Of a DNA stretch of 64,000 nucleotides, positions 1 through 64,000 are shown one piece after another. The DNA lies in the IMG/VR virus record IMGVR_UViG_3300045988_147571. One strand, written 5' to 3'. Positions within the stretch are counted from its first letter, which is position 1, and every line of letters begins with the position of its first letter. The translations under genes and the position numbers were made by a program. This DNA comes from a virus. The notes beneath the pieces are model-generated. The model did not search any database, was not told where the DNA came from, and saw only the letters and a list, made by a program, of their open reading frames with translations.

Positions 1-187
1 TTTTAAGTTTTATTGCAAGTCTTTTATTTTCTTCACATACACATATGATATCGGAGAGTAAAGAGTCATTCTTTATTTTTAATTTATCCACTTCCATTTT
101 CAAATTTATGTTTTCACCTATACAAGCAAACAAAATTATTAATGTTGCTACCAATACAACACTCAACCCTACTATTTGTACTAACAT
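1..187 (-). CDS. Hypothetical membrane protein, N-terminal fragment (gene continues past the left edge)
   Basis: ATG at 187 follows GAGGAGAAAG, which lies inside the last codons of the upstream gene. Translation MLVQIVGLSVVLVATLIILFAC... is a TM helix. The frame is open to position 1, so it is absent from the ORF track. Confidence 0.5.
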   Translation of the reverse strand, partial: MLVQIVGLSVVLVATLIILFACIGENINLKMEVDKLKIKNDSLLSDIICVCEENKRLAIKLK

Positions 188-1245
188 AAATCTTTCTCCT
201 CTTTTGTGCACAAGACAATTTCTCTTCTAATCGGGCATCCACCTAAGCAATCACATTGACGACTACAACATTTACAAGAATTCCTGAAATGGCTTCTGAA
301 ATCATCGAACACATCTGAATCCCATGCTTCCTGAATAGTGTGTTCATTAAGATCAACTGCCCACTTAAGTTCCTGATTGTCAAAGCTACATGGCAGCATT
401 TTCATATCTGACGTAATATAACCAGAAAATCTTGCTCCTTCACATGGTTCCAGAGTAGAGTTTAAAATCTCTTTTGTAAAATTCAGCAGTCCTGGCACTG
501 AACATGAATCAAATCCAATCTGAAATTTATAATCATGTTTATCTATCAGAGAGAAAAATTCTTTGACTCTTTCGTCATCAGGAGACAACACATTTGCCTG
601 AGTGCCTAAACCTACTGGCTTATGAAGTAAAAAGATTACTGCGTTGATGCCATTTGGAAAATCTTCCTGCTGCAAATGTTGAATAGCTTCATCAATAGAA
701 TTCCGTCCAAGTACATAATGAATATTGGTAGTAACTCCTGCAGATATTAACATGTTAATTGCTTTCTCTGTATATTCGCTTCTATACCAAGAAATAGCTA
801 CGGCTCCACAGTATTTTTTACAAAGAGATACAATCTCATCTGTAAACCCTAAGCCAGAACTTGTAAAGTTTGGTACAATTCCTTGTGATCTACAATACTT
901 AAGGATTTCTTCAAAGTCTTCATGCTGATCCACATCCCCTCTACCACCAAGAGCAAATTGAAATGTTTTCCCTTTGCATTCATCTACTATTCTTTTGAAA
1001 TTCTCAAGAGACATATTAGGCTCCTGTGTATGCAGCCCATTCTGATAACACTGAACTCCTGACTGAATGCATAAACCAGATGCTCCATGGACACAATGCC
1101 CCATAACACCGATGTCCAACAAAGCAGGAAAATCTCTCATAAATGGTTCCTTTCCTGTTGTAAGATCATCAGACCGGATATACAATCCTGTCTCCGGATC
1201 AAATGTTTCTACAAAGTTGTTTTTCTTGTCGTGATATTTATACAT
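181..1245 (-). CDS. Radical-SAM/SPASM-like Fe-S enzyme with non-canonical N-terminal Cys motif
   Basis: ORF track 181..1263; the likely start is ATG 1245, preceded by GAGAGGAGAA. It has LGGRGD (GGE-like) and a C-terminal CKCCSRQCDCLGGCP SPASM/twitch-like cluster. The N-terminal triad is GHCVHGASGLCIQSGVQC rather than CxxxCxxC. Confidence 0.5.
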   Translation of the reverse strand: MYKYHDKKNNFVETFDPETGLYIRSDDLTTGKEPFMRDFPALLDIGVMGHCVHGASGLCIQSGVQCYQNGLHTQEPNMSLENFKRIVDECKGKTFQFALGGRGDVDQHEDFEEILKYCRSQGIVPNFTSSGLGFTDEIVSLCKKYCGAVAISWYRSEYTEKAINMLISAGVTTNIHYVLGRNSIDEAIQHLQQEDFPNGINAVIFLLHKPVGLGTQANVLSPDDERVKEFFSLIDKHDYKFQIGFDSCSVPGLLNFTKEILNSTLEPCEGARFSGYITSDMKMLPCSFDNQELKWAVDLNEHTIQEAWDSDVFDDFRSHFRNSCKCCSRQCDCLGGCPIRREIVLCTKEEKDLC

Positions 1246-1513
1246 GAATTTTTCTCCTCTCAATTAATTTTCTTATCCCTGTGGACTCAATCATTTCATT
1301 ATCCCATGACCAACCCTTTGTCTCGTCCTCAAAAAAAGCTAAGGTTTCTCCATGATTAAAAACGGATTTAATTGTATATGTATTCCCACAAAATACAATC
1401 ATTTTTCTTGTAAAAACTGAAGGTGTTGGTATGTTTCCCCGGCGATTAAGCCCATATTCTTTTTTCATTCGTTCCCAAGATTTAATTCTTACTTTCTGTC
1501 CTACTTTATACAT
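1238..1513 (-). CDS. Small tail-motif protein, SH3-like type (paralog array 1)
   Basis: ORF track. N-terminal MYKVGQKVRIKSWERM, internal FCG, C-terminal LIERRK tail. The GAG AGG AGA codons form the SD for ATG 1245. Confidence 0.75.
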   Translation of the reverse strand: MYKVGQKVRIKSWERMKKEYGLNRRGNIPTPSVFTRKMIVFCGNTYTIKSVFNHGETLAFFEDETKGWSWDNEMIESTGIRKLIERRKIHV

Positions 1514-1782
1514 GCCTGTCTCCTTGTGATTAACATTGATAAGTCTCCTTTTTCAAACATTTCACTTGTAAAAGTCCAATAGTTTCCAGTATTCAAATAA
1601 TAAGCATCATTAAAATTTCGTATATCAATTATCCGTAACTTTTTACCACAATACTTTTTCATTTCTTTTACAAAATACCAAGTCCTGCATGCAATAGAAC
1701 CATGAATAGTGGTGCCAAACTCCTCGGCCATATCATCCCATTGGCGAATCTGGACAATGTCTCCTATTTTGTATTGCCTCAT
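1501..1782 (-). CDS. Small tail-motif protein, SH3-like type (paralog array 1)
   Basis: ORF track. YKIGDIVQIRQWDDM, KKYCG, LITRRQ tail (ACA AGG AGA CAG GC ATG). Overlaps both neighbours. Confidence 0.75.
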   Translation of the reverse strand: MRQYKIGDIVQIRQWDDMAEEFGTTIHGSIACRTWYFVKEMKKYCGKKLRIIDIRNFNDAYYLNTGNYWTFTSEMFEKGDLSMLITRRQACIK

Positions 1783-2029
1783 ACAAACCTCCTATTGGCT
1801 TAACCATATCCATACTCCATATAAACTTTCCTTCATCTTCTTGGACTCTAAAGAGATTATACCAGCCTGTTGTACTAACAACTGTAACAATAGTGCCACA
1901 GTACTTTTTCATACTTAACATAAAGTCGCCCACACATAATATATATGTTTCGGCTACCCCTTCAGCAATTCCGAATTCTCTAACCATATCATCCCAAGAA
2001 CGAACTTTATACTTTTGTCCTACTTTCAT
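1733..2029 (-). CDS. Small tail-motif protein, SH3-like type (paralog array 1)
   Basis: ORF track. MKVGQKYKVRSWDDM, KKYCG, AIQNRR tail. Has a 50-nt out-of-frame overlap with the next gene. Confidence 0.7.
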   Translation of the reverse strand: MKVGQKYKVRSWDDMVREFGIAEGVAETYILCVGDFMLSMKKYCGTIVTVVSTTGWYNLFRVQEDEGKFIWSMDMVKPIGGLYEAIQNRRHCPDSPMG

Positions 2030-2300
2030 TTCTCACCTCAATCATTCTTTTCAAGCTAGGTACGACCAACATATTCTCAGTAAACAAAAATTGTTCTGAA
2101 GTGTTTATACTTTTTCCTTGGTATACTCCTTCATAAAGAGGATCTTTTCCAATTATACGTATCTTGTCTCCACATAAAACCTTCATCCTAGATAAAAATA
2201 GTATGTCTCCAAAATCTAAAGCTCCAAGATAATCACCATTAGAAGCCTTTTTAAGTTCTTCCCAAGTTTTTAAATAATATGTTTTCCCTATTTTTAACAT
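2007..2300 (-). CDS. Small tail-motif protein, SH3-like type (paralog array 1, divergent)
   Basis: ORF track. MLKIGKTYYLKTWEEL, VLCG, MIEVRNE tail. Confidence 0.7.
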   Translation of the reverse strand: MLKIGKTYYLKTWEELKKASNGDYLGALDFGDILFLSRMKVLCGDKIRIIGKDPLYEGVYQGKSINTSEQFLFTENMLVVPSLKRMIEVRNESRTKV

Positions 2301-2305
2301 AGTCT

Positions 2306-3382
2306 TTACCCAACCATCATGACATCAACTGCATTTTTAAATTTTCTCAGCATTTCCGGATTAGAAGAAATGATTTTCTTTCTTCTTGCTCTTGCCTTTC
2401 CATGCTTATTAATATAACGAGTTTCTAAGTTGTGCCAATTAATTGGAGTCATTTCTCCCATCTTTTTGTATACTTTTCTATATGTAACCATTCCTCCATT
2501 GCTCTTATCTCCATATTTTTCTACAAGAGGCGCAATAATAGAATCTGTTGCATCCTGATTACAGATTGATTCATATTTCTCATACAGATCCCCTAATGCA
2601 GCACTAAAGATAGACCTCAGAGTATCGTTGGCGTAGACAACATCATAAGTACTAAATTTACTTACTGGATTATGCTTCTCTTTATAATCTTTCACTTCCT
2701 GATCCCAACAAATACCATAGTTTTTATTCATATACTTATATACGGTTTTCATTACAGAACCACGATCAGAAAATTTATCACAAGTAGTGAGAGCATCAAT
2801 CATCTGATACATATCATTTTTCCATTTTTTGCCTGGATCCTCTACTTTCTTTACAGGAAGAGGTGTCGTAACAGCTTTCTCCTGAACCATCATAGAAGCT
2901 AAACGTCCCATATCTTCAAAGATTTTATCTACTTTTCTTTCTAATACTTCAATTTTGTTATTGAAATCTGGCAACTGTAACTGGATAACATTCGAGTTAG
3001 TGACTTTCTTCTCAAGGAAAGCTGCTGCCAATACATCTTTTGCCTTGAGCTGATATGTTATAAGTTTTTCTGCTATCCCTGGTTGTTCCTTTCTCATAGT
3101 TGGAGTTACTGAGATTTTAGCCAACCATAATGGTAAATAATCTAACTGTAAGCACATAACATTCTGATTCCCGCCATTAGTAAGGAGGGTAAAATTTTGT
3201 ACCCCCTTTGAAATTACTGAATCCGTCTGCATTTTTCTTCTTTCATATTTAATCCGGTTATCATCTAAACCGATAGCTTCACACACCCAACAAGCACCAA
3301 CCCAAATATTTCCATCAGGATCCTGTGCTGCTTTAAGAATATCTCCGTTAAATTCTACTTCTTTTGCTGTTAATCTATCCAT
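2306..3382 (-). CDS. Antirepressor-like protein (P22 Ant N-terminal-domain type)
   Basis: The N-terminus VEFNGDILKAAQDPDGNIWVGACWVCEAIGLD...VMCLQLDYLPLWLAKISV parallels, from memory, P22 Ant VPFNGQNVLAAKTDAGNVYVAMKPIVEGMGL...MLCMPLKKLNGWLFSI. Confidence 0.5.
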   Translation of the reverse strand: MDRLTAKEVEFNGDILKAAQDPDGNIWVGACWVCEAIGLDDNRIKYERRKMQTDSVISKGVQNFTLLTNGGNQNVMCLQLDYLPLWLAKISVTPTMRKEQPGIAEKLITYQLKAKDVLAAAFLEKKVTNSNVIQLQLPDFNNKIEVLERKVDKIFEDMGRLASMMVQEKAVTTPLPVKKVEDPGKKWKNDMYQMIDALTTCDKFSDRGSVMKTVYKYMNKNYGICWDQEVKDYKEKHNPVSKFSTYDVVYANDTLRSIFSAALGDLYEKYESICNQDATDSIIAPLVEKYGDKSNGGMVTYRKVYKKMGEMTPINWHNLETRYINKHGKARARRKKIISSNPEMLRKFKNAVDVMMVG

Positions 3383-3399
3383 AATACTGTTCCTTTCAT

Positions 3400-3825
3400 T
3401 TAAAATTTATGACACTGCATTTTACTTAATCTTTGAGCACTATAGTAAATCTGGTAATAAGAGAATGTATTATACGCATTTAAAGCGTATAGCTCACCGT
3501 TATGAATTTCTTCTTCTATTTTGGAAATATCGTAAGTACCAGAATAAAACTCTTTTTCGTCTTCAGTAACGTCGTTATAAACTAAATCTATAAGAATCTG
3601 CTTAATCTGATCAACAGTGCCAGATACACGCATGAATCTAATGCCATTAACTATTGAACATGAAATAGCAATAATCCATTCTTCTGCGTCTTCGTAGTCA
3701 GCAAGTGCATTCATTACATCATATTCTCTTTCTCCCTCGAAACAAACATCTGGGAAATCACTTCCGTCATGTATTGCAATAGCTTTTTCGCCATCATTAT
3801 TAAATCTTTCAGTCCATCTATTCAT
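3400..3825 (-). CDS. Hypothetical protein
   Basis: ORF track. TAAATG junction with the upstream gene and an AGAGGTGGAG SD. Confidence 0.65.
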   Translation of the reverse strand: MNRWTERFNNDGEKAIAIHDGSDFPDVCFEGEREYDVMNALADYEDAEEWIIAISCSIVNGIRFMRVSGTVDQIKQILIDLVYNDVTEDEKEFYSGTYDISKIEEEIHNGELYALNAYNTFSYYQIYYSAQRLSKMQCHKF

Positions 3826-4377
3826 TTACTCCACCTCTTTCAACTTCTCCACTGCAAGCTTCAATGACTCTACAAATTCATCATTCAACGCTGTACGGTC
3901 TGGATTTTCGATAAATTTTTCAATATCTTCAATTGCTTTTTCTTCAGGTGTAGAAACTGTCACTTTTCCTGTTTTCACAATTTCAATAAGTTCATCAATG
4001 CCATCTTTCCAGTTGCATGTATTACACAAACTACAGTTACACTTAGTGTTCGTGTAGTGCAATACGCATTCTGAACAACCTCCGTTGCAATCGCTTATAT
4101 CTGCAATACGATTAGCAAACTCTCTTGCCGTCATTTCTTTCGTCCCGAGAAGTTCTGAGGCTTCGTAGAAAGCATCACACTCTACTCCGATACGTACGCT
4201 GTGCACCACATCTTTGTTATTACAAAATTTTAAAATATCTGGAAAATGTTGTCCTGGCAATGGCTTACAATTGCCTTTCGAATACCAATGAAATCCCTGT
4301 TTCTCAGCTTCTTTGAGAAGCATTTCATTTTCTTCTTCTGTCTTAACCAAGATACATGTATTTCTTAAATCAACCAT
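3826..4377 (-). CDS. GF[TH]W-domain paralog fused to a Cys-rich C-terminal domain
   Basis: Track ORF 3826..4434. The likely start is ATG 4377 (AAAGGAGG SD inside the upstream gene), giving MVDLRNTCILV...AEKQGFHWYS, parallel to 5737 and 5975. The C-terminal region has CNGGCSEC and CNCSLCNTC. Confidence 0.65.
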   Translation of the reverse strand: MVDLRNTCILVKTEEENEMLLKEAEKQGFHWYSKGNCKPLPGQHFPDILKFCNNKDVVHSVRIGVECDAFYEASELLGTKEMTAREFANRIADISDCNGGCSECVLHYTNTKCNCSLCNTCNWKDGIDELIEIVKTGKVTVSTPEEKAIEDIEKFIENPDRTALNDEFVESLKLAVEKLKEVE

Positions 4378-4621
4378 CTGCGTTTCCTCCTTTAATTTTG
4401 CTAATACAAGTGTTCCAACCTCGAATCCATGCAAGACTAAGTTTACTTCTCCAATATTCCTCTTCTTTCTCCTCCAGCAATGGCTTCAATGGACACCAAT
4501 TAGGGATTACATCATTGTTCGGAACTCTCCTATCATTCATTGCTCTGCACCAAAATCCGCTTATAAATTTACATTTTCCGCAATTCTCTGGTGTGTCAAT
4601 CACTAATACTGATTTACTCAT
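4370..4621 (-). CDS. Small Cys-containing hypothetical protein
   Basis: ORF track. CGKCKF...WCPL. Its stop overlaps the next start (ATGGTTGA). Confidence 0.6.
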   Translation of the reverse strand: MSKSVLVIDTPENCGKCKFISGFWCRAMNDRRVPNNDVIPNWCPLKPLLEEKEEEYWRSKLSLAWIRGWNTCISKIKGGNADG

Positions 4622-4863
4622 TCAACTCCACCACATTTCACGATTTCAATAACCGTCTGATATAGCGCAGCATTTCTTCCAACCAGTTTTGTTATGTATG
4701 TATCCAACTGCTCCACAACTGCTTCCACATCATAGGCGGTCGGCTGCGCATCAATCATTTTAAACGCACTTTCTGCCGTAATTAAACTGTCTTTTCCTCC
4801 AACTTGCTTGTAAAATAACTCTTCATTCATTGCATCCGCATCAATCAGTCTCATATTCCTCAC
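4618..4863 (-). CDS. Hypothetical protein
   Basis: ORF track. The start may be GTG 4863 or ATG 4854. Overlaps its neighbours. Confidence 0.6.
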   Translation of the reverse strand: MRNMRLIDADAMNEELFYKQVGGKDSLITAESAFKMIDAQPTAYDVEAVVEQLDTYITKLVGRNAALYQTVIEIVKCGGVE

Positions 4864-5323
4864 ACTCCAGTTTTTTCAAATCCTCAATTAACCAGGGTTC
4901 TTCATCTTCCCATTTGATAAAGTCAAACATATTACCATACATATTGCTTGATACATAATAATAACGATCATTATCCTCATCATCAGGTATCCAATAATTA
5001 TCCATAGAATTACGTTTTGGCTTATTATAATAAATACAAAGGTTATCATTGAAGTCTCTTGCAATATATTTAAAATTAGGTAAAATGGCATCAAGGAAGT
5101 TCTTTTCTCTTGATGTAATTGTAGGTTTCTCTATGTATTCTGATTCTGACCATTCATATCGTTTAGTTCTACAACTTTTTTCACCAGTAGAATCATTAAA
5201 TTTACACATATCACATTTAAAACGATCACAAAAAGTAATTTCACTTGACTTTGTAACTGAAAATGAATCTCCTTTGCAAGCAATATCTATAATTTCTTTG
5301 GCAAATTTCTCTCTATTTTTCAT
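4841..5323 (-). CDS. Hypothetical protein
   Basis: ORF track, within the operon. Confidence 0.65.
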   Translation of the reverse strand: MKNREKFAKEIIDIACKGDSFSVTKSSEITFCDRFKCDMCKFNDSTGEKSCRTKRYEWSESEYIEKPTITSREKNFLDAILPNFKYIARDFNDNLCIYYNKPKRNSMDNYWIPDDEDNDRYYYVSSNMYGNMFDFIKWEDEEPWLIEDLKKLECEEYETD

Positions 5324-5332
5324 AAAATCACC

Positions 5333-5743
5333 TCAATAAATCTCTTTAACAGCTCCCCAAAACATAATTGAATTATCAATATCAATGCCCCATTGCTCCT
5401 CATGCGAAGAGCATGTACTTTCATACTCATACTGTGGAAAACCAACTGTAACATCTTCTGTTTCAATAACTTTTCCTACTGATGTAGGTTCTTTGTCTTC
5501 CTGATGGTAGTAAACTATTCCAGTAAGAAACTCTATTACCATCTCTTTATACTTTGGATCACACCAAACATATACCTTATTTCCTGAGTCATTTTCTATT
5601 CTCCAGATAATGTCTTTATATTCTCTTGCGTTGTTACACAGTCTAAGCCATGCCATTGCATAACTTTCTGTTGTAGGTGCTGTAAAATCAGCAGTAATCA
5701 TTACCGCCTTTTTCCGCTCAATAGATAATTTCTCTTTTAACAT
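5333..5743 (-). CDS. Hypothetical protein
   Basis: Track ORF 5333..5803. The likely start is ATG 5743, with an AAGAGGAA SD encoded by the upstream KRKEEQ tail. Confidence 0.6.
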   Translation of the reverse strand: MLKEKLSIERKKAVMITADFTAPTTESYAMAWLRLCNNAREYKDIIWRIENDSGNKVYVWCDPKYKEMVIEFLTGIVYYHQEDKEPTSVGKVIETEDVTVGFPQYEYESTCSSHEEQWGIDIDNSIMFWGAVKEIY

Positions 5744-6012
5744 AATTGTTCCTCTTTTCTTTTCAGTATTAAATTTCCTAACGTGCTCACTATATCCTTG
5801 CATTGATAATCACGATTATAGAAATCAGCGGAAGAATTATAACGTACTTCATAGTGTTCATCAAAACGTAATCTTGTTGGAAAGTCACAAAGTATATTGG
5901 TTAATTTAATTCCGGTTGCCCATGTGAAACCTTGATTTTGAGCTTCTTTGATTAACGCTATATATTCTGCTTTATTATTCACCAAAACAGTGCACTTTTT
6001 TAAATTTATCAT
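5737..6012 (-). CDS. GFTWA-domain small protein with LILKRK tail
   Basis: ORF track. MINLKKCTVLVNN...AQNQGFTWATG...FPTRLRF is a paralog of 5975..6283. Confidence 0.7.
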   Translation of the reverse strand: MINLKKCTVLVNNKAEYIALIKEAQNQGFTWATGIKLTNILCDFPTRLRFDEHYEVRYNSSADFYNRDYQCKDIVSTLGNLILKRKEEQLC

Positions 6013-6283
6013 TAGCCATTTCCTTTCTAATCATTATGAGCCTTCGCACTCCTTCAATTAAAACCATGCATTCAGGATAATCTCGTGCACGTCTTCCACG
6101 ACTAGAACCATAATATGTATAATAATTTTTTCTAAATTCTAGCCTCGTTGGAAACCTGCAGAAAACTTTATTTAAAGAATCCCCAGATGCCCATGTAAAT
6201 CCTTGCTTCATAGCAATTTTAGTTATAGCCGAATATTCTTTTATATTGTTGACCAATACAGTAGAATCTCTAAGATCAATCAT
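5975..6283 (-). CDS. GFTWA-domain small protein with LIMIRK tail
   Basis: Track ORF 5975..6295. ATG 6283 overlaps the TGA of the unlisted upstream ORF. MIDLRDSTVLVNN...MKQGFTWASG...FPTRLEF. Confidence 0.7.
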   Translation of the reverse strand: MIDLRDSTVLVNNIKEYSAITKIAMKQGFTWASGDSLNKVFCRFPTRLEFRKNYYTYYGSSRGRRARDYPECMVLIEGVRRLIMIRKEMANDKFKKVHCFGE

Positions 6284-6420
6284 TTCCACCCCCAACCTTT
6301 CCAGACGAGCATTTTCTTCAAGTTTTTACACTTAATGAAACTTGGAGTGTATTCCTTTGTCTGTTCGCAATAGCCGAACCATTTACCTGACACATCCTGA
6401 TGAAGTTCAAATACTTTCAT
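6280..6420 (-). CDS. Unlisted 46-aa ORF (MKVFELHQDVSGKWFGYCEQ...WKGWGWK)
   Basis: ATG 6420 lies 10 nt after the AGGAGG encoded by the RRQ tail of 6425..6697. Its TGA overlaps ATG 6283 (ATGA). Below the track size cut-off. Confidence 0.4.
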   Translation of the reverse strand: MKVFELHQDVSGKWFGYCEQTKEYTPSFIKCKNLKKMLVWKGWGWK

Positions 6421-6424
6421 TATA

Positions 6425-6697
6425 TTACTGCCTCCTTGCTATTATTAAATGTTCTAAACTGTTTGCCGGAAGTAGCATTGCATTGTTAAAATACCAAGTT
6501 ATTTCTTCATCATCTATTAATAGATGATATTCATCTAATTCAGGATCTGTAATTTTAGTTATTACACAAACTTTCCCACAAAGTTTATACATGTCTTTGC
6601 TGAACCATAATCTTTCCATTGAATTTTCATAATAGTAATACTGCTCACTATTTAAATCTTTTCTAATTACTACTCTATCTCCGACTTCGTACTTCAT
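6425..6697 (-). CDS. Small tail-motif protein, SH3-like type (paralog array 2)
   Basis: ORF track. MKYEVGDRVVIRKDL, KLCG, W-x-F...ML, LIIARRQ tail (GCA AGG AGG CAG TAA). Confidence 0.75.
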   Translation of the reverse strand: MKYEVGDRVVIRKDLNSEQYYYYENSMERLWFSKDMYKLCGKVCVITKITDPELDEYHLLIDDEEITWYFNNAMLLPANSLEHLIIARRQ

Positions 6698-6990
6698 AAT
6701 TTTTCCTTTCTAATTTCTATAAGCTTTGCTAAACATTGAACAGGTTCTAACATTGTGTCACTAAAAACCCATTCCCTTGCTTCATCTCCCAGTGCTAGCC
6801 TATAGTTCATACAGTCAAAGTGTCGCGATGGAACCTTATCTATGATTTTATACGCATGGCCACAGAATTTTTGCATGTTAACGTTAAAAAACAAATATGC
6901 ATTATCGGCACCATTATAATAATATTTTGAGCCACCTTCCAAGCCACTTCTAACTCTCACTATATCACCTATTTTATATTTCTCTTGCAT
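6694..6990 (-). CDS. Small tail-motif protein, SH3-like type (paralog array 2)
   Basis: ORF track. KYKIGDIVRVRSGL, KFCG, LIEIRKE tail. ATGA overlap with the next gene. Confidence 0.75.
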   Translation of the reverse strand: MQEKYKIGDIVRVRSGLEGGSKYYYNGADNAYLFFNVNMQKFCGHAYKIIDKVPSRHFDCMNYRLALGDEAREWVFSDTMLEPVQCLAKLIEIRKEKL

Positions 6991-7247
6991 ATCAAACTCC
7001 TTAACCCATCAACAGGTATCAGCATTGCATCATTAAATACCCATCTATATTCCTCTTTTCCCAGAGATAATCTATAAGTTATTTGATCACAACCAATTGC
7101 TACTATTTCATACTCTCTTCCACGAAATTTTTCCATTGCCTGAGCAAAATACAACTCCTCTTCATAGAATGGATCTGAAAATGGATAACATCGTCCACCA
7201 ATTAAGTCTGTTCGGACGATTACTCTATCCCCAACTTTATATTTCAT
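6969..7247 (-). CDS. Small tail-motif protein, SH3-like type (paralog array 2)
   Basis: Track ORF to 7265. The likely start is ATG 7247, after AAGAGGAGG. MKYKVGDRVIVRTDL, LICKRN tail. Confidence 0.75.
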   Translation of the reverse strand: MKYKVGDRVIVRTDLIGGRCYPFSDPFYEEELYFAQAMEKFRGREYEIVAIGCDQITYRLSLGKEEYRWVFNDAMLIPVDGLRSLICKRNIK

Positions 7248-7473
7248 GTTTCCTCCTCTTATCAATTAGTACAGTTAGTCCTTTGTAAGGAATGAATTCC
7301 TCTGCAGGAAACCAATAATTACTAGCTTCTTCCAGTTCATAAGCTTTTCTTCCAGAAGTTAGTTTTATAATTGATTTTATAGTACATATATTTCCTAATA
7401 GATAATTTATATCTACGCCCCATAGAATACGAGATATATTAGATCTGAGAATCACTTTATCCCCTTTTTCCAT
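7237..7473 (-). CDS. Small tail-motif protein, SH3-like type (paralog array 2)
   Basis: ORF track. MEKGDKVILRS, LIDKRRK tail (AAG AGG AGG AAA C ATG). Confidence 0.7.
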   Translation of the reverse strand: MEKGDKVILRSNISRILWGVDINYLLGNICTIKSIIKLTSGRKAYELEEASNYWFPAEEFIPYKGLTVLIDKRRKHEI

Positions 7474-7705
7474 ACTGTCTCCTTTTGTGAATTGCTAAAA
7501 ATAAAGTACCTTCTGCAGGAATAAATATGCTACAAGGGAAAACATATATTTCTTCCTCTACATAACAATAAGATGTGCTATCATCATCACCTATACGTTT
7601 TATAGTCATAATTTTACCTTTAATTTGTTCCATAGGGATTCCCCATATGAAGTCATATGACCTAAGTAGAATAGGATCAACTATTACTTTATCTCCAACT
7701 TTCAT
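7457..7705 (-). CDS. Small tail-motif protein, SH3-like type (paralog array 2)
   Basis: Track ORF to 7741. The likely start is ATG 7705, after GGAGGAA. MKVGDKVIV, LAIHKRRQ tail. Confidence 0.7.
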   Translation of the reverse strand: MKVGDKVIVDPILLRSYDFIWGIPMEQIKGKIMTIKRIGDDDSTSYCYVEEEIYVFPCSIFIPAEGTLFLAIHKRRQYGKRG

Positions 7706-7706
7706 C

Positions 7707-7862
7707 TTATTCCTCCAGTATAAAACCAAGTACTTCCGCAATGCTCATACCTGATATGTCTAATAGTTTCATTTCCTTTGAGGCATATTGCACAATGCAA
7801 ATCCCGTCCTTGATTGTGCAACTTATTATGTCTCTCTTTTTAAATAACTTACTCAATTCCAT
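7707..7862 (-). CDS. Unlisted 51-aa ORF (MELSKLFKKRDIISCTIKDG...)
   Basis: ATG 7862 follows an AAGGAG SD. Its stop lies 1 nt before ATG 7705, and its LEE codons supply the GGAGGAA SD for that start. Confidence 0.45.
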   Translation of the reverse strand: MELSKLFKKRDIISCTIKDGICIVQYASKEMKLLDISGMSIAEVLGFILEE

Positions 7863-7876
7863 AATGGCTCCTTAAG

Positions 7877-7907
7877 ATTCTCTTGGGGAGTCGAACCCCA
7901 AGAGAAC
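7877..7907 (-). other. tRNA acceptor/T-arm minihelix-like hairpin in the mRNA leader
   Basis: The minus-strand RNA GUUCUCUUGGGG-UUCGACU-CCCCAAGAGAAU forms a 12-bp stem. The terminal G-U pair exists only on this strand. The 7-nt loop matches the tRNA T-loop consensus. Confidence 0.4.
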
Positions 7908-7923
7908 TGTTTTATTTTATTGT

Positions 7924-8448
7924 TTACTCAGCATCTGGAAGATAGAACTTTTTGATTCTATCCTCTCCTACAGCTTCGACAGCAGCCATTGCTACCTCAT
8001 GAGAGCTGAAGTAAATACCATCTGTGATTTTTCTTCTGCTCCATGTGGAATCAACTTTCTCTGTCTCTCTGTTCCAGCAGAGTTTGTATTTTCTCTGAGA
8101 GTGATCGTCCCAGTCAATCTCTGCATTGTGATCAATAGCGAAGCGTTTCAGCTCTGCTACAATCATCAGATATTCAGCGGCTGCATCTCTCTCTTCCTCA
8201 GTCTTAAAGCAGTTGCCTACTGCAAGTCTCATCACGTCTTTCTGGTTCTCAGTTGTGAATACTCCACCATCTTTCTTGCCTGTACCCCACAGGTAGAAAT
8301 ACTGCTCACCCTCTGTTGGCTCCCAATGTTTCTGTGCTGTCTCTGGTGCATCAACCATTCCCTGAAGTGCTCCGATGAGTTCTTTAAGCTCGTCCTGTCC
8401 AAGTGCTGCCATAATGTTTGTAATAATAGTTGTGTTCATCATAATCAT
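7924..8448 (-). CDS. Hypothetical protein
   Basis: ORF track. Several clustered ATGs sit at the N-terminus, with a GGAG SD upstream. Confidence 0.7.
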   Translation of the reverse strand: MIMMNTTIITNIMAALGQDELKELIGALQGMVDAPETAQKHWEPTEGEQYFYLWGTGKKDGGVFTTENQKDVMRLAVGNCFKTEEERDAAAEYLMIVAELKRFAIDHNAEIDWDDHSQRKYKLCWNRETEKVDSTWSRRKITDGIYFSSHEVAMAAVEAVGEDRIKKFYLPDAE

Positions 8449-8508
8449 AATCTCCTATTCTTGTTTAAAATTTGTTTTTTTGTTTGTTTCAATCTTTACC
8501 CATAATCC

Positions 8509-8546
8509 ATATTCAGTTGTAATTTTTCTATATTCAGTTGTAATTT
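8509..8546. repeat. Two exact 17-bp direct repeats (ATATTCAGTTGTAATTT) with 21-bp period
   Basis: Copies at 8509..8525 and 8530..8546, just upstream (minus sense) of gene 7924..8448. Confidence 0.8.
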
Positions 8547-8607
8547 ATATGAAAACCTCTTAGTGGGCTAGAGGTCAATCATATACTTTGGCATAAACAT
8601 TCCTCCC

Positions 8608-9588
8608 TTACTGTGTTCTTATATCAATAATGTCACAAGCAGAATAGTACTGGTAGTGACTTAATAACATACCAATTGCTTCCATTTCATTTACTGCAAG
8701 GATTTCACAACAGATTTCATCTCCATTGGTCTGAAGATAAATATGGAAGAATTTCTTTGCTTTTTCCTCTTTCGAGAAGATATAAGTACAATCATCTGTA
8801 TAAGCTGTTATGTAATCAGTGCTAATAGGTGATGCTTCTTCATCATCATAATCTCTCCACCAATTTCCATATCTACCGTACCCACCATAAGCAGCTTCAA
8901 TATACTCAAAAGGTTCTTCACATGGCAAAGCAAGGATCTTTTTCGCTTCTTCAATTGTAGAAAGCAATGCTTCTACATTGATTGTTTCTCCTAAGGTGTG
9001 CTCATTGAAATATCCAGAAGATAAATTAACTGCTGCTACTCTAAGTGCCGGAGCAATTGTTGAAATATCTGAAAGAGAACCCCATTGCGTTTTAAAGTAA
9101 CCAGTAGATTCAATAAACTCTTTAAAATCTGGATTATCACAAGAGTAGAACACACAATCGTTTGTTCCTCTCCTATCAATTTCTATGATGTAATTTATAT
9201 CATTGTTTACTATGTAGTCACTTACAGCAAACTTCTCAGCTCCTACGCATCCAATTTCTTCGTCCTCTGTAAATAATACAGAACACTTGAAATCTTTAAT
9301 AATCTGTAAGATAGCGTAGATGCCACACCGGTCGTCTCCCCCAATCCCTTGAGGAGAAGACATGATTGCTCCAGTATACTTAATTTTCTGGACACATTCT
9401 TTATGTACTGTATCCATATGAGCTACTAAAAGTACTGGGAAAGTTCCCTTGGCATAGAGGAATCCATCTTCTGATTTAGGTTCATAACCAGCTGCTTCCA
9501 ACTTATCTTCCAGATGTCTCTTAAGAGTCATCTGTTTCATTCTTAAAATTTCTTCAAATTCTGTGATTTTATATTTGTTTTTACTCAT
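8608..9588 (-). CDS. Zn-metallopeptidase-like protein (M20/M28/M42-type motifs)
   Basis: LLVAHMDTVH, GGDDRCG and FTEDEEIGCVGA resemble the metal ligand blocks of these aminopeptidase clans. Confidence 0.5.
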   Translation of the reverse strand: MSKNKYKITEFEEILRMKQMTLKRHLEDKLEAAGYEPKSEDGFLYAKGTFPVLLVAHMDTVHKECVQKIKYTGAIMSSPQGIGGDDRCGIYAILQIIKDFKCSVLFTEDEEIGCVGAEKFAVSDYIVNNDINYIIEIDRRGTNDCVFYSCDNPDFKEFIESTGYFKTQWGSLSDISTIAPALRVAAVNLSSGYFNEHTLGETINVEALLSTIEEAKKILALPCEEPFEYIEAAYGGYGRYGNWWRDYDDEEASPISTDYITAYTDDCTYIFSKEEKAKKFFHIYLQTNGDEICCEILAVNEMEAIGMLLSHYQYYSACDIIDIRTQ

Positions 9589-11116
9589 CGCTGGCCTCCT
9601 CTTCTACACAATCTGGACAAAGCAGCCCTTTGTCACCTTCTTTAATTACATAGTATTTTCCACAGTGGATGCATTCTTTAACTTTTCTATCGGGGAAAAA
9701 ATCATCCTCACTTTCAATATATGTATATTTCTCTTCTAAGCAATGACTACATACTTCCTCATCTGTTGATGCTACATAAGTAATATCATCATTGTTTCGA
9801 AGTCTTCCACAACAATCACATTCTGTGAAATCTTCTTCCCTGCAACTATTACAGATATCCATATCTAACTCTCTGTAATACTGAATTTCTGAATTAGGAA
9901 CTCTTTCATTGCAGCAGTCACAATAAGTAGAACAGTCACAGCAATACCAGTTTCCGTTGATACAATACATCTCATCTTCGTCATAGCGATCACCGCAATC
10001 ACAACATCTATGAGATCCACTATCACCATAGTTATCATAACAATCCTCACAAAGAAGAGTGCTTTCCATGGTGTGATAATCTCCACACTTTACACAGTAG
10101 ATGTCATGTCCTACTGTCATACGTCTATCATCAACTCTTCCCTTGGGAATCATCTTGACGATTTTACTGACTGAGCATTCGCTCTGGCAGCTATAGTCTC
10201 TGTAATGAGTACCTTCAGAATTGATGACTGAACAACATGCAGATATACCACCTTTCTTTTTCCAAAGATTAGGAGCAACCAAACAGTCAGCAATAATCTT
10301 CTGAATCTGTGCTCTGATTGGAGTATATAGTGAATTTTTTCCATCGTTACACTGAGGATATAACCTTCCTTGTACAAGGATTCCATCCTTATAATGAAAC
10401 AACTGACGGATGATTTTAGGTTCGAACTCTAAGTCATTGCCATCATATTCTTTGTCCACCTGATAGTAAACCATTGTAGTTCCATCAAGTAAGTAACTCA
10501 TAGTTCCAGAACAGTGGCAACCAGAGTACCCATTAGGGTTATTCTTATCCAATGTATGACAGGATGACCAGCTATTTCCATTAGAGGACAACAGATAATC
10601 AACCGGATTAACTGACAAAATAGTATGTCTAATCTGATCCAGTGGATTAATTGCATCTGAGTATTTTGCATACGCTCTCTCAAAGTTACTATAATTTTCA
10701 GGTGTAATACTTACCAAATTACAGATTTTCTTTACTGCTCTTGAAGTTTTCTGTCCTTCAGCAATTCCTTTAATATCAGGATAAGATTCCTTAATGCAAT
10801 CAGCCATTTCCTTTGTAAGAAGCTGTTCTTTATATCTTCTTAACTTATCAAGAGCACATGTAGTATAAGTTCTATCTATAACCCATTCAATAAAGTTATA
10901 GATTTTATCTTCATCAGGCTGTCCCTTGATATTCTGGTCAAATGCTACATAACACTTGTCCTCATTCCAATTCGGATGATGTTTTAACACCTCCATCAGA
11001 GGTGCCTTGTTGTCTGCCCAGATATTGATAATTTTATCAATGGCTGAATCTCCCCAAGGAATGCTATATGTATCAAGAACTTTAATCATACCCTGTTTCA
11101 TTGTTTCTTTATTCAT
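9581..11116 (-). CDS. Hypothetical protein with a C-terminal array of CxxC zinc-ribbon repeats
   Basis: ORF track. More than 8 CxxC pairs occur in the last ~170 aa. Confidence 0.7.
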   Translation of the reverse strand: MNKETMKQGMIKVLDTYSIPWGDSAIDKIINIWADNKAPLMEVLKHHPNWNEDKCYVAFDQNIKGQPDEDKIYNFIEWVIDRTYTTCALDKLRRYKEQLLTKEMADCIKESYPDIKGIAEGQKTSRAVKKICNLVSITPENYSNFERAYAKYSDAINPLDQIRHTILSVNPVDYLLSSNGNSWSSCHTLDKNNPNGYSGCHCSGTMSYLLDGTTMVYYQVDKEYDGNDLEFEPKIIRQLFHYKDGILVQGRLYPQCNDGKNSLYTPIRAQIQKIIADCLVAPNLWKKKGGISACCSVINSEGTHYRDYSCQSECSVSKIVKMIPKGRVDDRRMTVGHDIYCVKCGDYHTMESTLLCEDCYDNYGDSGSHRCCDCGDRYDEDEMYCINGNWYCCDCSTYCDCCNERVPNSEIQYYRELDMDICNSCREEDFTECDCCGRLRNNDDITYVASTDEEVCSHCLEEKYTYIESEDDFFPDRKVKECIHCGKYYVIKEGDKGLLCPDCVEEEASDE

Positions 11117-11772
11117 GCTACAAATCCTCCTAAAATCTGTTCGTACAGCTCCTGTGGAATCTGTTCTTTTCCAAGAAGCTCTTCGCTGAGTTCCTTTGCT
11201 TTAGCCACTGCTGCAGTGCCCTTATCTTTGATTCTGTCATAAAAGACCTCAATTATGTTCATGACTTTAGAAACCGCTTCGTATTCTGTGTAGAGCTCTT
11301 TGTCGTCTGACTGGATCTGCTCGAACACTTCCTGTACTCCATAGGTTACGAAGCATTCTGGACAATAATCATTGACTAAAGGTCCGGAAATAATCTTTCC
11401 GCAGTGCTTACAGATGGAGAGTTTATAATCTCTCTCATCCAAATCTTTATAGTCACCGTTTTCAAACTTGAATACCTCATACTGGTCAAAGATATAAGCT
11501 GCTTCGTATTCCTTGGCGAGCTCCTCAAACTGAATCAGAACCTCTACAGAATCCTCTTTTTCTTGCGTAAACTTTTTTATTTTCTTGTTTAGAGGTTTCA
11601 TTTTAAACTTGCTGTCCTCAATGTAGAGAAACTTTGAGTCAAAGTTTTCTGTGATATCTTCTCCTAAGACATAATTCTTGAAGAGGAATCCAAGGACAAT
11701 ATCAATGTCCTTGGATTCTACCTCTGATGAGGTAATTTTATTATCTTTATAAAAACTAATAAGTGTTGCCAT
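11113..11772 (-). CDS. Hypothetical protein with an internal zinc ribbon
   Basis: ORF track. CKHCGK...CPEC. Confidence 0.7.
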   Translation of the reverse strand: MATLISFYKDNKITSSEVESKDIDIVLGFLFKNYVLGEDITENFDSKFLYIEDSKFKMKPLNKKIKKFTQEKEDSVEVLIQFEELAKEYEAAYIFDQYEVFKFENGDYKDLDERDYKLSICKHCGKIISGPLVNDYCPECFVTYGVQEVFEQIQSDDKELYTEYEAVSKVMNIIEVFYDRIKDKGTAAVAKAKELSEELLGKEQIPQELYEQILGGFVA

Positions 11773-11802
11773 TTGTTCTTCTCCTTTCTTAACTGTAACT
11801 GC

Positions 11803-11832
11803 ATTATAAACCAGTTTGTAAAACTTGTCAAT
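11803..11832 (-). promoter_or_regulatory. Consensus sigma-A/sigma-70 promoter (TTGACA-17-TATAAT)
   Basis: Minus sense reads TTGACA agttttacaaactggtt TATAAT. The -35 is at 11827..11832 and the -10 at 11803..11808. Confidence 0.75.
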
Positions 11833-11851
11833 ACTTTTTACAAACTGGTTT
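11808..11851. repeat. Perfect 16-bp inverted repeat enclosing the -35 box
   Basis: AAACCAGTTTGTAAAA (11808..11823) and TTTTACAAACTGGTTT (11836..11851) flank a 12-nt spacer that contains TTGACA. Confidence 0.85.
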
Positions 11852-12692
11852 AAGAAATTTTCTTTCCTCTTTCATTGAACTGTTTTGGCTCACCGAGAGA
11901 TACGAGATAGTCCTGCATATAGAGAGCTAAACTCAATCCAACTCTTTTTGGATAAGCAGCTATCCCTTCAGCTTTAAGCGTGCTTGGTGGAGTTTCTCTC
12001 ATAATAGGTAATACTTTTGCTAATCCAATATCTCCGTAGAAGCTATAAATTTTATACAAGCTCATAATTATCTTATCACACAATCCATCTCCTGATAAGT
12101 TATAGCCAGCTTTACAACAAGTAGATATAATACTTTCATAAGCCGTCTTACCTTTTGCTTTAATTATCTTGTAAGCGGATGAATAGCTACCAATAGTTCC
12201 TGGTTTCCTTGCTCCTTTATCCTCTGCAATGCTCAACTTATGCCTGTCAAGCACTGCCTGCAGTGCTGTAGCATTTGGCTCTCCTAAGATAAGGTTTGCC
12301 TTATGCATCTGTAAAGGCGTAACTTTTTCAGTATATAAACTCTGTCTTGTAAAGATACTTGCTTCGAAACATCTTCTCTCATCCGGATCAGATGGGGCTG
12401 AAGTAATAACAACACATTCGAGTTTATCTAAAATACCTTCTGATGCAATGAAACGACCATAACCGTCTACAATAGAAAAAGTGCACTCTTCTGGATGTGG
12501 CACCACTAATAATGCATCCATAATCATATGATCAAAATTGTCATGCATTGCTTTAATTTTTCTATGATTTCGTGTTTCCAGCCGCTGATAAGCAGGATCG
12601 ACAGACATCAGTTCCCTTGGAATTACTGCGCATGCCTTTGTACCAGAGATTAATAAGTTGCTCATAACTGTGTTGTAAACGATGTTTTCCAT
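11850..12692 (-). CDS. ParB/Srx-fold N-terminal-domain protein
   Basis: SVDPAYQR ... IVDGYGRFIA resembles the ParB-like nuclease domain DGxxR box. Confidence 0.5.
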   Translation of the reverse strand: MENIVYNTVMSNLLISGTKACAVIPRELMSVDPAYQRLETRNHRKIKAMHDNFDHMIMDALLVVPHPEECTFSIVDGYGRFIASEGILDKLECVVITSAPSDPDERRCFEASIFTRQSLYTEKVTPLQMHKANLILGEPNATALQAVLDRHKLSIAEDKGARKPGTIGSYSSAYKIIKAKGKTAYESIISTCCKAGYNLSGDGLCDKIIMSLYKIYSFYGDIGLAKVLPIMRETPPSTLKAEGIAAYPKRVGLSLALYMQDYLVSLGEPKQFNERGKKIS

Positions 12693-12715
12693 TTTGTTTT
12701 CCTCTTTTCTTTTAT

Positions 12716-12745
12716 ATAATAAAAAAGAGCTGTTTTCACAGCTCT
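12716..12745 (-). terminator. Rho-independent terminator
   Basis: Minus sense reads AGAGCTGT-GAAA-ACAGCTCT followed by TTTTTTATTAT. Confidence 0.7.
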
Positions 12746-12761
12746 AGTTTTATTTCATTGT

Positions 12762-12995
12762 TTAATAATTAGTTTCTACTAAGTTGGTGAGATACTCAAT
12801 CCCGTGACCACATAAAGCAGTCAGAACTTCATCTAAGATGTCAAGTTCTCCGTCTGTTTCACATGATTCAAGGGCCTGAATAATCCCGTACCCCTTTTCA
12901 TATTCGCTTGTATTCACAAGCTCTTTTGTTATTGTGTCGCCGAGCTTTTCCTCGGCATAGTCGACTCCGTAGAGTCTTTCCTTTGCTGTCTTCAT
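12762..12995 (-). CDS. Hypothetical acidic protein
   Basis: ORF track. ATGA overlap with the upstream gene. Confidence 0.65.
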   Translation of the reverse strand: MKTAKERLYGVDYAEEKLGDTITKELVNTSEYEKGYGIIQALESCETDGELDILDEVLTALCGHGIEYLTNLVETNY

Positions 12996-13309
12996 TTTGA
13001 AAACCTCCTTGATATAATTAATTCTTTAAGATTTTTGGGGTACCTTGTCCAAATTAAATCTTTATCTTCATAGGTCATACTGTATGTAAGGCCATCTACA
13101 GTTGGTTTATATAGAGCATTTATAGAATACCTTTTACTATGATTTAAATTTTCATCATAGCCACTACCCGTCATAAACCCTGTAGCGTTAATAAAACATA
13201 TATTTTGACTGCCGTAATGCTTTGTTTCACAATCGGTAAGGATAATGTAAGTTCCCGCATACATAACAGCTATCATTCCAGACCGGAGCTTCTTCCTTAA
13301 ATCAACCAT
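12992..13309 (-). CDS. Small tail-motif protein (own fold; LIISRR tail)
   Basis: ORF track. The tail TCA AGG AGG TTT TCA AAA TGA supplies the SD for ATG 12995. Confidence 0.7.
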   Translation of the reverse strand: MVDLRKKLRSGMIAVMYAGTYIILTDCETKHYGSQNICFINATGFMTGSGYDENLNHSKRYSINALYKPTVDGLTYSMTYEDKDLIWTRYPKNLKELIISRRFSK

Positions 13310-13547
13310 GCTGCCTCCTTATTATTAAAAAGCGAAGTGGCGAAATAGATATCAGATCCTCTATCCAAGACCACCAATAGTGATAATTTGAGCCACCATT
13401 TCCATTGTGTAATGAAATGTTTTCTTTATAGTAATAAACTAAATATTGGAATGGTTCAAAACTTTTGTCAATATCTTCTATCTGTCCTATACCGTAATAT
13501 TTATGATAAACTATGTCACCTATATTTAATTCTTTAGGATGTTGCAT
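13302..13547 (-). CDS. Small tail-motif protein, Tudor-like GxGxV/LHNG/WW type (paralog array 3)
   Basis: IGDIVYHKYYGIGQI, LHNGNGG, HYWWSW, LIIRRQ tail. Confidence 0.75.
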   Translation of the reverse strand: MQHPKELNIGDIVYHKYYGIGQIEDIDKSFEPFQYLVYYYKENISLHNGNGGSNYHYWWSWIEDLISISPLRFLIIRRQHG

Positions 13548-13770
13548 TTCTTCTCCTTTCTATTAGCTTGCACAAAGACACTGAACGGACAAGAGTAAGT
13601 GAGTTTTCCATACATAACCAATAATGACAATCTGGGCCTCTACCGTTGCCATTATGTAAACATTTATTTTCTTTGTAGAAATAAACCAAACATGGTGCTA
13701 AGCAATGTTCAAACCCTACTACCCTCCCCATCCCATAGTCACTTCGCCATACTATATCACCTATTTTCAT
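13534..13770 (-). CDS. Small tail-motif protein, Tudor-like type (paralog array 3)
   Basis: Track ORF to 13842. The likely start is ATG 13770 (ATGA overlap, GGAAGGAGG SD). MKIGDIVWRSDYGMGRVV, LHNGNG, LIERRR tail. Confidence 0.75.
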   Translation of the reverse strand: MKIGDIVWRSDYGMGRVVGFEHCLAPCLVYFYKENKCLHNGNGRGPDCHYWLCMENSLTLVRSVSLCKLIERRRNATS

Positions 13771-13988
13771 TGTTGCCTCCTTCCTATTATCCAACGTAAT
13801 GATTGGCACTTGGCAACTTCTTCTGGCCAGAACCACCAGCAATGATTATATAGTCCACAACCTCCATCATGAAGCTGATGACTCTCTTTGAAAAAGTATA
13901 TCAAATAAAGACCATCTAAGCCTTCAACAATTACTATACCTTCTCCAAAGTGCTCATGAAACACTTTTTCTCCTATTTCTAATGACAT
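13767..13988 (-). CDS. Small tail-motif protein, Tudor-like type (paralog array 3)
   Basis: IGEKVFHEHFGEGIV, LHDGG, HCWWFW, WIIGRRQQ tail. Confidence 0.75.
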   Translation of the reverse strand: MSLEIGEKVFHEHFGEGIVIVEGLDGLYLIYFFKESHQLHDGGCGLYNHCWWFWPEEVAKCQSLRWIIGRRQQ

Positions 13989-14194
13989 TACCTAGGCTCC
14001 TTTCTGGTATAAGCATATAATCTGGTGCTATCCAGTAGTCTGTATAGTAAATATTTATTCCCATGCTTTTACCATTTTTTTTTTACAGTCATCACAGGAG
14101 GCGTTCTGTCTTCGACGATACAATAATCGTAGGTTTTTGTTGTAGATTTCCTCCAGAAACGATTAAGTTTCACTTTATCACCTACACAATACAT
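13954..14194 (-). pseudogene. Array-3 paralog split by a frameshift at an A10 run
   Basis: ATG 14194 opens MYCVGDKVKL...VMTVKKKW and stops at 14069. After the A10 run (14075..14084) the +1 frame continues GKSMGINIYYTDYWIAPDYMLIPERSLGNVIRNRRKSVS to 13954. That continuation includes the family tail and the SD for ATG 13988. Confidence 0.55.
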
Positions 14195-14420
14195 GTTGCC
14201 TCCTTTTTATCAAAGATGCCAGTGGTGGAACATATTTCATATCTTGGATTTCGTCATTACTGAACCACCAGCCATGGTTATCTTTACAGGATCTTGGCTC
14301 TATTGCACCATCATGTAGAGCATCATTTGCCTTGAAAAAGTATACAAGCTCACTTCCGGGACGGAGTTTTATTACTTTTCCTAGCCCATAAAACGGGTCT
14401 TTAACATAGGTTCCTATCAT
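14178..14420 (-). CDS. Small tail-motif protein, Tudor-like type (paralog array 3)
   Basis: GTYVKDPFYGLGKVI, LHDG, HGWWFS, LIKRRQ tail. Confidence 0.75.
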   Translation of the reverse strand: MIGTYVKDPFYGLGKVIKLRPGSELVYFFKANDALHDGAIEPRSCKDNHGWWFSNDEIQDMKYVPPLASLIKRRQHVLCR

Positions 14421-14640
14421 TTTGTCTCCTTTCTATGAGTAACCTTAACGTAGAAAGATATTCCATATCTGCAATTTCTCTATAACTGAACCACCAACCG
14501 TGATGATCTCCACATGAACCATCCCCTCCATCGTGCAATTCTTTATTTGCCTCGAAGAAAAAGACGAGTCCACTAATACTATCTATTTTGATAACTTTCC
14601 CTAATCCATATACTGGGTGTTTAATATAAGTTCCGATCAT
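14401..14640 (-). CDS. Small tail-motif protein, Tudor-like type (paralog array 3)
   Basis: GTYIKHPVYGLGKVI, LHDGG, HGWWFS, LIERRQ tail. Confidence 0.75.
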   Translation of the reverse strand: MIGTYIKHPVYGLGKVIKIDSISGLVFFFEANKELHDGGDGSCGDHHGWWFSYREIADMEYLSTLRLLIERRQNDRNLC

Positions 14641-14825
14641 TTGCCTTGCCTCTTTTCTATAAAATGTCTCAATGGTTTCTTATGCAAGAGCTTTATTTCA
14701 TCTTTTCTATAAGCCATACAGTCTACAACAATTCTATCATCAATTAAGCCGCTATATAAAAACATTCTATTGTAGGGATGACTATAAGTGACTACATAAG
14801 GATAAAGGACTATACCCTATACCAT
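14637..14825 (-). pseudogene. Degenerate array-3 paralog (in-frame TAG at codon 3)
   Basis: ATG GTA TAG GGT... then GIVLYPYVVTYSHPYNRMFLYSGLIDD...EIKLLHKKPLRHFIEKRQGK. The tail and the KKPL block match 14853..15110. Its TGA overlaps ATG 14640. Confidence 0.35.
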
Positions 14826-14852
14826 ATCAATTTCCCTACTTTCCCGTAAGGG

Positions 14853-15110
14853 TCATATACATATATGTTCTGCATTGACACATTCCTTTCTCTTGGTGAT
14901 CAGATCAATCAGCGGTCTCTTCTTGAGAAACTTGATATGTTTTTTGCCATAGCAGGATGCGTTAGTTATATATCTTCCTTCATAGTATCCAGAGTAAAAG
15001 TTTGGATTATGTTTATAATGGTCTACTATGTAGTGAGAGAACCATAATGATCCATCATAAAAATTTAATTTACCTAAACCATCAGGTGTCTTTACATAAA
15101 TATGTCTCAC
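14853..15110 (-). CDS. Small tail-motif protein (array 3, divergent; LITKRKE tail)
   Basis: ORF track, GTG start after an AAAGGAGAA SD. TPDGLGKLNFYDG. Confidence 0.65.
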   Translation of the reverse strand: MRHIYVKTPDGLGKLNFYDGSLWFSHYIVDHYKHNPNFYSGYYEGRYITNASCYGKKHIKFLKKRPLIDLITKRKECVNAEHICI

Positions 15111-15144
15111 CGTTATTCTCCTTTTCGATTTTATTTACGTGTTT

Positions 15145-15173
15145 ATAATAGCAAACATCTGTTCTCTTGTCAA
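15145..15173 (-). promoter_or_regulatory. Sigma-A-type promoter (TTGACA-17-TATTAT)
   Basis: Minus sense reads TTGACA agagaacagatgtttgc TATTAT. The -35 overlaps the stop codon of 15170..15391. Confidence 0.65.
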
Positions 15174-15391
15174 GCATCTATATAACAGAAACTTCCGGTT
15201 CCTGTATCTAATGTGCAACAGGTATGCTCATACTTCATTATCAGTCGATTAAATTTCTCTTCTGACATTTTTGTTGTGACCTTAAACGGGTGCGCCCAAG
15301 GTGAGTCCACTTGCATTTTATTAGGAAGTAAATATACCGGATTTCCTGCAACAAGCTCTTTATGAGCTTCTCTTCTAGTTACTTTTTTCAT
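15170..15391 (-). CDS. Hypothetical protein
   Basis: ORF track. Confidence 0.6.
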   Translation of the reverse strand: MKKVTRREAHKELVAGNPVYLLPNKMQVDSPWAHPFKVTTKMSEEKFNRLIMKYEHTCCTLDTGTGSFCYIDA

Positions 15392-15514
15392 AATAGTTCC
15401 TTTCTTTAAGCAGCATACTTAAATATCTTGGAGGAAAACGGGTAGCCCTAGATTTCATGCTACCCTTTTGAGCAATACAAGATACTTAAATATACTGCCT
15501 AAGCAGTATATTTT

Positions 15515-15856
15515 TTAAATTACATAGAGTTTTCTACCATTGACGCATGCACAACTCTCGATTAAGCCGTAGCTTCTTAAGGCTTCCAACCCGTTGATGC
15601 CACAGATAGATACAATAGTATCTTCGTAAAGTGCTTCTGCTTTCGGAAAAACAAACAGAAGTTTTTCATAGTAGAGTTTTGCCTTGTACCCCTCCAATTC
15701 TTTAATTCTGTTAAAACACACTTTTCCTAAGCTGGTGTCCAATAATTCCTTTAATGTAGCAATTCTCTTGTCAACACAAGCAATACTTATATCTGTTGAT
15801 ACAAGTGCCTTTACCTCTTCTTCTGTGCAGTTTGTGTATTTTCTTAAAATTATCAT
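15515..15856 (-). CDS. Hypothetical protein
   Basis: ORF track. GGAGGA SD. Confidence 0.65.
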   Translation of the reverse strand: MIILRKYTNCTEEEVKALVSTDISIACVDKRIATLKELLDTSLGKVCFNRIKELEGYKAKLYYEKLLFVFPKAEALYEDTIVSICGINGLEALRSYGLIESCACVNGRKLYVI

Positions 15857-15866
15857 AATGTCCTCC

Positions 15867-16052
15867 TTAAAACATTCTTACCCACGCATCTCCTACTAAT
15901 TCCCATGTTGTAGGATTTAAAGCATAGTCTTTAGGGTTAAACAGTTGCTCATATCTTTCCCGCATTAGTTCCTTTGTAGGAAAGAACTCCTCCTTGTGCA
16001 GGTTTCCTTTGTTATATCCAGTCTTAAAATAGATTCTAAGTTTATATCTCAT
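15867..16052 (-). CDS. Hypothetical small protein
   Basis: Track ORF to 16100. The likely start is ATG 16052, after a GGGAGGAC SD and the upstream stop. Confidence 0.55.
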   Translation of the reverse strand: MRYKLRIYFKTGYNKGNLHKEEFFPTKELMRERYEQLFNPKDYALNPTTWELVGDAWVRMF

Positions 16053-16053
16053 G

Positions 16054-16452
16054 TTAGTCCTCCCTTGCATACTGTGCGAAGTGTTTAAGTCCACCTGCAT
16101 AATGAGCTAATACAACTTCGTCGTCGTACACACGCTTGGTTCCATTGGCATACATGATACATGAAGCAAGATCATACAGCTCCCAACAATCGCTAGAATC
16201 TGCATACCATGAGAATCGATTTCCGTTGGCACATGTAATAGTAATCAAATCTGTTTCTGAATCAACAGACTCTACTTCTGTTACGATTCCTGTTAGAGGA
16301 TAGTAACCATTCATTGTCTGTAATCCAGGAATGTCTATGTGATACTGCCAATGGATTTCGCTTTCTGTTCCATCTGTGAACTCTTCGGCTGCTGCTACAG
16401 GTGTTGCTACTACTAATGCTAATGCTACTAAGATAGATAATAATTTCTTCAT
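16054..16452 (-). CDS. Secreted hypothetical protein
   Basis: N-terminal MKKLLSILVALALVVATPVAAAEE is signal-peptide-like. Confidence 0.65.
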   Translation of the reverse strand: MKKLLSILVALALVVATPVAAAEEFTDGTESEIHWQYHIDIPGLQTMNGYYPLTGIVTEVESVDSETDLITITCANGNRFSWYADSSDCWELYDLASCIMYANGTKRVYDDEVVLAHYAGGLKHFAQYARED

Positions 16453-16530
16453 AATGATTTCCCTTTCTATATAACAATGATAAATTTATAGATATCTACA
16501 TATTGATCTAATTGATAGACAGGTGCCTTG

Positions 16531-16764
16531 TCAAATGAAGTTGACTATCTCCCTTGCAAGATAGCTATACATAACAGACACTGAAATTCTGTGCCAGTTT
16601 CCATTCTGAAACATTAACACAGGAATGTTCATAGGATCCTTTGGACGTTCAGTGCAGATAAACTGAAGTCCATTGCCTCTAATAAATAAGGCTCCTTTAG
16701 GTATTGTGTAACCCAAAAGAGCCTCTTTCCGTTGTATTCTGACAGTTGTGTATTTGTATGTCAT
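16531..16764 (-). CDS. Hypothetical protein
   Basis: ORF track. ATGA overlap with the upstream gene. Confidence 0.6.
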   Translation of the reverse strand: MTYKYTTVRIQRKEALLGYTIPKGALFIRGNGLQFICTERPKDPMNIPVLMFQNGNWHRISVSVMYSYLAREIVNFI

Positions 16765-17255
16765 GCTGACCTCCTCTCTGCTATAGAATCACTCAGAGAT
16801 ACTACAGGTTTCAGTGTGCTAGTTGCCTTGTCAAAGAAGTAGGCATGACTATCTAAAACTAAACCATCTTCTACACATTGAGCATTTACATCTCTGATCA
16901 TCTCATTGATGCCTGAAGGGTCAGTTCCAGGCATGAGAATCACTTCTTCTGTTGAAGACGGGATGACAAAGAAACTTCCAATAAATTGAGCGAAGCGTTC
17001 CATTGCTCCTGGATAAAACAGAGCTATTGCCCCGCAAGAAGTTTTATTGGTTACAATGTAGCCTATAGGAGACTGTGACACCAAAGACGTATAGAATCCT
17101 TCATCATTAAAGGATCCAAAAAGAGCATTTTCCATTGTGCAGAAAATCCCTGGGTAATCTGCCTCCAGTTTATCAAGATAGATTGACTGTCTATCTTCTG
17201 GAGTTTCAAAACTATCATTTCCTGAGAACTGTTTGTAAAATATATTAAGAGTCAT
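16761..17255 (-). CDS. Hypothetical protein
   Basis: ORF track. Confidence 0.65.
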   Translation of the reverse strand: MTLNIFYKQFSGNDSFETPEDRQSIYLDKLEADYPGIFCTMENALFGSFNDEGFYTSLVSQSPIGYIVTNKTSCGAIALFYPGAMERFAQFIGSFFVIPSSTEEVILMPGTDPSGINEMIRDVNAQCVEDGLVLDSHAYFFDKATSTLKPVVSLSDSIAERRSA

Positions 17256-17256
17256 A

Positions 17257-17661
17257 TCAATACCTTCTTTCTAAATAATACGTTTCGCTTGCAAAACGAA
17301 CTAAAGCACCTTCTTCAGCTGCACATATGCTGACAGGAGATGTATTTGTGACAACAGCAGACTTAATATAATCGTCCACTGTCTTTGAGGTTCCGTTGTT
17401 AGAAACCACACAAGATACTGTATCTCCTACTGTGAAGCCTTTTCCTTTGTAGCTCCAGGTGCATTTATCTGGAGATACAATAGATACAGAACGTCCAGAA
17501 ACAAAATAGACAGTGCCCGTCATTGGACGAGTACTGTCTTCGTTTGCTTTGGTCGGCTTAACTACTGCTAATAGGAACAGCAGAGCTATGAATAGCCCTA
17601 ACAGTGATGGGATAATGATTTCCCTTATGAGTTTTCGTTTGATTCTATCTGCCTTATTCAT
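17257..17661 (-). CDS. Membrane-anchored hypothetical protein
   Basis: N-terminal IIIPSLLGLFIALLFLLAVV is a TM helix. Confidence 0.65.
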   Translation of the reverse strand: MNKADRIKRKLIREIIIPSLLGLFIALLFLLAVVKPTKANEDSTRPMTGTVYFVSGRSVSIVSPDKCTWSYKGKGFTVGDTVSCVVSNNGTSKTVDDYIKSAVVTNTSPVSICAAEEGALVRFASETYYLERRY

Positions 17662-17819
17662 AACGATTTCCTCCTAGCTACAATTTCAGCAGAACGTTTT
17701 TCATACATTTCCTTGCTGATTGTCTTTTTATTCCAATATGCATTGCGCACTTCTTCCCAGATACAGGAAAGTTCAAAACTTGTTTTCGCTTGTGCGATTC
17801 TGGTTTTATAATTCTGCAT
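17658..17819 (-). CDS. Unlisted 53-aa ORF with IVARRK tail
   Basis: ATG 17819 follows a GGAGGGAAATC SD. It ends GCT AGG AGG AAA TCG TTA TGA, overlapping ATG 17661. Confidence 0.5.
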   Translation of the reverse strand: MQNYKTRIAQAKTSFELSCIWEEVRNAYWNKKTISKEMYEKRSAEIVARRKSL

Positions 17820-17829
17820 GATTTCCCTC

Positions 17830-18393
17830 CTAGAAATTTCCTTCTATAATGTCCATGTCTGCATAGCTTACTACTTCGCCTGTGAACATGTTTACAGTGA
17901 GTTCATAATCCGGTCCCTTGACAGGAACGAACAGACATTTTTTAAGCTTCTTATTTCCTTTCCAGAGAAGAGAGAGTTCGTTTGTGCTTGGGTACATTAC
18001 TGGAATACATCCATAGTTAAACAATTCACTGTGACTGAGAATCAGTACAGCTGCTTTCTTTTCCTTTGCGGAAAGAGTTTTGTAGAACTTAGGGAAAAAA
18101 CTATAATCATACTCGCTAAAGAATTCTGTCAGTTTCTCTTTAACAAGGTTGATGATTTCCCTGTGCTTTGCTTTGCCTTCTGTAATGTCTAACCAAGTGT
18201 TGTTGTATTCTGCCCATTCCACAAGGTCAGAGATATACTGACAGAACTGTTCTGATGTGTAGCTGAAAGAAAATTCATTGAGTACATCTGTCCAGTTTCC
18301 ATTGTTACAGATGTAGAGTTCTCTGCCTAAAACAGATTTCAGCTCTACTGATGTGGTTTTCTTGTTGATGATTCTTGTAATAGTCTTTGTCAT
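17830..18393 (-). CDS. Hypothetical protein
   Basis: Track ORF to 18429. The likely start is ATG 18393, after AGGAGGAAAATT. Confidence 0.65.
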   Translation of the reverse strand: MTKTITRIINKKTTSVELKSVLGRELYICNNGNWTDVLNEFSFSYTSEQFCQYISDLVEWAEYNNTWLDITEGKAKHREIINLVKEKLTEFFSEYDYSFFPKFYKTLSAKEKKAAVLILSHSELFNYGCIPVMYPSTNELSLLWKGNKKLKKCLFVPVKGPDYELTVNMFTGEVVSYADMDIIEGNF

Positions 18394-18493
18394 AATTTTC
18401 CTCCTGCCTTTTAAAGTGGCATAACTCATAGATTAATGCTCTATCAAGGTTTGACCTTGCCTTGTCTACTCCTCGTAGAAATAGAGCATCTGC

Positions 18494-18889
18494 TTAGATA
18501 TACATTACTCTCCGGAAATCGTGAAGCGGTTCCTTTGTACATTCATAATCAGTAGTATATGAACTGCTACCTAAACGACTGCCGCCAGAAGCACGTTTCT
18601 TTTTTCTGGAGTGACTCATCAGTGCAGCATAATTCTTATGGGATTTCTTCTGCTGAACTGACTTCCTATAGTAAGCCCACATGATTTCAGTGAGCTGATT
18701 CTTCTCGTAGGTGCGCACCCATCCCTGTTTAGGGAGATGCACGTATATCTCAATCTTCTTACTGCGAGAATGATTGAAGTCACTACATACTAGACATGCG
18801 CCATTGTCTAATGTCAGTACAACCGAGTTCATAGAAAAAGCTCTCCCGTAAACAAAGTCACGGGAGAGCAGATGATACACTCTATACAT
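18494..18889 (-). CDS. Hypothetical basic protein
   Basis: ORF track. Confidence 0.6.
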   Translation of the reverse strand: MYRVYHLLSRDFVYGRAFSMNSVVLTLDNGACLVCSDFNHSRSKKIEIYVHLPKQGWVRTYEKNQLTEIMWAYYRKSVQQKKSHKNYAALMSHSRKKKRASGGSRLGSSSYTTDYECTKEPLHDFRRVMYI

Positions 18890-18898
18890 GATAACCTC

Positions 18899-19723
18899 CT
18901 ATGCAAAGTAGTGCTTAATTACAATGTTAGAGATGGTGGTAGCAAGGCCTGAATAGTCATACTGCATCTCTCCGGTCTTTTTGTCCTTCTTCTCCTTGAC
19001 TAATTTAGTCAACTGTCTGGAAGAGAATGACACTTTGCCAGAATCATCCTGTGAGAACTTATTCTTGAAACCTTTAATGTAGCAATCATTCAAGAGTTTC
19101 TTATCCTCTGCTGTCATCTTCACACGGGTCTTAGAGGTATAAGGTGTTTCAAAAGGTAGAGAGAATGTCACCTTGATAATTCGCTCCAATTCCTGTGAAG
19201 CTGTTTTATAAGCCTGTTTAACCTCTTTAGACATTACAAGATTACCATCTTCGCCAGCTTTAGAGGTTACGTGGATGGTTTCCAGTGCTTCATAGAGTTC
19301 AGGACTTTTGAAAGCTGGAATAATGGCATACTTCACCAGCTTAGAGTTGTCCCATGTGCCGAGCACACGAAGTACTGTACGCACTACGTCCTTGTCATTG
19401 CCAAAATGGTCAGCATTCTTCTGAGACATTGTGTCTACTACAAGTGTGTGGACTTCTTCTGTCTCAGCAGCAGACTCCTCCTGTGCAGCTTTTTCGTCCT
19501 TTAAGGACTGAAGCTGGACTTTCAGAGCTTCCAATTCTTCTGGCGTAGTGGTAGACTCAGCCTCTTCGCCTTTTTCAATCTTCTTCTCAAGAGAAACAAT
19601 CTGTCTGTCAAGTTCTTGAATGTTCATAAGTGCTGTCTCATGGGAAATAGCAGTCATAAACTCAGACCGCTGTTCTTCTGTGATATTCTCTGCCCAAAAA
19701 TTAATTGATAATGTAGTTGTCAT
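18899..19723 (-). CDS. First gene of the leftward operon, coiled-coil hypothetical protein
   Basis: ORF track. TAGGAGGAAAATACT ATG. Confidence 0.7.
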   Translation of the reverse strand: MTTTLSINFWAENITEEQRSEFMTAISHETALMNIQELDRQIVSLEKKIEKGEEAESTTTPEELEALKVQLQSLKDEKAAQEESAAETEEVHTLVVDTMSQKNADHFGNDKDVVRTVLRVLGTWDNSKLVKYAIIPAFKSPELYEALETIHVTSKAGEDGNLVMSKEVKQAYKTASQELERIIKVTFSLPFETPYTSKTRVKMTAEDKKLLNDCYIKGFKNKFSQDDSGKVSFSSRQLTKLVKEKKDKKTGEMQYDYSGLATTISNIVIKHYFA

Positions 19724-20056
19724 AGTATTTTCCTCCTAGTGCTTTTAAGGGAAAAGCATAACCATGATTTATAAACGTGTTTAGTGTGTAAAAAAATATG
19801 CACACTTTACAAGCCCATAGAATGAGCCTGTGAACTATGCATAAAAATTATAGCTGTCAGAGGTTATCGGTCATGCTGGCAGGCATTACCCTACACAAAG
19901 AACAACAGGTGTTACCCTGTCTGTCTGCCTCTATAACTTAACAGCTATCTCATATGTATTTCTCGCCCCTTGAAGTGTGGTTATGAATCGGGGGCAAGCA
20001 CCTTTTTTTTAGTAGGTGAATTATTTATTTTTAAGAACCTTTTACGGTTCGCCGTT

Positions 20057-20111
20057 CTTTCAAACTTCTGGAAGCTTACCACTGCCTAGAATATGGACAG
20101 AAGTTTGAAAG
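20057..20111. repeat. Perfect 14-bp hairpin flanked by 7-bp direct repeats
   Basis: CTTTCAAACTTCTG (20057..20070) pairs with CAGAAGTTTGAAAG (20098..20111). GCCGTTC abuts both arms. Confidence 0.8.
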
Positions 20112-20419
20112 CCGTTCGCATAAGGGAATCACCCTCTTCTCTAGGCTTATGCCTAGAGGTCGCATACAAGTAATAAACTGATATGCTGGAGACTTTTCGG
20201 GACAGTCTCTTAAAATCCGCATATGAAATTTGTATAGGGAAAAACCGTAAAGGAAAAATTTTTTAATGGACAGAACATCCCCCTAGCACCTTCCCACCTG
20301 TTACCGCAGCTTTTGTATCTATCTAGGATAGCAACTACTTACTACGCAAGTGGTACAATGTTTTTTTATGAAATTGTCAAACCTGTAATCTTCTCAACTC
20401 CTCTCCTGTTGATGTACCT

Positions 20420-20448
20420 ATCATACTACGCAATAGGTAGTATGTCAA
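20420..20448 (-). promoter_or_regulatory. Leftward early promoter (TTGACA-17-TATGAT)
   Basis: Minus sense reads TTGACA tactacctattgcgtag TATGAT. Confidence 0.7.
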
Positions 20449-20550
20449 GTACTTTTTTGAAAAAGTTTTATTTGCTGCTTTAGGAATTTTTCTGTGGATT
20501 CCAGAACCACCGCTTGAACTTGCCGACCGCTTTTCCTTATCGACACGTTT

Positions 20551-20579
20551 ATACTACTACGCCATAGGTATTTTGTCAA
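20551..20579 (-). promoter_or_regulatory. Leftward early promoter (TTGACA-17-TAGTAT)
   Basis: Minus sense reads TTGACA aaatacctatggcgtag TAGTAT. The spacer is nearly identical to that of the 20420 promoter. Confidence 0.65.
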
Positions 20580-20810
20580 CAGTTTTTTGAAAATATTTTT
20601 ATTTACACGTTTACAAAAGTCTGCAAACCCGCATAAATACAGGCTTTTTGGCATGAAAAAAAGTTTTTTCTGAAATAATTCCTTCCTATTAAAGCGAAAA
20701 AATGAGTTAGGGTGGATCTCCTGTTGCTATACAAGGTGTAGTATGTATTACACAATGTATAAATATACAGTATGTCAGACGTATGACAAGATGTGATTAT
20801 ATACGGATTG

Positions 20811-20864
20811 TAAGACGTATTAACAGAAGTAGTATAGATGAACTATACAAAGTAATACGTCTTA
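20811..20864. promoter_or_regulatory. Nested palindrome, candidate operator
   Basis: TAAGACGTATTA (20811..20822) is the exact inverted repeat of TAATACGTCTTA (20853..20864), with an inner GTATAG/CTATAC pair. A third AGACGTAT half-site lies near 20778. Confidence 0.5.
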
Positions 20865-20896
20865 TAAAAGATAATATGTCAGATAATATATATAGT

Positions 20897-21073
20897 TTAT
20901 TCAATTATGTCTGCAATTCGTGATTTAATGAAAGTTGACACTGCAATGTTGTTAGAATCACAATATTTTTTGAGTTTTTCGTATTGTTCAATTCGCAAAC
21001 TGACAGTTGCGGATTTCATATTCTTTTTATCCCACTCTTTAGCATATTTCTTGTTATATTCATAATTCGACAT
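20897..21073 (-). CDS. Ribbon-helix-helix (Arc/CopG-like) regulator, 58 aa, not in the ORF track
   Basis: ATG 21073 follows an AAGAGGTG SD. MSNYEYNKKYAKEWDKKNMKSATVSLRIEQYEKLKKYCDSNNIAVSTFIKSRIADIIE shows the beta-strand, helix, helix pattern. Confidence 0.6.
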   Translation of the reverse strand: MSNYEYNKKYAKEWDKKNMKSATVSLRIEQYEKLKKYCDSNNIAVSTFIKSRIADIIE

Positions 21074-21191
21074 AAATATACACCTCTTTTCTATTCAATT
21101 TGTTGAATTGTAAATACAATTAAACATCTAGTAAGAATTATTAGATAATTTACTACAAAAGAAAACAATTGTCAGAAACATTGAGTTTTAA

Positions 21192-21368
21192 AGTAAAATT
21201 GTATTCATAATCTTAAAAACACTATGCTTCGATCAGAGAAACCAGACACAATTCAATACAATTCGCTATATTGTACGAATATTCTAATTACTTTAGTACT
21301 GTAAAATTCTGTAGTATTATCACTGCAAAATTTTTCAATTGTAAAATTTCAATACTATAAAATTTTGC
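21192..21368. repeat. Iteron-like cluster of [GCA]-[TC]-AAAATT motifs
   Basis: GTAAAATT occurs 3 times, plus GCAAAATT and ATAAAATT, within about 170 bp of AT-rich non-coding DNA. Confidence 0.55.
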
Positions 21369-21827
21369 TACGGTACGAATGCTACGCACTGATTTATTAA
21401 AGTATACTAGGGCTATCCACTTTTACGCTTTAAAGTCCCAAAAACAGGGTTTGTGTATTACGATAGTTTTTACCATTGCACTATCCCCACCTTTCCTAGT
21501 ACTTAACTAGGTTTAGTTGAACGCATGTTCTTTTCGCTCTATTTTGCGCCCATTCTGTACCAAACCAGCTCTAAAATGTTAGAAAATAAGCATTTTCGAA
21601 CCTTTTACAGGAGGGGGTACTTATGCCCAGCGAGCCGTTCAGGTCCTGGATTTCCGCCCTATGCTGGTGTTTTTAGACACCAAGTCCAAATTTCGGATCA
21701 TGTTCCCAGATTCTCTGATCATCACATCTCTCTCACTCGTTTTTCAGATCAGAGTTTCTTCCTTATTTATATACGTTTCTCCGCTACACCTATTTTTATT
21801 TTTCTAAACAAGTTTGTAAATCACATG

Positions 21828-21856
21828 TTGACTTTTGGTCTAAACAATGTTATAAT
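21828..21856 (+). promoter_or_regulatory. Rightward promoter with extended -10 (TTGACT-17-TGtTATAAT)
   Basis: TTGACT at 21828..21833 and TATAAT at 21851..21856, followed by a TATCCC-GAAA-GGGATA hairpin and AGGAGG. Confidence 0.75.
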
Positions 21857-21897
21857 ACACTTATCCCGAAAGGGATAGAAAATCACAGGAGGCACAT

Positions 21898-22167
21898 ATG
21901 AACGACATTACTCTTATTGGAGTCAACATTACCTAAGAACTCCAAAAACAGCTAGATTCCCACAAATCAGCTATTTTATCTACTGCACCTCCAGAGGCAG
22001 TAAAAGGCTACGACCTAGGCGTACAAAACACTCTTCTACTCTTAGAATCACTTCTCTCATCTCTTGAACCCAACGAGTTCCTGATCAATACCACAGATTC
22101 CCACTTAAATGAGTATGACTATGATGAGCTTGAAGCTTTAGTCCGTAAACAAGTTTATAAATCATAA
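21898..22167 (+). pseudogene. First rightward ORF, 89 codons with an in-frame TAA at codon 13
   Basis: AGGAGG, then ATG 21898 MNDITLIGVNIT, TAA (21934..21936), then 76 open codons ELQKQLDSHK...VRKQVYKS with no start codon. The stop is at 22165. Confidence 0.5.
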
Positions 22168-22178
22168 GGAGCATTTAT

Positions 22179-23252
22179 ATGAAAACTTTTACTAATATCC
22201 ACACATTACTATACCACATTAATAATTCAATTTCAATCCCTCTTAGATACTCTATGATTGAAGGTACCACATGGTTCATCGGCAAAGATGTTGCAGCCAT
22301 CTGTGGGTACAAAGACACATGGCGAGCTATAAAATACCATGTTTCACCTGAGAATACTGATTATACCATTTTTAATTCCCGTAAACTTATCATCATCAAT
22401 TATGCAGGATTCAAAGAAATAGACCCTACTGAAGGACATCTAAACTGGTTTCTGAAAGAAACTAAGTCAGACTCGCCCACTGTGTTCAATCATCCAGAAT
22501 TTGGCACTGTCAGAATAATAGAGGTTTCCGGAAAACCCTGGTTCGTAGGTAAGGATGTAGCTACCGCCTTGGGATATGCAAATCCTACAAAGGCTGCTAG
22601 AGAGAAAGTTTTCCAAGAGGATCGAGGGATGTCCAAAATAGACACCCCCTCTGGAGCACAACAAATGACTATTATTAACGAATCCGGACTTTACTCCCTT
22701 ATCCTCAGCAGCAAGCTTCCATCAGCAAAAGAGTTCAAGCACTGGGTTACAGCAGAGGTACTCCCTTCTATCCGTAAGACAGGGGGCTATGTTAACCCAT
22801 CACAATCCGATCTTTTCCTAGATACCTATCTCCCATTTGCAGATCAGAACACTCGACTTCTTTTTAAGACTACTCTTGATACTATCCAGCAACAGAACAA
22901 TACTATCCAGCAACAGAATCACACTATTTCACATCAAGAAGACATCATTCGTAATCTTACATCAGACATTCCATTAGCAGATAAACGTCAGATCCTCAAT
23001 AGAATTGTACGCTTCGGAGGAAGTCCTCAAACACGTTGGCCATTCCTCTACAGAGAGTTCGACAATAAGTTCCATATGAATACTAAAGTACAGCTTGAAC
23101 ATTACAATGAGACGCATAAACCTAAGCTGCAGAACCGTTTAGATTACATAGAGCACATTGGTATGTTCAATGATTTAGCTGAAATAGCATGTGTAATCTT
23201 CGGTCCAGACATCGAGAAATTGTCTGCTCAGTATTATGAAATCTGTAAGTAA
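22179..23252 (+). CDS. BRO-N domain protein (two BRO-N-like repeats)
   Basis: TWFIGKDVAAICGY and GKPWFVGKDVATALGYANP...INESGLYSLILSSKLPSAKEFKHWVTAEVLPSIRKTGGY. Has an internal TIQQQN tandem repeat. Confidence 0.7.
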   Translation: MKTFTNIHTLLYHINNSISIPLRYSMIEGTTWFIGKDVAAICGYKDTWRAIKYHVSPENTDYTIFNSRKLIIINYAGFKEIDPTEGHLNWFLKETKSDSPTVFNHPEFGTVRIIEVSGKPWFVGKDVATALGYANPTKAAREKVFQEDRGMSKIDTPSGAQQMTIINESGLYSLILSSKLPSAKEFKHWVTAEVLPSIRKTGGYVNPSQSDLFLDTYLPFADQNTRLLFKTTLDTIQQQNNTIQQQNHTISHQEDIIRNLTSDIPLADKRQILNRIVRFGGSPQTRWPFLYREFDNKFHMNTKVQLEHYNETHKPKLQNRLDYIEHIGMFNDLAEIACVIFGPDIEKLSAQYYEICK

Positions 23253-23356
23253 ATTTTGATTCTACAGTGAGAGGCTTACAACTTTACAGTGAGCCTCTTA
23301 CAAAAGAAATTTGATCCATATACTCAAATAAAATCATTATATAGGGGGTAAGAAAG

Positions 23357-24223
23357 TTGATTGACACCACAAAAATTTTACCGGGTCAAGAATTTAAAAA
23401 TATGCAGGAACTGTCAGTAGCACTTACTGGTCAGAAGATGCCAGCCGGTAAAGGTTATGTTCTACAGCAGGAGAAATTTAAACTGTATTTCTCATGGAAA
23501 AAAGTTACAGGATCTCATAAATTGATCATTGATGAAGTATATAAAGAACCAAAGACTAAAACTAAACGCAAACAGAAAGAGTATTGTCCACATGGAAAGT
23601 ATAATGCAGCAATCTATGCAAATTTACAGCAATTAGAACTCAATAAAAAATATTCTGTGACAGATCTCTATGAACTCTTAGGGTTTACGAGTGACAGATT
23701 TACGAGACCAAAATATTTTTTAGATTGTGTGAATGCAACAGAACTCTCTCTTTCTTCTTATAGATATTTTCATAAAAAAATAAATTGTATCATTGCACAA
23801 ATATTATATATAAATTTGAGGAAGTTTGAAGAAAAAGGCTGTATCTCATATCATATGGACTATGCCTATACATTCAGAGAAGGGCATAAGCCAGTAGACA
23901 TTCCAATAGACTATATGGAAGATATAAAAGCTCAAGCTTTAGCACAAACTTCATATAAAGATGAGTGGTCTGTCTTACATAGTTCCAAAGCAAAAGAATA
24001 CACTGATTTTATTCTTAAAAGATTGGAGCCGCTAGGAGTAAAAAGATATACAAAATGTTACGTATTTACTGAAATTAAGCAGTTTAATACTCTTCCGTTA
24101 TCAGACCCTCATATTCTAAACAATTTAATAATACAAAAGTTGAAAGATGCAAGTTCCAAATATGATGTGCTGAATAACAAAAAAATGAATTCAATAATTG
24201 ACACCGCTGTCAGGTTGCAATAG
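23357..24223 (+). CDS. Hypothetical protein
   Basis: ORF track, TTG start after AGGGGGTAAG. Confidence 0.6.
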   Translation: MIDTTKILPGQEFKNMQELSVALTGQKMPAGKGYVLQQEKFKLYFSWKKVTGSHKLIIDEVYKEPKTKTKRKQKEYCPHGKYNAAIYANLQQLELNKKYSVTDLYELLGFTSDRFTRPKYFLDCVNATELSLSSYRYFHKKINCIIAQILYINLRKFEEKGCISYHMDYAYTFREGHKPVDIPIDYMEDIKAQALAQTSYKDEWSVLHSSKAKEYTDFILKRLEPLGVKRYTKCYVFTEIKQFNTLPLSDPHILNNLIIQKLKDASSKYDVLNNKKMNSIIDTAVRLQ

Positions 24224-24248
24224 AGCGAAAGGCGAAGCCTGAGGTCTG

Positions 24249-24345
24249 AACACATGAAAGTTTTTTCAGCGCTACTTTCTACACTCGGCGGTTAAGCGCC
24301 TCGCCTAAAGCAGCTGCTTCTGAAAAAATTTTGCGTTCAGACGGT
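24249..24345 (+). terminator. Long plus-strand hairpin followed by a T-run (terminator or processing element)
   Basis: GTCTGAAC...AAAGTTTTTTCAG pairs with CTGAAAAAATTTT...GTTCAGAC. The G-U pair is valid only on the plus strand. GTTTTTTG lies 7 nt downstream. Confidence 0.45.
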
Positions 24346-24511
24346 GATTGTTTTTTGTTACACCAAAAAAATATAGTAATTATTTTTTATATAAATAATA
24401 ATTATTGTTTTTTACAGGTGTAATAAATCCAACTCGAACTGATTGAACGAATGAGTGAAGCGAATGAGAGAAAGAAAGTAAGACCCTCATAGCTCGCTAC
24501 CAAAGAAAGGA

Positions 24512-26158
24512 ATGATTACAATAGCAAAGCAGAAAAAATGTAAAAGATACTTATTCAAGCTCCACAGTGAACGTCTTCGTAGATCACGCTGGAAGCTAGA
24601 ATATCCATTAGAGGAAGCTCTAAACACAGAAGACATTATTTCTCTGTCTGATAGCCAGATTCTTAGATTCATTGATGAACTCAACGGAGACACCAGTGAA
24701 GCCAGAGAAGAAGAAGCTTCTTATATAAAGAAAGAAATCAAGCGTCTCAAAAAATCTGATTCTTCTAAGAAAGATACTCTCATAGCAAATCTCTATAAAA
24801 GATTCTATAATCTTCAATTTGTTCCAGATTACATGTGCCTGATCATTGATAAAATGTCTGATTATGACAGAGCCAACAAAGGTTTCTCTATCAATGGAGT
24901 CAAATATCATAGGTTCCTAGGTACCAACGGGGGTATAAAAAATTCTACTATTGTTTATGTCTCTGAAAGACTATATCCCCAGCTCTATGAGCGTCTCTGC
25001 TGTGGCAGGAACCTAGAACAAAAATTTGTACCAGCTAAACTTGAAGCATATCAGGCTCTGATCTGTTCTGGCAGCATTCCAGTGAGTATGCCAAAAGGGG
25101 TTATAGTTGTCCCTGACTGCGTTACTCATTTTAAAGAAGACATTATTCGTGTGGATGATTCCCAGTCTGATGAACCAATAGTAGAATTCCTCAAGGACCA
25201 AGAAATAGAGCTTACAGAATCAGACGGTTACGGAATCATGCTTCCATCACTCTCTTACCGCTGGGCTAGAGAACTTGACGAAGAAGAAGATTTTTTATCT
25301 GGCTGTAATCTCAGAGGGCTTCCATGGACAAAGGGCATGGTTTTCACAATGGACTACTTAGCTTTTGGGGAATCTATAGCGAAAAACTTCTATATAAAAG
25401 ATGCCTGGGGAGATATGAGAGACATCAGAGAATCTGAATTGATTATTACTACTTCTATGCTTAAACTATGGGACTCCTACTCTTCTTTCGAAGATTACTG
25501 GTCCAACATAGAAAAATATCATTATCAGATATCTATAGCCAAGACTGCTCCTGCTAAATTGGATGAGTACAGAAGCACTAATTACCAGTTCCTGCAGAAT
25601 TACCATCTTACACCGGAAGAAGTAACTGAATTGGTCCGTCCTACAATAGAAGAAATTCAAGAAATCCTTGGATTAGATTACAGGAAGTCACTCCTATTCC
25701 TGAGAGGAACCAATCTAACAGAAGATTCCTACATTGATGAAGAGCCATATATCAACGCTCTCATGATTGAGCCGCAGATGATTCATGATCCCTACATCAG
25801 AGACAGAATCTACAATATGATAAAGAAAAAAATCAGGCAAGCCAAGATAGGCGTACTCAAAGTGAGAGGTAACTTTGCCATCATTGGTGGTGATCCGTAT
25901 AGCCTGATGCAGAGTATCTTTGGTTTGCCTGTTACAGGACTACTCCACTCTGGAGAATGTTGGCATAAACATTGGCTTGATCGAGGAGTCAGCGAGGTCT
26001 GCTGCTTCAGAGCACCTATGACAAGCAAATACAATGTGCGTAAGCTTAAGATAGTAGGGACTCCTGATATGACTTATTGGTACAGATATATAAATACATG
26101 TATGCTGCTGAATTCCTGGGATTCTACTGCGGAAGCCCTCAACGGCAGCGACAAGGAT
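24512..26158 (+). CDS. YonO/RdRP-like single-subunit RNA polymerase, exon 1
   Basis: FRAPMTSKYNVRKLKIVG...LLNSWDSTAEALNGSDKD. After splicing this reads SDKDGDLYF, a DxDGD metal-binding motif of the double-psi-barrel RNAP/RdRP type. Confidence 0.6.
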
Positions 26159-27149
26159 GAACAATCTCTGTCCTTGTAAAACTGGGTGAACTCGTACATG
26201 CGAGGTGTTTGGCATCAGCCAAGCTAACGGGGGACACTTATGAGTTTTGGTTGGCTTTTAAGCAATCCCGTGCTAAAAGTTATGGAATCTTTCTATATGG
26301 GAAGGAGAACCGAAATGAATGAATTAGTAAATACCACAGAACAGACACCAATAGAGATAGCTCTTGGTGTAGATGCAGATGGAATGACAACTGCTAAACA
26401 ACTTTATAAGTTTTTAGAATTAAATTCTACGAACTATAAACGCTGGACTACAAAGAATATAGTACAAAATCCTTACGGAGAAGAAAATGTTGATTATTTC
26501 CCATTCGTCCTTCATGACGAATGCGGTGGACAAGCTACTACTGATTACAAAATCACAGCAAACTTTGCTAAAAAGCTTTCCATGATGACTTCTTCTCCAA
26601 AAGGAGAAATTGCCAGAGAATATTTTCTTTCCTGTGAAAAAGTCATAAAAGAAAATATTGCTGCGCTAAAGAAGGAAAATCAGAAATTAAAACTGCTCAC
26701 TGTCAGTAAATCCCAGAAATTCTCTGCAATGTATCCTAAATTTGACTTACTGACAAAATCGCTACATATATCTATGAAAGAACTGTACAAGAAAATCTTC
26801 GACACAATGCAGTCTGAGCGTGGCATCGACTTAACAAGCAAGACACTTCAATACTGCTATGAGCATAATCTTTCAAACTGCTACACAATGACAGTTATAC
26901 AGGAAGATCCGCAGCTCTTCATATGTATGTACGAAATAGTTGATGATATGATTGCAAACTTAAAGTGATTTTTTACAAAGGGTTCCATAGCTTATGTGTA
27001 ACGACTATCGAAAGCATAGCTTAAGAGAAAGACTTAAGTGAAGAAGCAAGTAGAGTACTTTATAAGTGTAACTCTTATAGAGGAAGCGCCCAGTAGTATT
27101 ACTTTGGTAATAGAGGTATTACTAATGAGATAGTCTAGTATATAAATTG
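26159..27149 (+). mobile_element. Group I intron in the RNAP gene
   Basis: P1 pairs exon CAAGGAU with 26170..26176 GUCCUUG, with a U-G at the splice site. P10 pairs exon-2 GGAGAU with 26164..26169 AUCUCU. ACGGG/CCCGU with CAAUCCCGUGCUAAA sits at 26263. P7 is GACUA 27004 / UAGUC 27131. The terminal G is at 27149. Confidence 0.8.
26315..26968 (+). CDS. Intron-encoded AntA-like DNA-binding protein (no recognisable nuclease motif)
   Basis: The likely start is ATG 26315, after GGAAGGAGAA. TTAKQLYKFLELNSTNYKRWTTKNIV...ENVDYF...KGEIAREYFLSCEK resembles the AntA/AntB antirepressor N-domain. Confidence 0.5.
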   Translation: MNELVNTTEQTPIEIALGVDADGMTTAKQLYKFLELNSTNYKRWTTKNIVQNPYGEENVDYFPFVLHDECGGQATTDYKITANFAKKLSMMTSSPKGEIAREYFLSCEKVIKENIAALKKENQKLKLLTVSKSQKFSAMYPKFDLLTKSLHISMKELYKKIFDTMQSERGIDLTSKTLQYCYEHNLSNCYTMTVIQEDPQLFICMYEIVDDMIANLK

Positions 27150-28235
27150 GGAGATTTATATTTTACAACCAACAATGAAATACTTTTGAAACATACAGAA
27201 AACTTACCACCAATCTACTGCATTCAGCGCAAAGGAAATAAGGTTGTCCCAACTGAAGCAGATATGATACAAGCTAACAAAGGATCTTTCGGTGATGCCA
27301 TTGGTTCTATTACTAATGTTATTACTTCACAGATATGTCTACAGGCAAGGTTCCCAAAAGACAGTGAGGAATATAAGGTCTTAGACTATAGGATACTGTG
27401 TGGACAAATGTTCCAGCAGAATGCTATTGATCGTGCTAAGGGAATTATTGCCAAACCTATGCCTAAGCACTGGTATGATAACAATTATAATCGCATAGAA
27501 GAATCAGATACACCGGAAGAAATAGCTAAAAAAGAATTCAATCAAAGGATCTGTGCAGATAAGAAGCCATACTTCTTCATCTATAACTACCCTACTCTCA
27601 TGAAGGAATACAAAGACTACATCAAAACTTCAGATGCCGTGAGTAGGTCCAGATTTAATATTCCTCTGGAAACATTGTTAGCTGCTGAAGAATTAACTGA
27701 AGAACAGGCAGAGTTTCTCAAATTCTATAAAGAGTTCTACCCAGTCAATGCAGAAACCTGTGTAGTTAATGAACTCTGTTGGGAAATTGAAAAGCAGCTT
27801 GCAGACGTAAAAGAAAGTAAGGTACCGTTTGACAGCTCTATTCTGAAGTCGGATGCCTCTTATACTGAAAATGAAAAGATGTTCATAGGATATATTTATG
27901 ACAAGTATAACAAAACCTATGCAAACAGAATGAGCCGCCACAGCTCTGTATATGAAGATACTTCTTTAACACCCATTGGGATGACTTTTGAATCAGAGTG
28001 TGCTGAATATGTGCCAAATGCAGAAAAGCTTTGCAACATTCTGGTTGACTTAGGATATAACACAAAAAAGGGTAAGACTTTCGTCTGGGAAATGTCCGGG
28101 GATACCATTATTGATAATCTTCTCTCTCGAACAGATGGTTATGCTCAGTTTCCTGTAAAGGATCCAGACGGTGATATAGAGTTTTGCGGTGAACACTTCT
28201 CAATGAAAAAAGTAAAAATGAAAGGCGAAGAATAA
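27150..28235 (+). CDS. YonO/RdRP-like RNA polymerase, exon 2
   Basis: Begins GDLYFTTNNEIL in frame with exon 1. The TTG start in the ORF track is an artefact of the intron. Confidence 0.6.
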   Translation, partial: GDLYFTTNNEILLKHTENLPPIYCIQRKGNKVVPTEADMIQANKGSFGDAIGSITNVITSQICLQARFPKDSEEYKVLDYRILCGQMFQQNAIDRAKGIIAKPMPKHWYDNNYNRIEESDTPEEIAKKEFNQRICADKKPYFFIYNYPTLMKEYKDYIKTSDAVSRSRFNIPLETLLAAEELTEEQAEFLKFYKEFYPVNAETCVVNELCWEIEKQLADVKESKVPFDSSILKSDASYTENEKMFIGYIYDKYNKTYANRMSRHSSVYEDTSLTPIGMTFESECAEYVPNAEKLCNILVDLGYNTKKGKTFVWEMSGDTIIDNLLSRTDGYAQFPVKDPDGDIEFCGEHFSMKKVKMKGEE

Positions 28236-29098
28236 TGGATTTAATACTCAATGAAAAACAATATGTAGAAAAAATGTTAGAACTTGGTGATTGCAGCCCT
28301 AAAGATTTAGGAGCAAACATAGCTCTTCTAACCAGATATATGTATCAGGAAAAATATACTCAGAAAGAAATTTATAATGGTATAGAAGAATTTGCTTCAA
28401 AAGTAGATTCTGATTTTGATATCAATAACTGGTACTCATTCATAGACAAATGTATCAGTAAAGCTAAGAAGAGAGATCTGTTGAACATTGACTATATACC
28501 TATTACGCAGAAAGAATTAGATACTATCAAGGAAATCAAGAATCCTGCCAGGGAAAGACTTGCATTCACTCTTTTAGTCATTGCCAAGTTTAATAATCTA
28601 AAATCAGAAACCAACAATAACTGGATCAATTATTCTATGGACGTATATTTCAACCTTGCCAGAGTAACTTGTAAAGTAGATGATCGTCCGTACATGATTT
28701 ATGACTTAAAGGAATTGGGGTTAGTTGAAGTGAGTAAAAAAATAACTCGCTTCAATATAAGAATCACATTTGTTGATAATGAGTCTGATCCGGTACTTAA
28801 AATTACAGATATGCGTGAATTGGGCTATCAATATCAGAACTTGGGTCCGAAGTCTAAAATAAAATTGTGTAAGCGCTGCGGGAAGCCTTATAAAGTAAAG
28901 AATTCCAAAGCAAGAAGTGCTTTCTGTTCCGACTGTCAGAGCCAAGTAGAATCAAAACCAAAAGTCATCAAATGTGAATGTTGCGGGAAAGATTTTTTAA
29001 CTTCTCCTTATAACACTCGTGCAACATTGTGTATACAGTGTCATACACTTCAAAGGAATGAATTAAATAAACTTGCCATGCGTAAAAGACGACAGTAA
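28235..29098 (+). CDS. Hypothetical protein with C-terminal double zinc ribbon
   Basis: ORF track. CKRCGK...CSDC and CECCGK...CIQC. Confidence 0.65.
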   Translation: MDLILNEKQYVEKMLELGDCSPKDLGANIALLTRYMYQEKYTQKEIYNGIEEFASKVDSDFDINNWYSFIDKCISKAKKRDLLNIDYIPITQKELDTIKEIKNPARERLAFTLLVIAKFNNLKSETNNNWINYSMDVYFNLARVTCKVDDRPYMIYDLKELGLVEVSKKITRFNIRITFVDNESDPVLKITDMRELGYQYQNLGPKSKIKLCKRCGKPYKVKNSKARSAFCSDCQSQVESKPKVIKCECCGKDFLTSPYNTRATLCIQCHTLQRNELNKLAMRKRRQ

Positions 29099-29258
29099 AA
29101 GACCAACGGTGGGTAGTAGAGGGTTCTTTGTAGGTGTTTGAGGGCGTTTTAGGGGATTTGTGTACAGACCCTCAAAAGTTCAGTCTTCGCAAATGCGCTC
29201 TACAGGCGCGTTTGCGAGATTTCGTTGATTGAGTATATATGAAAGGGAAGATATAAGG

Positions 29259-29489
29259 ATGAAAAACAATAATAGACTTTATTTTGCCAGACAGAAATTT
29301 TTAGGAAAATGTCCTGTCTGTGGGAAAACATTGAAAAAAGTAGATGGAGTAAATATCCTCCGCTGTAACAACGCAGCCTGTGCCGGAGTGACTGTGAGAA
29401 GAAATGGGGAGTCTTCTCAGGAACCTTACTACAGGATGCTGAATGACAGGGGTATGGAAATCTACGAACATCTATTTAATAAAAAATAA
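29259..29489 (+). CDS. Small zinc-ribbon protein
   Basis: Track ORF from 29229; ATG 29259 has the better SD. CPVCGK...CNNAAC. Confidence 0.55.
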   Translation: MKNNNRLYFARQKFLGKCPVCGKTLKKVDGVNILRCNNAACAGVTVRRNGESSQEPYYRMLNDRGMEIYEHLFNKK

Positions 29490-29502
29490 ATTATAGAAAG
29501 AG

Positions 29503-29682
29503 TTGATTATTATTAAACCGATTTCTAAGAAAGAAATTGAAAAACTAATGGACAAAGGTATCATTAGAAACACACACAAAGGCTACATTAACAAAAAAGG
29601 ATATCATGTAGGATATTACAAGACCTCAGGCAATAACAGATATATTGAGGACTATTATGCTGATAAAGCAAAATCACTGTAA
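29503..29682 (+). CDS. Unlisted 59-aa ORF (TTG start)
   Basis: IIIKPISKKEIEKLMDKGIIRNTHKGY...YIEDYYADKAKSL. One residue below the track cut-off. Confidence 0.35.
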   Translation: MIIIKPISKKEIEKLMDKGIIRNTHKGYINKKGYHVGYYKTSGNNRYIEDYYADKAKSL

Positions 29683-29696
29683 AGGAGTGCCTAACT

Positions 29697-30908
29697 ATTA
29701 CTAAATTTTATGATACGAATGCTCTCCTGAATCTTCAGGAAGAGGCATTCAAAGAAAGATTCTTTATCTCTGATGAAACTCTTAGAGAAATCGAAAATAT
29801 CAAAACATCCTCTCGGAAAGATGAGGATATCAAATACAAAGCTAGACATATAGCTCGTCTTTTAGATCAGAATCATGATCAGTATTCCGTAATAAATTAT
29901 AATTTTGAAATGGAAAAACAGCTGTTAAATTTCGAATTGGATCCAGTTAGACCAGACAATAGAATTGTTTTTAGTGCTTATACTCTATCCAAATCTCAAG
30001 ACATTGTATTCATTTCAGATGATTTGTGCTGCAAAAATATTGCAAGGAAAGTCTTTAACCTGCCAGTGTATGGAATCGTAGAGCCTACTAACGAGATATA
30101 TAAAGGATATAAAGTAATTAAAGGTGATACTAATGCTATCAATCAGGCTATGGCTGAACTAGATTATTCAACTTGGCATATCAATGAATATCTCATTATT
30201 GAAAATACCGATGACGGCACTACTAAAGAAATGCGCTATGACGGTCAGGGGTTTGTGGCATTAAAACTGCCATCTTCCAAATTTATTAAAGCAAAAAACT
30301 CTTTACAACGTTGTGCATTAGATATTTTGAATAACCCAGATATCACTATTGCGGCTATTCTCGGTGGTTACGGCAGCGGAAAAACTTATCTTTCTATGCA
30401 AATGGCATTATACAATGTAAAGGAGAAAGGCAGAAATAGTAAAATCTTAGGTGTACGAGAAGTTTCTGGCGAAGGTAAAGAGATCGGTTTTCTGCCAGGA
30501 GATATGGAAGATAAAGTCGGAAGATTCTTTGAACCACTCTCTCAGTCTCTTAATGGTGGAGAATTTGAATTACAGAGCTTAAAAGTGTCTGGTGTGTTAG
30601 ATACTAATGTACCGTTCTTTATGAAAGGTACTACTTATAATGACACTGTTATCCTCTGTGATGAAGCAGAAGATTTATCAGAAAGTCAAATTAAACTTAT
30701 TGGTACACGACTCGGAGAGAACAGTAAAATTTATCTTGCAGGTGATTATAAACAATCCCTGTTAAGTAAAACGATTAATAATCCTCTCATTAAAATGTGC
30801 AATGAGTTTAAAGGGAATGAAAAATTTGGATGTATCTATCTTGGAGAAGATGTGCGATCAGAAACCAGTAAACTCTTCGCTGATCTTTTCGAAAAGGATC
30901 ACTTCTAA
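29697..30908 (+). CDS. phoH: PIN-PhoH ATPase (YlaK-like)
   Basis: Walker A GGYGSGKT, Walker B ILCDEAED and LAGDYKQ. A PIN-like region ITKFYDTNALLNL...ISDDLCCKN lies in frame upstream of the track ATG 29910. The only SD-spaced start is ATT 29697. Confidence 0.65.
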   Translation: MTKFYDTNALLNLQEEAFKERFFISDETLREIENIKTSSRKDEDIKYKARHIARLLDQNHDQYSVINYNFEMEKQLLNFELDPVRPDNRIVFSAYTLSKSQDIVFISDDLCCKNIARKVFNLPVYGIVEPTNEIYKGYKVIKGDTNAINQAMAELDYSTWHINEYLIIENTDDGTTKEMRYDGQGFVALKLPSSKFIKAKNSLQRCALDILNNPDITIAAILGGYGSGKTYLSMQMALYNVKEKGRNSKILGVREVSGEGKEIGFLPGDMEDKVGRFFEPLSQSLNGGEFELQSLKVSGVLDTNVPFFMKGTTYNDTVILCDEAEDLSESQIKLIGTRLGENSKIYLAGDYKQSLLSKTINNPLIKMCNEFKGNEKFGCIYLGEDVRSETSKLFADLFEKDHF

Positions 30909-30935
30909 AAATATAAGGATTACAAGGAGAAACAT

Positions 30936-31553
30936 ATGGAAGAATTATTTGATTTTCCAATTATGAAAAGTGGAGTAGATGAATTAGTTGCTGACATCAT
31001 CAAAAGTAACTATGACAATCGTAGATTAATTATCAATGATAAAATCAATAATAATCTGTTAGAGTCCATCTGTTTATATATTTTGAAATATAATCAGGAA
31101 GATAAAGATGTTCCTGAAGATAAAAGAAAGCCTATTTGGATTATTTTAAATTCAGTAGGTGGAGTCGTAAACTTCGGAATGGGACTCATTGATTGTATTA
31201 AACATAGTATCACACCTGTTTATTGCTTAATAATTGGAATGGCTGCAAGTATGGCAAGTTATATTCCAATGGTCTGTGATAAATCATATATCTTTCCTAA
31301 TAGTACAATTTGTATTCATGACGGACAAACCGGTATTATGCAGACTTCCAGAAAAGCAAATGACATCATGAATTTTTATAATAAATGTGATGAACGATTA
31401 GCTGAACTTGTATATGCCAATACCTCTATTACCAAAGATTTTTTAGACGGTATTGCTGATCGAGAATATTATATGTTCCCAGAAGAAGCTAAAGAATTGG
31501 GAATTGTTGATACTATTGTTGGTGTCGATTGCCCTATTGATGAAATATTATGA
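30936..31553 (+). CDS. ClpP-family serine protease
   Basis: ILNSVGGVVNFGMGLID, GMAASMAS and ICIHDG match the ClpP Ser and His blocks. Confidence 0.65.
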   Translation: MEELFDFPIMKSGVDELVADIIKSNYDNRRLIINDKINNNLLESICLYILKYNQEDKDVPEDKRKPIWIILNSVGGVVNFGMGLIDCIKHSITPVYCLIIGMAASMASYIPMVCDKSYIFPNSTICIHDGQTGIMQTSRKANDIMNFYNKCDERLAELVYANTSITKDFLDGIADREYYMFPEEAKELGIVDTIVGVDCPIDEIL

Positions 31554-31894
31554 AATATTCCAAAAAAGAATTGATTGCTAAGGTTTCAGAAAAAACAGGC
31601 TATCAAGAAGAAAATATAGCTGAAATATATGAAGCTTTAGAAGAAACTGTGTATGATTTACTCCTGTCAGCAAATGAACATAAGGATGTAGAAATTCGAC
31701 TGTTCACAGGATTTGGTATGTTTAGTAAATTAGTACCAAGTCATGAGAAAAAGATGCCTGACGGAGAAATTAAATCAATAGAACCCACTTTAAAATTCTC
31801 TGCACGTTATAGTGCTCGTTGGAGAAAAGATAATATCAAAGTGTACAGAGAAGCTTTAAAACTATGGGAAAGAGTGAAAGGAAGAAAAGGATGA
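31550..31894 (+). CDS. Divergent HU/IHF-like DNA-binding protein
   Basis: KKELIAKVSEKTGYQEENIAEIYEALEETV...FTGFGMF shows the HU pattern. Confidence 0.55.
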   Translation: MKYSKKELIAKVSEKTGYQEENIAEIYEALEETVYDLLLSANEHKDVEIRLFTGFGMFSKLVPSHEKKMPDGEIKSIEPTLKFSARYSARWRKDNIKVYREALKLWERVKGRKG

Positions 31895-32082
31895 ATGGCG
31901 TAGAAATTAAAACAACAACTACTACTCAGATGAAGATCAAAAAAGCTACCATTGATGAACAGGGGGCTGTTTATGTAGATGGCGAGGTAGTTGATCTTAT
32001 CAATGCATTAAAAAATACGTTTGAAGGATGTATTTTTGATTTGGCAGTCACAGAAAAAACAGAGGTTCCTGTTGAGGAATGA
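31891..32082 (+). CDS. Hypothetical small protein
   Basis: Track ORF from 31864; ATG 31891 follows GGAAGAAAAGG. Confidence 0.5.
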   Translation: MNGVEIKTTTTTQMKIKKATIDEQGAVYVDGEVVDLINALKNTFEGCIFDLAVTEKTEVPVEE

Positions 32083-32088
32083 TGACAG

Positions 32089-32862
32089 GTGCCCTGTGGT
32101 ATATATTGCATTGAAAATAAAATAAATCATAAAAAGTATGTTGGTCAATCTATTGATATAAAATCAAGATGGACTCAGCATAGACATACAAGTTCTTTAG
32201 TAAGAGATACATTTCTTTATAGGGCAATGGACAAATATGGTGTTGAAAACTTCGATTTTTATATACTCGAAGAATGTCATCCTAATGAACTGGATGATAA
32301 AGAGATTTATTGGATAGCCACCTTAGATACATATAATCATGGGTATAATATGACTCTTGGTGGGTCAGGCTTAGCAGGTTATAAAGCCTACAATAGAAAC
32401 TGCATTCCTAAGAATTTTGGGATGCTTTCCAACAATGTAGATGAAACTGTACCTATTATAAAGTTAGATACTAATTATGAAGTATTAGAGTATTATGTAA
32501 GTGTTCAAGACTGTGCTAGAGCTAATAATATAGCTTCTACAAACATTTCTAAAACTGCATCAGGGAAAAATGGTACATGTCATGGTTATATATTTATGTA
32601 TTTCAATGACATAAAAGATATGACTACTGATGAAATTATAAATTATAGAAAAAATCAAAGAAGTTCTTATAAAAAATCAATTTTAAAATCTGTAAATCTA
32701 GTCTCCTCTTCCGGAGAAATTATCAATAATTATGAAAGTATTGCACAGGCAGCTAAAGAACTATGTTTAGATGCATCTTCTATTAGTAAGGTGTGTAAAG
32801 GAAAACTAAAACAAACTAACGGCTATAAATTTAGATATGCCGTAGTAAATAATAAAGAATAA
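32089..32862 (+). mobile_element. Free-standing GIY-YIG homing endonuclease
   Basis: CGIYCIENKINHKKYVGQSIDIKSRWTQHR...YWI...GYN, plus C-terminal SISK..GK....GY.FRY DNA-binding repeats. No ribozyme signatures flank it. Confidence 0.8.
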
Positions 32863-32879
32863 AAGGAGAAATAATTATT

Positions 32880-33152
32880 ATGACAAAAGCAGAAGTTATT
32901 ACAAAAGTAGCAGAAACAACAGGAATCACAAAGAAAGATACTGGAGCAATGGTTGACGCATTCCTTCAGACTATCACTAACGAACTGGCAAGCGGAGGAA
33001 AAGTAGCATTCTCAGGATTTGGTTCTTTCTCAGTTGTTGAAAGAGCAGCTAGAGAGTGTCGTAATCCACAGACAGGAGAAACTATGATGACAGAAGCTCG
33101 CCTCGCACCTAAATTTAAGGCTGGTAAAGCACTCAAAGATGCAGTGAAATAA
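32880..33152 (+). CDS. hup: HU DNA-binding protein
   Basis: MTKAEVITKVAETTGITKKDTGAMVDAF...FSGFGSFSVVERAARECRNPQTGE is canonical HU. Confidence 0.85.
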   Translation: MTKAEVITKVAETTGITKKDTGAMVDAFLQTITNELASGGKVAFSGFGSFSVVERAARECRNPQTGETMMTEARLAPKFKAGKALKDAVK

Positions 33153-33201
33153 GCAAATAGATATTAAATTACTGACCTGGTGAATTCCAGGTTGGCGATT
33201 T

Positions 33202-33273
33202 GTCCGGTTAGTCTAGTGGTTAAGACACTGCGCTTTCAATGCAGTAACATGGGTTCGATTCCCGTACCGGATG
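33202..33273 (+). tRNA. tRNA-Glu (UUC)
   Basis: Hand-folded cloverleaf: acceptor GTCCGGT/ACCGGAT, D stem GTCT/AGAC, anticodon loop CTTTCAA, T-loop TTCGATT. Confidence 0.85.
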
Positions 33274-33363
33274 TTTGTATATTTGAGAGTTGTGGGTAAT
33301 CTCAAATGTCATTTTCCGTATAGTTGTTTCTTTGGGGAGAACTGGAACTCCCCCTCCTATTTT

Positions 33364-33446
33364 GCAAAGTAAATTCACTAGGTGTGGAACCGACCTGCTA
33401 AGTCGTGTGATCCGACAGGATTGAGTTTCGATTACTCTGCTTTGCG
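33364..33446 (+). tRNA. tRNA-Ser (GCU), type II
   Basis: Acceptor GCAAAGT/GCTTTGC, anticodon loop CTGCTAA, variable arm ATCC-GACA-GGAT, T-loop TTCGATT. The D and anticodon stems are imperfect. Confidence 0.6.
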
Positions 33447-33525
33447 CTAGATAGTCAGATTGGTTCTGGTTGATAATTAGGAAATGGCTGCTGGGCGGCC
33501 TGACAATCTGGAAAGACAGATTAAT

Positions 33526-33609
33526 GTTGCGTGTCCGGCAGGTCGAGGGTGCAGTCTTGAAAACTGTCTGGGTGTAAAAGCCTCTGGGGTTCGAATCCCT
33601 AACGCAACG
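33526..33609 (+). tRNA. tRNA-Ser (UGA), type II
   Basis: Acceptor GTTGCGT/ACGCAAC, anticodon loop CTTGAAA, long variable arm, T-loop TTCGAAT. Confidence 0.65.
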
Positions 33610-33612
33610 TCT

Positions 33613-33694
33613 GGGAGAACGGTAGAGATGGAGATCTACGGCGGTCTGTAAAACCGTTGCAATTGCTTTGAGTGTTCGAATCACTCTTCTCCCA
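33613..33694 (+). tRNA. tRNA-Tyr (GUA), type II
   Basis: Acceptor GGGAGAA/TTCTCCC, D stem GTAG/CTAC with GG loop, anticodon loop CTGTAAA, T arm GAGTG-TTCGAAT-CACTC. Confidence 0.8.
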
Positions 33695-33835
33695 TGAGGT
33701 TGACAAATTAAATCAAAATTCCATAAAACAAAGTAGATAAGTTTTACTATGAGAAGTGCTTGCACTTAGATTAGGTTTATTAAAGGTTTTGTCTCTGATT
33801 GCAACAGATAATGAGCCTTTTGAGTCTACAAATAA

Positions 33836-33908
33836 AGCAGGTTACGTAGGATCGGCTCCTCGGAGCTTTCATAGGGCTTGTAGATGGGTTCAACTCCCAT
33901 ACCTGCTA
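33836..33908 (+). tRNA. Degenerate tRNA-like element (possible CAU anticodon)
   Basis: Good acceptor AGCAGGT/ACCTGCT, T arm ATGGG-TTCAACT-CCCAT and loop TTCATAG. No canonical D arm could be drawn. Confidence 0.35.
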
Positions 33909-33913
33909 CTATT

Positions 33914-33938
33914 AAGATACTTCGGTATCTTTTTTTAT
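33914..33938 (+). terminator. Rho-independent terminator after the tRNA cluster
   Basis: AAGATAC-TTCG-GTATCTT followed by TTTTTT. Confidence 0.75.
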
Positions 33939-33960
33939 TGGATGAAAAGGAGGTGCTCTA

Positions 33961-35163
33961 GTGGCACAAGAAGTTGAAAAAAAGCCTGTACCAAGAGCTA
34001 AACCTAAAGCACCTGCTCAAAAAGTTATTGATCGTGCTATTGATGAAGCTCTTTATGAAGTAGGGCGTACTAAATTTACATGTAATATGTGTGGAAAGCT
34101 GAAAGATGCTTCCGACTTTTATAAAAGTACAGATCCTCTATGTACTACTGGTGTGACAAGAATATGTAAAATGTGTGCAGCAAAGTTGGCATATTCTGAA
34201 GATTTAAAAGGCAATAAGAAAGCCCCTGATGAACAGAGTGTCCAGTTAGCGCTCAGATATTTAGACAAACCTTTCTTTCAAAAGCTTTATGATGAATCTA
34301 TTCTTGAAGCTGCTAACACTATGTCTGGTAGACCCAAAAATAATACTTGGACTAGTTATATAAAAAATATATCTATGCCACAATATAATACATTAACTTG
34401 GAAAGATGGTGATTGTGGTAATAGTTCTACTCTTCTACCGTCTATTGGGTCTGTAGATAACTCTGATGAAGTAAAAAAAATGTATAAAACCAATAAAAGA
34501 ACTGTTATTTCAGCTCTTGGTTATGATCCATTCGAATCTGCTGCTGATGCAGATAAACCATTAATGTATGGAAAATTAGTAGGTTTCCTTGATGAAAGTA
34601 CGCAAGACGATGAATTGAAGTTAGGTGCCTGTGTAGAGATTGTACATAGTCTTAATCAATCTGAAAAAATCAATACTGTAATTAATGCTCTGCAGAAAAC
34701 TCCAGAATCTATTATAAAAAATTCTGCTACTATTAAAGCTCTTGAAGCTACTAAAAAAGACATTATGAAAACTACTCTTGATTTGGCTCGTGATAATGGA
34801 ATTAGTATTAAGCATAGTAACAGGAATACTAAGGGTGCTCATACTCTTACTGGTAAACTTAAAATGCTTAAGCAGTCTGATCTTAGAAGTAAGGAAATGA
34901 ATCTTTTTGATATTAATACTGCTGAGGGTATGAAACAAGTTGCTGAATTAAGTTTTGAAGCAATTATGAAACAGATTAATCCTGATGAAAATGATTTCGC
35001 AGAAATGGTTCGTACTCAGGCTGAGATGATCAAGGAGCTACAGAATAAGTGTGATGTTGCAGAAGAAGAAGCGAGAGTTTACAGACGAGAAAATAATGAT
35101 TTGAAAGAATTTCTACAAGAGAAAAAGTTAATTAATGAATCCGGGGAGGTTATATATGAATAA
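33961..35163 (+). CDS. Putative terminase small subunit (zinc ribbon plus coiled coil)
   Basis: GTG start after AGGAGG. The call rests on its position immediately upstream of TerL. CNMCGK...CKMC. Confidence 0.4.
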   Translation: MAQEVEKKPVPRAKPKAPAQKVIDRAIDEALYEVGRTKFTCNMCGKLKDASDFYKSTDPLCTTGVTRICKMCAAKLAYSEDLKGNKKAPDEQSVQLALRYLDKPFFQKLYDESILEAANTMSGRPKNNTWTSYIKNISMPQYNTLTWKDGDCGNSSTLLPSIGSVDNSDEVKKMYKTNKRTVISALGYDPFESAADADKPLMYGKLVGFLDESTQDDELKLGACVEIVHSLNQSEKINTVINALQKTPESIIKNSATIKALEATKKDIMKTTLDLARDNGISIKHSNRNTKGAHTLTGKLKMLKQSDLRSKEMNLFDINTAEGMKQVAELSFEAIMKQINPDENDFAEMVRTQAEMIKELQNKCDVAEEEARVYRRENNDLKEFLQEKKLINESGEVIYE

Positions 35164-35202
35164 TATTTATACTCCTCAGTTATGCAAAAGAGGTGCTCAA
35201 TT

Positions 35203-35460
35203 ATGGTAAAAAACGATGCTGGTATTTGGGTGCCGGATTATAAAAATATATTTGTTCTCCCGTCTAAAGAAGTTATGGCTCAAAGAAAACTTGATGCCAT
35301 GGAAGAACTAGCGGAAATACGTGCCTGGGGACTACGTAACCCGGTAAAATGGATTGAAACCATGTTTGGTGTAGAACTACTGGACATACAGAAATATGCA
35401 ATTCAAATGTCATGGAATAAAAAATATGCATTATGGTTAGCAACCCGAAACATGGGAAAA
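35203..35460 (+). CDS. terL: Terminase large subunit, N-extein
   Basis: ATG 35203 follows AAGAGGTG. It ends ...LATRNMGK, the first half of the Walker A motif. Confidence 0.75.
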
Positions 35461-36486
35461 GCTTTGGCTTTAGATACTCCTATTCCGACTCCTGATGGAT
35501 ATAAGCTTATGTCTGATCTTGAAGTTGGAGACTATGTATTTGGTGATGACGGGGAACCCACACAGATAGTAAATACCTCTCCTATTTTTTATAACCACAC
35601 TTGCTATAAAGTGTCATTTGAGGATGGAGAAGAAATAATTGCAGATGCAGATCATTTATGGGAGGTAAAAGCCAAAGATTATAGACCTACTATAAGAGTA
35701 CTAAATACCGAACAAATGTCTAATAATTTTGCACATAAGAGAAAAGATGGAAAAGGCATTGAGTACAAATATAGAGTAAAAATAAGTAAACCGTTAGAGT
35801 TTCCTGAAAAGGATCTTCCAATTCATCCGTATGTATTAGGTCTTTGGCTAGGAGATGGATGTTCCGAAGATGGGTATATTACTTCTTATATAAATGATTC
35901 TGTTGACATAATAAATAATATAGAATCTTTTGGCTATTTCGTTTCATCAGTCAAAGACGATTCTGGAAATAATTATAGATTACGAATTCAGGATGAATAT
36001 GGAGTACCGTTAAAGATTTTGTTGCGTGAAAATGACTTATTAAGTAATAAACATATCCCTTATATATATTTTATTGGTAGTACAGAACAACGATTACACT
36101 TGCTGCAAGGTTTAATGGATACTGATGGTTTTGTCGCAGCGAATTCTACTTACTGTGAGTTCTCGCAAAAAAGTGAACGATTAATTATTGATTTTTGTAA
36201 ATTACTTGATAGCTTATCAATTAAATATTCTAAAAAATATAGATCAACTATATGTAATGGTAAATATTTTGATTCTTATAGAATTACCTTCTACTCTTCT
36301 AAAGAATTTCCATGTGTAAAAATGCAAAGAAAATTTGACAGACTTCCTGATAAAACCAGTGAACGTCAGAAATATAAATCTATTGTTAATATAGAAAAAG
36401 TTTTTAGTGTGCCGACTAAATGTATAAGAGTTGATAACGATTCGCATTTATTTTTATGTGGAACTAAGAATACTGTAACGCACAAC
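35461..36486 (+). mobile_element. Intein (342 aa) with LAGLIDADG homing endonuclease, inserted in the TerL P-loop
   Basis: Starts ALALDTPIPTPDG and ends TVTHN|S. LAGLIDADG blocks are LGLWLGDGCSEDGY and LLQGLMDTDGFV. Excision gives NMGK-STLVG, restoring Walker A GKS. Confidence 0.8.
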
Positions 36487-38247
36487 AGTACTCTTGTAGG
36501 TCTTTATATTATGGCACGTACAATGTTAGTAAATAACTGCCGCTGTTATATATGCTCCGGTACAGCTACTCAGTCTGCCGAGACATATTTGAAGATTGAG
36601 AATATAGCTAAAGATAAAATAGAAAGTTTTTTAGGGTTAACAGACATTTATTTAGGTGAAGTAGTTACAACCCCTAACAGTGATGGGTGGATTCATAATC
36701 CTGCAGGTTTTACATATTCTCTTTATAATGGATCTTTTGTAAAAACTATAAATAGTAATGTTGATGCGTCTCGTGGTTTCCGAGCTGAATTATGTGTACT
36801 AGATGAATGTGCGTTTTTAGGAGAAGAGGTATTTCAAGTTATTGAGCCATTTACTGCACAGGATAAAAACTTCAGACTTGGTAAGGATAAATCTGGCAAA
36901 GAAATTGATGTTAAAGCATTACCTAGAGAATTGCCAAACCAAATGTTATACTGCTCTTCTGCTGGAGAAAAAGATGGATTTTTCTATACAAAGTATAAAC
37001 AATACGCACTACAACAAATGTGTGGATCCAGGGATCATATGGTCCTTGATGTTAACTGTGATGTCATGATGAAAGCAACTAAAAATGGTCGTGGTTGTGA
37101 TTTTTCTCTGCTTGACAAACAAAAGGTTGACAATGCAATGCGTGAAAATAAAGAAAAAGCTCTTCGTGAGTATTATAATATATTCACTTCTGATGGCGGC
37201 GCAGATGCCATCTTCAAACGTTCTATGATAGTAAAAAATTCTACTATCCGTCCCCCAATTATGTTTAATGATACAAAAGACAGACTTTTTGCCTTCGCAT
37301 ATGATCCAGCTAGATCTATGGATAACTCTTTTGTCCTTGTTGGAGAATATTATAAAGATTCTTCAGACAATTGGAGAATGCGTATTGCTAATGGTATTAA
37401 TTTTATGGATCTTAGTAAAAAGAATAAAACTCCTATGCGTACGCCTGAACAGGTCAAGAAACTGAAACAACTGATCCTTGACTATAACGGTGATGGAGTC
37501 GATGACTATACAAACATAAGTAATATCTTTATAGATGCTGGTTCTGGTGGTGCCGGTGTTAATATTGCAGATTATCTTATGGAAGATTGGTATGAAGAAG
37601 GACATGAAGGTGAACAGAAATATTTACATAGAGGTCTTATAGATAAAGAACAATCGTCTGATTATGTCAAAAAATTTCCTAATGCTGTAGATAAAATTAA
37701 ATTATTACCGCCTACTATGTATAAATCTATTATCTATGAAGCTGCTATTGAAATGATGAGACTTGATCTCATAGATTTCACTGCTGAGTATGATAATAAA
37801 GGATATTTAACAATGCTAGATATAGACGAAAAAGAAATGGCAAAAGCAAAAAAAGATTTAATTGCTAAGTATAAAGATAAATCTATGTCTAAAGGTGAAT
37901 TAGATCGTTTAGTTGAAGAAGAACTTCAAGAAAGAAATTTGGCCTCAACTAAAATTTATAAACTATCTCCTGATGAGGAACTTGGTCTAGTACAGATTGA
38001 CTCGCTAAAGGAGGAAATGGTTAATATGGTACGAAAGAAACGAGAATCTGGTAAAGATGGCTTTGAACTGTCTACAGAGAAGCAAAACAAATTGCATGAT
38101 GATCGTTCGTATTGTTTCTCAATGCTCTGTTATGGACTCTCAGAACTTCGTAGAGAACATATTAAAAATAAGAAACGTCCCAAAAAAGAAAATATAGCTG
38201 CTGCTATGCCTATTCGTAAAGGTGTAGTAAGAAAAATGTTTAGTTAG
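36487..38247 (+). CDS. terL: Terminase large subunit, C-extein
   Basis: STLVGLYIMA...CVLDECAF (Walker B-like), followed by the nuclease-half region. Confidence 0.75.
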   Translation, partial: STLVGLYIMARTMLVNNCRCYICSGTATQSAETYLKIENIAKDKIESFLGLTDIYLGEVVTTPNSDGWIHNPAGFTYSLYNGSFVKTINSNVDASRGFRAELCVLDECAFLGEEVFQVIEPFTAQDKNFRLGKDKSGKEIDVKALPRELPNQMLYCSSAGEKDGFFYTKYKQYALQQMCGSRDHMVLDVNCDVMMKATKNGRGCDFSLLDKQKVDNAMRENKEKALREYYNIFTSDGGADAIFKRSMIVKNSTIRPPIMFNDTKDRLFAFAYDPARSMDNSFVLVGEYYKDSSDNWRMRIANGINFMDLSKKNKTPMRTPEQVKKLKQLILDYNGDGVDDYTNISNIFIDAGSGGAGVNIADYLMEDWYEEGHEGEQKYLHRGLIDKEQSSDYVKKFPNAVDKIKLLPPTMYKSIIYEAAIEMMRLDLIDFTAEYDNKGYLTMLDIDEKEMAKAKKDLIAKYKDKSMSKGELDRLVEEELQERNLASTKIYKLSPDEELGLVQIDSLKEEMVNMVRKKRESGKDGFELSTEKQNKLHDDRSYCFSMLCYGLSELRREHIKNKKRPKKENIAAAMPIRKGVVRKMFS

Positions 38248-38258
38248 GAGGTGAGACA

Positions 38259-39803
38259 TTGGCTATTAAAGAGGAAAAAACAACTCAAGAGATAAAAAAT
38301 TATGCTCTTAAACAACAGGCATTACAAGAAAAATTCGCTCAAGTAAAGCAAGCTGTACAGCTTATTGATTTAACTAAAACAGAAACAAGAACATTTACTG
38401 TATTTAGTAAAGATAAATTACGTCAATATATGCAAAACCCTAAAACCAATGAATCTAACCTTCGTAATTTGAGCAGATTCTTATATAGAGTTTCTCATAA
38501 TTACAGAAGACTTATCTCCTATCAGGCAGAAATGGTAGATTTAACAGCTCTTAATGTTATACCTCAGATAGATTTTATTGAGGATGCGCATGACGATGAA
38601 AAAATAAAGACTAGTTATTTTAATACTTTAGTACAACTTGATAAGATGAATATGCAGTCAGAGATTTTAAAATGCCTATTGATTGCATGGCGTGAAGATA
38701 CATTTTATGGTTATACATATGAAGATGATTCTGGTTTCTTTATTTATCCTCTTGATGGAGATTACTGTAAAGTATCTTCTGTTAATTACGATGGTACTCT
38801 TAATTGTGCTTTTGATTTTAGCTATTTCAGAAGTCATACTGCCGACTTGGAATACTGGGATTCCGAATTTAATTCTAAATACAATTCTTTTCAAAGTGAC
38901 AATACTCTTCGTTGGCAAGAGCTGGACCCAGAAAGAACTTTTGTTATAAAAGTTAATATTGATGATCCAACTCTTAACATGCCACCTCTTTCAGGTTTGT
39001 TCGAACCACTTATTGATCTTATTGATCTCCAAAGTATTCAGTCGGTGAAGGATGACTTATCGATTTATAAACTTCTGGTTGCAAGATTAGAAACACTTAC
39101 TAATTCTGATGAACCAGATGATTTCTCAGTAGATATTGATACAGCTATTGAATATTATAACAGATTGGTCGAATCTCTCCCAGACTGTGTATCTGCAGCT
39201 ATCTCCCCTCTTAAAATTGAACCTATAGAATTTCAAGGTGATCAAACTCAAGATGTTAATAGAATCGCTACTGCCACTTCGAACTTATTTAAAAATTCTG
39301 GTGGTGCACAGATTCTTGATAATGACAAAATCTCAGGTACTACTGCTTTTACTGCTGCTATTCTTTGTGACACAATGATGGCAATTAAAACTGTCCTTCC
39401 ACAGATTGAAGAACGAGTTAATAGATATCTTACTTATACAATTGGTGATGATCATGCAAGGGTAAAATATTTTGAAGTATCTCCTTATACCAAAGCTTCT
39501 AAAAAAGAAGAGCTTATGAAATCTGGAGAACGAGGTGTGCCAGTGAAATTAGCTGTTGCTGCCCTTGATGGTATTTCACCTCTTGAAGCTTTATCTATGG
39601 ATTATCTTGAAAATACTGTTTTGAAGCTCCATGAAACATGGATCCCATTTAGTACTTCTTTCACATTGAGCGGTTCTGCTTCACAACAAGTAATTGATGG
39701 AAAAACAGATGCTACCAATGGAGGAAGACCGGAATCTGATACTCTTACAGATGAAGGTGAGAAAAGTAGGGAATCTGGAAAATCAAGTGAGCAGGAAGGA
39801 TAA
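38259..39803 (+). CDS. Putative portal protein
   Basis: 514 aa, TTG start after GGAGGTG. The call rests on synteny directly after TerL. Confidence 0.55.
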   Translation: MAIKEEKTTQEIKNYALKQQALQEKFAQVKQAVQLIDLTKTETRTFTVFSKDKLRQYMQNPKTNESNLRNLSRFLYRVSHNYRRLISYQAEMVDLTALNVIPQIDFIEDAHDDEKIKTSYFNTLVQLDKMNMQSEILKCLLIAWREDTFYGYTYEDDSGFFIYPLDGDYCKVSSVNYDGTLNCAFDFSYFRSHTADLEYWDSEFNSKYNSFQSDNTLRWQELDPERTFVIKVNIDDPTLNMPPLSGLFEPLIDLIDLQSIQSVKDDLSIYKLLVARLETLTNSDEPDDFSVDIDTAIEYYNRLVESLPDCVSAAISPLKIEPIEFQGDQTQDVNRIATATSNLFKNSGGAQILDNDKISGTTAFTAAILCDTMMAIKTVLPQIEERVNRYLTYTIGDDHARVKYFEVSPYTKASKKEELMKSGERGVPVKLAVAALDGISPLEALSMDYLENTVLKLHETWIPFSTSFTLSGSASQQVIDGKTDATNGGRPESDTLTDEGEKSRESGKSSEQEG

Positions 39804-39806
39804 GAG

Positions 39807-39992
39807 ATGAAGAAAAATTTTATACAGACTGCCGATCGAGAAACAGCGGATATCTTAAAATCTATTGGCTTTCCTCAGATCAGTGATAAAAAAGGTATCT
39901 ATACATTTGCAAATTGCTCTTCTCTCTCATTTGCAAATGTAAATATAGATATAAATAAACTAACTTATACTGATATTTATTGTGCAAGTTAG
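39807..39992 (+). CDS. Hypothetical small protein
   Basis: ORF track. Confidence 0.5.
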   Translation: MKKNFIQTADRETADILKSIGFPQISDKKGIYTFANCSSLSFANVNIDINKLTYTDIYCAS

Positions 39993-40040
39993 TGCTCCTC
40001 TTCTATGAGGATAAAAATATATGATAGAAAGGAGGCTAAC

Positions 40041-41618
40041 ATGAAGAAAAAAGTATTGACATTAGATGATCTCTATTCTTTTTTTGAGCAGAAAAACCAA
40101 ACTACTGTTTTTAGTGCAAAAGAATCTGGATTCAATATTGCGGTTCAGGTTCCTGCAAAATTTGAATTAGAAGACTCTAATGAAGACGATGGTTTTTTAC
40201 GAACTAAATTCAAAGTAAATCATTTATATGAAAATAGAAATAAGTCTTATATATCTGAAGAAGCTCAGTTAGAAGCTTTACCGTCTTTACATTATAGACC
40301 AGTTCTGGCCGCTATTACCACTTTATCTGATGGAACTACAGATTTTACTTCTCATGCTATGGAATTTGATGAAGAAGGAAATGTTACATATATTGAACAA
40401 CCTATAGGTGTTTTTGTTAATCCTGAAGGGTATCATCTCGAATACGATGAAGAGCATGACAAAACTTATGTTATTGCTGATGCAGTAATTTATAACGATT
40501 ATTGTGCTCCTGCTTGTGAAATTATTCAGCGTAAACAAGGAACTAAAGTAAGCTGTGAATTAAGTATTTCAGAACTATCTTTTGATACTAAAGATAAGGT
40601 GCTTCATTTAGATAAATTCAGATACAATGGCGTAACTTGCTTAGGTACTGATCCTATTACCGAAAAGCCTGTTGAAGAAGGTATGGAAGGCGCCAGATTA
40701 GATATTGCTGATTTTAGTGAAGAGAAAAATAGTCTTTTTACTAATACAGAAGAAAAATTGTTAAAAGTTATTCAGTCTTTGCAAGACACTCTTGCTAAGT
40801 TTGAAGTTACAAGTCCAACGAAAGGAGGAAACGAACTGTTGAAACTCAATGAACTATTAGAAAAATATTCTAAAACTGTAGAAGACCTTGATTTTGATTA
40901 TGAGTCAATGTCTGATGAAGAGTTAGAAGCTAAGTTTGCAGAATTATTTGATGAACCTGAGGCAGACCCAGAACCAGAAGTTACTACTGAGCCAGATCCG
41001 GAGCCGGAAGATAATTCTGATTTTAGCAAGAAAAAATACACAAAAAAAGATAATGGTAATACAGAAGTTACTTTTGAAATTAGCCATGAAGATGTGAGAG
41101 GTGCATTATATTCTCTTCTGTCTACTTGGGAAGAAAATGATAATGAGTGGTATTACATTAATGCTACATATGATGATCATTTTGTTTATAGCAACTGGGA
41201 TGAAAGTAAAATCTTCCGTCAGGGCTATACAAAAGATGGTGATGCAGTATCTCTTTCAGATGAAAGAACTGAGTTATTTAAAGAATATCTTACTACTTCA
41301 GAAAAAGCTGAATTAGAAGAACTCAGAAGTAACTATGCCGCTCTCCAGACTAAAGTTAACGAATACGAATCAAAAGATAAAGAGGTTGTTCTTAGTGCTG
41401 AAATCTACAATGAACTGAAAGATAGAGAAGATTTTAAAGACCTGATTAAAAATCAGGCTGTTTACAGTGTAGAAGAAGTACAGACAAAAGCTGATGCTAT
41501 TTTAGGTAAATATGTTAAAGAAAAAGGCACTTTCAACTATCAGCAGAAACCTAGTGCTATAGGTTTTACTGAACCTAAGAGAGCTAAGAAACCATATGGA
41601 AGTTTATTTAAGGATTGA
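40041..41618 (+). CDS. Putative scaffold / prohead-protease-like protein
   Basis: ATG 40041 follows AAAGGAGG. The protein has an acidic PE-rich linker and a coiled-coil C-terminus, and sits between portal and capsid genes. Confidence 0.45.
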   Translation: MKKKVLTLDDLYSFFEQKNQTTVFSAKESGFNIAVQVPAKFELEDSNEDDGFLRTKFKVNHLYENRNKSYISEEAQLEALPSLHYRPVLAAITTLSDGTTDFTSHAMEFDEEGNVTYIEQPIGVFVNPEGYHLEYDEEHDKTYVIADAVIYNDYCAPACEIIQRKQGTKVSCELSISELSFDTKDKVLHLDKFRYNGVTCLGTDPITEKPVEEGMEGARLDIADFSEEKNSLFTNTEEKLLKVIQSLQDTLAKFEVTSPTKGGNELLKLNELLEKYSKTVEDLDFDYESMSDEELEAKFAELFDEPEADPEPEVTTEPDPEPEDNSDFSKKKYTKKDNGNTEVTFEISHEDVRGALYSLLSTWEENDNEWYYINATYDDHFVYSNWDESKIFRQGYTKDGDAVSLSDERTELFKEYLTTSEKAELEELRSNYAALQTKVNEYESKDKEVVLSAEIYNELKDREDFKDLIKNQAVYSVEEVQTKADAILGKYVKEKGTFNYQQKPSAIGFTEPKRAKKPYGSLFKD

Positions 41619-41639
41619 GCTATCAAATAGCTCTTTTTT
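41617..41639 (+). terminator. Rho-independent terminator
   Basis: GAGCTAT-CAA-ATAGCTC followed by TTTTTT. Confidence 0.65.
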
Positions 41640-41672
41640 ATTGCCTAAAAATATTTAAAGGAGGAAATAAAA

Positions 41673-42146
41673 ATGGCATCTAATTTTCAGAAATTTATGG
41701 CTACTGCTGAAAAACATGCTGTAGCTGGCAGTTCTAAACTGAAAGCTACTATTGCAGGACATATTTATAATATCCAGATTGAAGAAGATCTGGATAATGG
41801 ATCAATTGTTGCAAAAGGCGATTATATCAAACCGGAGACTTATAAAGCAAAAGATTCTACTGGTTTTAAAGGTAAAGTGCTTGATAAAGCAGCTAATGGT
41901 AATTGGTATGTAGAAGTTGAAGAAGCTGGAGACGCTCTCCTGGTTCTGCAGGTACCGATGCTGTATGAGGAATACACTACTGCTCTTAAACACGAAAGTA
42001 ATTTCTACAATGCAAATGGAGATATTGTTCGTGCTTATGAACTGTATGCAGGTGACGTATTCGAAGTATCAGCTGAAGGATTCTCTGGAACACCTGCTAA
42101 AGAATCTGCTGTAACTGTAACAGGCAAAAAGCTGACAATTGGTTAA
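41673..42146 (+). CDS. Hypothetical head-associated protein
   Basis: ORF track, strong AAGGAGG SD, immediately upstream of the capsid gene. Confidence 0.6.
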   Translation: MASNFQKFMATAEKHAVAGSSKLKATIAGHIYNIQIEEDLDNGSIVAKGDYIKPETYKAKDSTGFKGKVLDKAANGNWYVEVEEAGDALLVLQVPMLYEEYTTALKHESNFYNANGDIVRAYELYAGDVFEVSAEGFSGTPAKESAVTVTGKKLTIG

Positions 42147-42164
42147 TGGAAGGAGGAATACATA

Positions 42165-42625
42165 ATGAAACTTAATTTTTCTAGTAATGAAGTAAGAAAC
42201 ATTTTTGCAGAAAATGATTATGCAGAGTACTCCCAGCTTATGTTTGACACAGCTATGGGAGAAGAAAAAGTATCTACAAAAGATGCTAATGACAAGATCA
42301 GAGAGATCATGTTCTCCGTACTTGGTGTAGATGAAAATTGCACTAAGAAAGAGCTTAGAAAAGCTATTCGTAGACATAAAATTGATGTATTTGAAATCAT
42401 CGAGGAAACAGTAGAGAATCTGCTTGTTTCTGGTTGGGGAGAAAACCCATTCTTCAATGAATTCGTAGAGATTAAATCTATGGCTGATGGTGATACTAAT
42501 GAGTTCTATGTACCGGATGAAGTTATTCTGACAGTGTCTGAACTTGCGGGCAATCACCATGATCTGATCAGACAGCGCCTGGCAGAAGGACAGACATTCT
42601 CTGTTAAAACTTCTTGGTATGGGAT
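42165..42625 (+). CDS. Major capsid protein, exon 1
   Basis: Strong SD. Ends ...FSVKTSWYG-I(2 nt). The track ORF reads on into the intron to 42635. Confidence 0.65.
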
Positions 42626-43866
42626 TAACTTTTAGTCCCCTTAACATTGTGAAATGTTTTGAAATAAATAACGCATTGAATTGCTGGAAAACCTTAAAGC
42701 TAGTTAAACTACAACGTAATCTAAAAAGATAAGCGTGAATGTAACGAAAGTAGAAAAAATTAACTAGATGATACATGGTTCAATCCTAAATATCATGAGT
42801 AATTAGACACCTGTTTATAGGTGTTTTTTATTATGCTCAAAAATAGGCAATCAGCAGCTAAGACTTTTTAAAATGAGTAAAGTTCAACGACTATCTGGAG
42901 ACAGAGTACATATACAAGTGTTTGGTATATGGAAGTGGTGCGCACCCTCGATGGGTGAAGATATAGTCTAATCTTTAGCGAAAGTTAAAGGGCTTTAAGC
43001 CAACACGGAGTAGCGTCCGATTAATATCATTTTTCAAAATAATTATATAAGGAACTATGAATGCAAGAAAAATTATGTGGTATTTATTGTATAAAAAATA
43101 CTTTAAATAACAAAAAATATATTGGTATGTCAAGAGATATAAAACGAAGATGGTCCGAGCATAGAACAGAATTAAATAGCCACACTCATGTTAATCAATA
43201 TTTACAATCTGCATGGGATAAGTATGGTAAATCAAATTTTAAGTTCTATGTTATTGAGTTATGTGAAGAAGAAAAACTTAGTGAACGTGAATGTTATTAC
43301 ATACAATTATATAAATCTTTATCTCATGAAAATGGATACAATTTAACAACTGGTGGTGAAAATACATCTATTGGTAAATCTGTTATATATTTGAAAGATG
43401 GAACGATTTATAACTATGTAAACGAAGCTGCTCAAGAAGCTAATGTTCAGTCCGTAACTATGATTAGTTGGTGCCGCAAGAAACATAACTATATGTATTT
43501 AGATGAATATAACACTCTTTCTAAAACAGAAAAAGAATACTGGAAAAATTTTAATTGGGAAGAATTTGACCATCAAAAATTAAGTCAAGCACATTCTCGT
43601 GAAAATCTCTCAAGGGTCACAATAAACAAATTAAGTCAAGCTACATCTGGAGATAATAATCCAAGAGCACTTAAAGTTTATTGCCCACAGCTAGATGAAA
43701 CATTTGATTGTATAAAATATGCCTCTGACAAATATGGAGTTAATAGAAGTAGCATATCTTCGTGTCTTAAAGGAAGACTTAAAAGTGCCGGTAAGCATCC
43801 CGTTACCGGAGAAAAACTAACATGGGAAACAGTTGAAAAATGATATTGAATTGTTAAATATAAATG
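42626..43866 (+). mobile_element. Group I intron in the major capsid gene
   Basis: P1 pairs exon GGGAU with 42635..42639 GUCCC (U-G at the splice site). P10 pairs exon-2 UAAAA with 42630..42634 UUUUA. P7 is GACUA 42889 / AGAUAUAGUC 42959..42968. The terminal G is at 43866. The spliced frame reads WYGIKIYAEYELFMAGRIDW. Confidence 0.8.
43061..43843 (+). CDS. Intron-encoded GIY-YIG homing endonuclease
   Basis: CGIYCIKNTLNNKKYIGMSRDIKRRWSEHR...YYI...GYN, plus C-terminal DNA-binding repeats. Confidence 0.8.
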   Translation: MQEKLCGIYCIKNTLNNKKYIGMSRDIKRRWSEHRTELNSHTHVNQYLQSAWDKYGKSNFKFYVIELCEEEKLSERECYYIQLYKSLSHENGYNLTTGGENTSIGKSVIYLKDGTIYNYVNEAAQEANVQSVTMISWCRKKHNYMYLDEYNTLSKTEKEYWKNFNWEEFDHQKLSQAHSRENLSRVTINKLSQATSGDNNPRALKVYCPQLDETFDCIKYASDKYGVNRSSISSCLKGRLKSAGKHPVTGEKLTWETVEK

Positions 43867-44485
43867 TAAAATTTACGCAGAATATGAGCTGTTTATGGCA
43901 GGTCGTATTGACTGGGCTGGATTTGTACAGAAAATCTATGAAGCCTTTGATAAGAAAATCAACGATATGGTATATGCAGCTGTAATGGCAGCAGGTGAGA
44001 AGGTTCTCCCGTCTACACAGTTTAATAAGACAGGTACACTTTCATCAACAACAAAAGATGAGTTTATGACTCTGATTGAAGATGTACAGATGGCTACAGG
44101 TGATGAAGTAGTTGTTATGGGTACCAAATCTGCTCTTGCAAAACTTTCTGCTATGGAAGATATCACTTGGGTATCTAATGAGATGAAAAACGAAAGACAT
44201 ACTACAGGTCGTTTAGGTCTGTTTGAAGGTATTCGTCTTGTTGAAATTCCTCAGAGATTTGCAAATAATGATACAACTACTAAGTTAGTAGATAATACTA
44301 AGCTTTTGATTATGCCAGTAGCTGATAATAAATTTATCAAGATCTACAATGAAGGCGACGCTCAGATTAAAGAAGTATCTGATGGAAATACAAATATGGA
44401 TAAAACTATTGAGTATGAATATCAGCTTAAAATGGGTGTAGCTACAATTATTGGTAAACGATTTGGAGTTTGGACACTCAAATAA
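43867..44485 (+). CDS. Major capsid protein, exon 2
   Basis: The frame is open from 43850. Exons 1 and 2 total 1080 nt, an in-frame 359 aa. A strong hairpin follows. Confidence 0.65.
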
Positions 44486-44495
44486 AAAACTACTT

Positions 44496-44521
44496 AAAGA
44501 GGTGGGGGCTTCCACCTCTTT
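44496..44521 (+). terminator. Hairpin terminator after the capsid gene
   Basis: AAAGAGGTGG-GGGCTT-CCACCTCTTT. The trailing T-run is weak. Confidence 0.5.
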
Positions 44522-44545
44522 AATTGATTAAAAAGGAGTAATAAT

Positions 44546-45085
44546 ATGGCAACAACAAGAAGAGCTGCAACAAAAACTGTTGCTACTACTGAAAATACTG
44601 CAAAGGAAACAGCTCCTGTAAAGACTACTAAAAAGTTTGAACAGAACGAACTTATTGAGTGCCGTTCTTTGGTACAGGGAACATTGTTTATGCCTGGTAA
44701 ACAGAGTGATATTTTATATCGTTGGGACGGTTATGGAGATATCCGTGAAGTAGAATACAGAGATTTATATTCTCTTAAATCTAGTCGGTCACCATATATT
44801 TATGATCCATGTTTCCAAATTGAAAATGATGAATTATTAGAAGATCCTAGATGGAAAGATGTAAAAGATCTCTATGATAATCTTTATGATACTTCTGATA
44901 TTAATCAATTTCTTGCTCTCTCACCAGCTCAGTTTAAGAAAGCACTTGCTGAAGTTCCTAAGGGACTTAAGACAGCAATTAAAATTGAGGTGGCAACCAG
45001 ACTGGATAATGGTACATTTGATTCTATTCAGAAAGTACGTGCTGTAGATGAGATTTGTGGTACAGAGTTAGAAAAAATGATTTAG
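44546..45085 (+). CDS. Hypothetical structural-module protein
   Basis: ORF track, AAAGGAG SD. Confidence 0.65.
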   Translation: MATTRRAATKTVATTENTAKETAPVKTTKKFEQNELIECRSLVQGTLFMPGKQSDILYRWDGYGDIREVEYRDLYSLKSSRSPYIYDPCFQIENDELLEDPRWKDVKDLYDNLYDTSDINQFLALSPAQFKKALAEVPKGLKTAIKIEVATRLDNGTFDSIQKVRAVDEICGTELEKMI

Positions 45086-45095
45086 GAGGTATCAT

Positions 45096-45545
45096 ATGAC
45101 CTCTTATGAAACAGTATTTAAACGATTTGAAAATAAAGTCGAAGACATAAAAGTATTGAAATTAGCATCTGATGACTGGACTGAATTGTGCTTAGAATGG
45201 CTAAATAGTGCTATTGCAATGATTGAGTTGGACAAGTTAAAAATAGAGCATGATTTAACTAAAAAGAATGATGTTTTGTTTGAGTTCGAGGAAACTCTTA
45301 CCAATGGAGAAATTGAAGTAATTGCTCTGTATATGGTCGTTGCATGGTATGACATTCGTTTGAACTCTTTAGAACATACTAACATGTTTTATGGTTCAAA
45401 GGATGAAAAATGGACCAGCCAAAAGGAACATGCTAATTATATTATGAGTATTCAAAAGAAATATAAAAAGGAAGCCAGAAAATATTTTAGGAATCACTCT
45501 TCCAGAAGTAATTCTTATCTGGATGGTGAACAAAATGAAATATAA
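45096..45545 (+). CDS. Hypothetical head-tail joining-region protein
   Basis: ORF track, synteny. Confidence 0.6.
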   Translation: MTSYETVFKRFENKVEDIKVLKLASDDWTELCLEWLNSAIAMIELDKLKIEHDLTKKNDVLFEFEETLTNGEIEVIALYMVVAWYDIRLNSLEHTNMFYGSKDEKWTSQKEHANYIMSIQKKYKKEARKYFRNHSSRSNSYLDGEQNEI

Positions 45546-45849
45546 ATATGGGACTTTTAATGACAATCAGTTTTCTGATTATATAAAAATACTACATAAT
45601 AAAATTCATTGGCTTTTAATATATCAAGAAAATGGCTATCCAAAATTAAGTATCTATTTTAATAGTTTACAATTATACATTGCAGGATTGGCTGAATTGA
45701 TTTCATCTCCTTATATAATTGATTTAGCAAACACTATAGAATGTGCAAAAATAGAATTTGAAAGTAATGATTTTAATCATGACAAATACAGAAAATTAAT
45801 ATTTGATGCACATACTATTATAGATAAGATAGGTGATAATCATGAGTGA
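45523..45849 (+). CDS. Hypothetical head-tail joining-region protein
   Basis: ORF track. The start may be ATG 45535. Confidence 0.55.
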   Translation: MVNKMKYKYGTFNDNQFSDYIKILHNKIHWLLIYQENGYPKLSIYFNSLQLYIAGLAELISSPYIIDLANTIECAKIEFESNDFNHDKYRKLIFDAHTIIDKIGDNHE

Positions 45850-46900
45850 TATCTTTAAAAAAAGAATGGCCTTATGCGGTAATACAGTATCTGATAGTAT
45901 TCGTATTCAATCAGATGAAATCATGCAAAAGACATTCACAAATGATCTAGGATATAGACAATGTAAGCTATATTCTAGGACGATGGAATACTTAGAAGAT
46001 GTCGAAATTAAATATCAGTATTCTCAAGTCTACACAATCAATAAAGACCAGGTTGAGTATCTGGCTCAATTCAGACCTGGCTATTTTCCTGAAAAAAAAT
46101 ATATGGAACCTGATGGAATTGAACGTTTTGGTTTTTATATAGAAATACCTGATAAGAATACAGGTGTACATGAAATGTGGTTAATCTTAGGAAAGAATGA
46201 TAAGAACTCTTTTATAAGATATAACATTCTTAAATGTAATTGGATGTTTAAATGGGTAAAAAATAAACAGATTTATAGTTGTCTCGGTATAATAAGAAAC
46301 CGCAATAACTACAACAGTGGCGTATGGAGTGATGGATTCTTTACGTCCGTAGATAATCAATCACAGTTTATTATTCCTACTACCCCAATTACAGAAACAA
46401 TTGATTATAATGATCGTTTTATGCTAAGTGACTCTATGATTAGACCTTTAGTTTTTGAAGTATCAAAACTAGAAGATACTTTCCCATGTGGAGTAACTAA
46501 AGTAACGCTTAAACAGGATCATTTCAATAAAGTTACAGATAATGTTGAATTAAAAATATGTGACTATTATGACTCTCCGGTTATTCCTCAAGAGCCAGAA
46601 ATAGAGGACATTGTTTTATCATGTTCAGGTACTAATAGAGCTTTACGTGTTGGAGGCTCTAAAAGAACTATTTCAGTTGCGAGTGATATTAAAGATAAAT
46701 CTGTCATTTGGTCTTATGAGTTCAATGGAAACAAATTATCTGTAGAAGAATTATCTAATGACTTTGAAATCTCTGAAGGTAAGAATACGTTAAGTATCAA
46801 AGCTTTGTTAAATTATAATAATTTAGGAAAAGTAATAAAGATTATTGCTACTCTTCCAAATAAGCAACCATCTTCTATTGAATTGGAGGTGATGCGATGA
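45842..46900 (+). CDS. Hypothetical structural protein
   Basis: Track ORF from 45833; ATG 45842 follows AGGTGA. Confidence 0.6.
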   Translation: MSDIFKKRMALCGNTVSDSIRIQSDEIMQKTFTNDLGYRQCKLYSRTMEYLEDVEIKYQYSQVYTINKDQVEYLAQFRPGYFPEKKYMEPDGIERFGFYIEIPDKNTGVHEMWLILGKNDKNSFIRYNILKCNWMFKWVKNKQIYSCLGIIRNRNNYNSGVWSDGFFTSVDNQSQFIIPTTPITETIDYNDRFMLSDSMIRPLVFEVSKLEDTFPCGVTKVTLKQDHFNKVTDNVELKICDYYDSPVIPQEPEIEDIVLSCSGTNRALRVGGSKRTISVASDIKDKSVIWSYEFNGNKLSVEELSNDFEISEGKNTLSIKALLNYNNLGKVIKIIATLPNKQPSSIELEVMR

Positions 46901-47463
46901 ATCAAGAGCGTATTGATAGATTATTTTCTTGTAGAAATGAACAGGGATTTGACAGTATTTCTTATGATAAGAGAAAAATCTTAGAAGATTTATACAAAGA
47001 TTCAGATATTATTGAAATCTTAAATAATAAAGAACTTCAAGCAGTTAATGCGTGTCCGGAAGATTATTATAATGTAAATATTTATTCTTTTTTAAAGATT
47101 CCAGATGCACAAAGTAAAGTCAAAAACTTTATTTGCTTTGAAGTAAATGACACTGAAATTGTATACTCAAATAATATTATGGTTTCTAAACAAATTATTT
47201 TTAGAACTATAGCTCACCAGGATGATGTCAGTACTATTTGGGGTATTGATCGACAGGATTTACTAGCAGCTTTAGTTAAAGAAAGATTTCAATGGTCAAA
47301 CATATTAGGTACGCAGTTAATAAAAACATATGATTCTGGCAAAGTGGCTGAAAATGGTTATTACTATAGGAATATGTATTTTGAACAGACTGCTCCGAAT
47401 GATATTCAAAATAGGCTTAAGAGTAATCGCTTAGATAAGTTAGGTCGTGATTATTATGGATAA
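46897..47463 (+). CDS. Hypothetical structural protein
   Basis: ORF track. ATGA overlap. Confidence 0.6.
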   Translation: MNQERIDRLFSCRNEQGFDSISYDKRKILEDLYKDSDIIEILNNKELQAVNACPEDYYNVNIYSFLKIPDAQSKVKNFICFEVNDTEIVYSNNIMVSKQIIFRTIAHQDDVSTIWGIDRQDLLAALVKERFQWSNILGTQLIKTYDSGKVAENGYYYRNMYFEQTAPNDIQNRLKSNRLDKLGRDYYG

Positions 47464-48247
47464 ACTTCTCATTTATTTAGGTGAGAATCTTAAAATTAAT
47501 GATCAGATTACTATTTATCAACCTTCTATTCTTGATATAGCTAAATATGGAGAAAATCATTATTTTAATGTAGTTTATAAAATATGTTCTATACCTTCTG
47601 ATTATAAGTCTGAATTGTGGGATCTTGGTTATAACTATAGTAAGTTGGATGATTTTGATTTATTCATACTTCTTACTCGTGATATAGGTGTTGAAGATAC
47701 CTGTCTTCTTTTAGGTGATACTATTTCATTGAAAGATATGACACCTTTAGTCGATCCGGAAACTCATAATATAATGCTTTATGATGAAAATACTGAATTA
47801 ATAATTACTCGTGATATATACATAGAAATGATATCTTTCATTCGTGAAATGCACAATATTCATCCTAAGCGTGAACGAGCTGCAAACAAAGAAACCTTAC
47901 AGCTATTAGTAGATGAAGATAGAAGAAAAAAAATTCAAAGAGTAAAAGAAACTTCTCAAGAACCCTCTCCGGGTTCTTTTTTATTGCCTTTAATTTCATC
48001 TATGGTAAATAGTCCTGGTTTTAAATATGACATTAACAGTCTTAAAAGTCTTGGAATCTATGCATTTTTAGATTCTGTTCAAAGGATTCAGGCCATTAAT
48101 ACTGCTGCATCCATCTCTGCAGGAATGTACAGCGGAATGGTTGATATGTCTAAGAATCCAAATCTACTTAAACAATTAAATTGGTTGCGTGACTTATCTA
48201 ATGAGTACTCCTCTTCGAGCAATGTACGAGTCACTAAAACCGAATAA
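47447..48247 (+). CDS. Hypothetical structural protein
   Basis: ORF track. The start is ambiguous (47447 or 47456). Confidence 0.6.
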   Translation: MIIMDKLLIYLGENLKINDQITIYQPSILDIAKYGENHYFNVVYKICSIPSDYKSELWDLGYNYSKLDDFDLFILLTRDIGVEDTCLLLGDTISLKDMTPLVDPETHNIMLYDENTELIITRDIYIEMISFIREMHNIHPKRERAANKETLQLLVDEDRRKKIQRVKETSQEPSPGSFLLPLISSMVNSPGFKYDINSLKSLGIYAFLDSVQRIQAINTAASISAGMYSGMVDMSKNPNLLKQLNWLRDLSNEYSSSSNVRVTKTE

Positions 48248-48268
48248 TAAATCAAGGAGGAAAATATT

Positions 48269-49069
48269 ATGGCAAATTTTGATTCTCTGGTTATTGATAG
48301 AGTCTTAGAAATTGTTGGTGAAAATAGCGATGGAGAATTACTCTATCTGTTAAACAATTTATCTAATGTTTCTATTAATACAACTTCTGAAAGTAAAGAT
48401 AAAACAGACGCTCTTGGCGTATTAATTAAGAGATTTTATACTTCCAAATCTGTAGAAGTATCTGCTGATTGTAACTTACTTTCATTCTCTATGCTGTCTC
48501 AGACTTTTGGTACAGATAAGATTGTTGCTTCAAAAGAATCTAAGATTCTTGCACCAAAAATCTTACATATTGATACTACAGGTATTAAAGAGTATACAAT
48601 TCCTGAGAAGCTGAAACCGAAAGCTCCACTTACAAAGCTTTATGCTCTGGAAGCAAATGGTACTTTAGGAAAAGCATATAGCGCTTCTTCTACTGCTGCT
48701 CCATCTGCAACTGAATTTGTATATGCTGAAGACAGTGGAAAAATCACTCTTCCAACTGGAGTAACAGGTACTCTTATTGCTAAATACGAGTATGAAACAG
48801 AAAATGGTGTTAAGGTTACTAATGAGTCTGATAAGTTCCCAACAACCTCTTCTCTGACAATGAAAGTTCTTGTTGCAGATACTTGTTCTGTAGATACTGT
48901 ACGTGCAGCTTATATTGTATTCCCAAGTTTCCAGGTATCTCCAGATTGCGACTTAACACTGGAAACAGATAGTACAATTTCTTTCTCAGGTGTAGCTCAG
49001 AAAGATTATTGCCAGACTGGTGCTCCACTGTATTACATTGTAATGACAGAGGATGATGTAGAGGAATAA
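48269..49069 (+). CDS. Putative major tail protein
   Basis: Strong AAGGAGG SD, a strong terminator directly downstream, and a position upstream of the chaperones and tape measure gene. Confidence 0.45.
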   Translation: MANFDSLVIDRVLEIVGENSDGELLYLLNNLSNVSINTTSESKDKTDALGVLIKRFYTSKSVEVSADCNLLSFSMLSQTFGTDKIVASKESKILAPKILHIDTTGIKEYTIPEKLKPKAPLTKLYALEANGTLGKAYSASSTAAPSATEFVYAEDSGKITLPTGVTGTLIAKYEYETENGVKVTNESDKFPTTSSLTMKVLVADTCSVDTVRAAYIVFPSFQVSPDCDLTLETDSTISFSGVAQKDYCQTGAPLYYIVMTEDDVEE

Positions 49070-49082
49070 TCCTTGAATTGTT

Positions 49083-49110
49083 ATACCCCGGATTCGTCCG
49101 GGGTATTTTT
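49083..49110 (+). terminator. Rho-independent terminator
   Basis: ATACCCCGGA-TTCG-TCCGGGGTAT followed by TTTT. Confidence 0.85.
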
Positions 49111-49130
49111 AAGAAAAGGAGGAATACTCA

Positions 49131-49448
49131 ATGAAATCAAAACCAAGAATTTGTGTAACTTGCGGCACTACTTATGAGTATTGTCCTAAGTGTTCAAAAG
49201 ATGCTGATAAACCTGTTTGGATGGTAGCTTTTCATACAGAAGAATGCAGAAAAACATACAATGTTATTGCAAAGTATAACACTGCCGACATATCCAAAGA
49301 GGAAGCAAAAAAAGAATTAATTGGTATTGTTTCTCATAATGTAAAATTTACTGCTCCTATTCAGGAAAAGGTTGATGAAATTATGAAAGAAGAAACAATG
49401 CAAGAGAAACCTACCGTAAAACGTAGAAAAATAGTGACGGAAAATTAA
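49131..49448 (+). CDS. Small zinc-ribbon protein
   Basis: CVTCGTTYEYCPKC. AAAGGAGG SD. Confidence 0.6.
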   Translation: MKSKPRICVTCGTTYEYCPKCSKDADKPVWMVAFHTEECRKTYNVIAKYNTADISKEEAKKELIGIVSHNVKFTAPIQEKVDEIMKEETMQEKPTVKRRKIVTEN

Positions 49449-49458
49449 ATACTTTATT

Positions 49459-49502
49459 AAGGGGAAAGCCGCACTATTTTTGCAGTTTCCCCTTATTTTT
49501 TT
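49459..49502 (+). terminator. Rho-independent terminator
   Basis: AAGGGGAAA ... TTTCCCCTT followed by ATTTTTTT. Confidence 0.7.
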
Positions 49503-49513
49503 GGAGGAATTAA

Positions 49514-49723
49514 ATGGAGATTGTAATACCTAACTTAAAAGGAGTTCCTTATGATCCTGTTCAAGCCGTAAGAATTATTGATCCACATCAACAGAAACTC
49601 TATCTCAAGCATGGGGTAAAACCATTAGATGTTTATTATAGTCCAGATGTGATCGTAATGGTGTTTGATAAGAAAGAAAGTTATCCGTATTACAAAGAAT
49701 ATCAAAATCATACTTTGGAGTGA
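49514..49723 (+). CDS. Hypothetical small protein
   Basis: ORF track, GGAGGAA SD. Confidence 0.55.
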   Translation: MEIVIPNLKGVPYDPVQAVRIIDPHQQKLYLKHGVKPLDVYYSPDVIVMVFDKKESYPYYKEYQNHTLE

Positions 49724-49727
49724 TAAC

Positions 49728-50210
49728 GTGAGGAACTATAAAAAAAGATCTAAATACGGTGTTGATCAAACAACTAAAGGTAAACAGAATCGTACTATTG
49801 TAGATAGAAAAACAGAAAAAGAAGTATGTTTCGATTCTCTATTAGAGAAAAAGTTTTATGAAGACATCATATGTACTGGGTTAGATTCCGGTGAAATTAT
49901 AGATTATGAACTACAAAAGAAATACAAATTACAACCATCTTTTAAACATAATGGAAAGACTATACGAGCAATAGACTATGTAGCAGATTTTTGGGTTAAA
50001 TACTCAGATGACAGCGAAAAAGTATTTGATACAAAAGGTGGAATGGTTGATCCTTCTGCTAAGATCAAACGAAAATTAATGTATTATATCTATCCTGATT
50101 TAGATTACGTATGGATTACTCATACTAAATCCACTGGTTGGATTGATTGGGATGAAAATGAAGCTTTAAAAAGAGCAAGGAAGAAAGAGGGAAAAAAGGA
50201 TGGAAATTAA
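49728..50210 (+). CDS. DUF1064-like putative endonuclease
   Basis: GTG 49728 follows GGAGTG. FDSLLEKKFYEDI...GEIIDYELQKKYKL...IRAIDYVADFWV...VFDTKGG follows the DUF1064 pattern as I remember it. Confidence 0.45.
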   Translation: MRNYKKRSKYGVDQTTKGKQNRTIVDRKTEKEVCFDSLLEKKFYEDIICTGLDSGEIIDYELQKKYKLQPSFKHNGKTIRAIDYVADFWVKYSDDSEKVFDTKGGMVDPSAKIKRKLMYYIYPDLDYVWITHTKSTGWIDWDENEALKRARKKEGKKDGN

Positions 50211-50712
50211 TATTTTAGAATTTGTAAAAGAATATAAAGAAAACCCTATGGAAGCTTTAGGGAAACTTGAGGTTGAAAATTATGTGCCGTTTGCTACAAA
50301 AAGAGCACTTATAGATACAGTTATTGAAAGTATTCTCGAATACGATACTTCTCTTCTTACATACGAACCTATGAACAAACATTTAAACTTTGTTCTTTCC
50401 TGTGTAATCATTTATACGAATCTTGTTTATGAAGATGAAGAAGGACTTGATGCTTATGATGCATTAGTATCTTCTGGTCTTTTAGATAAAATTATTGAAA
50501 TGATTGGTGTAGATTACAGCGATATGGTCGCTATGTTCGAAGAAACACTCTCTGCCCGTATTTCATTTACTAATTCTATTTCTAATAGATTTAGTGCTTT
50601 TCTGGGTGTGCTAGAAAATGTTTTTAAAAATGCATCTCCAGAGCAGTTAGATTATTTACGAAAGTTGGCTGATACAGATGGGGACAATACCACAGCTAAG
50701 AGCGCTAATTAA
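50200..50712 (+). CDS. Putative tail assembly chaperone
   Basis: The call rests on its position directly upstream of the tape measure gene. Confidence 0.4.
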   Translation: MEINILEFVKEYKENPMEALGKLEVENYVPFATKRALIDTVIESILEYDTSLLTYEPMNKHLNFVLSCVIIYTNLVYEDEEGLDAYDALVSSGLLDKIIEMIGVDYSDMVAMFEETLSARISFTNSISNRFSAFLGVLENVFKNASPEQLDYLRKLADTDGDNTTAKSAN

Positions 50713-51142
50713 CGAAGGAATAACTATAGGCTTACAGCAGTTCGTTAATGAATATAAGCCTAAAATGGAACAAGATGCTCAGAAATCAGAAGAAAAATAT
50801 TACAATGACTATTCTTCCTGGGCTGACGGATATAGACATTTTGATTTAAAAAACATTCATACTATTACAGGTTTTGCTTTCAGTAGAAGCGCAGAGCTTA
50901 GGGCACGATTTGATTCAAGCAAAATGGCTGGAGGTCATGGAATCTGGAGACCTTTAAGTGATTATACTGCTGATCCAGAAACTGTTTTTTCATGGGGATT
51001 TGAAACAGGTAATCATGGATGGTATGTAGGAAAAACTCCTATTAGAACTTATTGGGAACAATATTTCCGAGCAAGAAAAACACAAGCCAAAGGGCAAGCT
51101 ACAAAATTTGTTATCAGCGGATTACATTCTGTTGGTTTATAA
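50678..51142 (+). CDS. Second chaperone-region ORF (no SD; +1 frame overlap with 50200..50712)
   Basis: ORF track. 35-nt overlap with the preceding gene. Confidence 0.4.
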   Translation: MGTIPQLRALINEGITIGLQQFVNEYKPKMEQDAQKSEEKYYNDYSSWADGYRHFDLKNIHTITGFAFSRSAELRARFDSSKMAGGHGIWRPLSDYTADPETVFSWGFETGNHGWYVGKTPIRTYWEQYFRARKTQAKGQATKFVISGLHSVGL

Positions 51143-51159
51143 AAGTGAGGTGAGAAAAA

Positions 51160-53694
51160 ATGGCTGATTATACAATACAAGTAGGCGTAGAAGTTGAAGA
51201 TAGTAAATTGGATGCGCTGGAAACACGAATTAATTCATTAAAAGATAAACATGTTAAACTCAATGTGGATTTTGGTAATAGTAAGCAGTTGGCTAGAAAC
51301 GCTCAGACAGCGGTAAAAACTATTAATAAAGCTACTGTAAAAGCTGCCAAAAACAGTCCTTCAATTAAGGGGGCCAATCTTGTAGAACAAATGGTTGATC
51401 CCGAAAAAGCTTTAAAAGCAATGTCTAGTACAGTTGGCAAGCTATCTAAATATCAGGGAAAACTTGATTTAGGAGAAGTAAGACTTTCAGTTAATCAAGG
51501 GATTATGGGAGAACTAGATGGTCTTCTTAGTAAATTAAATGAAATTAAAGCAACTGCTAAGAACATGGGATCCATCAAACTTACTGTTGGTGATAATATT
51601 AAAACACAAGACGGTAAAATAGTTGTTGGATCAAATAGCAGTGCCTCTACTGGTTCTGTCAGATCATCTGGACTAACACTTAGACAAGCGCAGGCCGAAA
51701 TCAAAAAAAATATGAAAACCATTGGTACTTTACAAGAACAGTATATCAATGGTCATGTTGATGAATCTACATATAGACAGTCAAAAAAAACTATAGGACA
51801 AAGAAATGCTTATTTAGCAAGAATGGTGCAAACTCAAGGTACTGCTTCTGACTGGGTTACTTCTGCTACTGATTTTAGAGAAGCTCAAGCCAAGAATCGA
51901 GCTGCCTATAGAGAGATGATGTCTAGTGCTGATGCCTATGATAAAGTAATTAGTGATTTGGGTGAAAAACAAAAAACATTTAATGAAGCTGCTCAAGTAT
52001 ATAATTCTAACAGTAGAAGTCCATTAAATAAGACTTTAGGACCCGGATATCAAGCAAGGCTTACAGCTTTTAATGATGTCTATGGTCAATTAAAAGAGTC
52101 ACATGATAAAATCTCCACGCTTACTGGAGATGAAAAAGATCTTGAAAAAGTACGTTTCAGCGCTCTTAAATCTGAAGCTAATCGTCAAGCCAGACAGCTT
52201 AATAATGTGAGTCAGTTTTTCTCAAAAACTCCAAATAAATATAGTAGATCTGAATTTGTAGGTACAGACTTAGATGTGACTTCTGATAAAGTTCAGAATA
52301 AAATGTCACAAATGGTTGATAATCTTGCTAATGGCAGTAGATATACTAAAGAATTTAATGCAGCACAAGGAAAAATGTATGCTACAATAGACAGAGGCTC
52401 TGGTGTATTTGAAAAATATCAGCTTGCATACAAAAATGGGCCAGGTAATATCGATCAGTCTCTTAGCAAAGTCACTCAGAGCGTAAAACCTCTTTCTAGT
52501 TACATTTCTGAAATGGGACAAAAGTTCCGTAGTCTTAGCCAGTATCTTATCAGTAATTTCGGATTCCAAGCTTTAACAACAGGTATCAGATCAGGTGTTA
52601 CATCTATAAAAGAATTAGATTCAGCAATGACTGAATTAAAGAAAACCTCTGAAGGTACAAAACAGGAATATAGAGACTTTACTACTCAAGCTAGGAGTGA
52701 CGCTAAAGATATCGGTAGTACGACTACTCAGATTACTAATAGTGCTGCTGATTTCTCACGTCTTGACTACACACTTGGCGAATCTCAAACTCTAGCTAAA
52801 AATACTGGTATATTAAAAAATGTATCAGAATTTGAGTCTATAGATGATGCAACAACTGCTATGATTTCTATGATGAAAGCATATGATGTAAAAGTTGATG
52901 ATTCTATGGATCTCATTGATAAAATGAATCTTATTGGTAACAACTATGCAATTTCTACAGATGGAATTGCTACCGCTTTACAAGATTCAGGTTCAGCATT
53001 GGTAGCAGCGGGAAACGACTTTGACAAGTCAGTTGCTCTTGTGACGGCTGCTAATAGTGTAGTACAGGACCCATCAAAGGTAGGCGCTGGTCTTAGAACA
53101 ATTGCTTTACGACTTAGAGGCACTTCTGCTGAAGAATTATCTTCTATGGGTGAAGATACAGAAGGTCTTGTAGAGACCACTTCTAAACTTAATTCAAATA
53201 TTAAATCTCTTACTGCCGTTAACGGTAAGGCTGGAGTTTCTATTCTTGATATGAATGGAAACTATAGAGATACTTATGATATTTTAAAAGATATCTCTCA
53301 GGTTTGGGATGATATTGGTAAGCAAGATTTGGCAGATGGTCAGAATAGACAGGCTGCTCTGCTTGAAATGATGGCAGGAAAAAATAGAAGTAATATTCTT
53401 GCATCCATATTACAGCATCCTGAATTACTTACAGATGTTTATAATGATTCCGCAAATAATTATCAAAATTCAGCTCAGAACGAGCTTAATACATACCTTG
53501 ATTCTATCGAAGCAAAAACAACTAAAATTAAAGAATCTTGGTCACAGTTATGGCAATCAGAAGGTAGTACTAATACTTTTAAAGGATTGCTTGATATTGG
53601 CAACGGCGCTGTAGGACTCTTAAATGGTTTAGGACTCAATAAAACCTTAGCCGGAGTCGGCGGTATGCTTGTTAGCCATGCTATGAACTGGGGT
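51160..53694 (+). CDS. Tape measure protein, exon 1 (845 aa)
   Basis: GTGAGGTGAG SD. Long coiled-coil sequence. The track ORF reads 27 nt into the intron. Confidence 0.7.
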
Positions 53695-54114
53695 GGGACA
53701 AATTATCAGTTGGTCCTTTAGAAAACGCCCCATGTAACCTGGTGGTGACACGGAACGATCTCATATGAGAAAGGGGTTACTAAGCAAACAACCGAAACTG
53801 TCTTTATTCGAAGGAATAGAGAAATGCTTTTAATTTGGCATTCAGGGTGAACCGAAGTATATACTACTCCCCTATTACAGTAATGTAATAGGTATAGTAA
53901 CAACGTATATATATGGGTAATCTGCAGCGAAGCTTCTTTATTTTATAGAGAAGAACGTTCATCGACTATAATGGGAACTTGGTCTCCGGATCAAGAAGGA
54001 ATAGTCAGGACTGTTAGGCAGCTTACGCCGAATAAATTAAAGGGTAAATACATCTTACTCTTGTAAGCAATCTTACCTTATGTGCAAAGGTGATGTAAGC
54101 ACAAAAGCAAGAGA

Positions 54115-54225
54115 TTACTCTCCTGCTTCTTTATGTTTAATATAATATGTACAATCTTCATTTTCAAAGTAAGGACATTCCTCTTCCTTACATTCTTTGT
54201 AGAGAGGACATTCTAATATTTCCAT
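54115..54225 (-). CDS. Unlisted 36-aa Cys-rich peptide (MEILECPLYKECKEEECPYFENEDCTYY...)
   Basis: ATG 54225 lies 9 nt after GGAGGT. It is the third gene of the antisense cassette. Confidence 0.4.
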   Translation of the reverse strand: MEILECPLYKECKEEECPYFENEDCTYYIKHKEAGE

Positions 54226-54300
54226 AATCTTTAAACCTCCATAGTATAGTTTTGTTGACTGTCTAAAAGAAATTATTGATTAATTTTCAGAATATAACCT

Positions 54301-54852
54301 TTAATGATTTAAAAAACATTGATCTAACTCTAATAATATTTTTTCCAAATCATCTATATTGATAATAAGAAAAAATTTTCCTTTATGATCTTCTCTAATA
54401 TCTTCGTCTTCAAATTGTATAGCTTTTATTTCAGTACTTGCGTTATGAGTTAATGGATGAATCATTAAACGATCATGGCAGACAGCATTCCTTAAATGTT
54501 TAATTACATTTCTTTCACAATTATTTTCTTTGTATGTGTTTTTATAGATCTCATTATACGTCTTATTAGTGAGTCTTTTTAATGTAGGCACATTCTGAAA
54601 ATTATCTTTTCTATTAGATAGATAATTAAAATATTTCTCTTTTGGAAAAACAAGTAACCCCAAAAAAGAATTTATTAATTGAGTGACCTCATAACATTTT
54701 TGATACTCAAATTCATTGGCAAACATAATTCTTTTTAAACAAGAAATCTCTTTATTTTTATTATGTCCAGCTAATTTTTGAATCATGAAATAATTCATTT
54801 GTGTCCTACAAATAAACTCTTTAACATAATCATCATCTTTAAAATTACTCAT
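54301..54852 (-). CDS. HEPN-domain protein (Rx4H motif)
   Basis: NVIKHLRNAVCHDRL contains R-N-A-V-C-H. EVTQLINSFLGLLVFPKE resembles stand-alone mobile-element HEPN families. Confidence 0.6.
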   Translation of the reverse strand: MSNFKDDDYVKEFICRTQMNYFMIQKLAGHNKNKEISCLKRIMFANEFEYQKCYEVTQLINSFLGLLVFPKEKYFNYLSNRKDNFQNVPTLKRLTNKTYNEIYKNTYKENNCERNVIKHLRNAVCHDRLMIHPLTHNASTEIKAIQFEDEDIREDHKGKFFLIINIDDLEKILLELDQCFLNH

Positions 54853-54858
54853 AAACTA

Positions 54859-55362
54859 TCACCAAGTATATCCACAAGAGTTACACTTAAAGCTCTTGTT
54901 AATCTTCTTACTGAATAATCCCAATATTCCTACTGATACCATACGTTCTCCTGTAGAGATTTTACGAATATTGGTGGAACCACATGTTGGACACTTAGGC
55001 CCAGTAGAGAATTTCTGAGCATTCTGTTTGGCATACCACTGGTCTGTTATCCTGTTTTGCTCTTCTATTCCTTCAGGAGATTCACTATATTTTCTTTTTT
55101 TAACGGCAGAGTAATCTACTTCATTGTCTAACTTTCCATAAAAATATTTTTGCCTAAATATCTCAGATGATTCCAAATGACTAGGACAATGACCATCATG
55201 AGTTTTCTCATATTCTTTTGATAGCTCCATATATGCTGTAGACCAATCAATGCCAGTACCTATATAAGTTCCAGTTTCACAGGTATAACATTTATCTCCT
55301 ATTTTATAAGAAGAAGATGTACTAGTCTTTCCACATTTATTACAAAATAATAATTCTTCCAT
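54859..55362 (-). CDS. Double zinc-ribbon protein
   Basis: N-terminal CNKCGK...CYTC and C-terminal CPTCGS...CNSCG. AAAGGAA SD. Confidence 0.6.
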   Translation of the reverse strand: MEELLFCNKCGKTSTSSSYKIGDKCYTCETGTYIGTGIDWSTAYMELSKEYEKTHDGHCPSHLESSEIFRQKYFYGKLDNEVDYSAVKKRKYSESPEGIEEQNRITDQWYAKQNAQKFSTGPKCPTCGSTNIRKISTGERMVSVGILGLFSKKINKSFKCNSCGYTW

Positions 55363-55403
55363 ATTGTTCCTTTTTATTATATATAGTAATTAAGATTAGC
55401 TAT

Positions 55404-55432
55404 ATTATATCACACAGTTTGGTTTTCGCCAA
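55404..55432 (-). promoter_or_regulatory. Antisense promoter straddling the 3-prime splice site (TTGGCG-17-TGaTATAAT)
   Basis: Minus sense reads TTGGCG aaaaccaaactgtgtga TATAAT. The -35 lies in exon 2 and the extended -10 in the intron. Confidence 0.5.
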
Positions 55433-58400
55433 GAATGAAGATGGAGAAATTTTACCGCAATCACGAAGAGCTCAACGTAATGCTGCTATAGCGAAAGGTT
55501 ATGTAGAAGCCAATAAAAATTGGCAAGCATATTCAGATGATTTAGAAGTTCTTAAAGAGCTTAACAAGCAACTTGATAATAATGGTCAGGCCATTACAGA
55601 CAACGAGCAACGTATGGCCAAAGCAAATGAAGTAACGAAGAATGCTAGTCAAAGAGCTAAAGATTATGGTAAACAAATGGCCACTAATGCTAAGACTCTC
55701 ACTGATTTTAAAAGAGAAAATGAGGTAGAGAAACCTGATCAACAGAAACAAGGGAAATGGTCCGATGGTCTAAAAAGTATGGCATCTGCAGGTCTCTCAA
55801 TGATTGGCAATGCTTTTATTTCCGCTGGTGTTGGAATGCTTGTGCAAGGAGCTTTCTCATTGCTTGGTAAAGGCATTGACGCTTTCGTTCATAAAAATGA
55901 GAACTTAATTGCTAAAGGTCAAGAAGCAAAAGAATCCATTCAATCCCAAACTAAAGCCTATGAAGACCAGAAAGCATCTCTTGGAGAACTTACTTCCAAA
56001 TACACAGAATTATCTAAAGGCGTAAAAATATCTGGTAATTCTATTAAAAATATTAGTCTTACAGATGATGAATATAAGGATTTCTTAAATACAAGTAATC
56101 AGATTGCTGCCGCAGCACCTAGTCTCACACGTTCATGGGACTCCCAGGGTAATGCCATTCTTAATGCTGGGACTAATGCTGAGGATTTAAACACTCAGAT
56201 TAATGATTACTTGAAGTTACAGAGGAACCTTACTTACTATGATACTAAGAAAAATATTAGTAATCAGTATGAGGGATATGAAACTGCTTTAGGTACTAAC
56301 GAGCGTCAAAAAAATGATTACAAAGATAAATATGATGCAGCAAAATTTAAAGTTAATTCTATGCAGAATTTTTCGAATATGCTTAAAAAGCAAAAAAAAG
56401 GAGAAGATACCTTTAGCTACACATTGGATCAAGCTGCATATGATGCACTCGGCAATACCTTTGGAAAAGCAATAAAAAACTATACACAATCTGCTGATGG
56501 TCAAACAATAACTTTGGAATTTGATGGCAAACAATTAGATTTTCTTAACAACGAAGCAGCCAACATATTAAGTTCTGATAGTAGTGAACTTCAAGAAGCT
56601 CATACCAATTTAGTTAATACACAAGAATCTATAGATGCAGCAAAAAGAGAAATGGTTTCTTCTATCAAGTCAATGGCAAGCACTATTGATTCTTTTGATA
56701 GCTGGGACGATCAAGATAAAGCATCAGAATTTCAATCACAGTTGAATAGTATGCTTAATTCTACGGACAATACCAGATTGCTTAATGATTTTAAAGAATC
56801 CGGTAAAGATATGGACACATGGCTTCGCAATAACATTGTGAACCCTATGTCAACTGCAAATTCAGATGAACAAAAACTTTGGGAACAAGCATTTGAAATG
56901 GAGCCTAAAGATAAAGAAACAGTTCAAGAATTTGCCGCTCGTAGAAATAATCTTTTCGATCAGATTGCTGCTATTTCTGACAGTGATTTTTGGGATAGAG
57001 ATACACTTGGAGAAGCTTTTGGCTTTAACCATACAGAATATGATGATAATGGAAAAGCTGAATTTGTATGGGAAAATCAAGATAAGTTAAATCGAATACA
57101 AGACGCATTGAAAAATGCAAAAGCCAGTAAAACAAAAGGCGATGCTTCTGATGTAAGAACAGATCTTAATAATATGACCCCTGATGAGTTGGACATAGCT
57201 GTACAAGTTATTACTGACTCAGATGCTTTAACTTCTATAGATTCTTTTTATGAGGCATTCGAAAAGGCTAAACAAGCAGCTAAAAATATGAGTGATCAGG
57301 CAGCCGTTTCTTTAGATTCAATGGAAACTAAAGTATCAACTGCTAAGTCTACTCTTTCTTCTATGGGAACTATTCTTACAGAGACTACTTCTGCAGGCGG
57401 AGTTTCTAAAGACAATGTTAAGATTCTTTCTACTGCTTTCAAAAATGTGAAAGACCCTCGTGGCATTGAGCAAAATGTTAATGATTTATTCACCACTACT
57501 TCTGATGGTATCAAACTAAACATAGATGCTTTGAAAACCTTTACGGAATATCAGACTGAAGCCACTGATGGAGATTTCGAAAAGGGTATTAAGTTACAGA
57601 CTAAAGCTATTGCCGAGCAAGCAGAAGAAACAGATAAAGCTTGGAAAGCTATTGCTAAAGCCGATGACAAGGAAGCAGCTAGAGCAACTTATAACGCAGA
57701 AAAAGATAAATTAAAAGATGCTAGAAACGAATATTTATCTTATATGCAATCTCAGTCTGAATGGCAAGCAACTAAGAAACAGCAACAGGAACTTCTTTCT
57801 TATTATTCTCAGTGGCAACGTGCCCAGAGTACGGAGAATGCCGGAGATAAATATAATAACATTGTTGCCGGACTAAAAAATGCTAAAGATGCATATGATA
57901 AAGGTCTTGTAGGTACAGATGATTTTAAATCATTTGCTGCTCTTATTTCTCCTACAGGTTCAGATGATAGAGCAAACTTTGCAGAGAATTATGGTAAAGC
58001 TGTAAGATACCTCACAGAAGATAAGACAGGTGTTAATAATTTCTTAGCTGATCTTAAATCTAAGGGTATGGCATCTTATGATGATGCAAGTAAAAGATGG
58101 TCATTTGACATAGATGATATGAGTAAAGCCGCTCGATCAATGGGAATCAGCAAAGAATTCATGAGTGCTAACTTCGGTCGTCTTCGTGATTATGGCATTG
58201 ATAATAATTTTATATCATCTACAGAAGAAGGTATAGATAGGGTTCAGGAACTTACTTCTGCTCTTTCAGACGAACAAAAACGACTTGAAGAATTAAAGAA
58301 TACGGATAGCACCAATACTACTGCTATTACTGCTTCTGAGGACAAAGTTAATAAATATAAACAGGATTTAAAAGAAACCTATGATAATATGGGTGACTAC

Positions 58401-61400
58401 TCTGAAGATGCTGCACAGACTGCTGTTGATAATTTTAATTCGGCAGCAATGGGTGTACAATCATATCAGAATGCAATAGAAAATGTTAAAAAGAATGAGA
58501 ATCTGACAGAAGCTCAAAGAACTTCTGCAATTAATCAATTAATAGCTAAACAGGAAGAATTAGCTGCCACTTACGGTACTACTGTTAAAGAATTATTAGG
58601 AGCAGATGTATCTTCATTAATGGATGGCATTATAACAGATTCTGCTTCTGTTACTACTGCTCTTGATGGTATCAATAAAGCATATGAAGAACAGAACACA
58701 GATGTTACTTCTTTAGTTGACACTCTTGGAAAATATACTTCTGAACAGTTAGAAGGTATAGATTTCAATGATGGTAAGTGGGATACTGAATTAGGCGATG
58801 CTGAAAAAGCTGTTGAGTCTTTATGTGAGAAGCTTGGTTTAACAAAAGACCAAGCTCGTTCTGTTATTGAGGCTTTAAAAGAAGCTGGTAAATTAAAAGA
58901 TTCTGAGGAAAGTAGTGATTCCTCTAAAGAAACTACTAAGGGGTCTTGGGAGAAACCACAGACTGCTGAACAGATGGGATTCGGTGATGATCCTGACAGA
59001 GCTGCTGAATATACACATTCATTGGAAGCTCTTACTGCTGCCCATAAAGAAAATGATGCCGCTACTGAAAAGTCATTTGAAACCCTTTCTAAATATAATC
59101 GTACACAATTAGAGGGTATCAAATTAAATGATGGTGCTTATAATGTTGAGGGTATAGAACAGGCTGAAGATGCCATACAACAGTTAGCAGATAAGACTCA
59201 GTTGTCTAAAGATCAGATTCTTACTGCTCTTGAAGGTCTTGGTGTTTTGAAAGTTAATGCTCCTACTATGGATGCGACAAAAGGTTTGGAAGATTTAGTT
59301 TCTGAGGCTAAAGATGCACAGGACGAATTGTCTGATCTTACTGGTAAAACATACACATTTGATTTTGATACTACTGATTTAGATACTGCTCATAAACAGG
59401 TAGCTGACCTGCAGGAAGAAGTAAATAAATATAGAGATCGTGATGGTAAATACCATCCAGAGATTACTGGCGGAGAACAGGTGCAATCAATGTACAAAGC
59501 CGCTATTGCTCAAGAACAGAATGCTGAATATAGTTCTTCTGCTATTGGACAGTCTAGTTTATCATCAGATGTCGTACAAGCTGCTCAAGATTTTATGACA
59601 GCTAAGAATGAAATGGATCAGCAAACTCAACTTTATCAAAATGGAATGGATAATACTCTTGATAAAGCTACAGAGAAAGCTAACGCCGCATTTGAATCTT
59701 TACAACAAGCTCAAACTGATTCGGGTATTGAACTTGTAGATACTAATAATATTCAAAAAGCTGAAAATCAGTTACTTTCTATGACTGATAAAGATTTACA
59801 GGCTAAAATAGATGTTCAAGCAGATACAAGCGATGCCGAAGCAGAATTAGATGTCCTAGAAGAATTGGACGGATCTACACTTAAGCTTACTTGCGAATTA
59901 TCGGATGAAGATAGTTTTGAACGAGCTAAATCTGCTATTGAATCTATGCCAGCTAACACCGTTACAACCGTAGATATGGAAGTTAATGGTGAAGAGGATG
60001 TAGAGAAAGCAACAGAGCTTATTGAATCGGCACCTACTGATGGTACTGAGCTAGTTGTTAACTGTCATGTTGATAATGCTGAAGACTTAGATAAAATAAA
60101 TGAAGCTGCTGCAACTGCCAAAGCAAACGGAGCAAATATTAAAATAAACGCTACTGTTGGTGAAGTGGATGCTTCAACTGCTACGAGTACAGAACCTGTT
60201 AAAATGACAGGTGAAATAGAAAGTGCAGAATATACTGGCGCTCCAGTTGAAATAGAAGCTACAGCAAATATTACTAATGTGACTAATGGTGATTCCGCAG
60301 AAGTTAATCCTACAATAAATACGGATGAAGTGGATAACTATACTGTCGATGACAAAGAAGTAAATGTTGATTTTAAAAAGAATTCAGATGAAGTTGATAA
60401 TTATCAACCGGACGATAAAGATGCAACTGCCTATTATGGAGTAGATTCTTCAGCACCAGATAGTTATCAGCCGAGTGATAAAGATGCATATATCACGTAT
60501 CATATACGTGTTGAAGGAGGAATAGCTGCTGGCATTCCAAATAGTCCTTCTGGAGGATCTGGTGGTTCTTTTGCTACAGGTACAATGGCATCAGTTGCTC
60601 GTGCAGATGGTACAATGTACAATGCACCTTGGAACTATCAACTTCTCTCTTCTGCTTTTGCAAAAGGAGATGCTGCTTTACATAAAGACGAAAAAGCGTT
60701 AGTAAACGAAGTCGGGACCGAATCTATTGTGCGTGACGGTACTTGGTTTACGATTCCTGGCGGAGCACATCTTGAGAATCTTAAAAAAGGAGATATTATT
60801 TTCTCTGCTCAACAGACTAAAGATTTACTTGAACATGGCGCAACACCGGGACATGCTAGAACTTATGCACAAGGCACAGCCCCAGGATTAAGTATCTCTC
60901 CTGCTTTCTCATCTGGTTCTAGTTCTTCTACTAACACAGAATTAGATAACAAAATCAAAGAAGTTAGTACTCAGGCAAAAGACTGGATAGACGTAGCTCT
61001 TGATCGTTTAGAGAGAATCGTTGAAAAATACAAAGACACTGCTGAAAGTGACTATTCCAACTATAGAGCTTCTATTAAGGCTTACAATTCAGCACTTAAA
61101 AATCTTAAAAACCAATTAAAGACTCAAAAAGATTCCAGAGCAAAGTATGTAACTAAAGCAGACGAAGTCGCTTCTGCTGTCGGATTGTCTGACGATTTAA
61201 AAAAGAAGGTTCAAAATGGTACTATCAATATAGAGAACCTGTCAGAAGATGATAAAAAACGTGTTGATGCATATCAGGAATGGTATGAAAAAATCTTAGA
61301 CTGTGACAAAGCTATACGTCAGCTCACTATTTCGCAGAAAGATTTAGCTAAAGCTAAAGTTGATCGGGTTACTGAAGCTTATGACACTGTTATAGGCAAA

Positions 61401-64000
61401 CGTGAAAGTAAAGCTGAATATTACAAAGCAAAACAGGAATTAAGAATCACTCAAGGTTACAATCAGAAACCTGGATCTATTTATGAGAAGTATATAAAAA
61501 ATGAACTTTCTTATACTAATAAACAGAAGAAACTTACTGATAAGGAAATAAAAACCTATAAAGGTAAGATGAAAGAATATCTTGCAGAAAATGGTCATAA
61601 AACTGTTGATCCTGAATATCAGAAAATGAAGAAACAGCTTTATGATCTGGAAACCTCAGCTGTTAAATTAGAGAATGAAGCCGCACAGTTAAGACAGGCT
61701 CTACAAGATAATCGTGAACAGATTAAACAATGGGCGGTTGACCGTTGGGAAAGAGCTGGTAGTAAACAAGATGCAGTAATTAATTATAAGACTGTTTCTG
61801 ATGATCCAAACTATCAGATCAAGGAAAAGGATTACACTGAGAGAATCAAAACAAATAATCGTCAGATTATAGCTTTACAGAAGTTGAGAGCAGAAAAAGC
61901 TGAGTACTATGACAGTTATTTTAAGAGCGGAAACAACGAAGAAGCTCAGAAATATCTTGAAGCTATTGCTCAGATTGACGAACAGATTCTAAAACTTGGA
62001 GCTAGTACAGAAGAGTTAAAGAATCAAATCATGGAACTTCGTTGGAAGCCATTTGAAGATATTCAAGATGACCTTTCTAATGTAATCAGTGAGTATCAAA
62101 CCATGCAGAAGCTTCTTGGTGATACAGAAAGTTTCTACAATGACGATGGATCTTTCACTGAAAATGGTTTGACAAATATCCTTCTTTTACAGGAATCTAT
62201 TGATGTTACTAAGCAGAAAATAGCTAACTATAGAGAAGCTTTAGACAAACTAGATGAACAGTATAAGAATGGTTGTTATAGTCAGGAAGAATATACTGAG
62301 AAATCTAAAGAGCTATTAAACGGATTACAGCAAGAGTCTGCTGCCCTCTCTGATTTGCAACAGAATATGCTTACAATGTATGAGACTCAGGTTAAAACTG
62401 AGAATGATCTCTTACAGAAAAATATTGATAAGCGTTTGGAAGCTCTTGATGCTAAAGAGAAGTATTATGAGTATGATAAGACTTTGAAAAAGAAGTCTAA
62501 AGATATTAATACTCTGAAGGCACAGATAGCAGCCCTTGAAGGAACAAGCAATGCTGCTGCCAAAGCCCGTTTAGAAAAATTAAAGGCTGAATTAGCAGAA
62601 TCTGAAGAGGATATGCAAGATACTGTTCATAATCATGAAACTGAAATGAAGAAAACAGGTTTTGAGAATCTTCAATCAGATGCTGAGAAAGCTCTTGATA
62701 ATACCTTAGATGCACTGAAAAAGAATACCAATTTTCAGCAAGCAGTTATTGGTAATATGTTATCCAATGTAACTGCTAATTATGATAGTACCTATAGTCA
62801 TCTGCATGATGTTATGGATCAATATGGAGTACAGGTGTCTACTACATTTGATAAGATGATTACTAAGTCTGCTAATTTTAATACGTCCTTAGTAGCACAG
62901 ACTAAAGCTATGCAAGATGTTATTAATATGGCTACTAAACTTCCTGCCAATCTTGGCGGGACTGCTACTGACATTGTAAATAATACTGCTAAAGTTAATG
63001 GTACTTCAACCGGAGCCGGTAATGTAACGCCGGGAAAAGTAAATGATACGACTTACTCTCTGAAGTTAAATGCATCAGAAATTTATCTAACATACAGTCA
63101 TTTGAAATATTCATTGAAAGCTACATGGTCTCCAAGTAAACCGGAACACTCTGATATTGAATGGTCGAGTACAGATAAATCAGTTGCAAAGGTCTCAACT
63201 TCTGGTGTTGTTACAGGTGTAGCTGCGCCACTTAGTAAACTTGGATTAATGTCAAGAGATGAATCTTTGACTAGAAAATGTAAGATTATTGCAAATGGTG
63301 GTCCGGGTCTTGCAAAAGCTGAGTGTACGGTACATATTATGCCAGATGAACATTATAATGCCATTAAGCAATATGCTGATAAAGTTGGCATCGATACTTC
63401 TAAAGAAGGCAATAATCTTAGAGATGCTATGGAATACGCTTATAAAAATGGTGCATTCCGAAGCAATCAGTCAAGTACCGCTGTTGAAGGATTCCAGAAA
63501 GCTTATCTAAAAGACTGGTTTAATGCTCTTCCAGACCGTCCTAACGGTGCAACGGATGTTCCTAGTGGAGTTAGTCAGCTAGCTGGATATTTCTATTCCA
63601 AAGGTAAACAAGTCACACGTAATGATATGCAGAAACTTGCTGATATCCTTCAGATTAAAACTCCGGGAGTTGGAAGTTATGATACCTGGGGTGGCACACT
63701 TAAAAATAAGATTCTGAAAGCATACAAAGCTTATGGTTATGCTACTGGTGGCGTAATCAATAGACTTGTTCCTGCCAATATGGAAACACTCTTAGGTAAA
63801 GCAATCATCTCCAATGGAGATCAAGGTTTTATTGGCGCTAAAGTTGGAGAAACCGTAATGACTGAAGAGTTCACTCGTTTGCTCAAACCTTCTATTGCTG
63901 CAATGAGCGACTTTACCAATATGTTTAACCCAACTACTCCTATTGCTACCACAAATAATGATTATTCTATCAACAATGAGGTAAACATTAATGTAGCAAG
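55422..64000 (+). CDS. Tape measure protein, exon 2 (at least 2859 codons, open at the right edge)
   Basis: This frame starts VFAKNEDGEILPQ. It has no listed ORF because no stop falls in the window. Spot-translated at 55.4, 60.5 and 63.9 kb without stops. A Big_2-like segment lies near 63.0-63.2 kb. Confidence 0.7.

What the first reader, a model, noticed from the sequence alone, without database searches (positions are those of the whole stretch)
1238..17819. About 20 small early proteins of unrelated folds share a C-terminal L-I-x-R-R-Q tail that is also the ribosome-binding site of the next gene
Members fall in several places:
- Array 1: 1238-2300, 4 genes.
- Array 2: 6425-7705, 5 genes.
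- Array 3: 12992-15110, 9 genes including 2 broken ones.
- The GFTWA paralogs at 5737 and 5975.
- The 53-aa ORF at 17658.

All end in tails such as LIERRK, LITRRQ, LIIARRQ, LIDKRRK, LIISRR, LIIRRQ, LIERRR, IIGRRQ, LIKRRQ, LIERRQ, FIEKRQ, LILKRK and IVARRK.

At the nucleotide level the consensus is YTN ATH NNN AGG AGR CAR N(1-4) ATG. The Arg codons are almost always AGG/AGA, which forms the SD. The next start codon overlaps or abuts the stop.

The tail persists even where the SD has moved (6969: TTA AGG AGT upstream, tail LICKRN downstream).

Two non-exclusive readings:
- (a) An RNA-level constraint, an A/U-rich enhancer plus SD for translational coupling, imprints a pseudo-motif on the proteins.
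- (b) The ~25-nt junction is a portable boundary sequence that promotes recombinational shuffling or duplication of small-gene cassettes, or the tail is a shared peptide tag.
Basis: seen in the sequence. Interest (0 to 1): 0.72.

Follow-up and report, generated by a model that had tools for sequence, protein, structure and literature searches.

The report
Shared tail joining phage gene cassettes
In an uncultured large gut phage, about twenty small proteins from at least five unrelated families end in the same short helix (L-x-x-L-I-x-R-R), whose two arginine codons also serve as the ribosome-binding site of the next gene and mark where whole genes are gained or lost between related phages.

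Summary
21 minus-strand genes between 1238 and 17819 carry L-x-x-L-I-x(1-2)-[RK]-R close to the C-terminus. The next ATG overlaps or abuts the stop.

**Statistics**
- Tail Arg codons are 37/37 AGR and 22/37 AGG. Elsewhere in the same 20 kb they are 175/254 and 39/254.
- The core motif occurs 11 times in C-terminal stretches and 0 times in 13,919 body residues.

- Arrays 1 and 2 are one SH3-like family, so there are about five unrelated families, not 20 folds.
- 0-15 residues follow the motif.
- "Early" expression is untested.

**The hydrophobic part is a real peptide, not an RNA imprint**
- L, L and I are 100/100/94% conserved between orthologues, against 75% for the gene bodies.
- Synonymous change at those codons is normal.

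**Other results**
- R-R(Q) is shaped by the ribosome-binding site (SD).
- Distant homologues of family A lack the tail (0 of 212 domain ends), so it is a clade-specific addition.
- Two indels between related phages have their crossover inside the tail/SD.
- The function of the helix itself is unknown.

**Best reading:** a dual-coded cassette junction of peptide helix, SD and start codon. It is a new variant of coupled, boundary-mediated cassette shuffling.

The parts
2007..2300 (-). Family A (SH3-like) gene, array 1; degenerate tail LKRMIEVRN at 2028-2054
   Evidence: SD (GAGG) lies inside the tail in another register
1733..2029 (-). Family A gene, array 1; tail LYEAIQNRR at 1760-1786, overlaps the first codons of the next gene by 50 nt
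1501..1782 (-). Family A gene, array 1; tail LSMLITRRQ at 1516-1542; AGG AGA is the SD of 1238-1513
1238..1513 (-). Family A gene, array 1; tail IRKLIERRK at 1250-1276; AGG AGA is the SD of the SPASM-domain gene 181-1245
7457..7705 (-). Family A (short subtype) gene, array 2; tail LFLAIHKRR at 7478-7504
7237..7473 (-). Family A (short subtype) gene, array 2; tail LTVLIDKRR at 7252-7278
6969..7247 (-). Family A gene, array 2; tail LRSLICKRN at 6978-7004; the SD (AGGAG) is in the L-R-S codons and the next ATG (6990) lies inside the tail
6694..6990 (-). Family A gene, array 2; tail LAKLIEIRK at 6706-6732. This is a hybrid tail produced by a tail-to-tail crossover that removed one cassette present in relatives
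6425..6697 (-). Family A gene, last of array 2; tail LEHLIIARR at 6431-6457, predicted as helix 81-89
14853..15110 (-). Family B' gene, first of array 3; tail LIDLITKRK at 14886-14912; downstream neighbour degraded in this phage
   Evidence: consensus sigma-70 promoter at 15173->15145
14637..14765 (-). Truncated family B' gene; tail LRHFIEKRQ at 14646-14672
   Evidence: intact 77-79 aa in L003, L004, L006
14401..14640 (-). Family B gene; tail LRLLIERRQ at 14422-14448
14178..14420 (-). Family B gene; tail LASLIKRRQ at 14196-14222; left end of a two-cassette indel relative to L004
13954..14194 (-). Frameshifted A-like gene (ORFs 14069-14194 and 13954-14064; intact 79 aa in L001); tail LGNVIRNRR at 13969-13995 overlaps the next gene's start
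13767..13988 (-). Family B gene; tail LRWIIGRRQ at 13773-13799; right end of the two-cassette indel
13534..13770 (-). Family B gene; tail LCKLIERRR at 13549-13575
13302..13547 (-). Family B gene; tail LRFLIIRRQ at 13311-13337
12992..13309 (-). Family D gene (105 aa, unrelated body); always closes array 3; tail LKELIISRR at 13004-13030
5975..6283 (-). Family C (GFTWA, alpha/beta) gene; tail VRRLIMIRK at 6023-6049; SD AAGGA in the R-K-E codons
5737..6012 (-). Family C gene; tail LGNLILKRK at 5755-5781, distal part of predicted helix 71-90; SD GAGGA in the K-E-E codons
17658..17819 (-). 53-aa ORF with weak tail AEIVARRK at 17667-17693. The R-R is the SD (AGGAGG), but L-x-x-L-I is absent, so this is probably an SD imprint only

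Best explanation
The tail belongs to a dual-coded cassette junction. Each small gene in these leftward operons ends with a short linker and a helix of about 10 residues, L-x-x-L-I-x(1-2)-[R/K]-R.

**Shown**
- The helix's hydrophobic triad is kept by selection on the protein.
- The two Arg codons (AGG-AGR) are the Shine-Dalgarno site of the next cistron. That cistron's ATG follows 4-10 nt later and overlaps or abuts the stop, the layout expected for translational coupling.
- The helix is not part of the ancestral domains. Distant homologues of family A lack it.
- It sits on at least five unrelated bodies: SH3-like A, B, alpha/beta C, D and Cys-rich F22.
- Between related phages, two unequal crossovers fall inside the tail/SD and add or delete whole cassettes in frame.

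**Inferred**
- The tail spread to unrelated bodies by in-frame recombination at these junctions. Such joins survive because they keep the downstream translation start intact.
- The helix has a common role of its own, such as docking, oligomerisation or stabilisation.
For: **Coupling and dual coding**
- Codon bias in the tails is 37/37 AGR and 22/37 AGG.
- Orthologues switch R-R to R-E while keeping the SD.

**Protein-level selection on L/L/I**
- Orthologue statistics are, the entropy pattern, and Leu codon usage.
- The tail's I and R are 2 of only 4 invariant columns among 9 family A paralogues. L, I and R are 3 of 7 invariant columns in family B.

**Unrelated bodies**
- hhalign between tail-trimmed profiles gives probability 0.1-1.7% between A, B, C, D and F22. 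With tails included, the aligned columns lie at or next to the tail in most pairs, and are the tail alone in several.
- AF2 predicts family A as an all-beta SH3-like domain plus helix 81-89 (pLDDT 92). It predicts family C as alpha/beta plus helix 71-90 (pLDDT 86.5).

**Tail is an addition**
- A tail-less family A profile finds 6328 proteins. None of 212 domain ends in 135 long homologues is followed by the motif.
- At least 6 of the 15 single-domain representatives lack it.

**Clade-specific**
- In an IMG/VR pattern scan, hits outside this clade fall in all three frames.

**Junction crossovers**.
Against: - No experiment or partner supports a function for the helix. AF2 gives only moderate confidence for the family C tail (pLDDT 52-64).
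- A and B may share an SH3-like fold, so their tails could be ancestral to both.
- Indel ends at gene boundaries are expected from survivorship alone, and only four indels were examined. Metagenomic chimeras P0061 and P0128 have breakpoints inside gene bodies.
- DNA identity between tails of different families is only about 8-10 nt, so there is no trace of recent transfer between families.
- Ile ATA is enriched in tails (16/27 against 122/447), which shows some RNA-level pressure next to the SD.
- In 3 of 21 genes the tail overlaps the next gene's N-terminal codons, so its conservation there is confounded.
Confidence: 0.55

Rival explanations
1. Pure RNA-level imprint. The SD plus an A/U-rich enhancer forces the codons, and the peptide has no function.
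For: - Tail Arg codons are exclusively AGR and AGG is enriched four-fold.
- Ile ATA is enriched two-fold.
- Every tail is followed by a coupled start.
- The second R changes to E when the SD register shifts.
Against: - L, L and I are 100/100/94% conserved with normal synonymous turnover.
- All six Leu codons are used at background frequencies.
- The x codons are not A/U-rich.
- The basic pair and L-I persist where the SD has moved (6969, 6694, family C).
- Ten other embedded-SD junctions use frames 2/5/3 and show no L-I.
Confidence: 0.07
2. Common descent only. All tail-bearing genes descend from one ancestral small gene by tandem duplication. The bodies diverged beyond recognition, while the ends stayed because they are doubly constrained.
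For: - A and B are both likely SH3-like or Tudor-like, from weak Pfam hits to SH3_15 and CarD_TRCF_RID.
- Some B proteins start M-K-I-G-D-I-V as A proteins do.
- C and D share the N-terminus M-[IV]-D-L-[RK].
- All of these genes sit in tandem arrays.
Against: - AF2 gives a beta-barrel for A and an alpha/beta fold with no PDB match for C.
- F22 is Cys-rich.
- The widespread family A domain has no tail outside this clade, so the tail was added after the domain arose.
- Trimmed profiles show no relationship.
Confidence: 0.12
3. The tail is mainly a functional peptide tag: a docking, oligomerisation, membrane or turnover signal for a common partner. It was acquired or kept by selection on each family. 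Its use as an SD and as a crossover site is secondary.
For: - The strongest conservation in these fast-evolving proteins is in the tail.
- L-x-x-L-I is identical on unrelated bodies.
- A P/G/S/N-rich linker precedes the helix.
- The distal helix of family C is predicted with low confidence (pLDDT 52-64), which could mean it protrudes from the domain.
Against: - No partner is known.
- The distance from tail to the true C-terminus varies from 0 to 15 residues, unlike classical C-terminal degrons or cargo peptides.
- The spacing between L-I and R-R varies by one residue between A and B.
- In family A the helix has pLDDT about 85, which may mean it packs on the domain.
Confidence: 0.2
4. Chance resemblance among C-termini in an AT-rich genome.
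For: HicA-like and other proteins occasionally end in similar strings (cluster 77). 28235-29098 ends LAMRKRRQ with no coupled gene downstream.
Against: The core motif gives 0 hits in 13,919 body residues against 11 in C-terminal stretches. Five unrelated families carry it, where about 0.1-0.25 would be expected by chance (my estimate frequencies).
Confidence: 0.01

Closest known systems
Translational coupling with the downstream SD embedded in the upstream ORF (general bacterial and phage operon feature; for example comEB-comEC in B. subtilis, bioRxiv 10.1101/2020.12.30.424838, listed)
   Same: Same-strand cistrons overlap by 4-50 nt. The SD lies 4-10 nt before the ATG, inside the preceding coding sequence. 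The embedded SD dictates the codons of the upstream protein's end.
   Different: Here the SD falls in one reading frame (R-R) in 14 of the 19 junctions of families A-D that have an embedded SD, rather than in random frames. It is joined to a protein-level conserved L-x-x-L-I helix shared by unrelated families.
[quoted passage not shown] 2010, PMC2839356; PMC4122927)
   Same: Short repeated regulatory motifs sit at the boundaries of small non-essential genes. Indels between close relatives end in those motifs.
   Different: PeSLs are intergenic sigma-70 promoters plus terminator stem-loops. Here the repeat is about 25-30 nt of coding sequence plus SD, acts at the level of translation, and is also a conserved peptide. 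No stem-loop or promoter was found at the junctions.
Terminal targeting peptides shared by unrelated phage or encapsulin cargo proteins (T4 N-terminal capsid targeting sequence; encapsulin C-terminal cargo-loading peptides). From my own knowledge, not tested here
   Same: A short conserved terminal peptide is attached to proteins with unrelated bodies.
   Different: No capsid or partner link is shown. The tail is not at a fixed distance from the terminus. The tail also encodes the SD.
Multi-repeat proteins built from the same SH3-like (Mind bomb / SH3_15-like) domain as family A
   Same: The family A body matches 6328 proteins. Many have 2-8 tandem copies in one polypeptide.
   Different: In those proteins the repeats are joined by ordinary linkers without L-x-x-L-I-x-R-R (0 of 212). 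In this phage each copy is a separate, coupled cistron ending in the tail.

Membership tests
Translationally coupled overlapping cistrons with embedded SD | Adjacent same-strand ORFs whose start overlaps or abuts the upstream stop | tested here: met
   Gaps run from a 50-nt overlap to 4 nt beyond the stop for 20 of 21 tail-bearing genes
Translationally coupled overlapping cistrons with embedded SD | SD-like sequence 4-12 nt upstream of the start, inside the upstream ORF | tested here: met
   AGGAG(G), AAGGA or GAGG at 4-10 nt
Translationally coupled overlapping cistrons with embedded SD | Downstream translation depends on upstream translation | not testable with these tools
   Needs reporter fusions or ribosome profiling
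PeSL / boundary-sequence-mediated modular shuffling | Repeated conserved motif at cassette boundaries | tested here: met
   21 junctions in the window; the same in 28 related loci
PeSL / boundary-sequence-mediated modular shuffling | Indel or replacement endpoints between close relatives lie in the repeats | tested here: met
   Two indels cross over inside the tail/SD and two end at the start codon. Only four cases were examined, and survivorship bias is possible
PeSL / boundary-sequence-mediated modular shuffling | The motif is an intergenic sigma-70 promoter plus terminator stem-loop | tested here: not met
   The junctions are coding with no spacer. Strong promoter-like sites occur only at operon heads (15173->15145, 11831->11803), and there is a terminator at 12726-12745
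SH3_15 / Mind bomb-type SH3-like domain (family A body) | Pfam gathering score | tested here: not met
   14.3 bits against a cut-off of 24
SH3_15 / Mind bomb-type SH3-like domain (family A body) | SH3-like beta-barrel fold | tested here: met
   AF2 pLDDT 92. Best Foldseek match is the Mind bomb MZM-REP/Mib repeat (E 4e-3, TM 0.55), followed by PetP, ribosomal L21e, Src SH3 and PWWP. E-values are weak
Extreme C-terminal peptide signals (ClpX C-motif-2 type, encapsulin cargo peptide, MinD-type membrane helix) | Fixed position at the very C-terminus | tested here: not met
   0-15 variable residues follow the motif, set by the overlap with the next gene
Extreme C-terminal peptide signals (ClpX C-motif-2 type, encapsulin cargo peptide, MinD-type membrane helix) | Binding to a defined partner or membrane | not testable with these tools
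   No partner can be inferred from sequence
RiPP-type precursors recognised by an adjacent radical-SAM/SPASM enzyme | Short unfolded precursor with a recognition peptide, encoded next to the maturase | tested here: not met
   Only array 1 adjoins the SPASM gene 181-1245. The proteins are confidently folded domains. Arrays 2 and 3 lie 5-13 kb away

The most novel reading that the evidence does not exclude
The L-x-x-L-I-x-R-R helix is a portable docking or targeting peptide. Through it, 20 or more structurally unrelated small phage proteins are directed to one common host or phage partner, or co-assemble with each other. Because its coding sequence is also the translation start region of the next cistron, any new gene body recombined in frame upstream of a junction would be both expressed in step and tagged.
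Probability: 0.25. Interest if true: 0.8.

Novelty: new variant of a known kind. Interest (0 to 1): 0.6.

Why it matters
Embedded ribosome-binding sites and boundary-mediated gene shuffling are both known. Here one stretch of about 27-30 nt does three things:
- It encodes a peptide under strong purifying selection on unrelated proteins.
- It provides the SD for the next gene.
- It is a site where crossovers between relatives add or remove whole gene cassettes.

If the helix has a common partner, it would be a simple handle for studying about 20 orphan phage proteins at once. It would also be an example of how phages build plug-in slots for new accessory genes. It is a clean natural case for separating RNA-level from protein-level constraint in overlapping signals.

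Tried and rejected
- **Megablast against GenBank phages.** The 16.7-kb region gave only two short hits. tblastn of family B found nothing credible. No cultured relative is known.
- **The search for related loci with the family A alignment.** It failed because no stretch was conserved enough. Single proteins found only 3 loci. Relatives were obtained through the look-up of encoding contigs and a DNA pattern scan.
- **A and B homologous?** hhalign gave 85% with tails but 2.6% and 0.2% without them, so the signal was the tail itself.
- **A general feature of phages?** Rejected. Outside this clade the DNA pattern falls in all three frames.
- **Tail as a follower peptide for the neighbouring SPASM/radical-SAM enzyme.** Rejected as unsupported (see the membership test).
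- **Tail as a ClpX-type or other extreme C-terminal degron.** Unlikely, because the residues after the motif vary in number and sequence.
- **Arrays read as one poly-SH3 protein by frameshifting.** Considered because distant homologues are multi-repeat proteins. I saw no slippery site in the overlaps while reading, but I made no systematic scan.
- **Stop-codon recoding in the apparently ORF-poor 55-64 kb.** Rejected. It is one open ORF running off the window.
- **Literature.** Searches for an earlier description of SD-imposed C-terminal motifs or of shared tails in phage small-gene arrays found nothing specific.
- **Model coordinates.** They were not available, so I could not check whether the helix packs on the domain.

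Full report
**Setting**

Bases 1-19,723 of the window are densely packed with minus-strand genes. Plus-strand genes begin near 21.5 kb and include Bro-N, PhoH, an intein-bearing 1021-aa protein, a tape-measure protein and three tRNAs. Identical or near-identical proteins occur on metagenomic contigs of 160-260 kb labelled Caudoviricetes sp. from gut samples. No cultured relative was found. Strong AGGAGG sites precede most genes. Consensus sigma-70-like promoters lie at 15173->15145, just upstream of array 3, and at 11831->11803. A bidirectional terminator lies at 12726-12745, just after array 3 and its two trailing genes. "Early" expression is plausible but untested.

**Observation check**

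With a regular expression I find 21 ORFs carrying [L/I/V]-x-x-[L/M/A/F/I/V]-[I/V]-x(0-2)-[R/K]-[R/K/N/Q/E] near the C-terminus.

The next start codon lies between a 50-nt overlap with the stop and 4 nt beyond it. In 14 of 21 the Arg-Arg codons (AGG-AGR, once AAG-AGG) are the SD, 4-10 nt before the ATG. In the other 7 the SD is displaced by a few codons but still lies in or next to the tail:
- in L-R-S in 6969
- in R-K-E in 6694, 5975 and 14853
- in K-E-E in 5737
- in E-V in 2007
- upstream of the tail in 1733

The motif is far beyond chance:
- The core pattern has 11 C-terminal hits and none in 13,919 body residues. The loose pattern has 18 versus 4.
- Tail Arg codons are 37/37 AGR and 22/37 AGG, against 175/254 and 39/254 elsewhere in the same 20 kb.

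Corrections to the description:
- 0-15 residues follow the motif, read from the overlap with the next gene.
- 2007, 1733 and 17658 are weak versions.
- In 1733, 6969 and 13954 the tail overlaps the first codons of the next gene. In 1733 and 13954 the R-R is the K/E-I-G-D/E start motif (ATAGGAGA) read in another frame.

**How many kinds of protein?**

Arrays 1 and 2 are one family, A: K-V-G-D-x-V ... M-x-K-x-C-G ... W-x-F-x-x-x-M. Array 3 is family B/B', plus one broken A-like gene and one family D gene. The GFTWA genes are family C, which also forms the N-terminal domain of 3826-4377. Relatives carry a further Cys-rich family, F22, just beyond the left edge of the window.

Profile-profile comparison with tails removed gives probabilities of 0.1-1.7% between A, B, C, D and F22. 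The A subtypes recognise each other at 49-96%. With tails included, the best alignments between families lie at or next to the tail in most pairs, and cover the tail columns alone in several of them.

AlphaFold2 results:
- A (6425-6697): an all-beta SH3-like domain plus helix 81-89, which is LEHLIIARR (pLDDT 92). The best PDB matches are Mind bomb Mib repeats and other SH3-like domains.
- C (5737-6012): an alpha/beta domain ending in helix 71-90 (pLDDT 86.5, falling to 52-64 in the tail). It has no PDB match and only uncharacterised viral matches.

B is probably SH3/Tudor-like, but that rests on weak hits only. "Unrelated folds" therefore holds for about five families, not for 20 proteins.

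**The tail is an addition, not part of the domains**

A profile of tail-less family A finds 6328 proteins among 1.84 billion representatives. Many have 2-8 tandem copies of the domain. In 135 long homologues, none of 212 recognisable domain ends is followed by the motif. At least 6 of the 15 single-domain representatives lack it, and those that carry it look like members of this phage clade.

An IMG/VR scan for TTAATANNNAGGAGRCARN{1,4}ATG returned 130 matches spread over all three frames (38/24/35, plus 33 without an ORF). About 30 of the 38 in-frame matches are family B genes of this same clade. The design is clade-specific.

**Protein level or RNA level?**

I compared 32 orthologous pairs between the window and three relatives that are 76-90% identical in DNA across these arrays.
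- The three hydrophobic positions are 100%, 100% and 94% identical in amino acid, against 75% for 2119 body codons.
- Synonymous differences at those codons are 0.26, 0.26 and 0.14, against 0.20 in bodies.
- All six Leu codons occur at background frequencies.
- Relative entropy is concentrated in codon positions 1-2 of the L, L and I codons and is near zero in the x codons and third positions.
- Among paralogues, the tail's I and R are two of four invariant columns in A. L, I and R are three of seven in B.

So L-x-x-L-I is a selected peptide feature.

The basic end is different. Its codons are fixed as AGR. In orthologues of 6425 the end reads ...LIIARRQ*...LVMTREATS* (AGG-GAG-G) or ...LILLREVI*, which keeps an SD but not R-R. 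Ile ATA is enriched two-fold, a sign of some RNA-level pressure next to the SD.

Small genes outside families A-D that also embed the next SD do so in frames 2/5/3. They read G-G, E-E and the like, with no L-I upstream. The frame-0 preference (16/9/4 overall) therefore belongs to the tail families.

**Junctions as crossover points**

- *Array 2.* Relatives have an extra cassette (A30) between the orthologues of 6694 and 6425. The window's 6694 tail, LAKLIEIRKEKL, is a hybrid. Its 5' part matches the tail of the orthologue (…CLGGLICKRK). From the CTT-ATA/GTA (L-I/V) codons onward it matches the A30 tail (…LSRLVEIRKE) and the following start region. One cassette is removed exactly and in frame.
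- *Array 3.* The window has two cassettes more than L004. Both ends lie in ATA-xAA-AGGAGG-CAA-CA.
- *Family C copy-number difference and an HTH gene inserted in L006.* These end at the start codon (ATGATTG, ATGATAG).
- *Array size.* Across 28 related loci array 3 holds 4-9 cassettes and always ends in D.

Caveats: only four events were examined, and selection alone would favour boundary endpoints. Two metagenomic chimeras (P0061, P0128) have breakpoints inside gene bodies.

**Most likely explanation**

The unit of linker, helix, SD and ATG is a dual-coded cassette junction.

Shown:
- SD use of the Arg codons
- overlap geometry
- protein-level selection on the helix
- absence of the helix from distant homologues
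- its presence on unrelated bodies
- crossovers within it

Inferred:
- The tail spread to new bodies by in-frame recombination at junctions. Such joins survive because the downstream translation start stays intact.
- The helix has a shared role of its own.

What that role is remains open. It could be a stabilising cap; the pLDDT of about 85 in family A may mean it packs on the domain. It could be a docking or oligomerisation helix, given the preceding P/G/S/N-rich linker, the low-confidence distal helix in C, and the identical L-x-x-L-I on different folds. I give the composite reading 0.55. The rivals are in the rival list: pure RNA imprint 0.07, single ancestral gene 0.12, functional tag as the primary cause 0.20, chance 0.01.

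**Comparison with known systems**

The junction works like ordinary translational coupling with an embedded SD. It meets the sequence-level criteria for that, but dependence of downstream translation was not testable. It also works like the PeSL boundary cassettes of T4-type phages, which mediate indels of small non-essential genes (PMC2839356). It is not a PeSL, because there is no promoter or stem-loop and the repeat is coding. It resembles terminal targeting peptides only in being a shared terminal peptide. A fixed C-terminal position was tested and is not met. I found no earlier description of a conserved peptide tail that doubles as the SD and as a crossover site. The library searched is incomplete.

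**Limits**

- There is no expression, binding or structural data.
- Distant-homologue analysis was done only for family A.
- Orthologue pairs are not independent samples.

Noticed in passing
window 55326-64000 (+): One uninterrupted ORF of at least 2,891 codons runs off the right end of the window. It codes for a giant protein. It is missing from the ORF lists only because it is open-ended.
   Followed up: partly
window 35182-38247 (+): A 1021-aa protein with a LAGLIDADG_3 domain at residues 303-375, which suggests an intein or homing-endonuclease insertion.
   Followed up: no
window 181-1245 (-): A SPASM-domain (radical-SAM-like) protein is translationally coupled to the last gene of array 1. 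It has 27% identical homologues annotated as radical SAM proteins in T4-like Klebsiella and Enterobacter phages.
   Followed up: partly
window 13954-14194 (-) and 14637-14765 (-): Two decayed cassettes. The first is an A-like gene split by a frameshift (intact at 79 aa in L001). The second is a truncated B' gene (intact at 77-79 aa in L003, L004 and L006).
   Followed up: yes
window 12992-13309, 5737-6283, 3826-4377 (-): Families C and D have unrelated bodies but share the N-terminus M-[IV]-D-L-[RK] as well as the tail (LKELII in D and in one family C paralogue of relatives). Both ends of a cassette may therefore be exchangeable. By my rough estimate this is only marginally beyond chance.
   Followed up: partly
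proteins P0061 and P0128 (metagenomic relatives): Chimeric ORFs. P0061 joins the N-terminus of the 6969 type to the C-terminus of the 6425 type. P0128 joins a family C body to the C-terminal third of the 1733-type family A gene. Both are deletions with breakpoints inside gene bodies.
   Followed up: partly
family A body (e.g. window 6458-6697): The SH3-like domain of family A is very widespread: 6328 representatives at E <= 1e-3. It often occurs as 2-8 tandem repeats in single proteins of up to 1681 aa. Its function is unknown (phrog_7488).
   Followed up: partly
window 28235-29098 (+): This plus-strand gene ends ...KLAMRKRRQ* with no coupled gene within 130 nt. It resembles only the basic end of the tail and is probably coincidental.
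   Followed up: no
L006 2319-2525: An HTH_26 gene is inserted between two family B cassettes in one relative. It reuses the resident start codon (ATGATAG) and brings its own SD (GGAGGAG) for the next cassette.
   Followed up: yes
L001 15849-16169, L004 15408-15731 (left of the window in relatives): A small protein with an N-terminal hydrophobic stretch that looks transmembrane and a J-domain-like HPD motif (...KAHPDNGG...). It follows the SPASM gene and is itself followed by another tail-bearing family A gene and the Cys-rich F22 gene.
   Followed up: no
window 8608-9588 (-) and 2306-3382 (-): A Peptidase_M28-like protein and a P22 antirepressor-type (P22_AR_N) protein lie between the small-gene arrays.
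   Followed up: no

Follow-up and report, generated by a model that had tools for sequence, protein, structure and literature searches.

A putative group I intron with an AntA-like gene in the catalytic-loop codons of a phage YonO-type RNA polymerase gene

Here, we report an interrupted YonO-family RNA polymerase gene in a stretch of viral DNA from IMG/VR (record IMGVR_UViG_3300045988_147571; 64,000 nucleotides, hereafter the window). A 991-nt insert parts the codons for the second Asp and the Gly of its Mg2+-binding loop, DxDGD, and is very probably an IA-type group I intron (26159..27149) seated in the codons of that loop. The element is of a familiar mobile kind in a new host gene, with an AntA-like gene in place of a recognisable homing nuclease.

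The split polymerase gene and its product

An earlier note on this DNA had proposed that the open reading frames at 24512..26179 and 27147..28235 (the latter with a TTG start) are halves of one protein. Both frames are present, and the proposal holds: intact homologues (PMBT24, BUCT082, and SPbeta YonO) align across residues 549/550 (tblastn), and near-identical intron-less alleles were found. The two exons (Table 1) are intact and in frame, and encode, when joined, a 910-aa protein reading ...ALNGSDKD/GDLYF... (slash, insertion point). Position 26158 is a codon boundary; exon 1 ends ...GACAAGGAU and exon 2 starts GGAGAUUUA, with codons GGA GAT TTA (GDL) from 27150. Read past exon 1 without splicing, the frame gains six codons and stops at 26177-26179 (555 aa), so unspliced RNA would yield only a fragment without the third Asp, and production of the polymerase would depend on splicing. 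Exon 2 has neither ATG nor Shine-Dalgarno sequence, its sole possible start being a TTG that overlaps the last intron bases. Exon 1 matches PHROG 25339 and 8308; exon 2 matches PHROG 35857.

IMG/VR alleles without the insert (L009 to L014) are continuous at exactly 26158/27150, with ...GCCGACTGCGAT running directly into GGAGATTTA... (intron-less site, ...GCCGACTGCGAT then GGAGATTTAATG...), which confirms to the nucleotide that the junction splits the catalytic DxDGD. At this point, intact proteins have ALNGSDKDGDLYY (for example, P0021 and P0023) or ALNG[AS]D[KC]D/GDL (P0001, at 92% identity, among others); uninterrupted homologues, some 92-97% identical, pass the junction point without an insert. 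An intein or a group II intron was ruled out, as stop codons interrupt the exon frame within the insert and group II models gave no match.

The further suggestion of a YonO/RdRP-like RNA polymerase is borne out. The 910-aa product matched SPbeta yonO with E of about 1e-19 to 1e-25 (tblastn), as well as intact homologues from Enterocloster and Bacillus phages, and many of its homologues are annotated with Pfam PF05183 (RdRP). D547, D549, and D551, together with F499, R500, A501, and P502 (FRAPM motif), are invariant in 28 homologues (family alignment), and DKDGD of the joined product aligns with FDNDGD of YonO. After joining, the protein has both motifs of the two-barrel (DPBB) RNA polymerases, R-x-P and, downstream of it, the Asp triad DxDGD, and is homologous in sequence or fold to the characterised YonO/two-barrel enzymes. 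An AlphaFold (AF2) model (pLDDT 88, pTM 0.81) found its best PDB matches in RDR2 and QDE-1 (Foldseek; E 6e-16 to 2e-11, probability 1.0), followed by the Thermus-phage gp62/gp64 RNAPs and a weak beta' match, and matched phage "RdRP" entries in BFVD at 6e-39. By sequence only, the 910-aa product alone returned nothing useful from PDB (phmmer, profile) or Pfam. The homology is visible only through tblastn, precomputed Pfam matches on homologues, and fold comparison. The gene product is a phage single-subunit two-barrel RNA polymerase of the YonO/QDE-1 type, presumably an active one. SPbeta YonO is a single-subunit DNA-dependent RNA polymerase with an Asp triad essential for catalysis, and by analogy the window's polymerase may likewise make RNA from a DNA template and transcribe late genes (PMC5467207).

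A gene for a zinc-ribbon protein (28235..29098) always comes next after the polymerase gene in the window's polymerase clade. Promoter and terminator scans of the region stayed at chance level, except for a terminator-like hairpin that follows the downstream gene (29186-29218). The locus had no match among GenBank phages (megablast); it therefore has no close sequenced relative.

The intron RNA

Sequence and pairings point to a group I intron that probably splices (Table 1). A 7-bp P1, a 6-bp P10, a GACUA/UAGUC P7, an ACGGG segment, and a terminal G at 27149 had all been noticed earlier, and each was recovered; all helices of the window's intron were verified at their coordinates. P1 pairs at 7/7 positions, extendable to 8, with the group I U·G wobble at the splice site (U26158·G26170), and the 3' end combines an omega G with P10 pairing to the 3' exon. 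P10 is shorter in related introns (4-5 bp), and the last base is G in 10/10 introns examined at this site. P3, P4, P6, P7, and P8 follow in canonical order with the P3/P7 pseudoknot topology, and P7.1 and P7.2 place the intron in an IA-like class. It departs from the group I canon in the two hairpins inserted between P3 and J3/4; their placement differs from the Rfam consensus architecture, and conserved motifs GUGAAC and GGUGU flank them. Stems equivalent to P6 flank the ORF in related introns (L089, L090, L091, and L007). A P3 of GGUGU/GCGCC was rejected, as it fails in L090 and L091, whereas CUGGGUG/CGCCCAG has complementary equivalents in 13/15 introns.

Table 1. Features of the interrupted polymerase gene and its putative intron
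Feature	Position	Strand	Remarks
Exon 1, YonO-like RNA polymerase gene	24512..26158	+	549 codons; its end, ...NGSDKD, supplies the first and second Asp of DxDGD
P1, exon strand CAAGGAU	26152..26158	+	supplies U26158 to the U·G pair of the 5' splice site; covaries with guide
Putative group I intron, IA-like	26159..27149	+	991 nt; without the P2 and P9 hairpins of close relatives
P10, intron strand AUCUCU	26164..26169	+	pairs with GGAGAU 27150-27155, 6/6 including one G·U
Internal guide sequence GUCCUUG (P1, intron strand)	26170..26176	+	
P3 5' strand CUGGGUG	26182..26188	+	pairs with CGCCCAG 27087-27093, 7/7
Two hairpins between P3 5' strand and J3/4	26191..26222	+	CUCG/CGAG 26191-26204; UUGGC/GCCAA 26209-26222
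P4 ACGGG/CCCGU	26227-26231 / 26267-26271	+	
P5, inside P4	26237-26244 / 26255-26262	+	7/8 pairs
P6	26279..26991	+	11-bp stem 26279-26289 / 26981-26991; ORF in loop
Intron ORF, 217 aa	26315..26968	+	Shine-Dalgarno AAGGAG 26302-26307; AntA/AntB N-terminal domain, all-helical C-terminal domain
Catalytic core, 3' half	27003..27135	+	P7, P7.1, P7.2, P3 3' strand, P8
P7 GACUA(UC) / (GA)UAGUC	27003-27009 / 27129-27135	+	
P7.1	27019-27039	+	
P7.2	27058-27082	+	
P3 3' strand	27087-27093	+	
P8	27094-27124	+	
Terminal G (omega G), 3' splice site	27149	+	last intron base
Exon 2, YonO-like RNA polymerase gene	27150..28235	+	361 codons plus stop; starts GDLYF, G and third Asp of DxDGD

Several helices of this fold covary among relatives. 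P1 shifts together with the exon codon (CAAGGAU/GUCCUUG versus GUGAU/GUCAC); equivalents of P3 are complementary in 13/15 related introns, in 9 sequence variants; P4 occurs in 4 complementary variants (ACGGG/CCCGU, ACAGU/ACUGU, ACAGG/CCUGU, and ACGGU/ACCGU); P7 is invariant save for one double compensatory change (GAGCA/UGCUC). Both hairpin stems between P3 and J3/4 covary, and P7.1, P7.2, and P8 show compensatory changes. Across 32 related introns, helices of the 3' half were 92% paired, compared with 65% in shuffles (0/500) and 33-44% for slid helix partners. The exact junction, the joint change of P1 and exon, the P3 and P4 variants, and the 3'-half pairing together place these intron features beyond chance.

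Counted against the intron were its miss by Rfam, the lack of P2 and P9, the non-consensus hairpins between P3 and P4, and an ORF with no homing-endonuclease signature. On the first, the check with Intron_gpI (RF00028) went against the window copy itself: nothing was found at the gathering threshold, only a 14.3-bit partial match (E = 0.96), where the curated score is 50 bits. At that threshold, every intron at the DxD/GD site was missed in the window and five related loci, and Rfam signal at the site arose only from small-region E-value scans or ORF-less relatives. L162, an ORF-less intron from this sub-lineage, reaches 49.6 bits (E = 9e-12), ORF-less members of the same 3'-core family score 62-94 bits, and the c-st intron at the same site reaches E = 1.5e-4. 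A 19-mer, AACGACTATCGAAAGCATA (27000-27018), is common to at least 120 viral-contig stretches, many of them Rfam group I matches. The low score of the window copy is due to the ORF in the P6 loop (~690 nt), a length that the model cannot span, and the two extra P3-P4 hairpins; the miss reflects how far the model can follow this copy and does not speak against the fold. With core pairings present and covarying, and relatives at 49.6 to 94 bits, the claim of a group I intron stands.

The polymerase gene would be transcribed with its intron as a single unit, and the intron RNA would fold into P3-P8, P4-P6, and P7. Free guanosine would then attack after U26158, presented by the P1 U·G pair, and the freed 3'-OH would attack after G27149, aligned by P10. 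The outcome would be an mRNA for the 910-aa polymerase with an intact DKDGD triad.

The insertion site and the AntA-like gene

The DxD/GD site is a population-level hot spot for introns. At least three intron types occupy it in other phages; in close relatives it is empty, holds an intron of the same core that carries an HNH endonuclease gene (L015 and L007), or holds an unrelated group I intron, and ORF-less versions of the same intron RNA also sit there. Insertion into the most conserved codons had been read as a homing-site signature, and this occupancy by several different introns, some with HNH genes, agrees with it. Exon identity to relatives drops from 97-99% to 82-86% around the insertion site and climbs to 91% against the allele with the same intron type, a co-conversion-like pattern. 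YonO-type polymerase genes have a second intron site near residue 643.

The earlier note was silent on the ORF within the intron (26315..26968). Its product belongs to the AntA/AntB antirepressor family (PF08346; E = 1e-13; score 52.1 bits, cut-off 27, over residues 52-117 when read as 242 aa), its PHROG matches are anti-repressor families only, and 1301 homologues were found. Across copies 46-70% identical to that of the window, pN was 0.17-0.35 with pS saturated; the ORF is under purifying selection. No nuclease domain was found by Pfam, PHROGs, PDB profile, or Foldseek, and the product bears none of the LAGLIDADG, GIY-YIG, HNH, His-Cys box, PD-(D/E)xK, or EDxHD signatures. With its AF2 model (pLDDT 82), Foldseek reached a best E of 0.076, to DNA-binding or winged-helix proteins; the C-terminal domain had no family match, and a PDB profile search returned noise. 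Since no homing endonuclease can be recognised in the ORF, autonomous mobility of the intron has no evident basis, and the role of the protein could be that of cargo, mobility factor, or splicing helper.

The ORF may be a passenger in the P6 loop, acquired from free-standing prophage antirepressor-like genes and taking no part in mobility, an account we would accept about as readily as reject. Free-standing homologues that have both ORF domains lie in prophage-like surroundings lacking intron motifs (P0138, P0150), ordinary AntA antirepressors share 55-65% identity with the N-terminal domain, and neither nuclease fold nor motif was found. The intron would then spread by ordinary recombination or through a nuclease supplied in trans, and trans-homing of a T4 intron with a defunct endonuclease is documented (PMC2790892). 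Against a mere passenger speak the purifying selection, exon flanks that travel with the intron type, and restriction of the ORF to introns at the DxD/GD site (about 215 loci, >100 related introns), as expected of a site-specific mobility protein, although vertical descent fits this too.

Rather less probable, in our estimate, is that the AntA-like protein is a new intron-encoded factor, either a site-specific DNA-binding driver or director of mobility into the DxDGD site of YonO-type polymerase genes or a regulator coupled to splicing. As a mobility factor it would use an unrecognised nuclease activity or recruit a nuclease; as a regulator, its expression would be tied to splicing of the transcript for the phage's own polymerase. 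If true, either role would extend the short list of proteins known from group I introns by a further class.

That the intron is decayed and splicing-dead, leaving the polymerase gene of this genome a pseudogene, is very unlikely. The P2 and P9 tetraloop hairpins, present in L091 and L015, are absent from the window copy, a loss that could weaken folding; the Rfam score is poor, and ORF copies are truncated elsewhere (e.g., L214, 160 aa). Yet both exons are sound, every core helix is intact, and exon-1 proteins 97-98% identical, with the same 555-aa read-through end, recur in many independent assemblies (P0003, P0004, P0010, and P0015). L089, likewise without P2 and P9, keeps its core helices by compensation (P7.1 CUUAAG/CUUAAG versus UCCAAG/CUUGGA), and a YonO-type RNAP would be needed for late genes by analogy with SPbeta (PMC5467207). 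Least credible of all is an antirepressor cassette in the polymerase gene with the two polypeptides assembling as a split enzyme, on the model of the split beta/beta' of jumbo phages: split RNAP subunits exist in phages (PMC2919709), and public annotations list the halves separately (c-st CST179/CST178, CB457P phages, and a 563-aa BFVD entry), but the break falls inside a five-residue metal-binding loop, exon 2 has no proper start, and the ORF is flanked by conserved, covarying group I helices that occur at the same site in ORF-less and HNH-carrying forms.

Significance and comparison with known systems

In gut and clostridial phages, annotation often divides a YonO-type gene into two or three unrelated "hypothetical proteins" (c-st, CB457P/CB473P phages, and BFVD entries) when it is really one gene broken by introns, which are missed at the Rfam threshold; knowledge of the DxD/GD and residue-643 sites mends such annotations. 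The case extends to a third type of phage RNA polymerase the rule that phage group I introns target, in essential genes, the codons under most constraint. The single site also comes in a natural series of states (empty, with an HNH gene, with an AntA gene, without an ORF, and with an unrelated intron), well suited to the study of intron turnover and of phage-phage competition as for PhiPA3 gp210. Of all the elements, only the antirepressor-like ORF, a conserved one, defies current explanation.

The N-terminal 125 aa of the intron ORF are a clear member of the AntA/AntB antirepressors (PF08346). Unlike the usual members, its gene lies inside a group I intron and lacks C-terminal partner domains such as PF10552, and its C-terminal domain is common to a small protein set only. 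The literature searched, with incomplete coverage, held no report of introns in YonO-like genes or of AntA-type ORFs in group I introns.

Phage introns of group IA2 type include T4 td and nrdB, Staphylococcus phage Twort orf142, SPbeta bnrdE/F, and that of the cyanophage Pf-WMP3 DNA polymerase (PMC3428280). The window's intron resembles them in a core with P7.1 and P7.2, in the motifs ...AACGACUA... and ...GAUAUAGUCU, in an ORF within a peripheral loop (P6, as in td), in striking highly conserved codons of an essential phage gene, and in its presence/absence polymorphism among relatives. It differs in its host, a YonO-type RNA polymerase gene, in a copy without P2 and P9, in two hairpins between the P3 5' strand and J3/4, and in an ORF that resembles AntA and not GIY-YIG, HNH, or any other known endonuclease. 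It probably resembles the td and Twort introns in detail.

The gp210 intron of PhiPA3 likewise interrupts a phage RNA polymerase gene beside conserved catalytic aspartate codons, and its target, too, is the intron-less homologous site in a related phage (PMC11620839). There the polymerase is multi-subunit and the site lies in a beta-like virion subunit, whereas the window's enzyme is a single chain with a beta'-type DxDGD triad. In PhiPA3, gp210 has been proven to be an HNH endonuclease that nicks DNA and plays a part in competition (PMC11620839); the window's ORF, unlike gp210, has no nuclease signature.

With YonO (PMC5467207) and the eukaryotic RdRPs QDE-1 and RDR2, the polymerase shares the two-barrel fold, the R-x-P motif, and the DxDGD triad. 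Homology to YonO extends across residues 119-656 at only about 26% identity, and the genome context of the window resembles that of SPbeta-like phages; SPbeta yonO itself has no intron. Unlike YonO, QDE-1, and RDR2, the polymerases of the window's clade are followed by a separate zinc-ribbon gene.

A polymerase gene split at its catalytic loop

About 1 kb, with a third ORF inside it, separates the two ORFs that the earlier note had read as halves of one protein. Exon 1 is open to GAT 26156-26158 (ending ...ALNGSDKD), and directly after G27149 follows GGA GAT TTA TAT (GDLY); joining 24512..26158 to 27150..28235 gave a 910-aa protein with the junction ...NGSDKDGDLYF.... The joined protein was compared with GenBank phages by tblastn (39 records matched), where intact genes included those of Enterocloster phage PMBT24 (annotated RNA-dependent RNA polymerase) and Bacillus phage BUCT082, and where yonO of SPbeta and relatives was matched (E ~1e-19; query residues 119-608), spanning the junction at 549/550. 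A metagenome protein search yielded >4000 relatives, among them an uninterrupted 900-aa protein (P0001, 92% identity), and their alignment, ALNG[AS]D[KC]D-GDL[YMF]F, was gap-free at the junction. In IMG/VR, near-identical genes (92-97% aa) exist in two states, without the insert (L009-L014; 2.73 kb) and with it (L015-L033; 3.72 kb). The intron-less DNA reads ...GCCGACTGCGAT directly followed by GGAGATTTAATG..., uninterrupted at precisely the nucleotide where the window is broken. Intact homologues and intron-less alleles are thus continuous across the junction, which places both ORFs in a single gene and fixes the junction exactly; we infer splicing at 26158/27150.

D547, D549, D551 and the upstream FRAPM motif were invariant in 28 homologues, and precomputed Pfam PF05183 (RdRP) is present on many homologues. 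A confident AlphaFold2 model from the homologue alignment (pLDDT 88.3, pTM 0.81) best matched maize and Arabidopsis RDR2 and Neurospora QDE-1 in the PDB (E 6e-16 to 2e-11, probability 1.0), next the RNA polymerases P74 gp62 and P32 gp64 of Thermus phages (~2e-4) and, more weakly still and non-significantly, bacterial beta'. QDE-1 carries DYDGD at the position equivalent to DxDGD (PMC2919709). The top two BFVD matches, both phage proteins named "RNA-dependent RNA polymerase", had 563 aa (E 6.5e-39) and 1048 aa (5.0e-32), and an uncharacterised phage protein of 382 aa came next (3.6e-17); the two shorter ones, of 563 and 382 aa, resemble halves annotated apart. The proposed identity, a YonO/RdRP-like RNA polymerase, presumably active, is therefore supported by the invariant motifs, PF05183 and the model matches, along with the tblastn match to yonO.

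In c-st (L001), the exon halves are annotated "YonO-homolog (N-ter only)" and hypothetical protein, and YonO-like exon halves are separate hypothetical proteins in Enterocloster phages CB457P and CB473P (L002/L004/L008) and BFVD A0A8S5SEF1 and A0A8S5PL59; the introns are unannotated in these public records. Overlapping the polymerase stop (TAATG) is the start of a gene for a 287-aa protein with double zinc-ribbon-like motifs. Phages c-st (CST177), BUCT082 and PMBT24 all conserve this gene directly 3' of the YonO-like one (E 1e-16 to 1e-22), and its product may be a polymerase partner; contrary to the c-st annotation, its similarity to the YonO C-terminus was not significant (E = 0.18).

Coordinates and occupants (L numbers are related DNA loci)
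Feature	Locus	Position	Remarks
ORF, 5' half	window	24512..26179	same strand as 27147..28235; 555 aa
ORF, 3' half	window	27147..28235	same strand as 24512..26179; TTG start
P3 pairing	window	26182-26188 / 27087-27093	CUGGGUG / CGCCCAG
AntA-type ORF in P6	window, L089, L090, L091, L214, L215	DxD/GD site
HNH endonuclease gene in P5 loop	L015-L033	DxD/GD site	RNA core essentially as window's
HNH gene in P6	MT835481 (L007)	DxD/GD site
ORF-less or decayed versions	Enterocloster phages CB473P3, CB457P1	DxD/GD site
317-nt intron, different, classical 5' half	Clostridium phage c-st	DxD/GD site	Rfam 25.4 bits, E = 1.5e-4
Second-site intron	L002	2073-3195
Second-site intron	L004	3060-3524
Second-site intron	L008	2558-3055
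Second-site intron	L090	2513-2795
Zinc-ribbon-like gene	window	28235..29098
Terminator-like hairpin	window	29186-29218	3' of zinc-ribbon-like gene
Three-tRNA cluster	window	33201..33695	Glu-TTC, Ser-TGA, Tyr-GTA
Split late-region gene	window	42165..44485	ORFs 42165..42635 and 43895..44485 match phrog_4088 halves
Group I intron of late-region gene	window	42617..42990	extent of Rfam Intron_gpI match, 71.3 bits (gathering threshold)
GIY-YIG homing-endonuclease ORF	window	43061..43843	after intron 42617..42990

Structure of the intron

The pairings proposed from the sequence were all found: P1 (7/7 pairs, 8 with one extra, U·G at the splice site), P10 (6/6), P4 (ACGGG/CCCGU), P7 (GACUAUC/GAUAGUC) and the terminal G (27149). 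P1 covaries with the exon, ...GACAAGGAU neighbouring GUCCUUG introns and ...GAUUGUGAU GUCAC introns. Homologous P3 7-mers, in nine different sequences, were fully complementary in 13/15 related introns, and P4 occurred as ACGGG/CCCGU, ACAGU/ACUGU, ACAGG/CCUGU and ACGGU/ACCGU (P1, P3 and P4 tables: own scripts, 10-15 introns, not phylogenetically independent). P7 GACUA/UAGUC was invariant save in one intron (GAGCA/UGCUC), and an 11-bp P6 stem closes the loop that bears the ORF. Across 32 aligned 3' halves, P7.1, P7.2 and P8 were 92% paired, against 65% under column shuffles (92% attained in 0/500) and 33-44% with partners slid; both sides had changed in 27/34 pairs.

Rfam Intron_gpI gave no match to the insert at the gathering threshold and, in a focused scan, a 14.3-bit partial match (27025-27159), because a ~690-nt ORF-holding loop splits the core and the layout of the 5' half is unusual. 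At least 120 IMG/VR stretches contain the 19-mer AACGACTATCGAAAGCATA (27000-27018), and sampled loci gave 13 intron matches of 50-94 bits (full-length ones, 62-94). L162, an ORF-less intron sharing the 5' layout, scored 49.6 bits (E = 9e-12). Helices, covariation and Rfam-recognised relatives together identify the insert as a group I intron, as the earlier note had it. P7.1 and P7.2 make it IA-like, an informal classification that also leans on resemblance to the introns of td and Twort.

The stretch between the P3 5' strand and J3/4 contains two hairpins (26191-26204 and 26209-26222) that covary and are bordered by the conserved motifs GUGAAC and GGUGU. The window intron and L089 lack the P2 and P9 tetraloop hairpins, and sister introns L091 and L015 keep both. 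The two-hairpin layout (window 26182..26231) marks a phage group I sub-lineage (L162, L090, L189, L153, L004 and others) in which RF00028 misaligns P3, an ORF-less member falling just short of the threshold of 50; the L090 second-site intron, of this sub-lineage, had no RF00028 match at the gathering threshold.

Site occupancy and the intron ORF

All intron-containing homologues examined are interrupted after the second D codon of DxDGD, just before the G codon, and the introns there were G-terminated without exception. The supposed homing-site signature holds: this DxD/GD site is variably occupied, sometimes by introns with HNH genes, and empty in close relatives, and it is an intron hot spot. 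Between the window and intron-less or HNH-intron relatives, exon identity was 97-99% at the 5' end and dropped to 82-86% near the insertion site, whereas with L089 (same intron type) it rose to 91% there, as expected if flanking exon was co-converted with a presumably mobile intron.

A second intron site, near residue 643 (~27430), is empty in the window and occupied in L002, L004, L008 and L090. It is a second hot spot of YonO-like genes, at which Enterocloster phages and a metagenome contig have related group I introns; some bear an HNH/AP2-type ORF, and one, ORF-less, has the variant P7.

The intron ORF (26315..26968; likely start ATG 26315, AAGGAG upstream; 217 aa) has an N-terminal half that is clearly an AntA/AntB antirepressor-type domain (PF08346, 1e-13), 55-65% identical to many prophage antirepressors. 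The C-terminal half, entirely helical in a confident model (pLDDT >90), had no family match in searches. A structural search with the whole model gave nothing significant (best E = 0.076, DNA-binding or winged-helix proteins), and family, profile and structure searches detected no homing-endonuclease family. Between intron copies pN was 0.17-0.35 with synonymous sites saturated; the ORF is under purifying selection. Across ~215 fetched loci, AntA-type intron ORFs were, among introns, confined to the DxD/GD site, the sole non-intron matches being free-standing (L212, L213) in prophage-like contexts lacking intron motifs. In L214, on a metagenome scaffold of 188 kb, truncation leaves an ORF of 160 aa (4001..4483), consistent with decay in some copies. 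Most economically, the ORF is read as a passenger gene of prophage-antirepressor origin; involvement in mobility or splicing is possible.

The introns of the window and of L089 (ORF 4001..4648) have almost identical RNA cores, with exons 96% identical (protein), yet their ORFs are only 70% identical, mostly through the AntA domain (pN 0.24 versus 0.08 in the C-terminal domain), which suggests that recombination exchanged the ORF, or just its N-terminal domain, independently of the intron.

Comparison with known systems

For phage group I introns, conserved codons of essential genes are a classical location. Neither introns in YonO-type polymerase genes nor AntA-type ORFs within group I introns turned up in our literature search, of incomplete coverage. 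The presence of a mobile intron in the beta-like RNAP gene of a jumbo phage had been noted in 2010 (PMC2919709), and the PhiPA3 gp210 HNH intron, which adjoins conserved Asp codons of a virion RNAP subunit gene, was shown to be active in phage-phage competition (PMC11620839). The intron type is thus already known; the real oddity of the window's copy is its ORF, together with an architecture that Rfam's threshold misses.

What the first reader, a model, noticed from the sequence alone, without database searches (positions are those of the whole stretch)
53695..55421. Group I intron in the tape-measure gene whose P9 loop carries a 1.4-kb antisense gene cassette
The track ORF 51160..53721 ends abruptly, and a very long open frame with no start codon resumes at about 55.42 kb.

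The hand-derived pairings fit a group I intron:
- The 5-prime exon end UGGGGU pairs with GCCCCA 33 nt downstream, placing the U-G wobble at the splice site.
- GAAAAC, immediately 5-prime of that guide sequence, is perfectly complementary to the first 6 nt of the proposed exon 2 (P10).
- A GACUA...UUGGUC-UCCG-GAUCAA...UAGUC core (P7-P8-P7') sits at 53964-54006.
- GACUGU (54009) pairs with ACAGUU (55414), two nt before a terminal G.

Splicing joins the exons in frame (...SHAMNWG|VFAKNEDGE...).

Everything between the two P9-like strands is non-ribozyme. It encodes three ORFs on the opposite strand, with no recognisable homing endonuclease. Antisense cargo is something I know only from a few eukaryotic rDNA group I introns, not from phages. 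Tape-measure genes are also an unusual intron target.
Basis: partly seen in the sequence, partly recalled or inferred. Interest (0 to 1): 0.88.

Follow-up and report, generated by a model that had tools for sequence, protein, structure and literature searches.

The report
Phage intron carrying swappable gene cassette
A self-splicing group I intron splits the giant tail tape-measure gene of an uncultured gut phage, and it carries its own backwards-facing operon (zinc-ribbon protein, HEPN RNase-like protein, tiny Cys-rich peptide) instead of a homing endonuclease; in related phages the same spot holds 0 to 9 different toxin- or defence-like genes (up to 8 kb), so the intron looks like a safe parking place for exchangeable accessory genes.

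Summary
At 53695-55421 a group I intron interrupts the tape-measure (TMP) gene.

Splice signals:
- P1 UGGGGU/GCCCCA has a U.G pair at the 5' splice site.
- P10 is a perfect 6-bp pairing, GAAAAC/GUUUUC.
- The intron ends in omega-G 55421, and the exons join in frame.

Ribozyme evidence:
- Rfam Intron_gpI matches 53794-54028 at 25 bits, below Rfam's threshold.
- P7 and P8 show compensatory changes across about 10 related intron classes.
- Distant relatives have one continuous 4,300-5,400-aa TMP ORF across the site.

The 1.3 kb between the 5' core (to about 54105) and the last ~25 nt is a self-contained minus-strand operon. It has a sigma-70-type promoter (TTGGCG-17-TGaTATAAT) that straddles the 3' splice site. 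It encodes a 167-aa zinc-ribbon protein, a 183-aa HEPN protein (Pfam pEK499_p136) and a 36-aa Cys-rich peptide, followed by a terminator hairpin. I found no homing endonuclease.

In 24 close and about 50 distant relatives (SPbeta-like phages and prophages of gut Clostridia) the same site holds introns of 0.7-8.0 kb. Their inner gene content varies: ToxN, PemK/MazF, NYN, GmrSD_N, DUF4145 and others. The distal 3' splice sites are marked by unique 8-10-bp P10 pairings.

The exact "P9 loop" pairing is plausible but unproven. Splicing itself is inferred, not shown.

This is a new variant of a known kind; the closest known are IStrons and the T4 sunY intron.

The parts
51160..53694 (+). Exon 1 of the tape-measure gene (845 codons). 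The annotated ORF runs on to a stop at 53719-53721, inside the intron.
   Evidence: ORF list and translation. Pfam PhageMin_Tail E 6e-17. The last 6 nt, UGGGGU 53689-53694, form the 5' strand of P1.
53695..54105 (+). Group I ribozyme: P1 loop hairpin, guide sequence, P2-P8 core and P9-type peripheral hairpins.
   Evidence: Rfam Intron_gpI 53794-54028, 25.4 bits. This block is about 95% conserved in all 24 close relatives. An MFE fold of a cargo-deleted construct recovers P1, P2, P6, P7 and P8. P7 and P8 covary across classes.
53721..53732 (+). Internal guide sequence: GAAAAC (P10 strand, 53721-53726) plus GCCCCA (P1 strand, 53727-53732).
   Evidence: Read directly from the sequence. It is the best joint P1+P10+frame solution. 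In relatives the guide sequence changes together with the exon end.
53964..54006 (+). P7 (53964-68 / 54002-06) enclosing the P3' strand and the P8 hairpin (53979-84 / 53989-94).
   Evidence: RNAalifold on 10 intron classes predicts 12 pairs, 10 of them with compensatory changes.
54103..54131 (-). Terminator-like hairpin ending the antisense operon (stem, then UUUUGUGCUU). Coordinates are approximate.
   Evidence: The 54095-54150 stretch, which holds the 11-bp stem, folds to -16.9 kcal/mol on the minus strand and -11.8 on the plus strand, where the structure differs. The consensus terminator scan did not list it.
54115..54225 (-). 36-aa acidic Cys-rich ORF with a GGAGG ribosome-binding site. 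It lies in a block (54119-54254) conserved in nearly all cargo variants.
   Evidence: It is called as a gene on public contigs.
54301..54852 (-). 183-aa HEPN-domain protein (Pfam pEK499_p136) with the motif R-NAVC-H (Rx4H). This is the variable cargo gene.
   Evidence: Pfam E 2.6e-15, 56.9 bits against a cut-off of 26.6. GC is 25-28% against 35-39% in the exons. Relatives carry other genes in its place.
54859..55362 (-). 167-aa double zinc-ribbon protein (family 'F00'). In the islands that have it, it is always the gene next to the 3' splice site.
   Evidence: Present in 27 of 41 islands, always on the minus strand and always last. Its conserved C-terminal motif is CPxCGS...CxxCG. No match to a known fold or family.
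55404..55432 (-). Sigma-70-type promoter of the antisense operon: -35 TTGGCG (55432-55427, inside exon 2), 17-nt spacer, extended -10 TGaTATAAT (55412-55404).
   Evidence: Best promoter match in the region, 10 of 12 positions plus the TG motif. An AAGGA ribosome-binding site precedes ATG 55362.
55398..55421 (+). 3' terminal segment of the intron: ACAGUU(U) 55414-55420 (possible P9/P9.0-type strand) and omega-G 55421.
   Evidence: The omega-G and ACAGU are invariant in 23 relatives although the flanks diverge. Candidate partners are 54008-54014 and 54090-54097.
55422..64000 (+). Exon 2 of the tape-measure gene. It starts with GUUUUC (P10 strand) and stays open for at least 2859 codons to the end of the window.
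   Evidence: Translation. No Shine-Dalgarno sequence precedes it.

Best explanation
This is a self-splicing group I intron in the giant tape-measure gene of an SPbeta-like phage or prophage of gut Clostridia. Its layout is unusual. All of the catalytic RNA sits in the first ~410 nt. The 3' splice site is 1.3 kb further on and is specified only by a short terminal segment, an omega-G and a 6-bp P10 pairing with the guide sequence.

The stretch in between is an independent transcription unit on the opposite strand. Its promoter spans the 3' splice site. It encodes a zinc-ribbon protein, a HEPN (predicted RNase) protein and a 36-aa peptide, and it ends in a terminator.

Proposed mechanism:
1. Late in infection the TMP pre-mRNA is read through the cassette.
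2. The ribozyme folds.
3. An exogenous G attacks after U53694.
4. Exon 1 attacks after G55421.
5. The exons join as ...NWG|VFAK..., giving one TMP of more than 3,700 aa.

The cassette is expressed on its own, in the lysogen or early in infection. It is one allele of a hypervariable accessory island that in relatives holds 0 to 9 genes, many of toxin-antitoxin, abortive-infection or defence type. The intron therefore acts as a neutral 'safe harbour' inside an essential gene. The conserved ribozyme on one side and the conserved 3' zinc-ribbon gene on the other provide homology arms for exchanging cassettes.

What is shown: the sequence anatomy, the comparative pattern, and covariation of P1, P7, P8 and P10. 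What is inferred: splicing activity, read-through transcription, timing of expression, a defence or exclusion role for the cargo, and exchange by recombination.
For: - Splice-site anatomy and reading frame fit.
- Rfam gives a core match.
- An MFE fold of the cargo-deleted intron recovers P1, P2, P6, P7 and P8.
- P7 and P8 show compensatory changes across 10 intron classes.
- The exon end and guide sequence change together: UGGGGU/GCCCCA, GGAGGU/GCCUCC, GAAGGU/GCCUUC, GUAGGU/GCCUAC, GUCGGU/GCCGAC, CUGGGU/GCUCAG.
- Relatives have P10 pairings of 8-10 bp lying 1.3-8.0 kb from the core. Each target is unique in its 20-kb locus and sits exactly where the TMP frame resumes.
- A relative (L012 type) has exon 2 starting GUUUUU, which keeps P10 through a G.U pair.
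- A homologous intron without cargo exists (L027, 695 nt).
- TMP ORFs are continuous in L052, L063, L081, L092, L108 and in several MAG prophages.
- There is no ribosome-binding site before exon 2.
- The antisense promoter, ribosome-binding sites and terminator are present.
- Cargo identity and variability are documented.
- The cargo has low GC.
- IStrons show experimentally that an IA2 core followed by kilobases of ORFs can splice to a distal 3' splice site (10.1101/2023.11.20.567912).
Against: - There is no RNA evidence. Splicing is inferred from sequence only.
- The Rfam score (25.4 bits) is below the gathering score (50). Rfam found no Intron_gpI at the gathering score in seven related loci searched, and none at E <= 0.01 in L025, L027 and L029.
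- P3 is weak.
- The closing P9-type helix has no covariation support.
- Late transcription must cross 1.3 kb of convergently transcribed DNA.
- An in-frame TTG exists at 55419.
- The cargo proteins match no PADLOC defence model. The function of the zinc-ribbon protein is unknown.
- For several related intron classes (L058, L074/L025 and L054 types) the 3' splice site could not be assigned unambiguously.
Confidence: 0.82

Rival explanations
1. The region holds two separate genes. The TMP is made as an N-terminal 853-aa protein and a C-terminal protein that starts at TTG 55419. An ordinary intergenic 'moron' island lies between them, and the group I-like RNA is a dead relic or a coincidence.
For: - An in-frame TTG lies at 55419, and gene callers use it.
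- No public predicted protein spans the junction.
- The Rfam score is below the gathering score.
Against: - There is no Shine-Dalgarno sequence before 55419.
- Exon-1 homologues in about 50 relatives all stop within 15-200 nt of the same point, after unrelated run-on sequence.
- Guide sequences track the exon ends, and 8-10-bp P10 pairings sit exactly at the point where the frame resumes.
- P7 and P8 covary.
- Other relatives have a single continuous ORF.
Confidence: 0.05
2. The intron is functional but works in pieces. Transcription from exon 1 ends inside the island. Exon 2, with the 3' tail of the intron, is transcribed separately, and the two RNAs associate and trans-splice.
For: - Islands of up to 8 kb contain genes on both strands, presumably with their own terminators, between the core and the 3' splice site.
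- Possible long-range helices link the core periphery to the 3' tail.
Against: - No plus-strand promoter was identified just upstream of the 3' tail. In the window only 59 nt separate the zinc-ribbon start codon from the 3' splice site.
- The terminator in the window is stronger on the minus strand than on the plus strand.
- IStrons splice in cis across comparable cargo.
- As far as I know, trans-splicing group I introns are known only in organelles.
Confidence: 0.05
3. The cassette is the mobility module of the intron. Under this reading the conserved zinc-ribbon protein, or in relatives the plus-strand GmrSD_N/DUF262 protein, is a new kind of homing endonuclease or DNA-targeting factor. The other genes are hitch-hikers.
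For: - The zinc-ribbon gene is the most conserved occupant (27 of 41 islands). It is the only ORF in the minimal L051 intron (1,274 nt).
- The GmrSD_N protein sits directly after the core on the sense strand in 15 islands.
- Presence or absence of the intron is polymorphic among relatives.
Against: - No nuclease domain was detected by Pfam, NCBIfam, PDB sequence search or fold search.
- Only a ~45-aa zinc-ribbon segment with a hydrophobic loop is conserved, and some family members have N-terminal membrane helices.
- The gene is antisense with its own promoter.
- Cargo-free introns exist (L027, L066).
Confidence: 0.1

Closest known systems
IStrons (CdISt1 of Clostridioides difficile; CboIStron/CseIStron; 10.1101/2023.11.20.567912)
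   Same: - A group I (IA2-type) ribozyme sits at the 5' end, followed by 1-2 kb of protein-coding cargo, with the 3' splice site at the far end of the element.
- Hosts are Clostridia.
- Cis-splicing across the cargo has been shown experimentally for IStrons.
   Different: - IStron cargo is an IS605/IS607 transposase, TnpB and omega-RNA on the sense strand, and the element moves as a transposon to many sites.
- Here no transposase or TnpB is detected.
- The cargo is an antisense operon with its own promoter.
- The element occupies one fixed site in one gene.
- The cargo is hypervariable.
T4 nrdD (sunY) intron architecture (from my own knowledge: Xu & Shub 1989; Michel et al. 1990)
   Same: The catalytic core lies entirely upstream of the ORF. 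The 3' splice site is far from the core and is chosen by P9.0/P10-type pairings and the omega-G.
   Different: The sunY ORF is on the sense strand and is a (degenerate) homing-endonuclease gene. It is a single ORF of about 0.8 kb, with no variable multi-gene island.
Classical phage group I introns bearing a homing-endonuclease gene, e.g. the second intron in this same window (42617-42990 plus a GIY-YIG ORF) and the SPbeta bnrdE/bnrdF introns (the latter from my own knowledge)
   Same: Both are self-splicing group I introns in an essential gene of an SPbeta-like phage, and both are optional among relatives.
   Different: Those introns carry a recognisable homing endonuclease on the sense strand and score above the Rfam threshold (71 bits). 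The TMP intron has no homing-endonuclease gene and carries toxin- or defence-like cargo.
Nuclear rDNA group I introns with antisense homing-endonuclease genes (from my own knowledge: Haugen, Johansen and colleagues)
   Same: A protein gene lies on the strand opposite to the ribozyme, inside a group I intron.
   Different: Those are eukaryotic and carry a single His-Cys-box endonuclease gene. They do not carry a bacterial-promoter-driven operon of non-endonuclease genes.
Prophage and satellite defence hot spots such as the P2 and P4 variable loci (from my own knowledge: Rousset et al. 2022)
   Same: A fixed locus in a phage genome is flanked by conserved sequence, and diverse defence or toxin-antitoxin genes are exchanged there between close relatives.
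   Different: Those hot spots are intergenic. Here the hot spot lies inside a self-splicing intron in the middle of an essential structural gene.

Membership tests
Group I intron (Rfam RF00028) | P1 helix between the exon end and the internal guide sequence, with U.G at the 5' splice site | tested here: met
   UGGGGU 53689-94 pairs with GCCCCA 53727-32. The guide sequence changes together with the exon end in at least 9 related classes.
Group I intron (Rfam RF00028) | Conserved catalytic core (P3-P8, with P7 as the G-binding helix) recognised by the family covariance model | tested here: inconclusive
   A full-length model match at 53794-54028 scores only 25.4 bits against a gathering score of 50 (E 7e-4 in a 1.9-kb search). 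There was no hit at the gathering score in the 64-kb scan or in 7 related loci.
Group I intron (Rfam RF00028) | Core helices maintained by compensatory base changes | tested here: met
   RNAalifold on 10 intron classes predicts 6 pairs in P7 and 6 in P8, and 10 of the 12 show double compensatory changes. Examples for P7: GACUA/UAGUC, GAGUC/GACUC, GACUG/CAGUC, GAGCA/UGCUC, GCUAU/AUAGC.
Group I intron (Rfam RF00028) | Terminal omega-G and P10 pairing that define the 3' splice site, with an in-frame exon junction | tested here: met
   G55421 is invariant in 23 relatives. P10 is 6/6 Watson-Crick pairs. Relatives have 8-10-bp P10 pairings whose targets are unique in their loci. The junction is in frame.
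Group I intron (Rfam RF00028) | Intron-less alleles with uninterrupted coding sequence | tested here: met
   ORFs are continuous across the site in L052, L063, L081, L092, L108 and in L113, L119, L121, L122, L124, L127, L128. These are distant relatives (31-50% aa identity), so the junction could not be aligned residue by residue.
Group I intron (Rfam RF00028) | Guanosine-dependent self-splicing activity | not testable with these tools
   This needs an in vitro transcript assay or RNA-seq.
IStron | Group I core at the 5' end with ORFs between the core and the 3' splice site | tested here: met
IStron | IS605/IS607 tnpA and/or tnpB within the element | tested here: not met
   Pfam finds no transposase or TnpB domains in the window's three ORFs or in 26 cargo proteins from relatives scanned (six from close relatives, twenty island-family representatives). 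The only hit is a sub-threshold Zn_ribbon_IS1595 match, 22.7 bits against a cut-off of 25.4.
Mobile group I intron with a homing endonuclease | Intron-encoded LAGLIDADG, GIY-YIG, HNH, His-Cys box, PD-(D/E)xK or VSR-type endonuclease | tested here: not met
   None is found by Pfam, PHROGs, NCBIfam, PDB sequence search or fold search with the AF2 model (best E 0.4).
HEPN superfamily (Pfam PF18736 pEK499_p136) | Profile match above the curated cut-off, plus the Rx4-6H motif | tested here: met
   56.9 bits against a cut-off of 26.6, E 2.6e-15, covering residues 7-179. The motif R-NAVC-H is read directly in the translation. RNase activity was not tested.
Catalogued anti-phage defence systems (PADLOC-DB 2.0) | Match to a model of a known or candidate defence protein | tested here: not met
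   No hits for the HEPN protein, the zinc-ribbon protein or three cargo proteins from relatives. The defence role is therefore an inference from domain types (HEPN, ToxN, PemK, NYN, GmrSD_N, DUF4145).

The most novel reading that the evidence does not exclude
Group I introns in the tape-measure gene of SPbeta-like gut phages serve as dedicated, heritable 'safe harbours' for exchangeable defence, toxin or exclusion cassettes. The islands hold 0 to 9 genes, up to about 8 kb, on both strands. They would be excised as RNA from the mRNA of an essential gene, by ribozymes that select a 3' splice site kilobases away through P10 alone. That would make them by far the largest bacterial group I introns I know of, and the first in which the intron's main payload is host- or competitor-directed weaponry rather than its own mobility enzyme. 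The promoter of the conserved antisense zinc-ribbon gene overlaps the 3' splice site, which raises the possibility of cross-talk between cassette expression and TMP splicing.
Probability: 0.45. Interest if true: 0.82.

Novelty: new variant of a known kind. Interest (0 to 1): 0.7.

Why it matters
Phage group I introns are usually treated as selfish ribozyme-plus-homing-endonuclease units. Here the payload is a promoter-driven antisense operon with a HEPN protein. Across the family it is a rapidly exchanged set of toxin-antitoxin, abortive-infection and restriction-like genes.

If splicing is confirmed, three things follow.
- It would show a new way for phages to carry accessory or defence islands, inside an essential late gene at no coding cost.
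- It would extend the known size and architecture range of bacterial group I introns: a 5' core with a 3' splice site up to 8 kb away.
- It would give a rich, sharply bounded source of candidate phage-competition genes from abundant uncultured gut phages.

There is also a practical point for annotation. These giant TMPs are called as two genes with 'intergenic' cargo in every public record I examined.

Tried and rejected
- Near-identical DNA in cultured phages: none found. A tblastn search with the junction peptide hit only the Brevibacillus phage Sundance TMP, on the exon-1 side.
- Predicted proteins spanning the junction: none among 273 hits. Intron-less alleles had to be found at the DNA level instead.
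- Rfam on relatives: no Intron_gpI at E <= 0.01 in L025, L027 and L029, and none at the gathering score in 7 loci. The Rfam model is insensitive to these introns, so I relied on covariation that I derived myself.
- First automatic splice-site search: too permissive, because it optimised P10 over weak P1 candidates. I replaced it with a joint score and no gap. The L058, L074/L025, L054/L055, L064 and L076 classes remain unresolved. My hand assignment for L025 (5-bp P10, phase 2+1) is tentative.
- Search for a conserved P9/P9.0-type pairing between the segment after P7' and the 3' tail in other classes: nothing consistent. Within the window's own class both candidate helices are invariant, so they are uninformative.
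- Zinc-ribbon protein: Pfam, PHROGs, PADLOC, NCBIfam, PDB sequence search and AF2 plus Foldseek gave only generic zinc-ribbon similarity.
- HEPN and zinc-ribbon proteins against cultured phages: no match, and a single unannotated faecal contig, respectively.
- Literature: I found no paper on a TMP intron with defence-like cargo. A search for the pEK499_p136 family returned only plasmid papers.
- I did not build a custom covariance model. The calibration time and the hand alignment it needs were judged not worth it, given the evidence already in hand.
Full report
**1. What is in the window**

The ORF 51160-53721 has a PhageMin_Tail domain (Pfam E 6e-17). It stops 27 nt after the proposed 5' splice site. 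A frame that stays open for 2,859 codons to the end of the window resumes at 55422.

- P1 is UGGGGU 53689-94 with GCCCCA 53727-32, with U.G at the splice site.
- GAAAAC 53721-26 lies immediately 5' of that guide sequence and is perfectly complementary to the first six exon-2 bases, GUUUUC 55422-27 (P10).
- P7 is GACUA/UAGUC, 53964-68 / 54002-06.
- P8 is UUGGUC-UCCG-GAUCAA.
- G55421 is the last intron base.

The junction reads ...SHAMNWG|VFAKNEDGE in frame.

The exon-2 frame is open from 55326 and has an in-frame TTG at 55419, which public gene calls use. No Shine-Dalgarno sequence precedes it, and the next ATG is 65 codons downstream.

**2. Is this more than chance?**

- Rfam's Intron_gpI model aligns end to end with 53794-54028 when the 1.9-kb region is searched (25.4 bits, E 7e-4). 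That is below the family's gathering score of 50, and it was not reported in the whole-window scan.
- I ran an exhaustive search over every U in the exon-1 tail, every downstream G that could pair with it, and every frame-compatible G-preceded position near the start of the exon-2 frame.
- GGUUUUC occurs five times on the plus strand of the 64-kb window, once exactly at the required place.
- I folded a construct in which the cargo was replaced by GAAA. The unconstrained minimum-energy structure contains P1, P2, the P5 extension, P6, P7 and P8.

**3. Comparative evidence, close relatives**

A protein-guided scan of viral contigs returned 24 close relatives (L001-L024).
- All carry the same 5' splice-site context and about 95% identical sequence over window 53434-54105.
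- The 3' splice site could be mapped in 23 of them. All of these have the terminal G and the ACAGU motif.
- Their introns are 1,711-3,846 nt long.
- The L012-type relatives have a diverged exon 2 (66% identity) that begins GUUUUU. This keeps P10 through a G.U pair.

**4. Comparative evidence, distant relatives**

No predicted protein in the large protein database spans the junction. Even homologues at 48% identity, annotated 'TP901 family tape measure protein', stop at the same point after unrelated run-on residues.

A second scan, using an alignment of the exon-1 C-terminus, returned 80 loci.
- In L052, L063, L081, L092 and L108 the TMP is one continuous ORF of up to about 5,400 aa across the site.
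- Seven MAG or genome prophages are also continuous, including one in a complete Clostridiales genome.
- In about 50 other loci the exon-1 frame stops within 15-200 nt of the site, and the next long frame resumes 0.87-8.0 kb later.

The two ORFs are therefore halves of one gene, and the interruption is optional.

**5. The interrupting elements are group I ribozymes under selection**

The sequences after exon 1 fall into about 17 classes. In all classes I read by eye, a J6/7-P7-P3'-P8-J8/7-P7' segment is recognisable.
- RNAalifold on ten class representatives recovers P7 and P8, and 10 of the 12 pairs show double compensatory changes.
- The guide sequence follows the exon end from class to class: GGAGGU/GCCUCC, GAAGGU/GCCUUC, GUAGGU/GCCUAC, GGUGGU/GCCACC, GUCGGU/GCCGAC, GUGGGU/GCCCAC, CUGGGU/GCUCAG.

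L027 has a homologue of the window's core with no ORF at all (695 nt). Its P7 (GAGUC/GACUC) and its P8 sequence differ from the window's.

**6. The distal 3' splice site is real**

For several classes, the bases immediately 5' of the P1 guide are complementary to the first bases of the resumed TMP frame over 8-10 bp:

| Locus | P10 | Intron length (nt) |
|---|---|---|
| L051 | 8/8 | 1,274 |
| L104 | 8 bp | 3,739 |
| L086 / L109 | 9/9 | 5,730 |
| L106 | 10/10 | 5,777 |
| L090 | 10 bp | 6,598 |
| L107 | 10 bp | 8,038 |

Each site is preceded by G and is in frame.

The G+target string is unique in its 20-kb locus for L051, L104, L106, L090 and L107, where 0.02-0.65 occurrences would be expected by chance. 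For L086 it occurs twice, the second copy lying about 3.7 kb into exon 2.

Three independent features therefore meet at one nucleotide kilobases from the core. I regard this as strong evidence that the whole island lies inside one intron. For the L058, L074/L025, L054 and some other classes I could not assign the 3' splice site with confidence.

**7. The cargo in the window**

The antisense operon has these parts.
- Promoter. The best promoter match in the region is on the minus strand: TTGGCG (55432-55427, inside exon 2), 17 nt, then TGaTATAAT (ending at 55404). It straddles the 3' splice site.
- A 167-aa double zinc-ribbon protein (55362-54859) follows an AAGGA ribosome-binding site.
- A 183-aa protein begins six bases after the zinc-ribbon gene's stop codon. 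It matches Pfam HEPN pEK499_p136 (E 2.6e-15) and contains an Rx4H motif.
- A 36-aa acidic Cys-rich ORF has a GGAGG ribosome-binding site.
- A hairpin plus U-run follows. The stretch that holds it folds more stably on the minus strand (-16.9 kcal/mol) than on the plus strand (-11.8).

GC falls to 25-28% over the HEPN gene, against 35-39% in the exons. The strand skews invert across the cassette.

None of the three proteins matches PADLOC or PHROGs. For the zinc-ribbon protein I checked further.
- More than 1,600 unnamed metagenomic homologues exist.
- Only a C-terminal ~45-aa motif, CPxCGS...(hydrophobic)...CxxCG, is conserved.
- Its AF2 model (pLDDT 77) has no significant structural neighbour.
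- It gave no significant match in NCBIfam or in the PDB sequence search.

**8. The cargo is one allele of a hypervariable island**

Among the 24 close relatives, three stretches are constant:
- the ribozyme, to 54105;
- the block 54119-54254, which holds the 36-aa ORF;
- the N-terminal two-thirds of the zinc-ribbon gene together with the 3' tail, from about 54955.

The stretch in between is swapped. It holds one of:
- the HEPN gene;
- a 102-aa membrane protein;
- a 225-aa HExxH protein;
- a 305-aa protein.

Some relatives also carry the 102-aa gene together with extra sense-strand ORFs. The exchange boundary lies inside the C-terminal zinc-ribbon coding segment.

Across 41 islands I counted 94 protein families.
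- The zinc-ribbon family is present in 27 islands, always on the minus strand and always next to the 3' splice site.
- A GmrSD_N/DUF262 protein is present on the plus strand in 15 islands.
- Other members include ToxN (E 6e-35), a PemK/MazF-like toxin with an HTH partner, NYN, DUF4145, DUF3800, DUF2513, DUF6173 and DUF3825.

These are domain types typical of toxin-antitoxin, abortive-infection and restriction loci. The defence or exclusion role is nevertheless inferred, not shown.

**9. Host and phage type**

- Neighbouring genes carry SPbeta-specific Pfam families: YonD_N, YonB, YomW, YomU_Tube.
- Related TMP genes lie in MAGs of Faecalimonas, Blautia, Kineothrix and other Lachnospiraceae or Clostridia, and in a complete Clostridiales chromosome.
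- No cultured phage in the GenBank collection is similar.

These are uncultured, probably temperate, SPbeta-like gut phages with exceptionally long TMPs.

**10.

- GGACUGU 54008-14 can pair with ACAGUUU 55414-20.
- L024 has ACAGUUC at this position, which turns a G.U pair into G-C.
- Immediately 5' on the tail, UAUAUCAC 55406-13 can pair with GUGAUGUA 54090-97. Together the two helices would place the cargo in the terminal loop of a composite stem.

Against this:
- both 5' strands are invariant in all relatives;
- L019 breaks the second helix;
- the tail overlaps the antisense -10 box, which could equally explain its conservation;
- the MFE fold pairs ACAGUUU elsewhere;
- no equivalent pairing was found in other classes.

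I treat the helix as plausible but unproven. The cargo lies after the P9-type peripheral hairpins, not directly after P7'.

**11. Comparison with what is known**

The architecture (5' core, kilobases of ORFs, distal 3' splice site) matches IStrons, for which cis-splicing has been demonstrated. From my own knowledge it also matches the T4 sunY/nrdD intron. It fails the IStron membership test because no transposase or TnpB is present. It fails the test for a classical mobile intron because no homing endonuclease is present.

New relative to what I could find:
- the antisense, promoter-driven operon as payload;
- the toxin- or defence-like and hypervariable nature of that payload;
- the size range, up to 8 kb.

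I classify it as a new variant of a known kind.

**12. Limits**

- There are no RNA or protein data.
- The Rfam score is sub-threshold.
- P3 is weak.
- Several related classes have unresolved 3' splice sites.
- Cargo function is inferred from domains only.
- The intron-less homologues are too diverged after the junction for residue-level alignment.

Noticed in passing
window 42617-42990 (+), extending to about 43890: There is a second group I intron, scoring above the Rfam threshold (Intron_gpI 71 bits). Public gene calls show a YonB-like gene split into two parts (about 42165-42635 and 43895-44485), with a GIY-YIG homing-endonuclease ORF (about 43061-43843, + strand) between them. This is a classical endonuclease-bearing intron in the same phage, again with the ORF downstream of the core.
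   Followed up: partly
window 51160 to beyond 64000: The spliced tape-measure protein is at least 3,700 aa (845 + 2,859 codons, still open at the window end). Intron-less relatives reach about 5,400 aa. These are among the longest TMPs I know of and imply very long tails. The neighbouring genes are SPbeta-like (YonD, YonB, YomW, YomU).
   Followed up: partly
L001/L004/L011 (between window-equivalent 53241 and 53434); L024 (at window-equivalent 53053): Close relatives carry further insertions inside exon 1 that the window lacks, of about 1.97 kb and about 0.86 kb. These are probably additional optional introns in the same TMP gene.
   Followed up: no
L064:13903-13983 (+): A skipping-rope RNA motif (Rfam RF02924, 76 bits against a gathering score of 36.7) lies inside the intron island of a related phage.
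   Followed up: no
L084:13470-14036 (+): A ToxN/AbiQ-type toxin (Pfam E 6e-35) lies inside a ~7-kb intron island. A ToxI-like repeat RNA would be expected upstream, but I did not look for it.
   Followed up: no
L058, L069, L088, L104 (about 450-650 nt after the 5' splice site); similar in L025/L086 ('AAAUCUCGAUUUC...'): Short sequence motifs are shared between otherwise different intron classes at the boundary between the ribozyme and the island. They include a G+C-rich hairpin (GAGGACAGUCGUGAYGACYUGCCCUC) followed by a ribosome-binding site and a 5-7-codon mini-ORF. They might be a terminator or leader, or a recombination landmark for cassette exchange.
   Followed up: no
L076:11474-12511 (+) and 14 other islands: A 325-345-aa protein with only the N-terminal GmrSD (DUF262) domain is the first sense-strand gene after the ribozyme in 15 islands. 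It could be a restriction-like cargo gene, or a candidate mobility factor for these introns.
   Followed up: partly
window 33202-33273 (+): A tRNA gene (Rfam tRNA, 65 bits) lies in the phage genome.
   Followed up: no
window 54859-54955 (-) compared with L001-L024: The last ~32 codons of the zinc-ribbon gene are exchanged together with the downstream cargo gene. There are two C-terminal variants: ...NIRKISTGERMVSVGILGLFSKKINKSFKCNSCGYTW comes with HEPN, and ...NLKKITGTRKAMKIGLFGLFGAGDLGKTYQCGQCGAKF comes with other cargo. The recombination breakpoint is therefore inside a coding sequence.
   Followed up: partly
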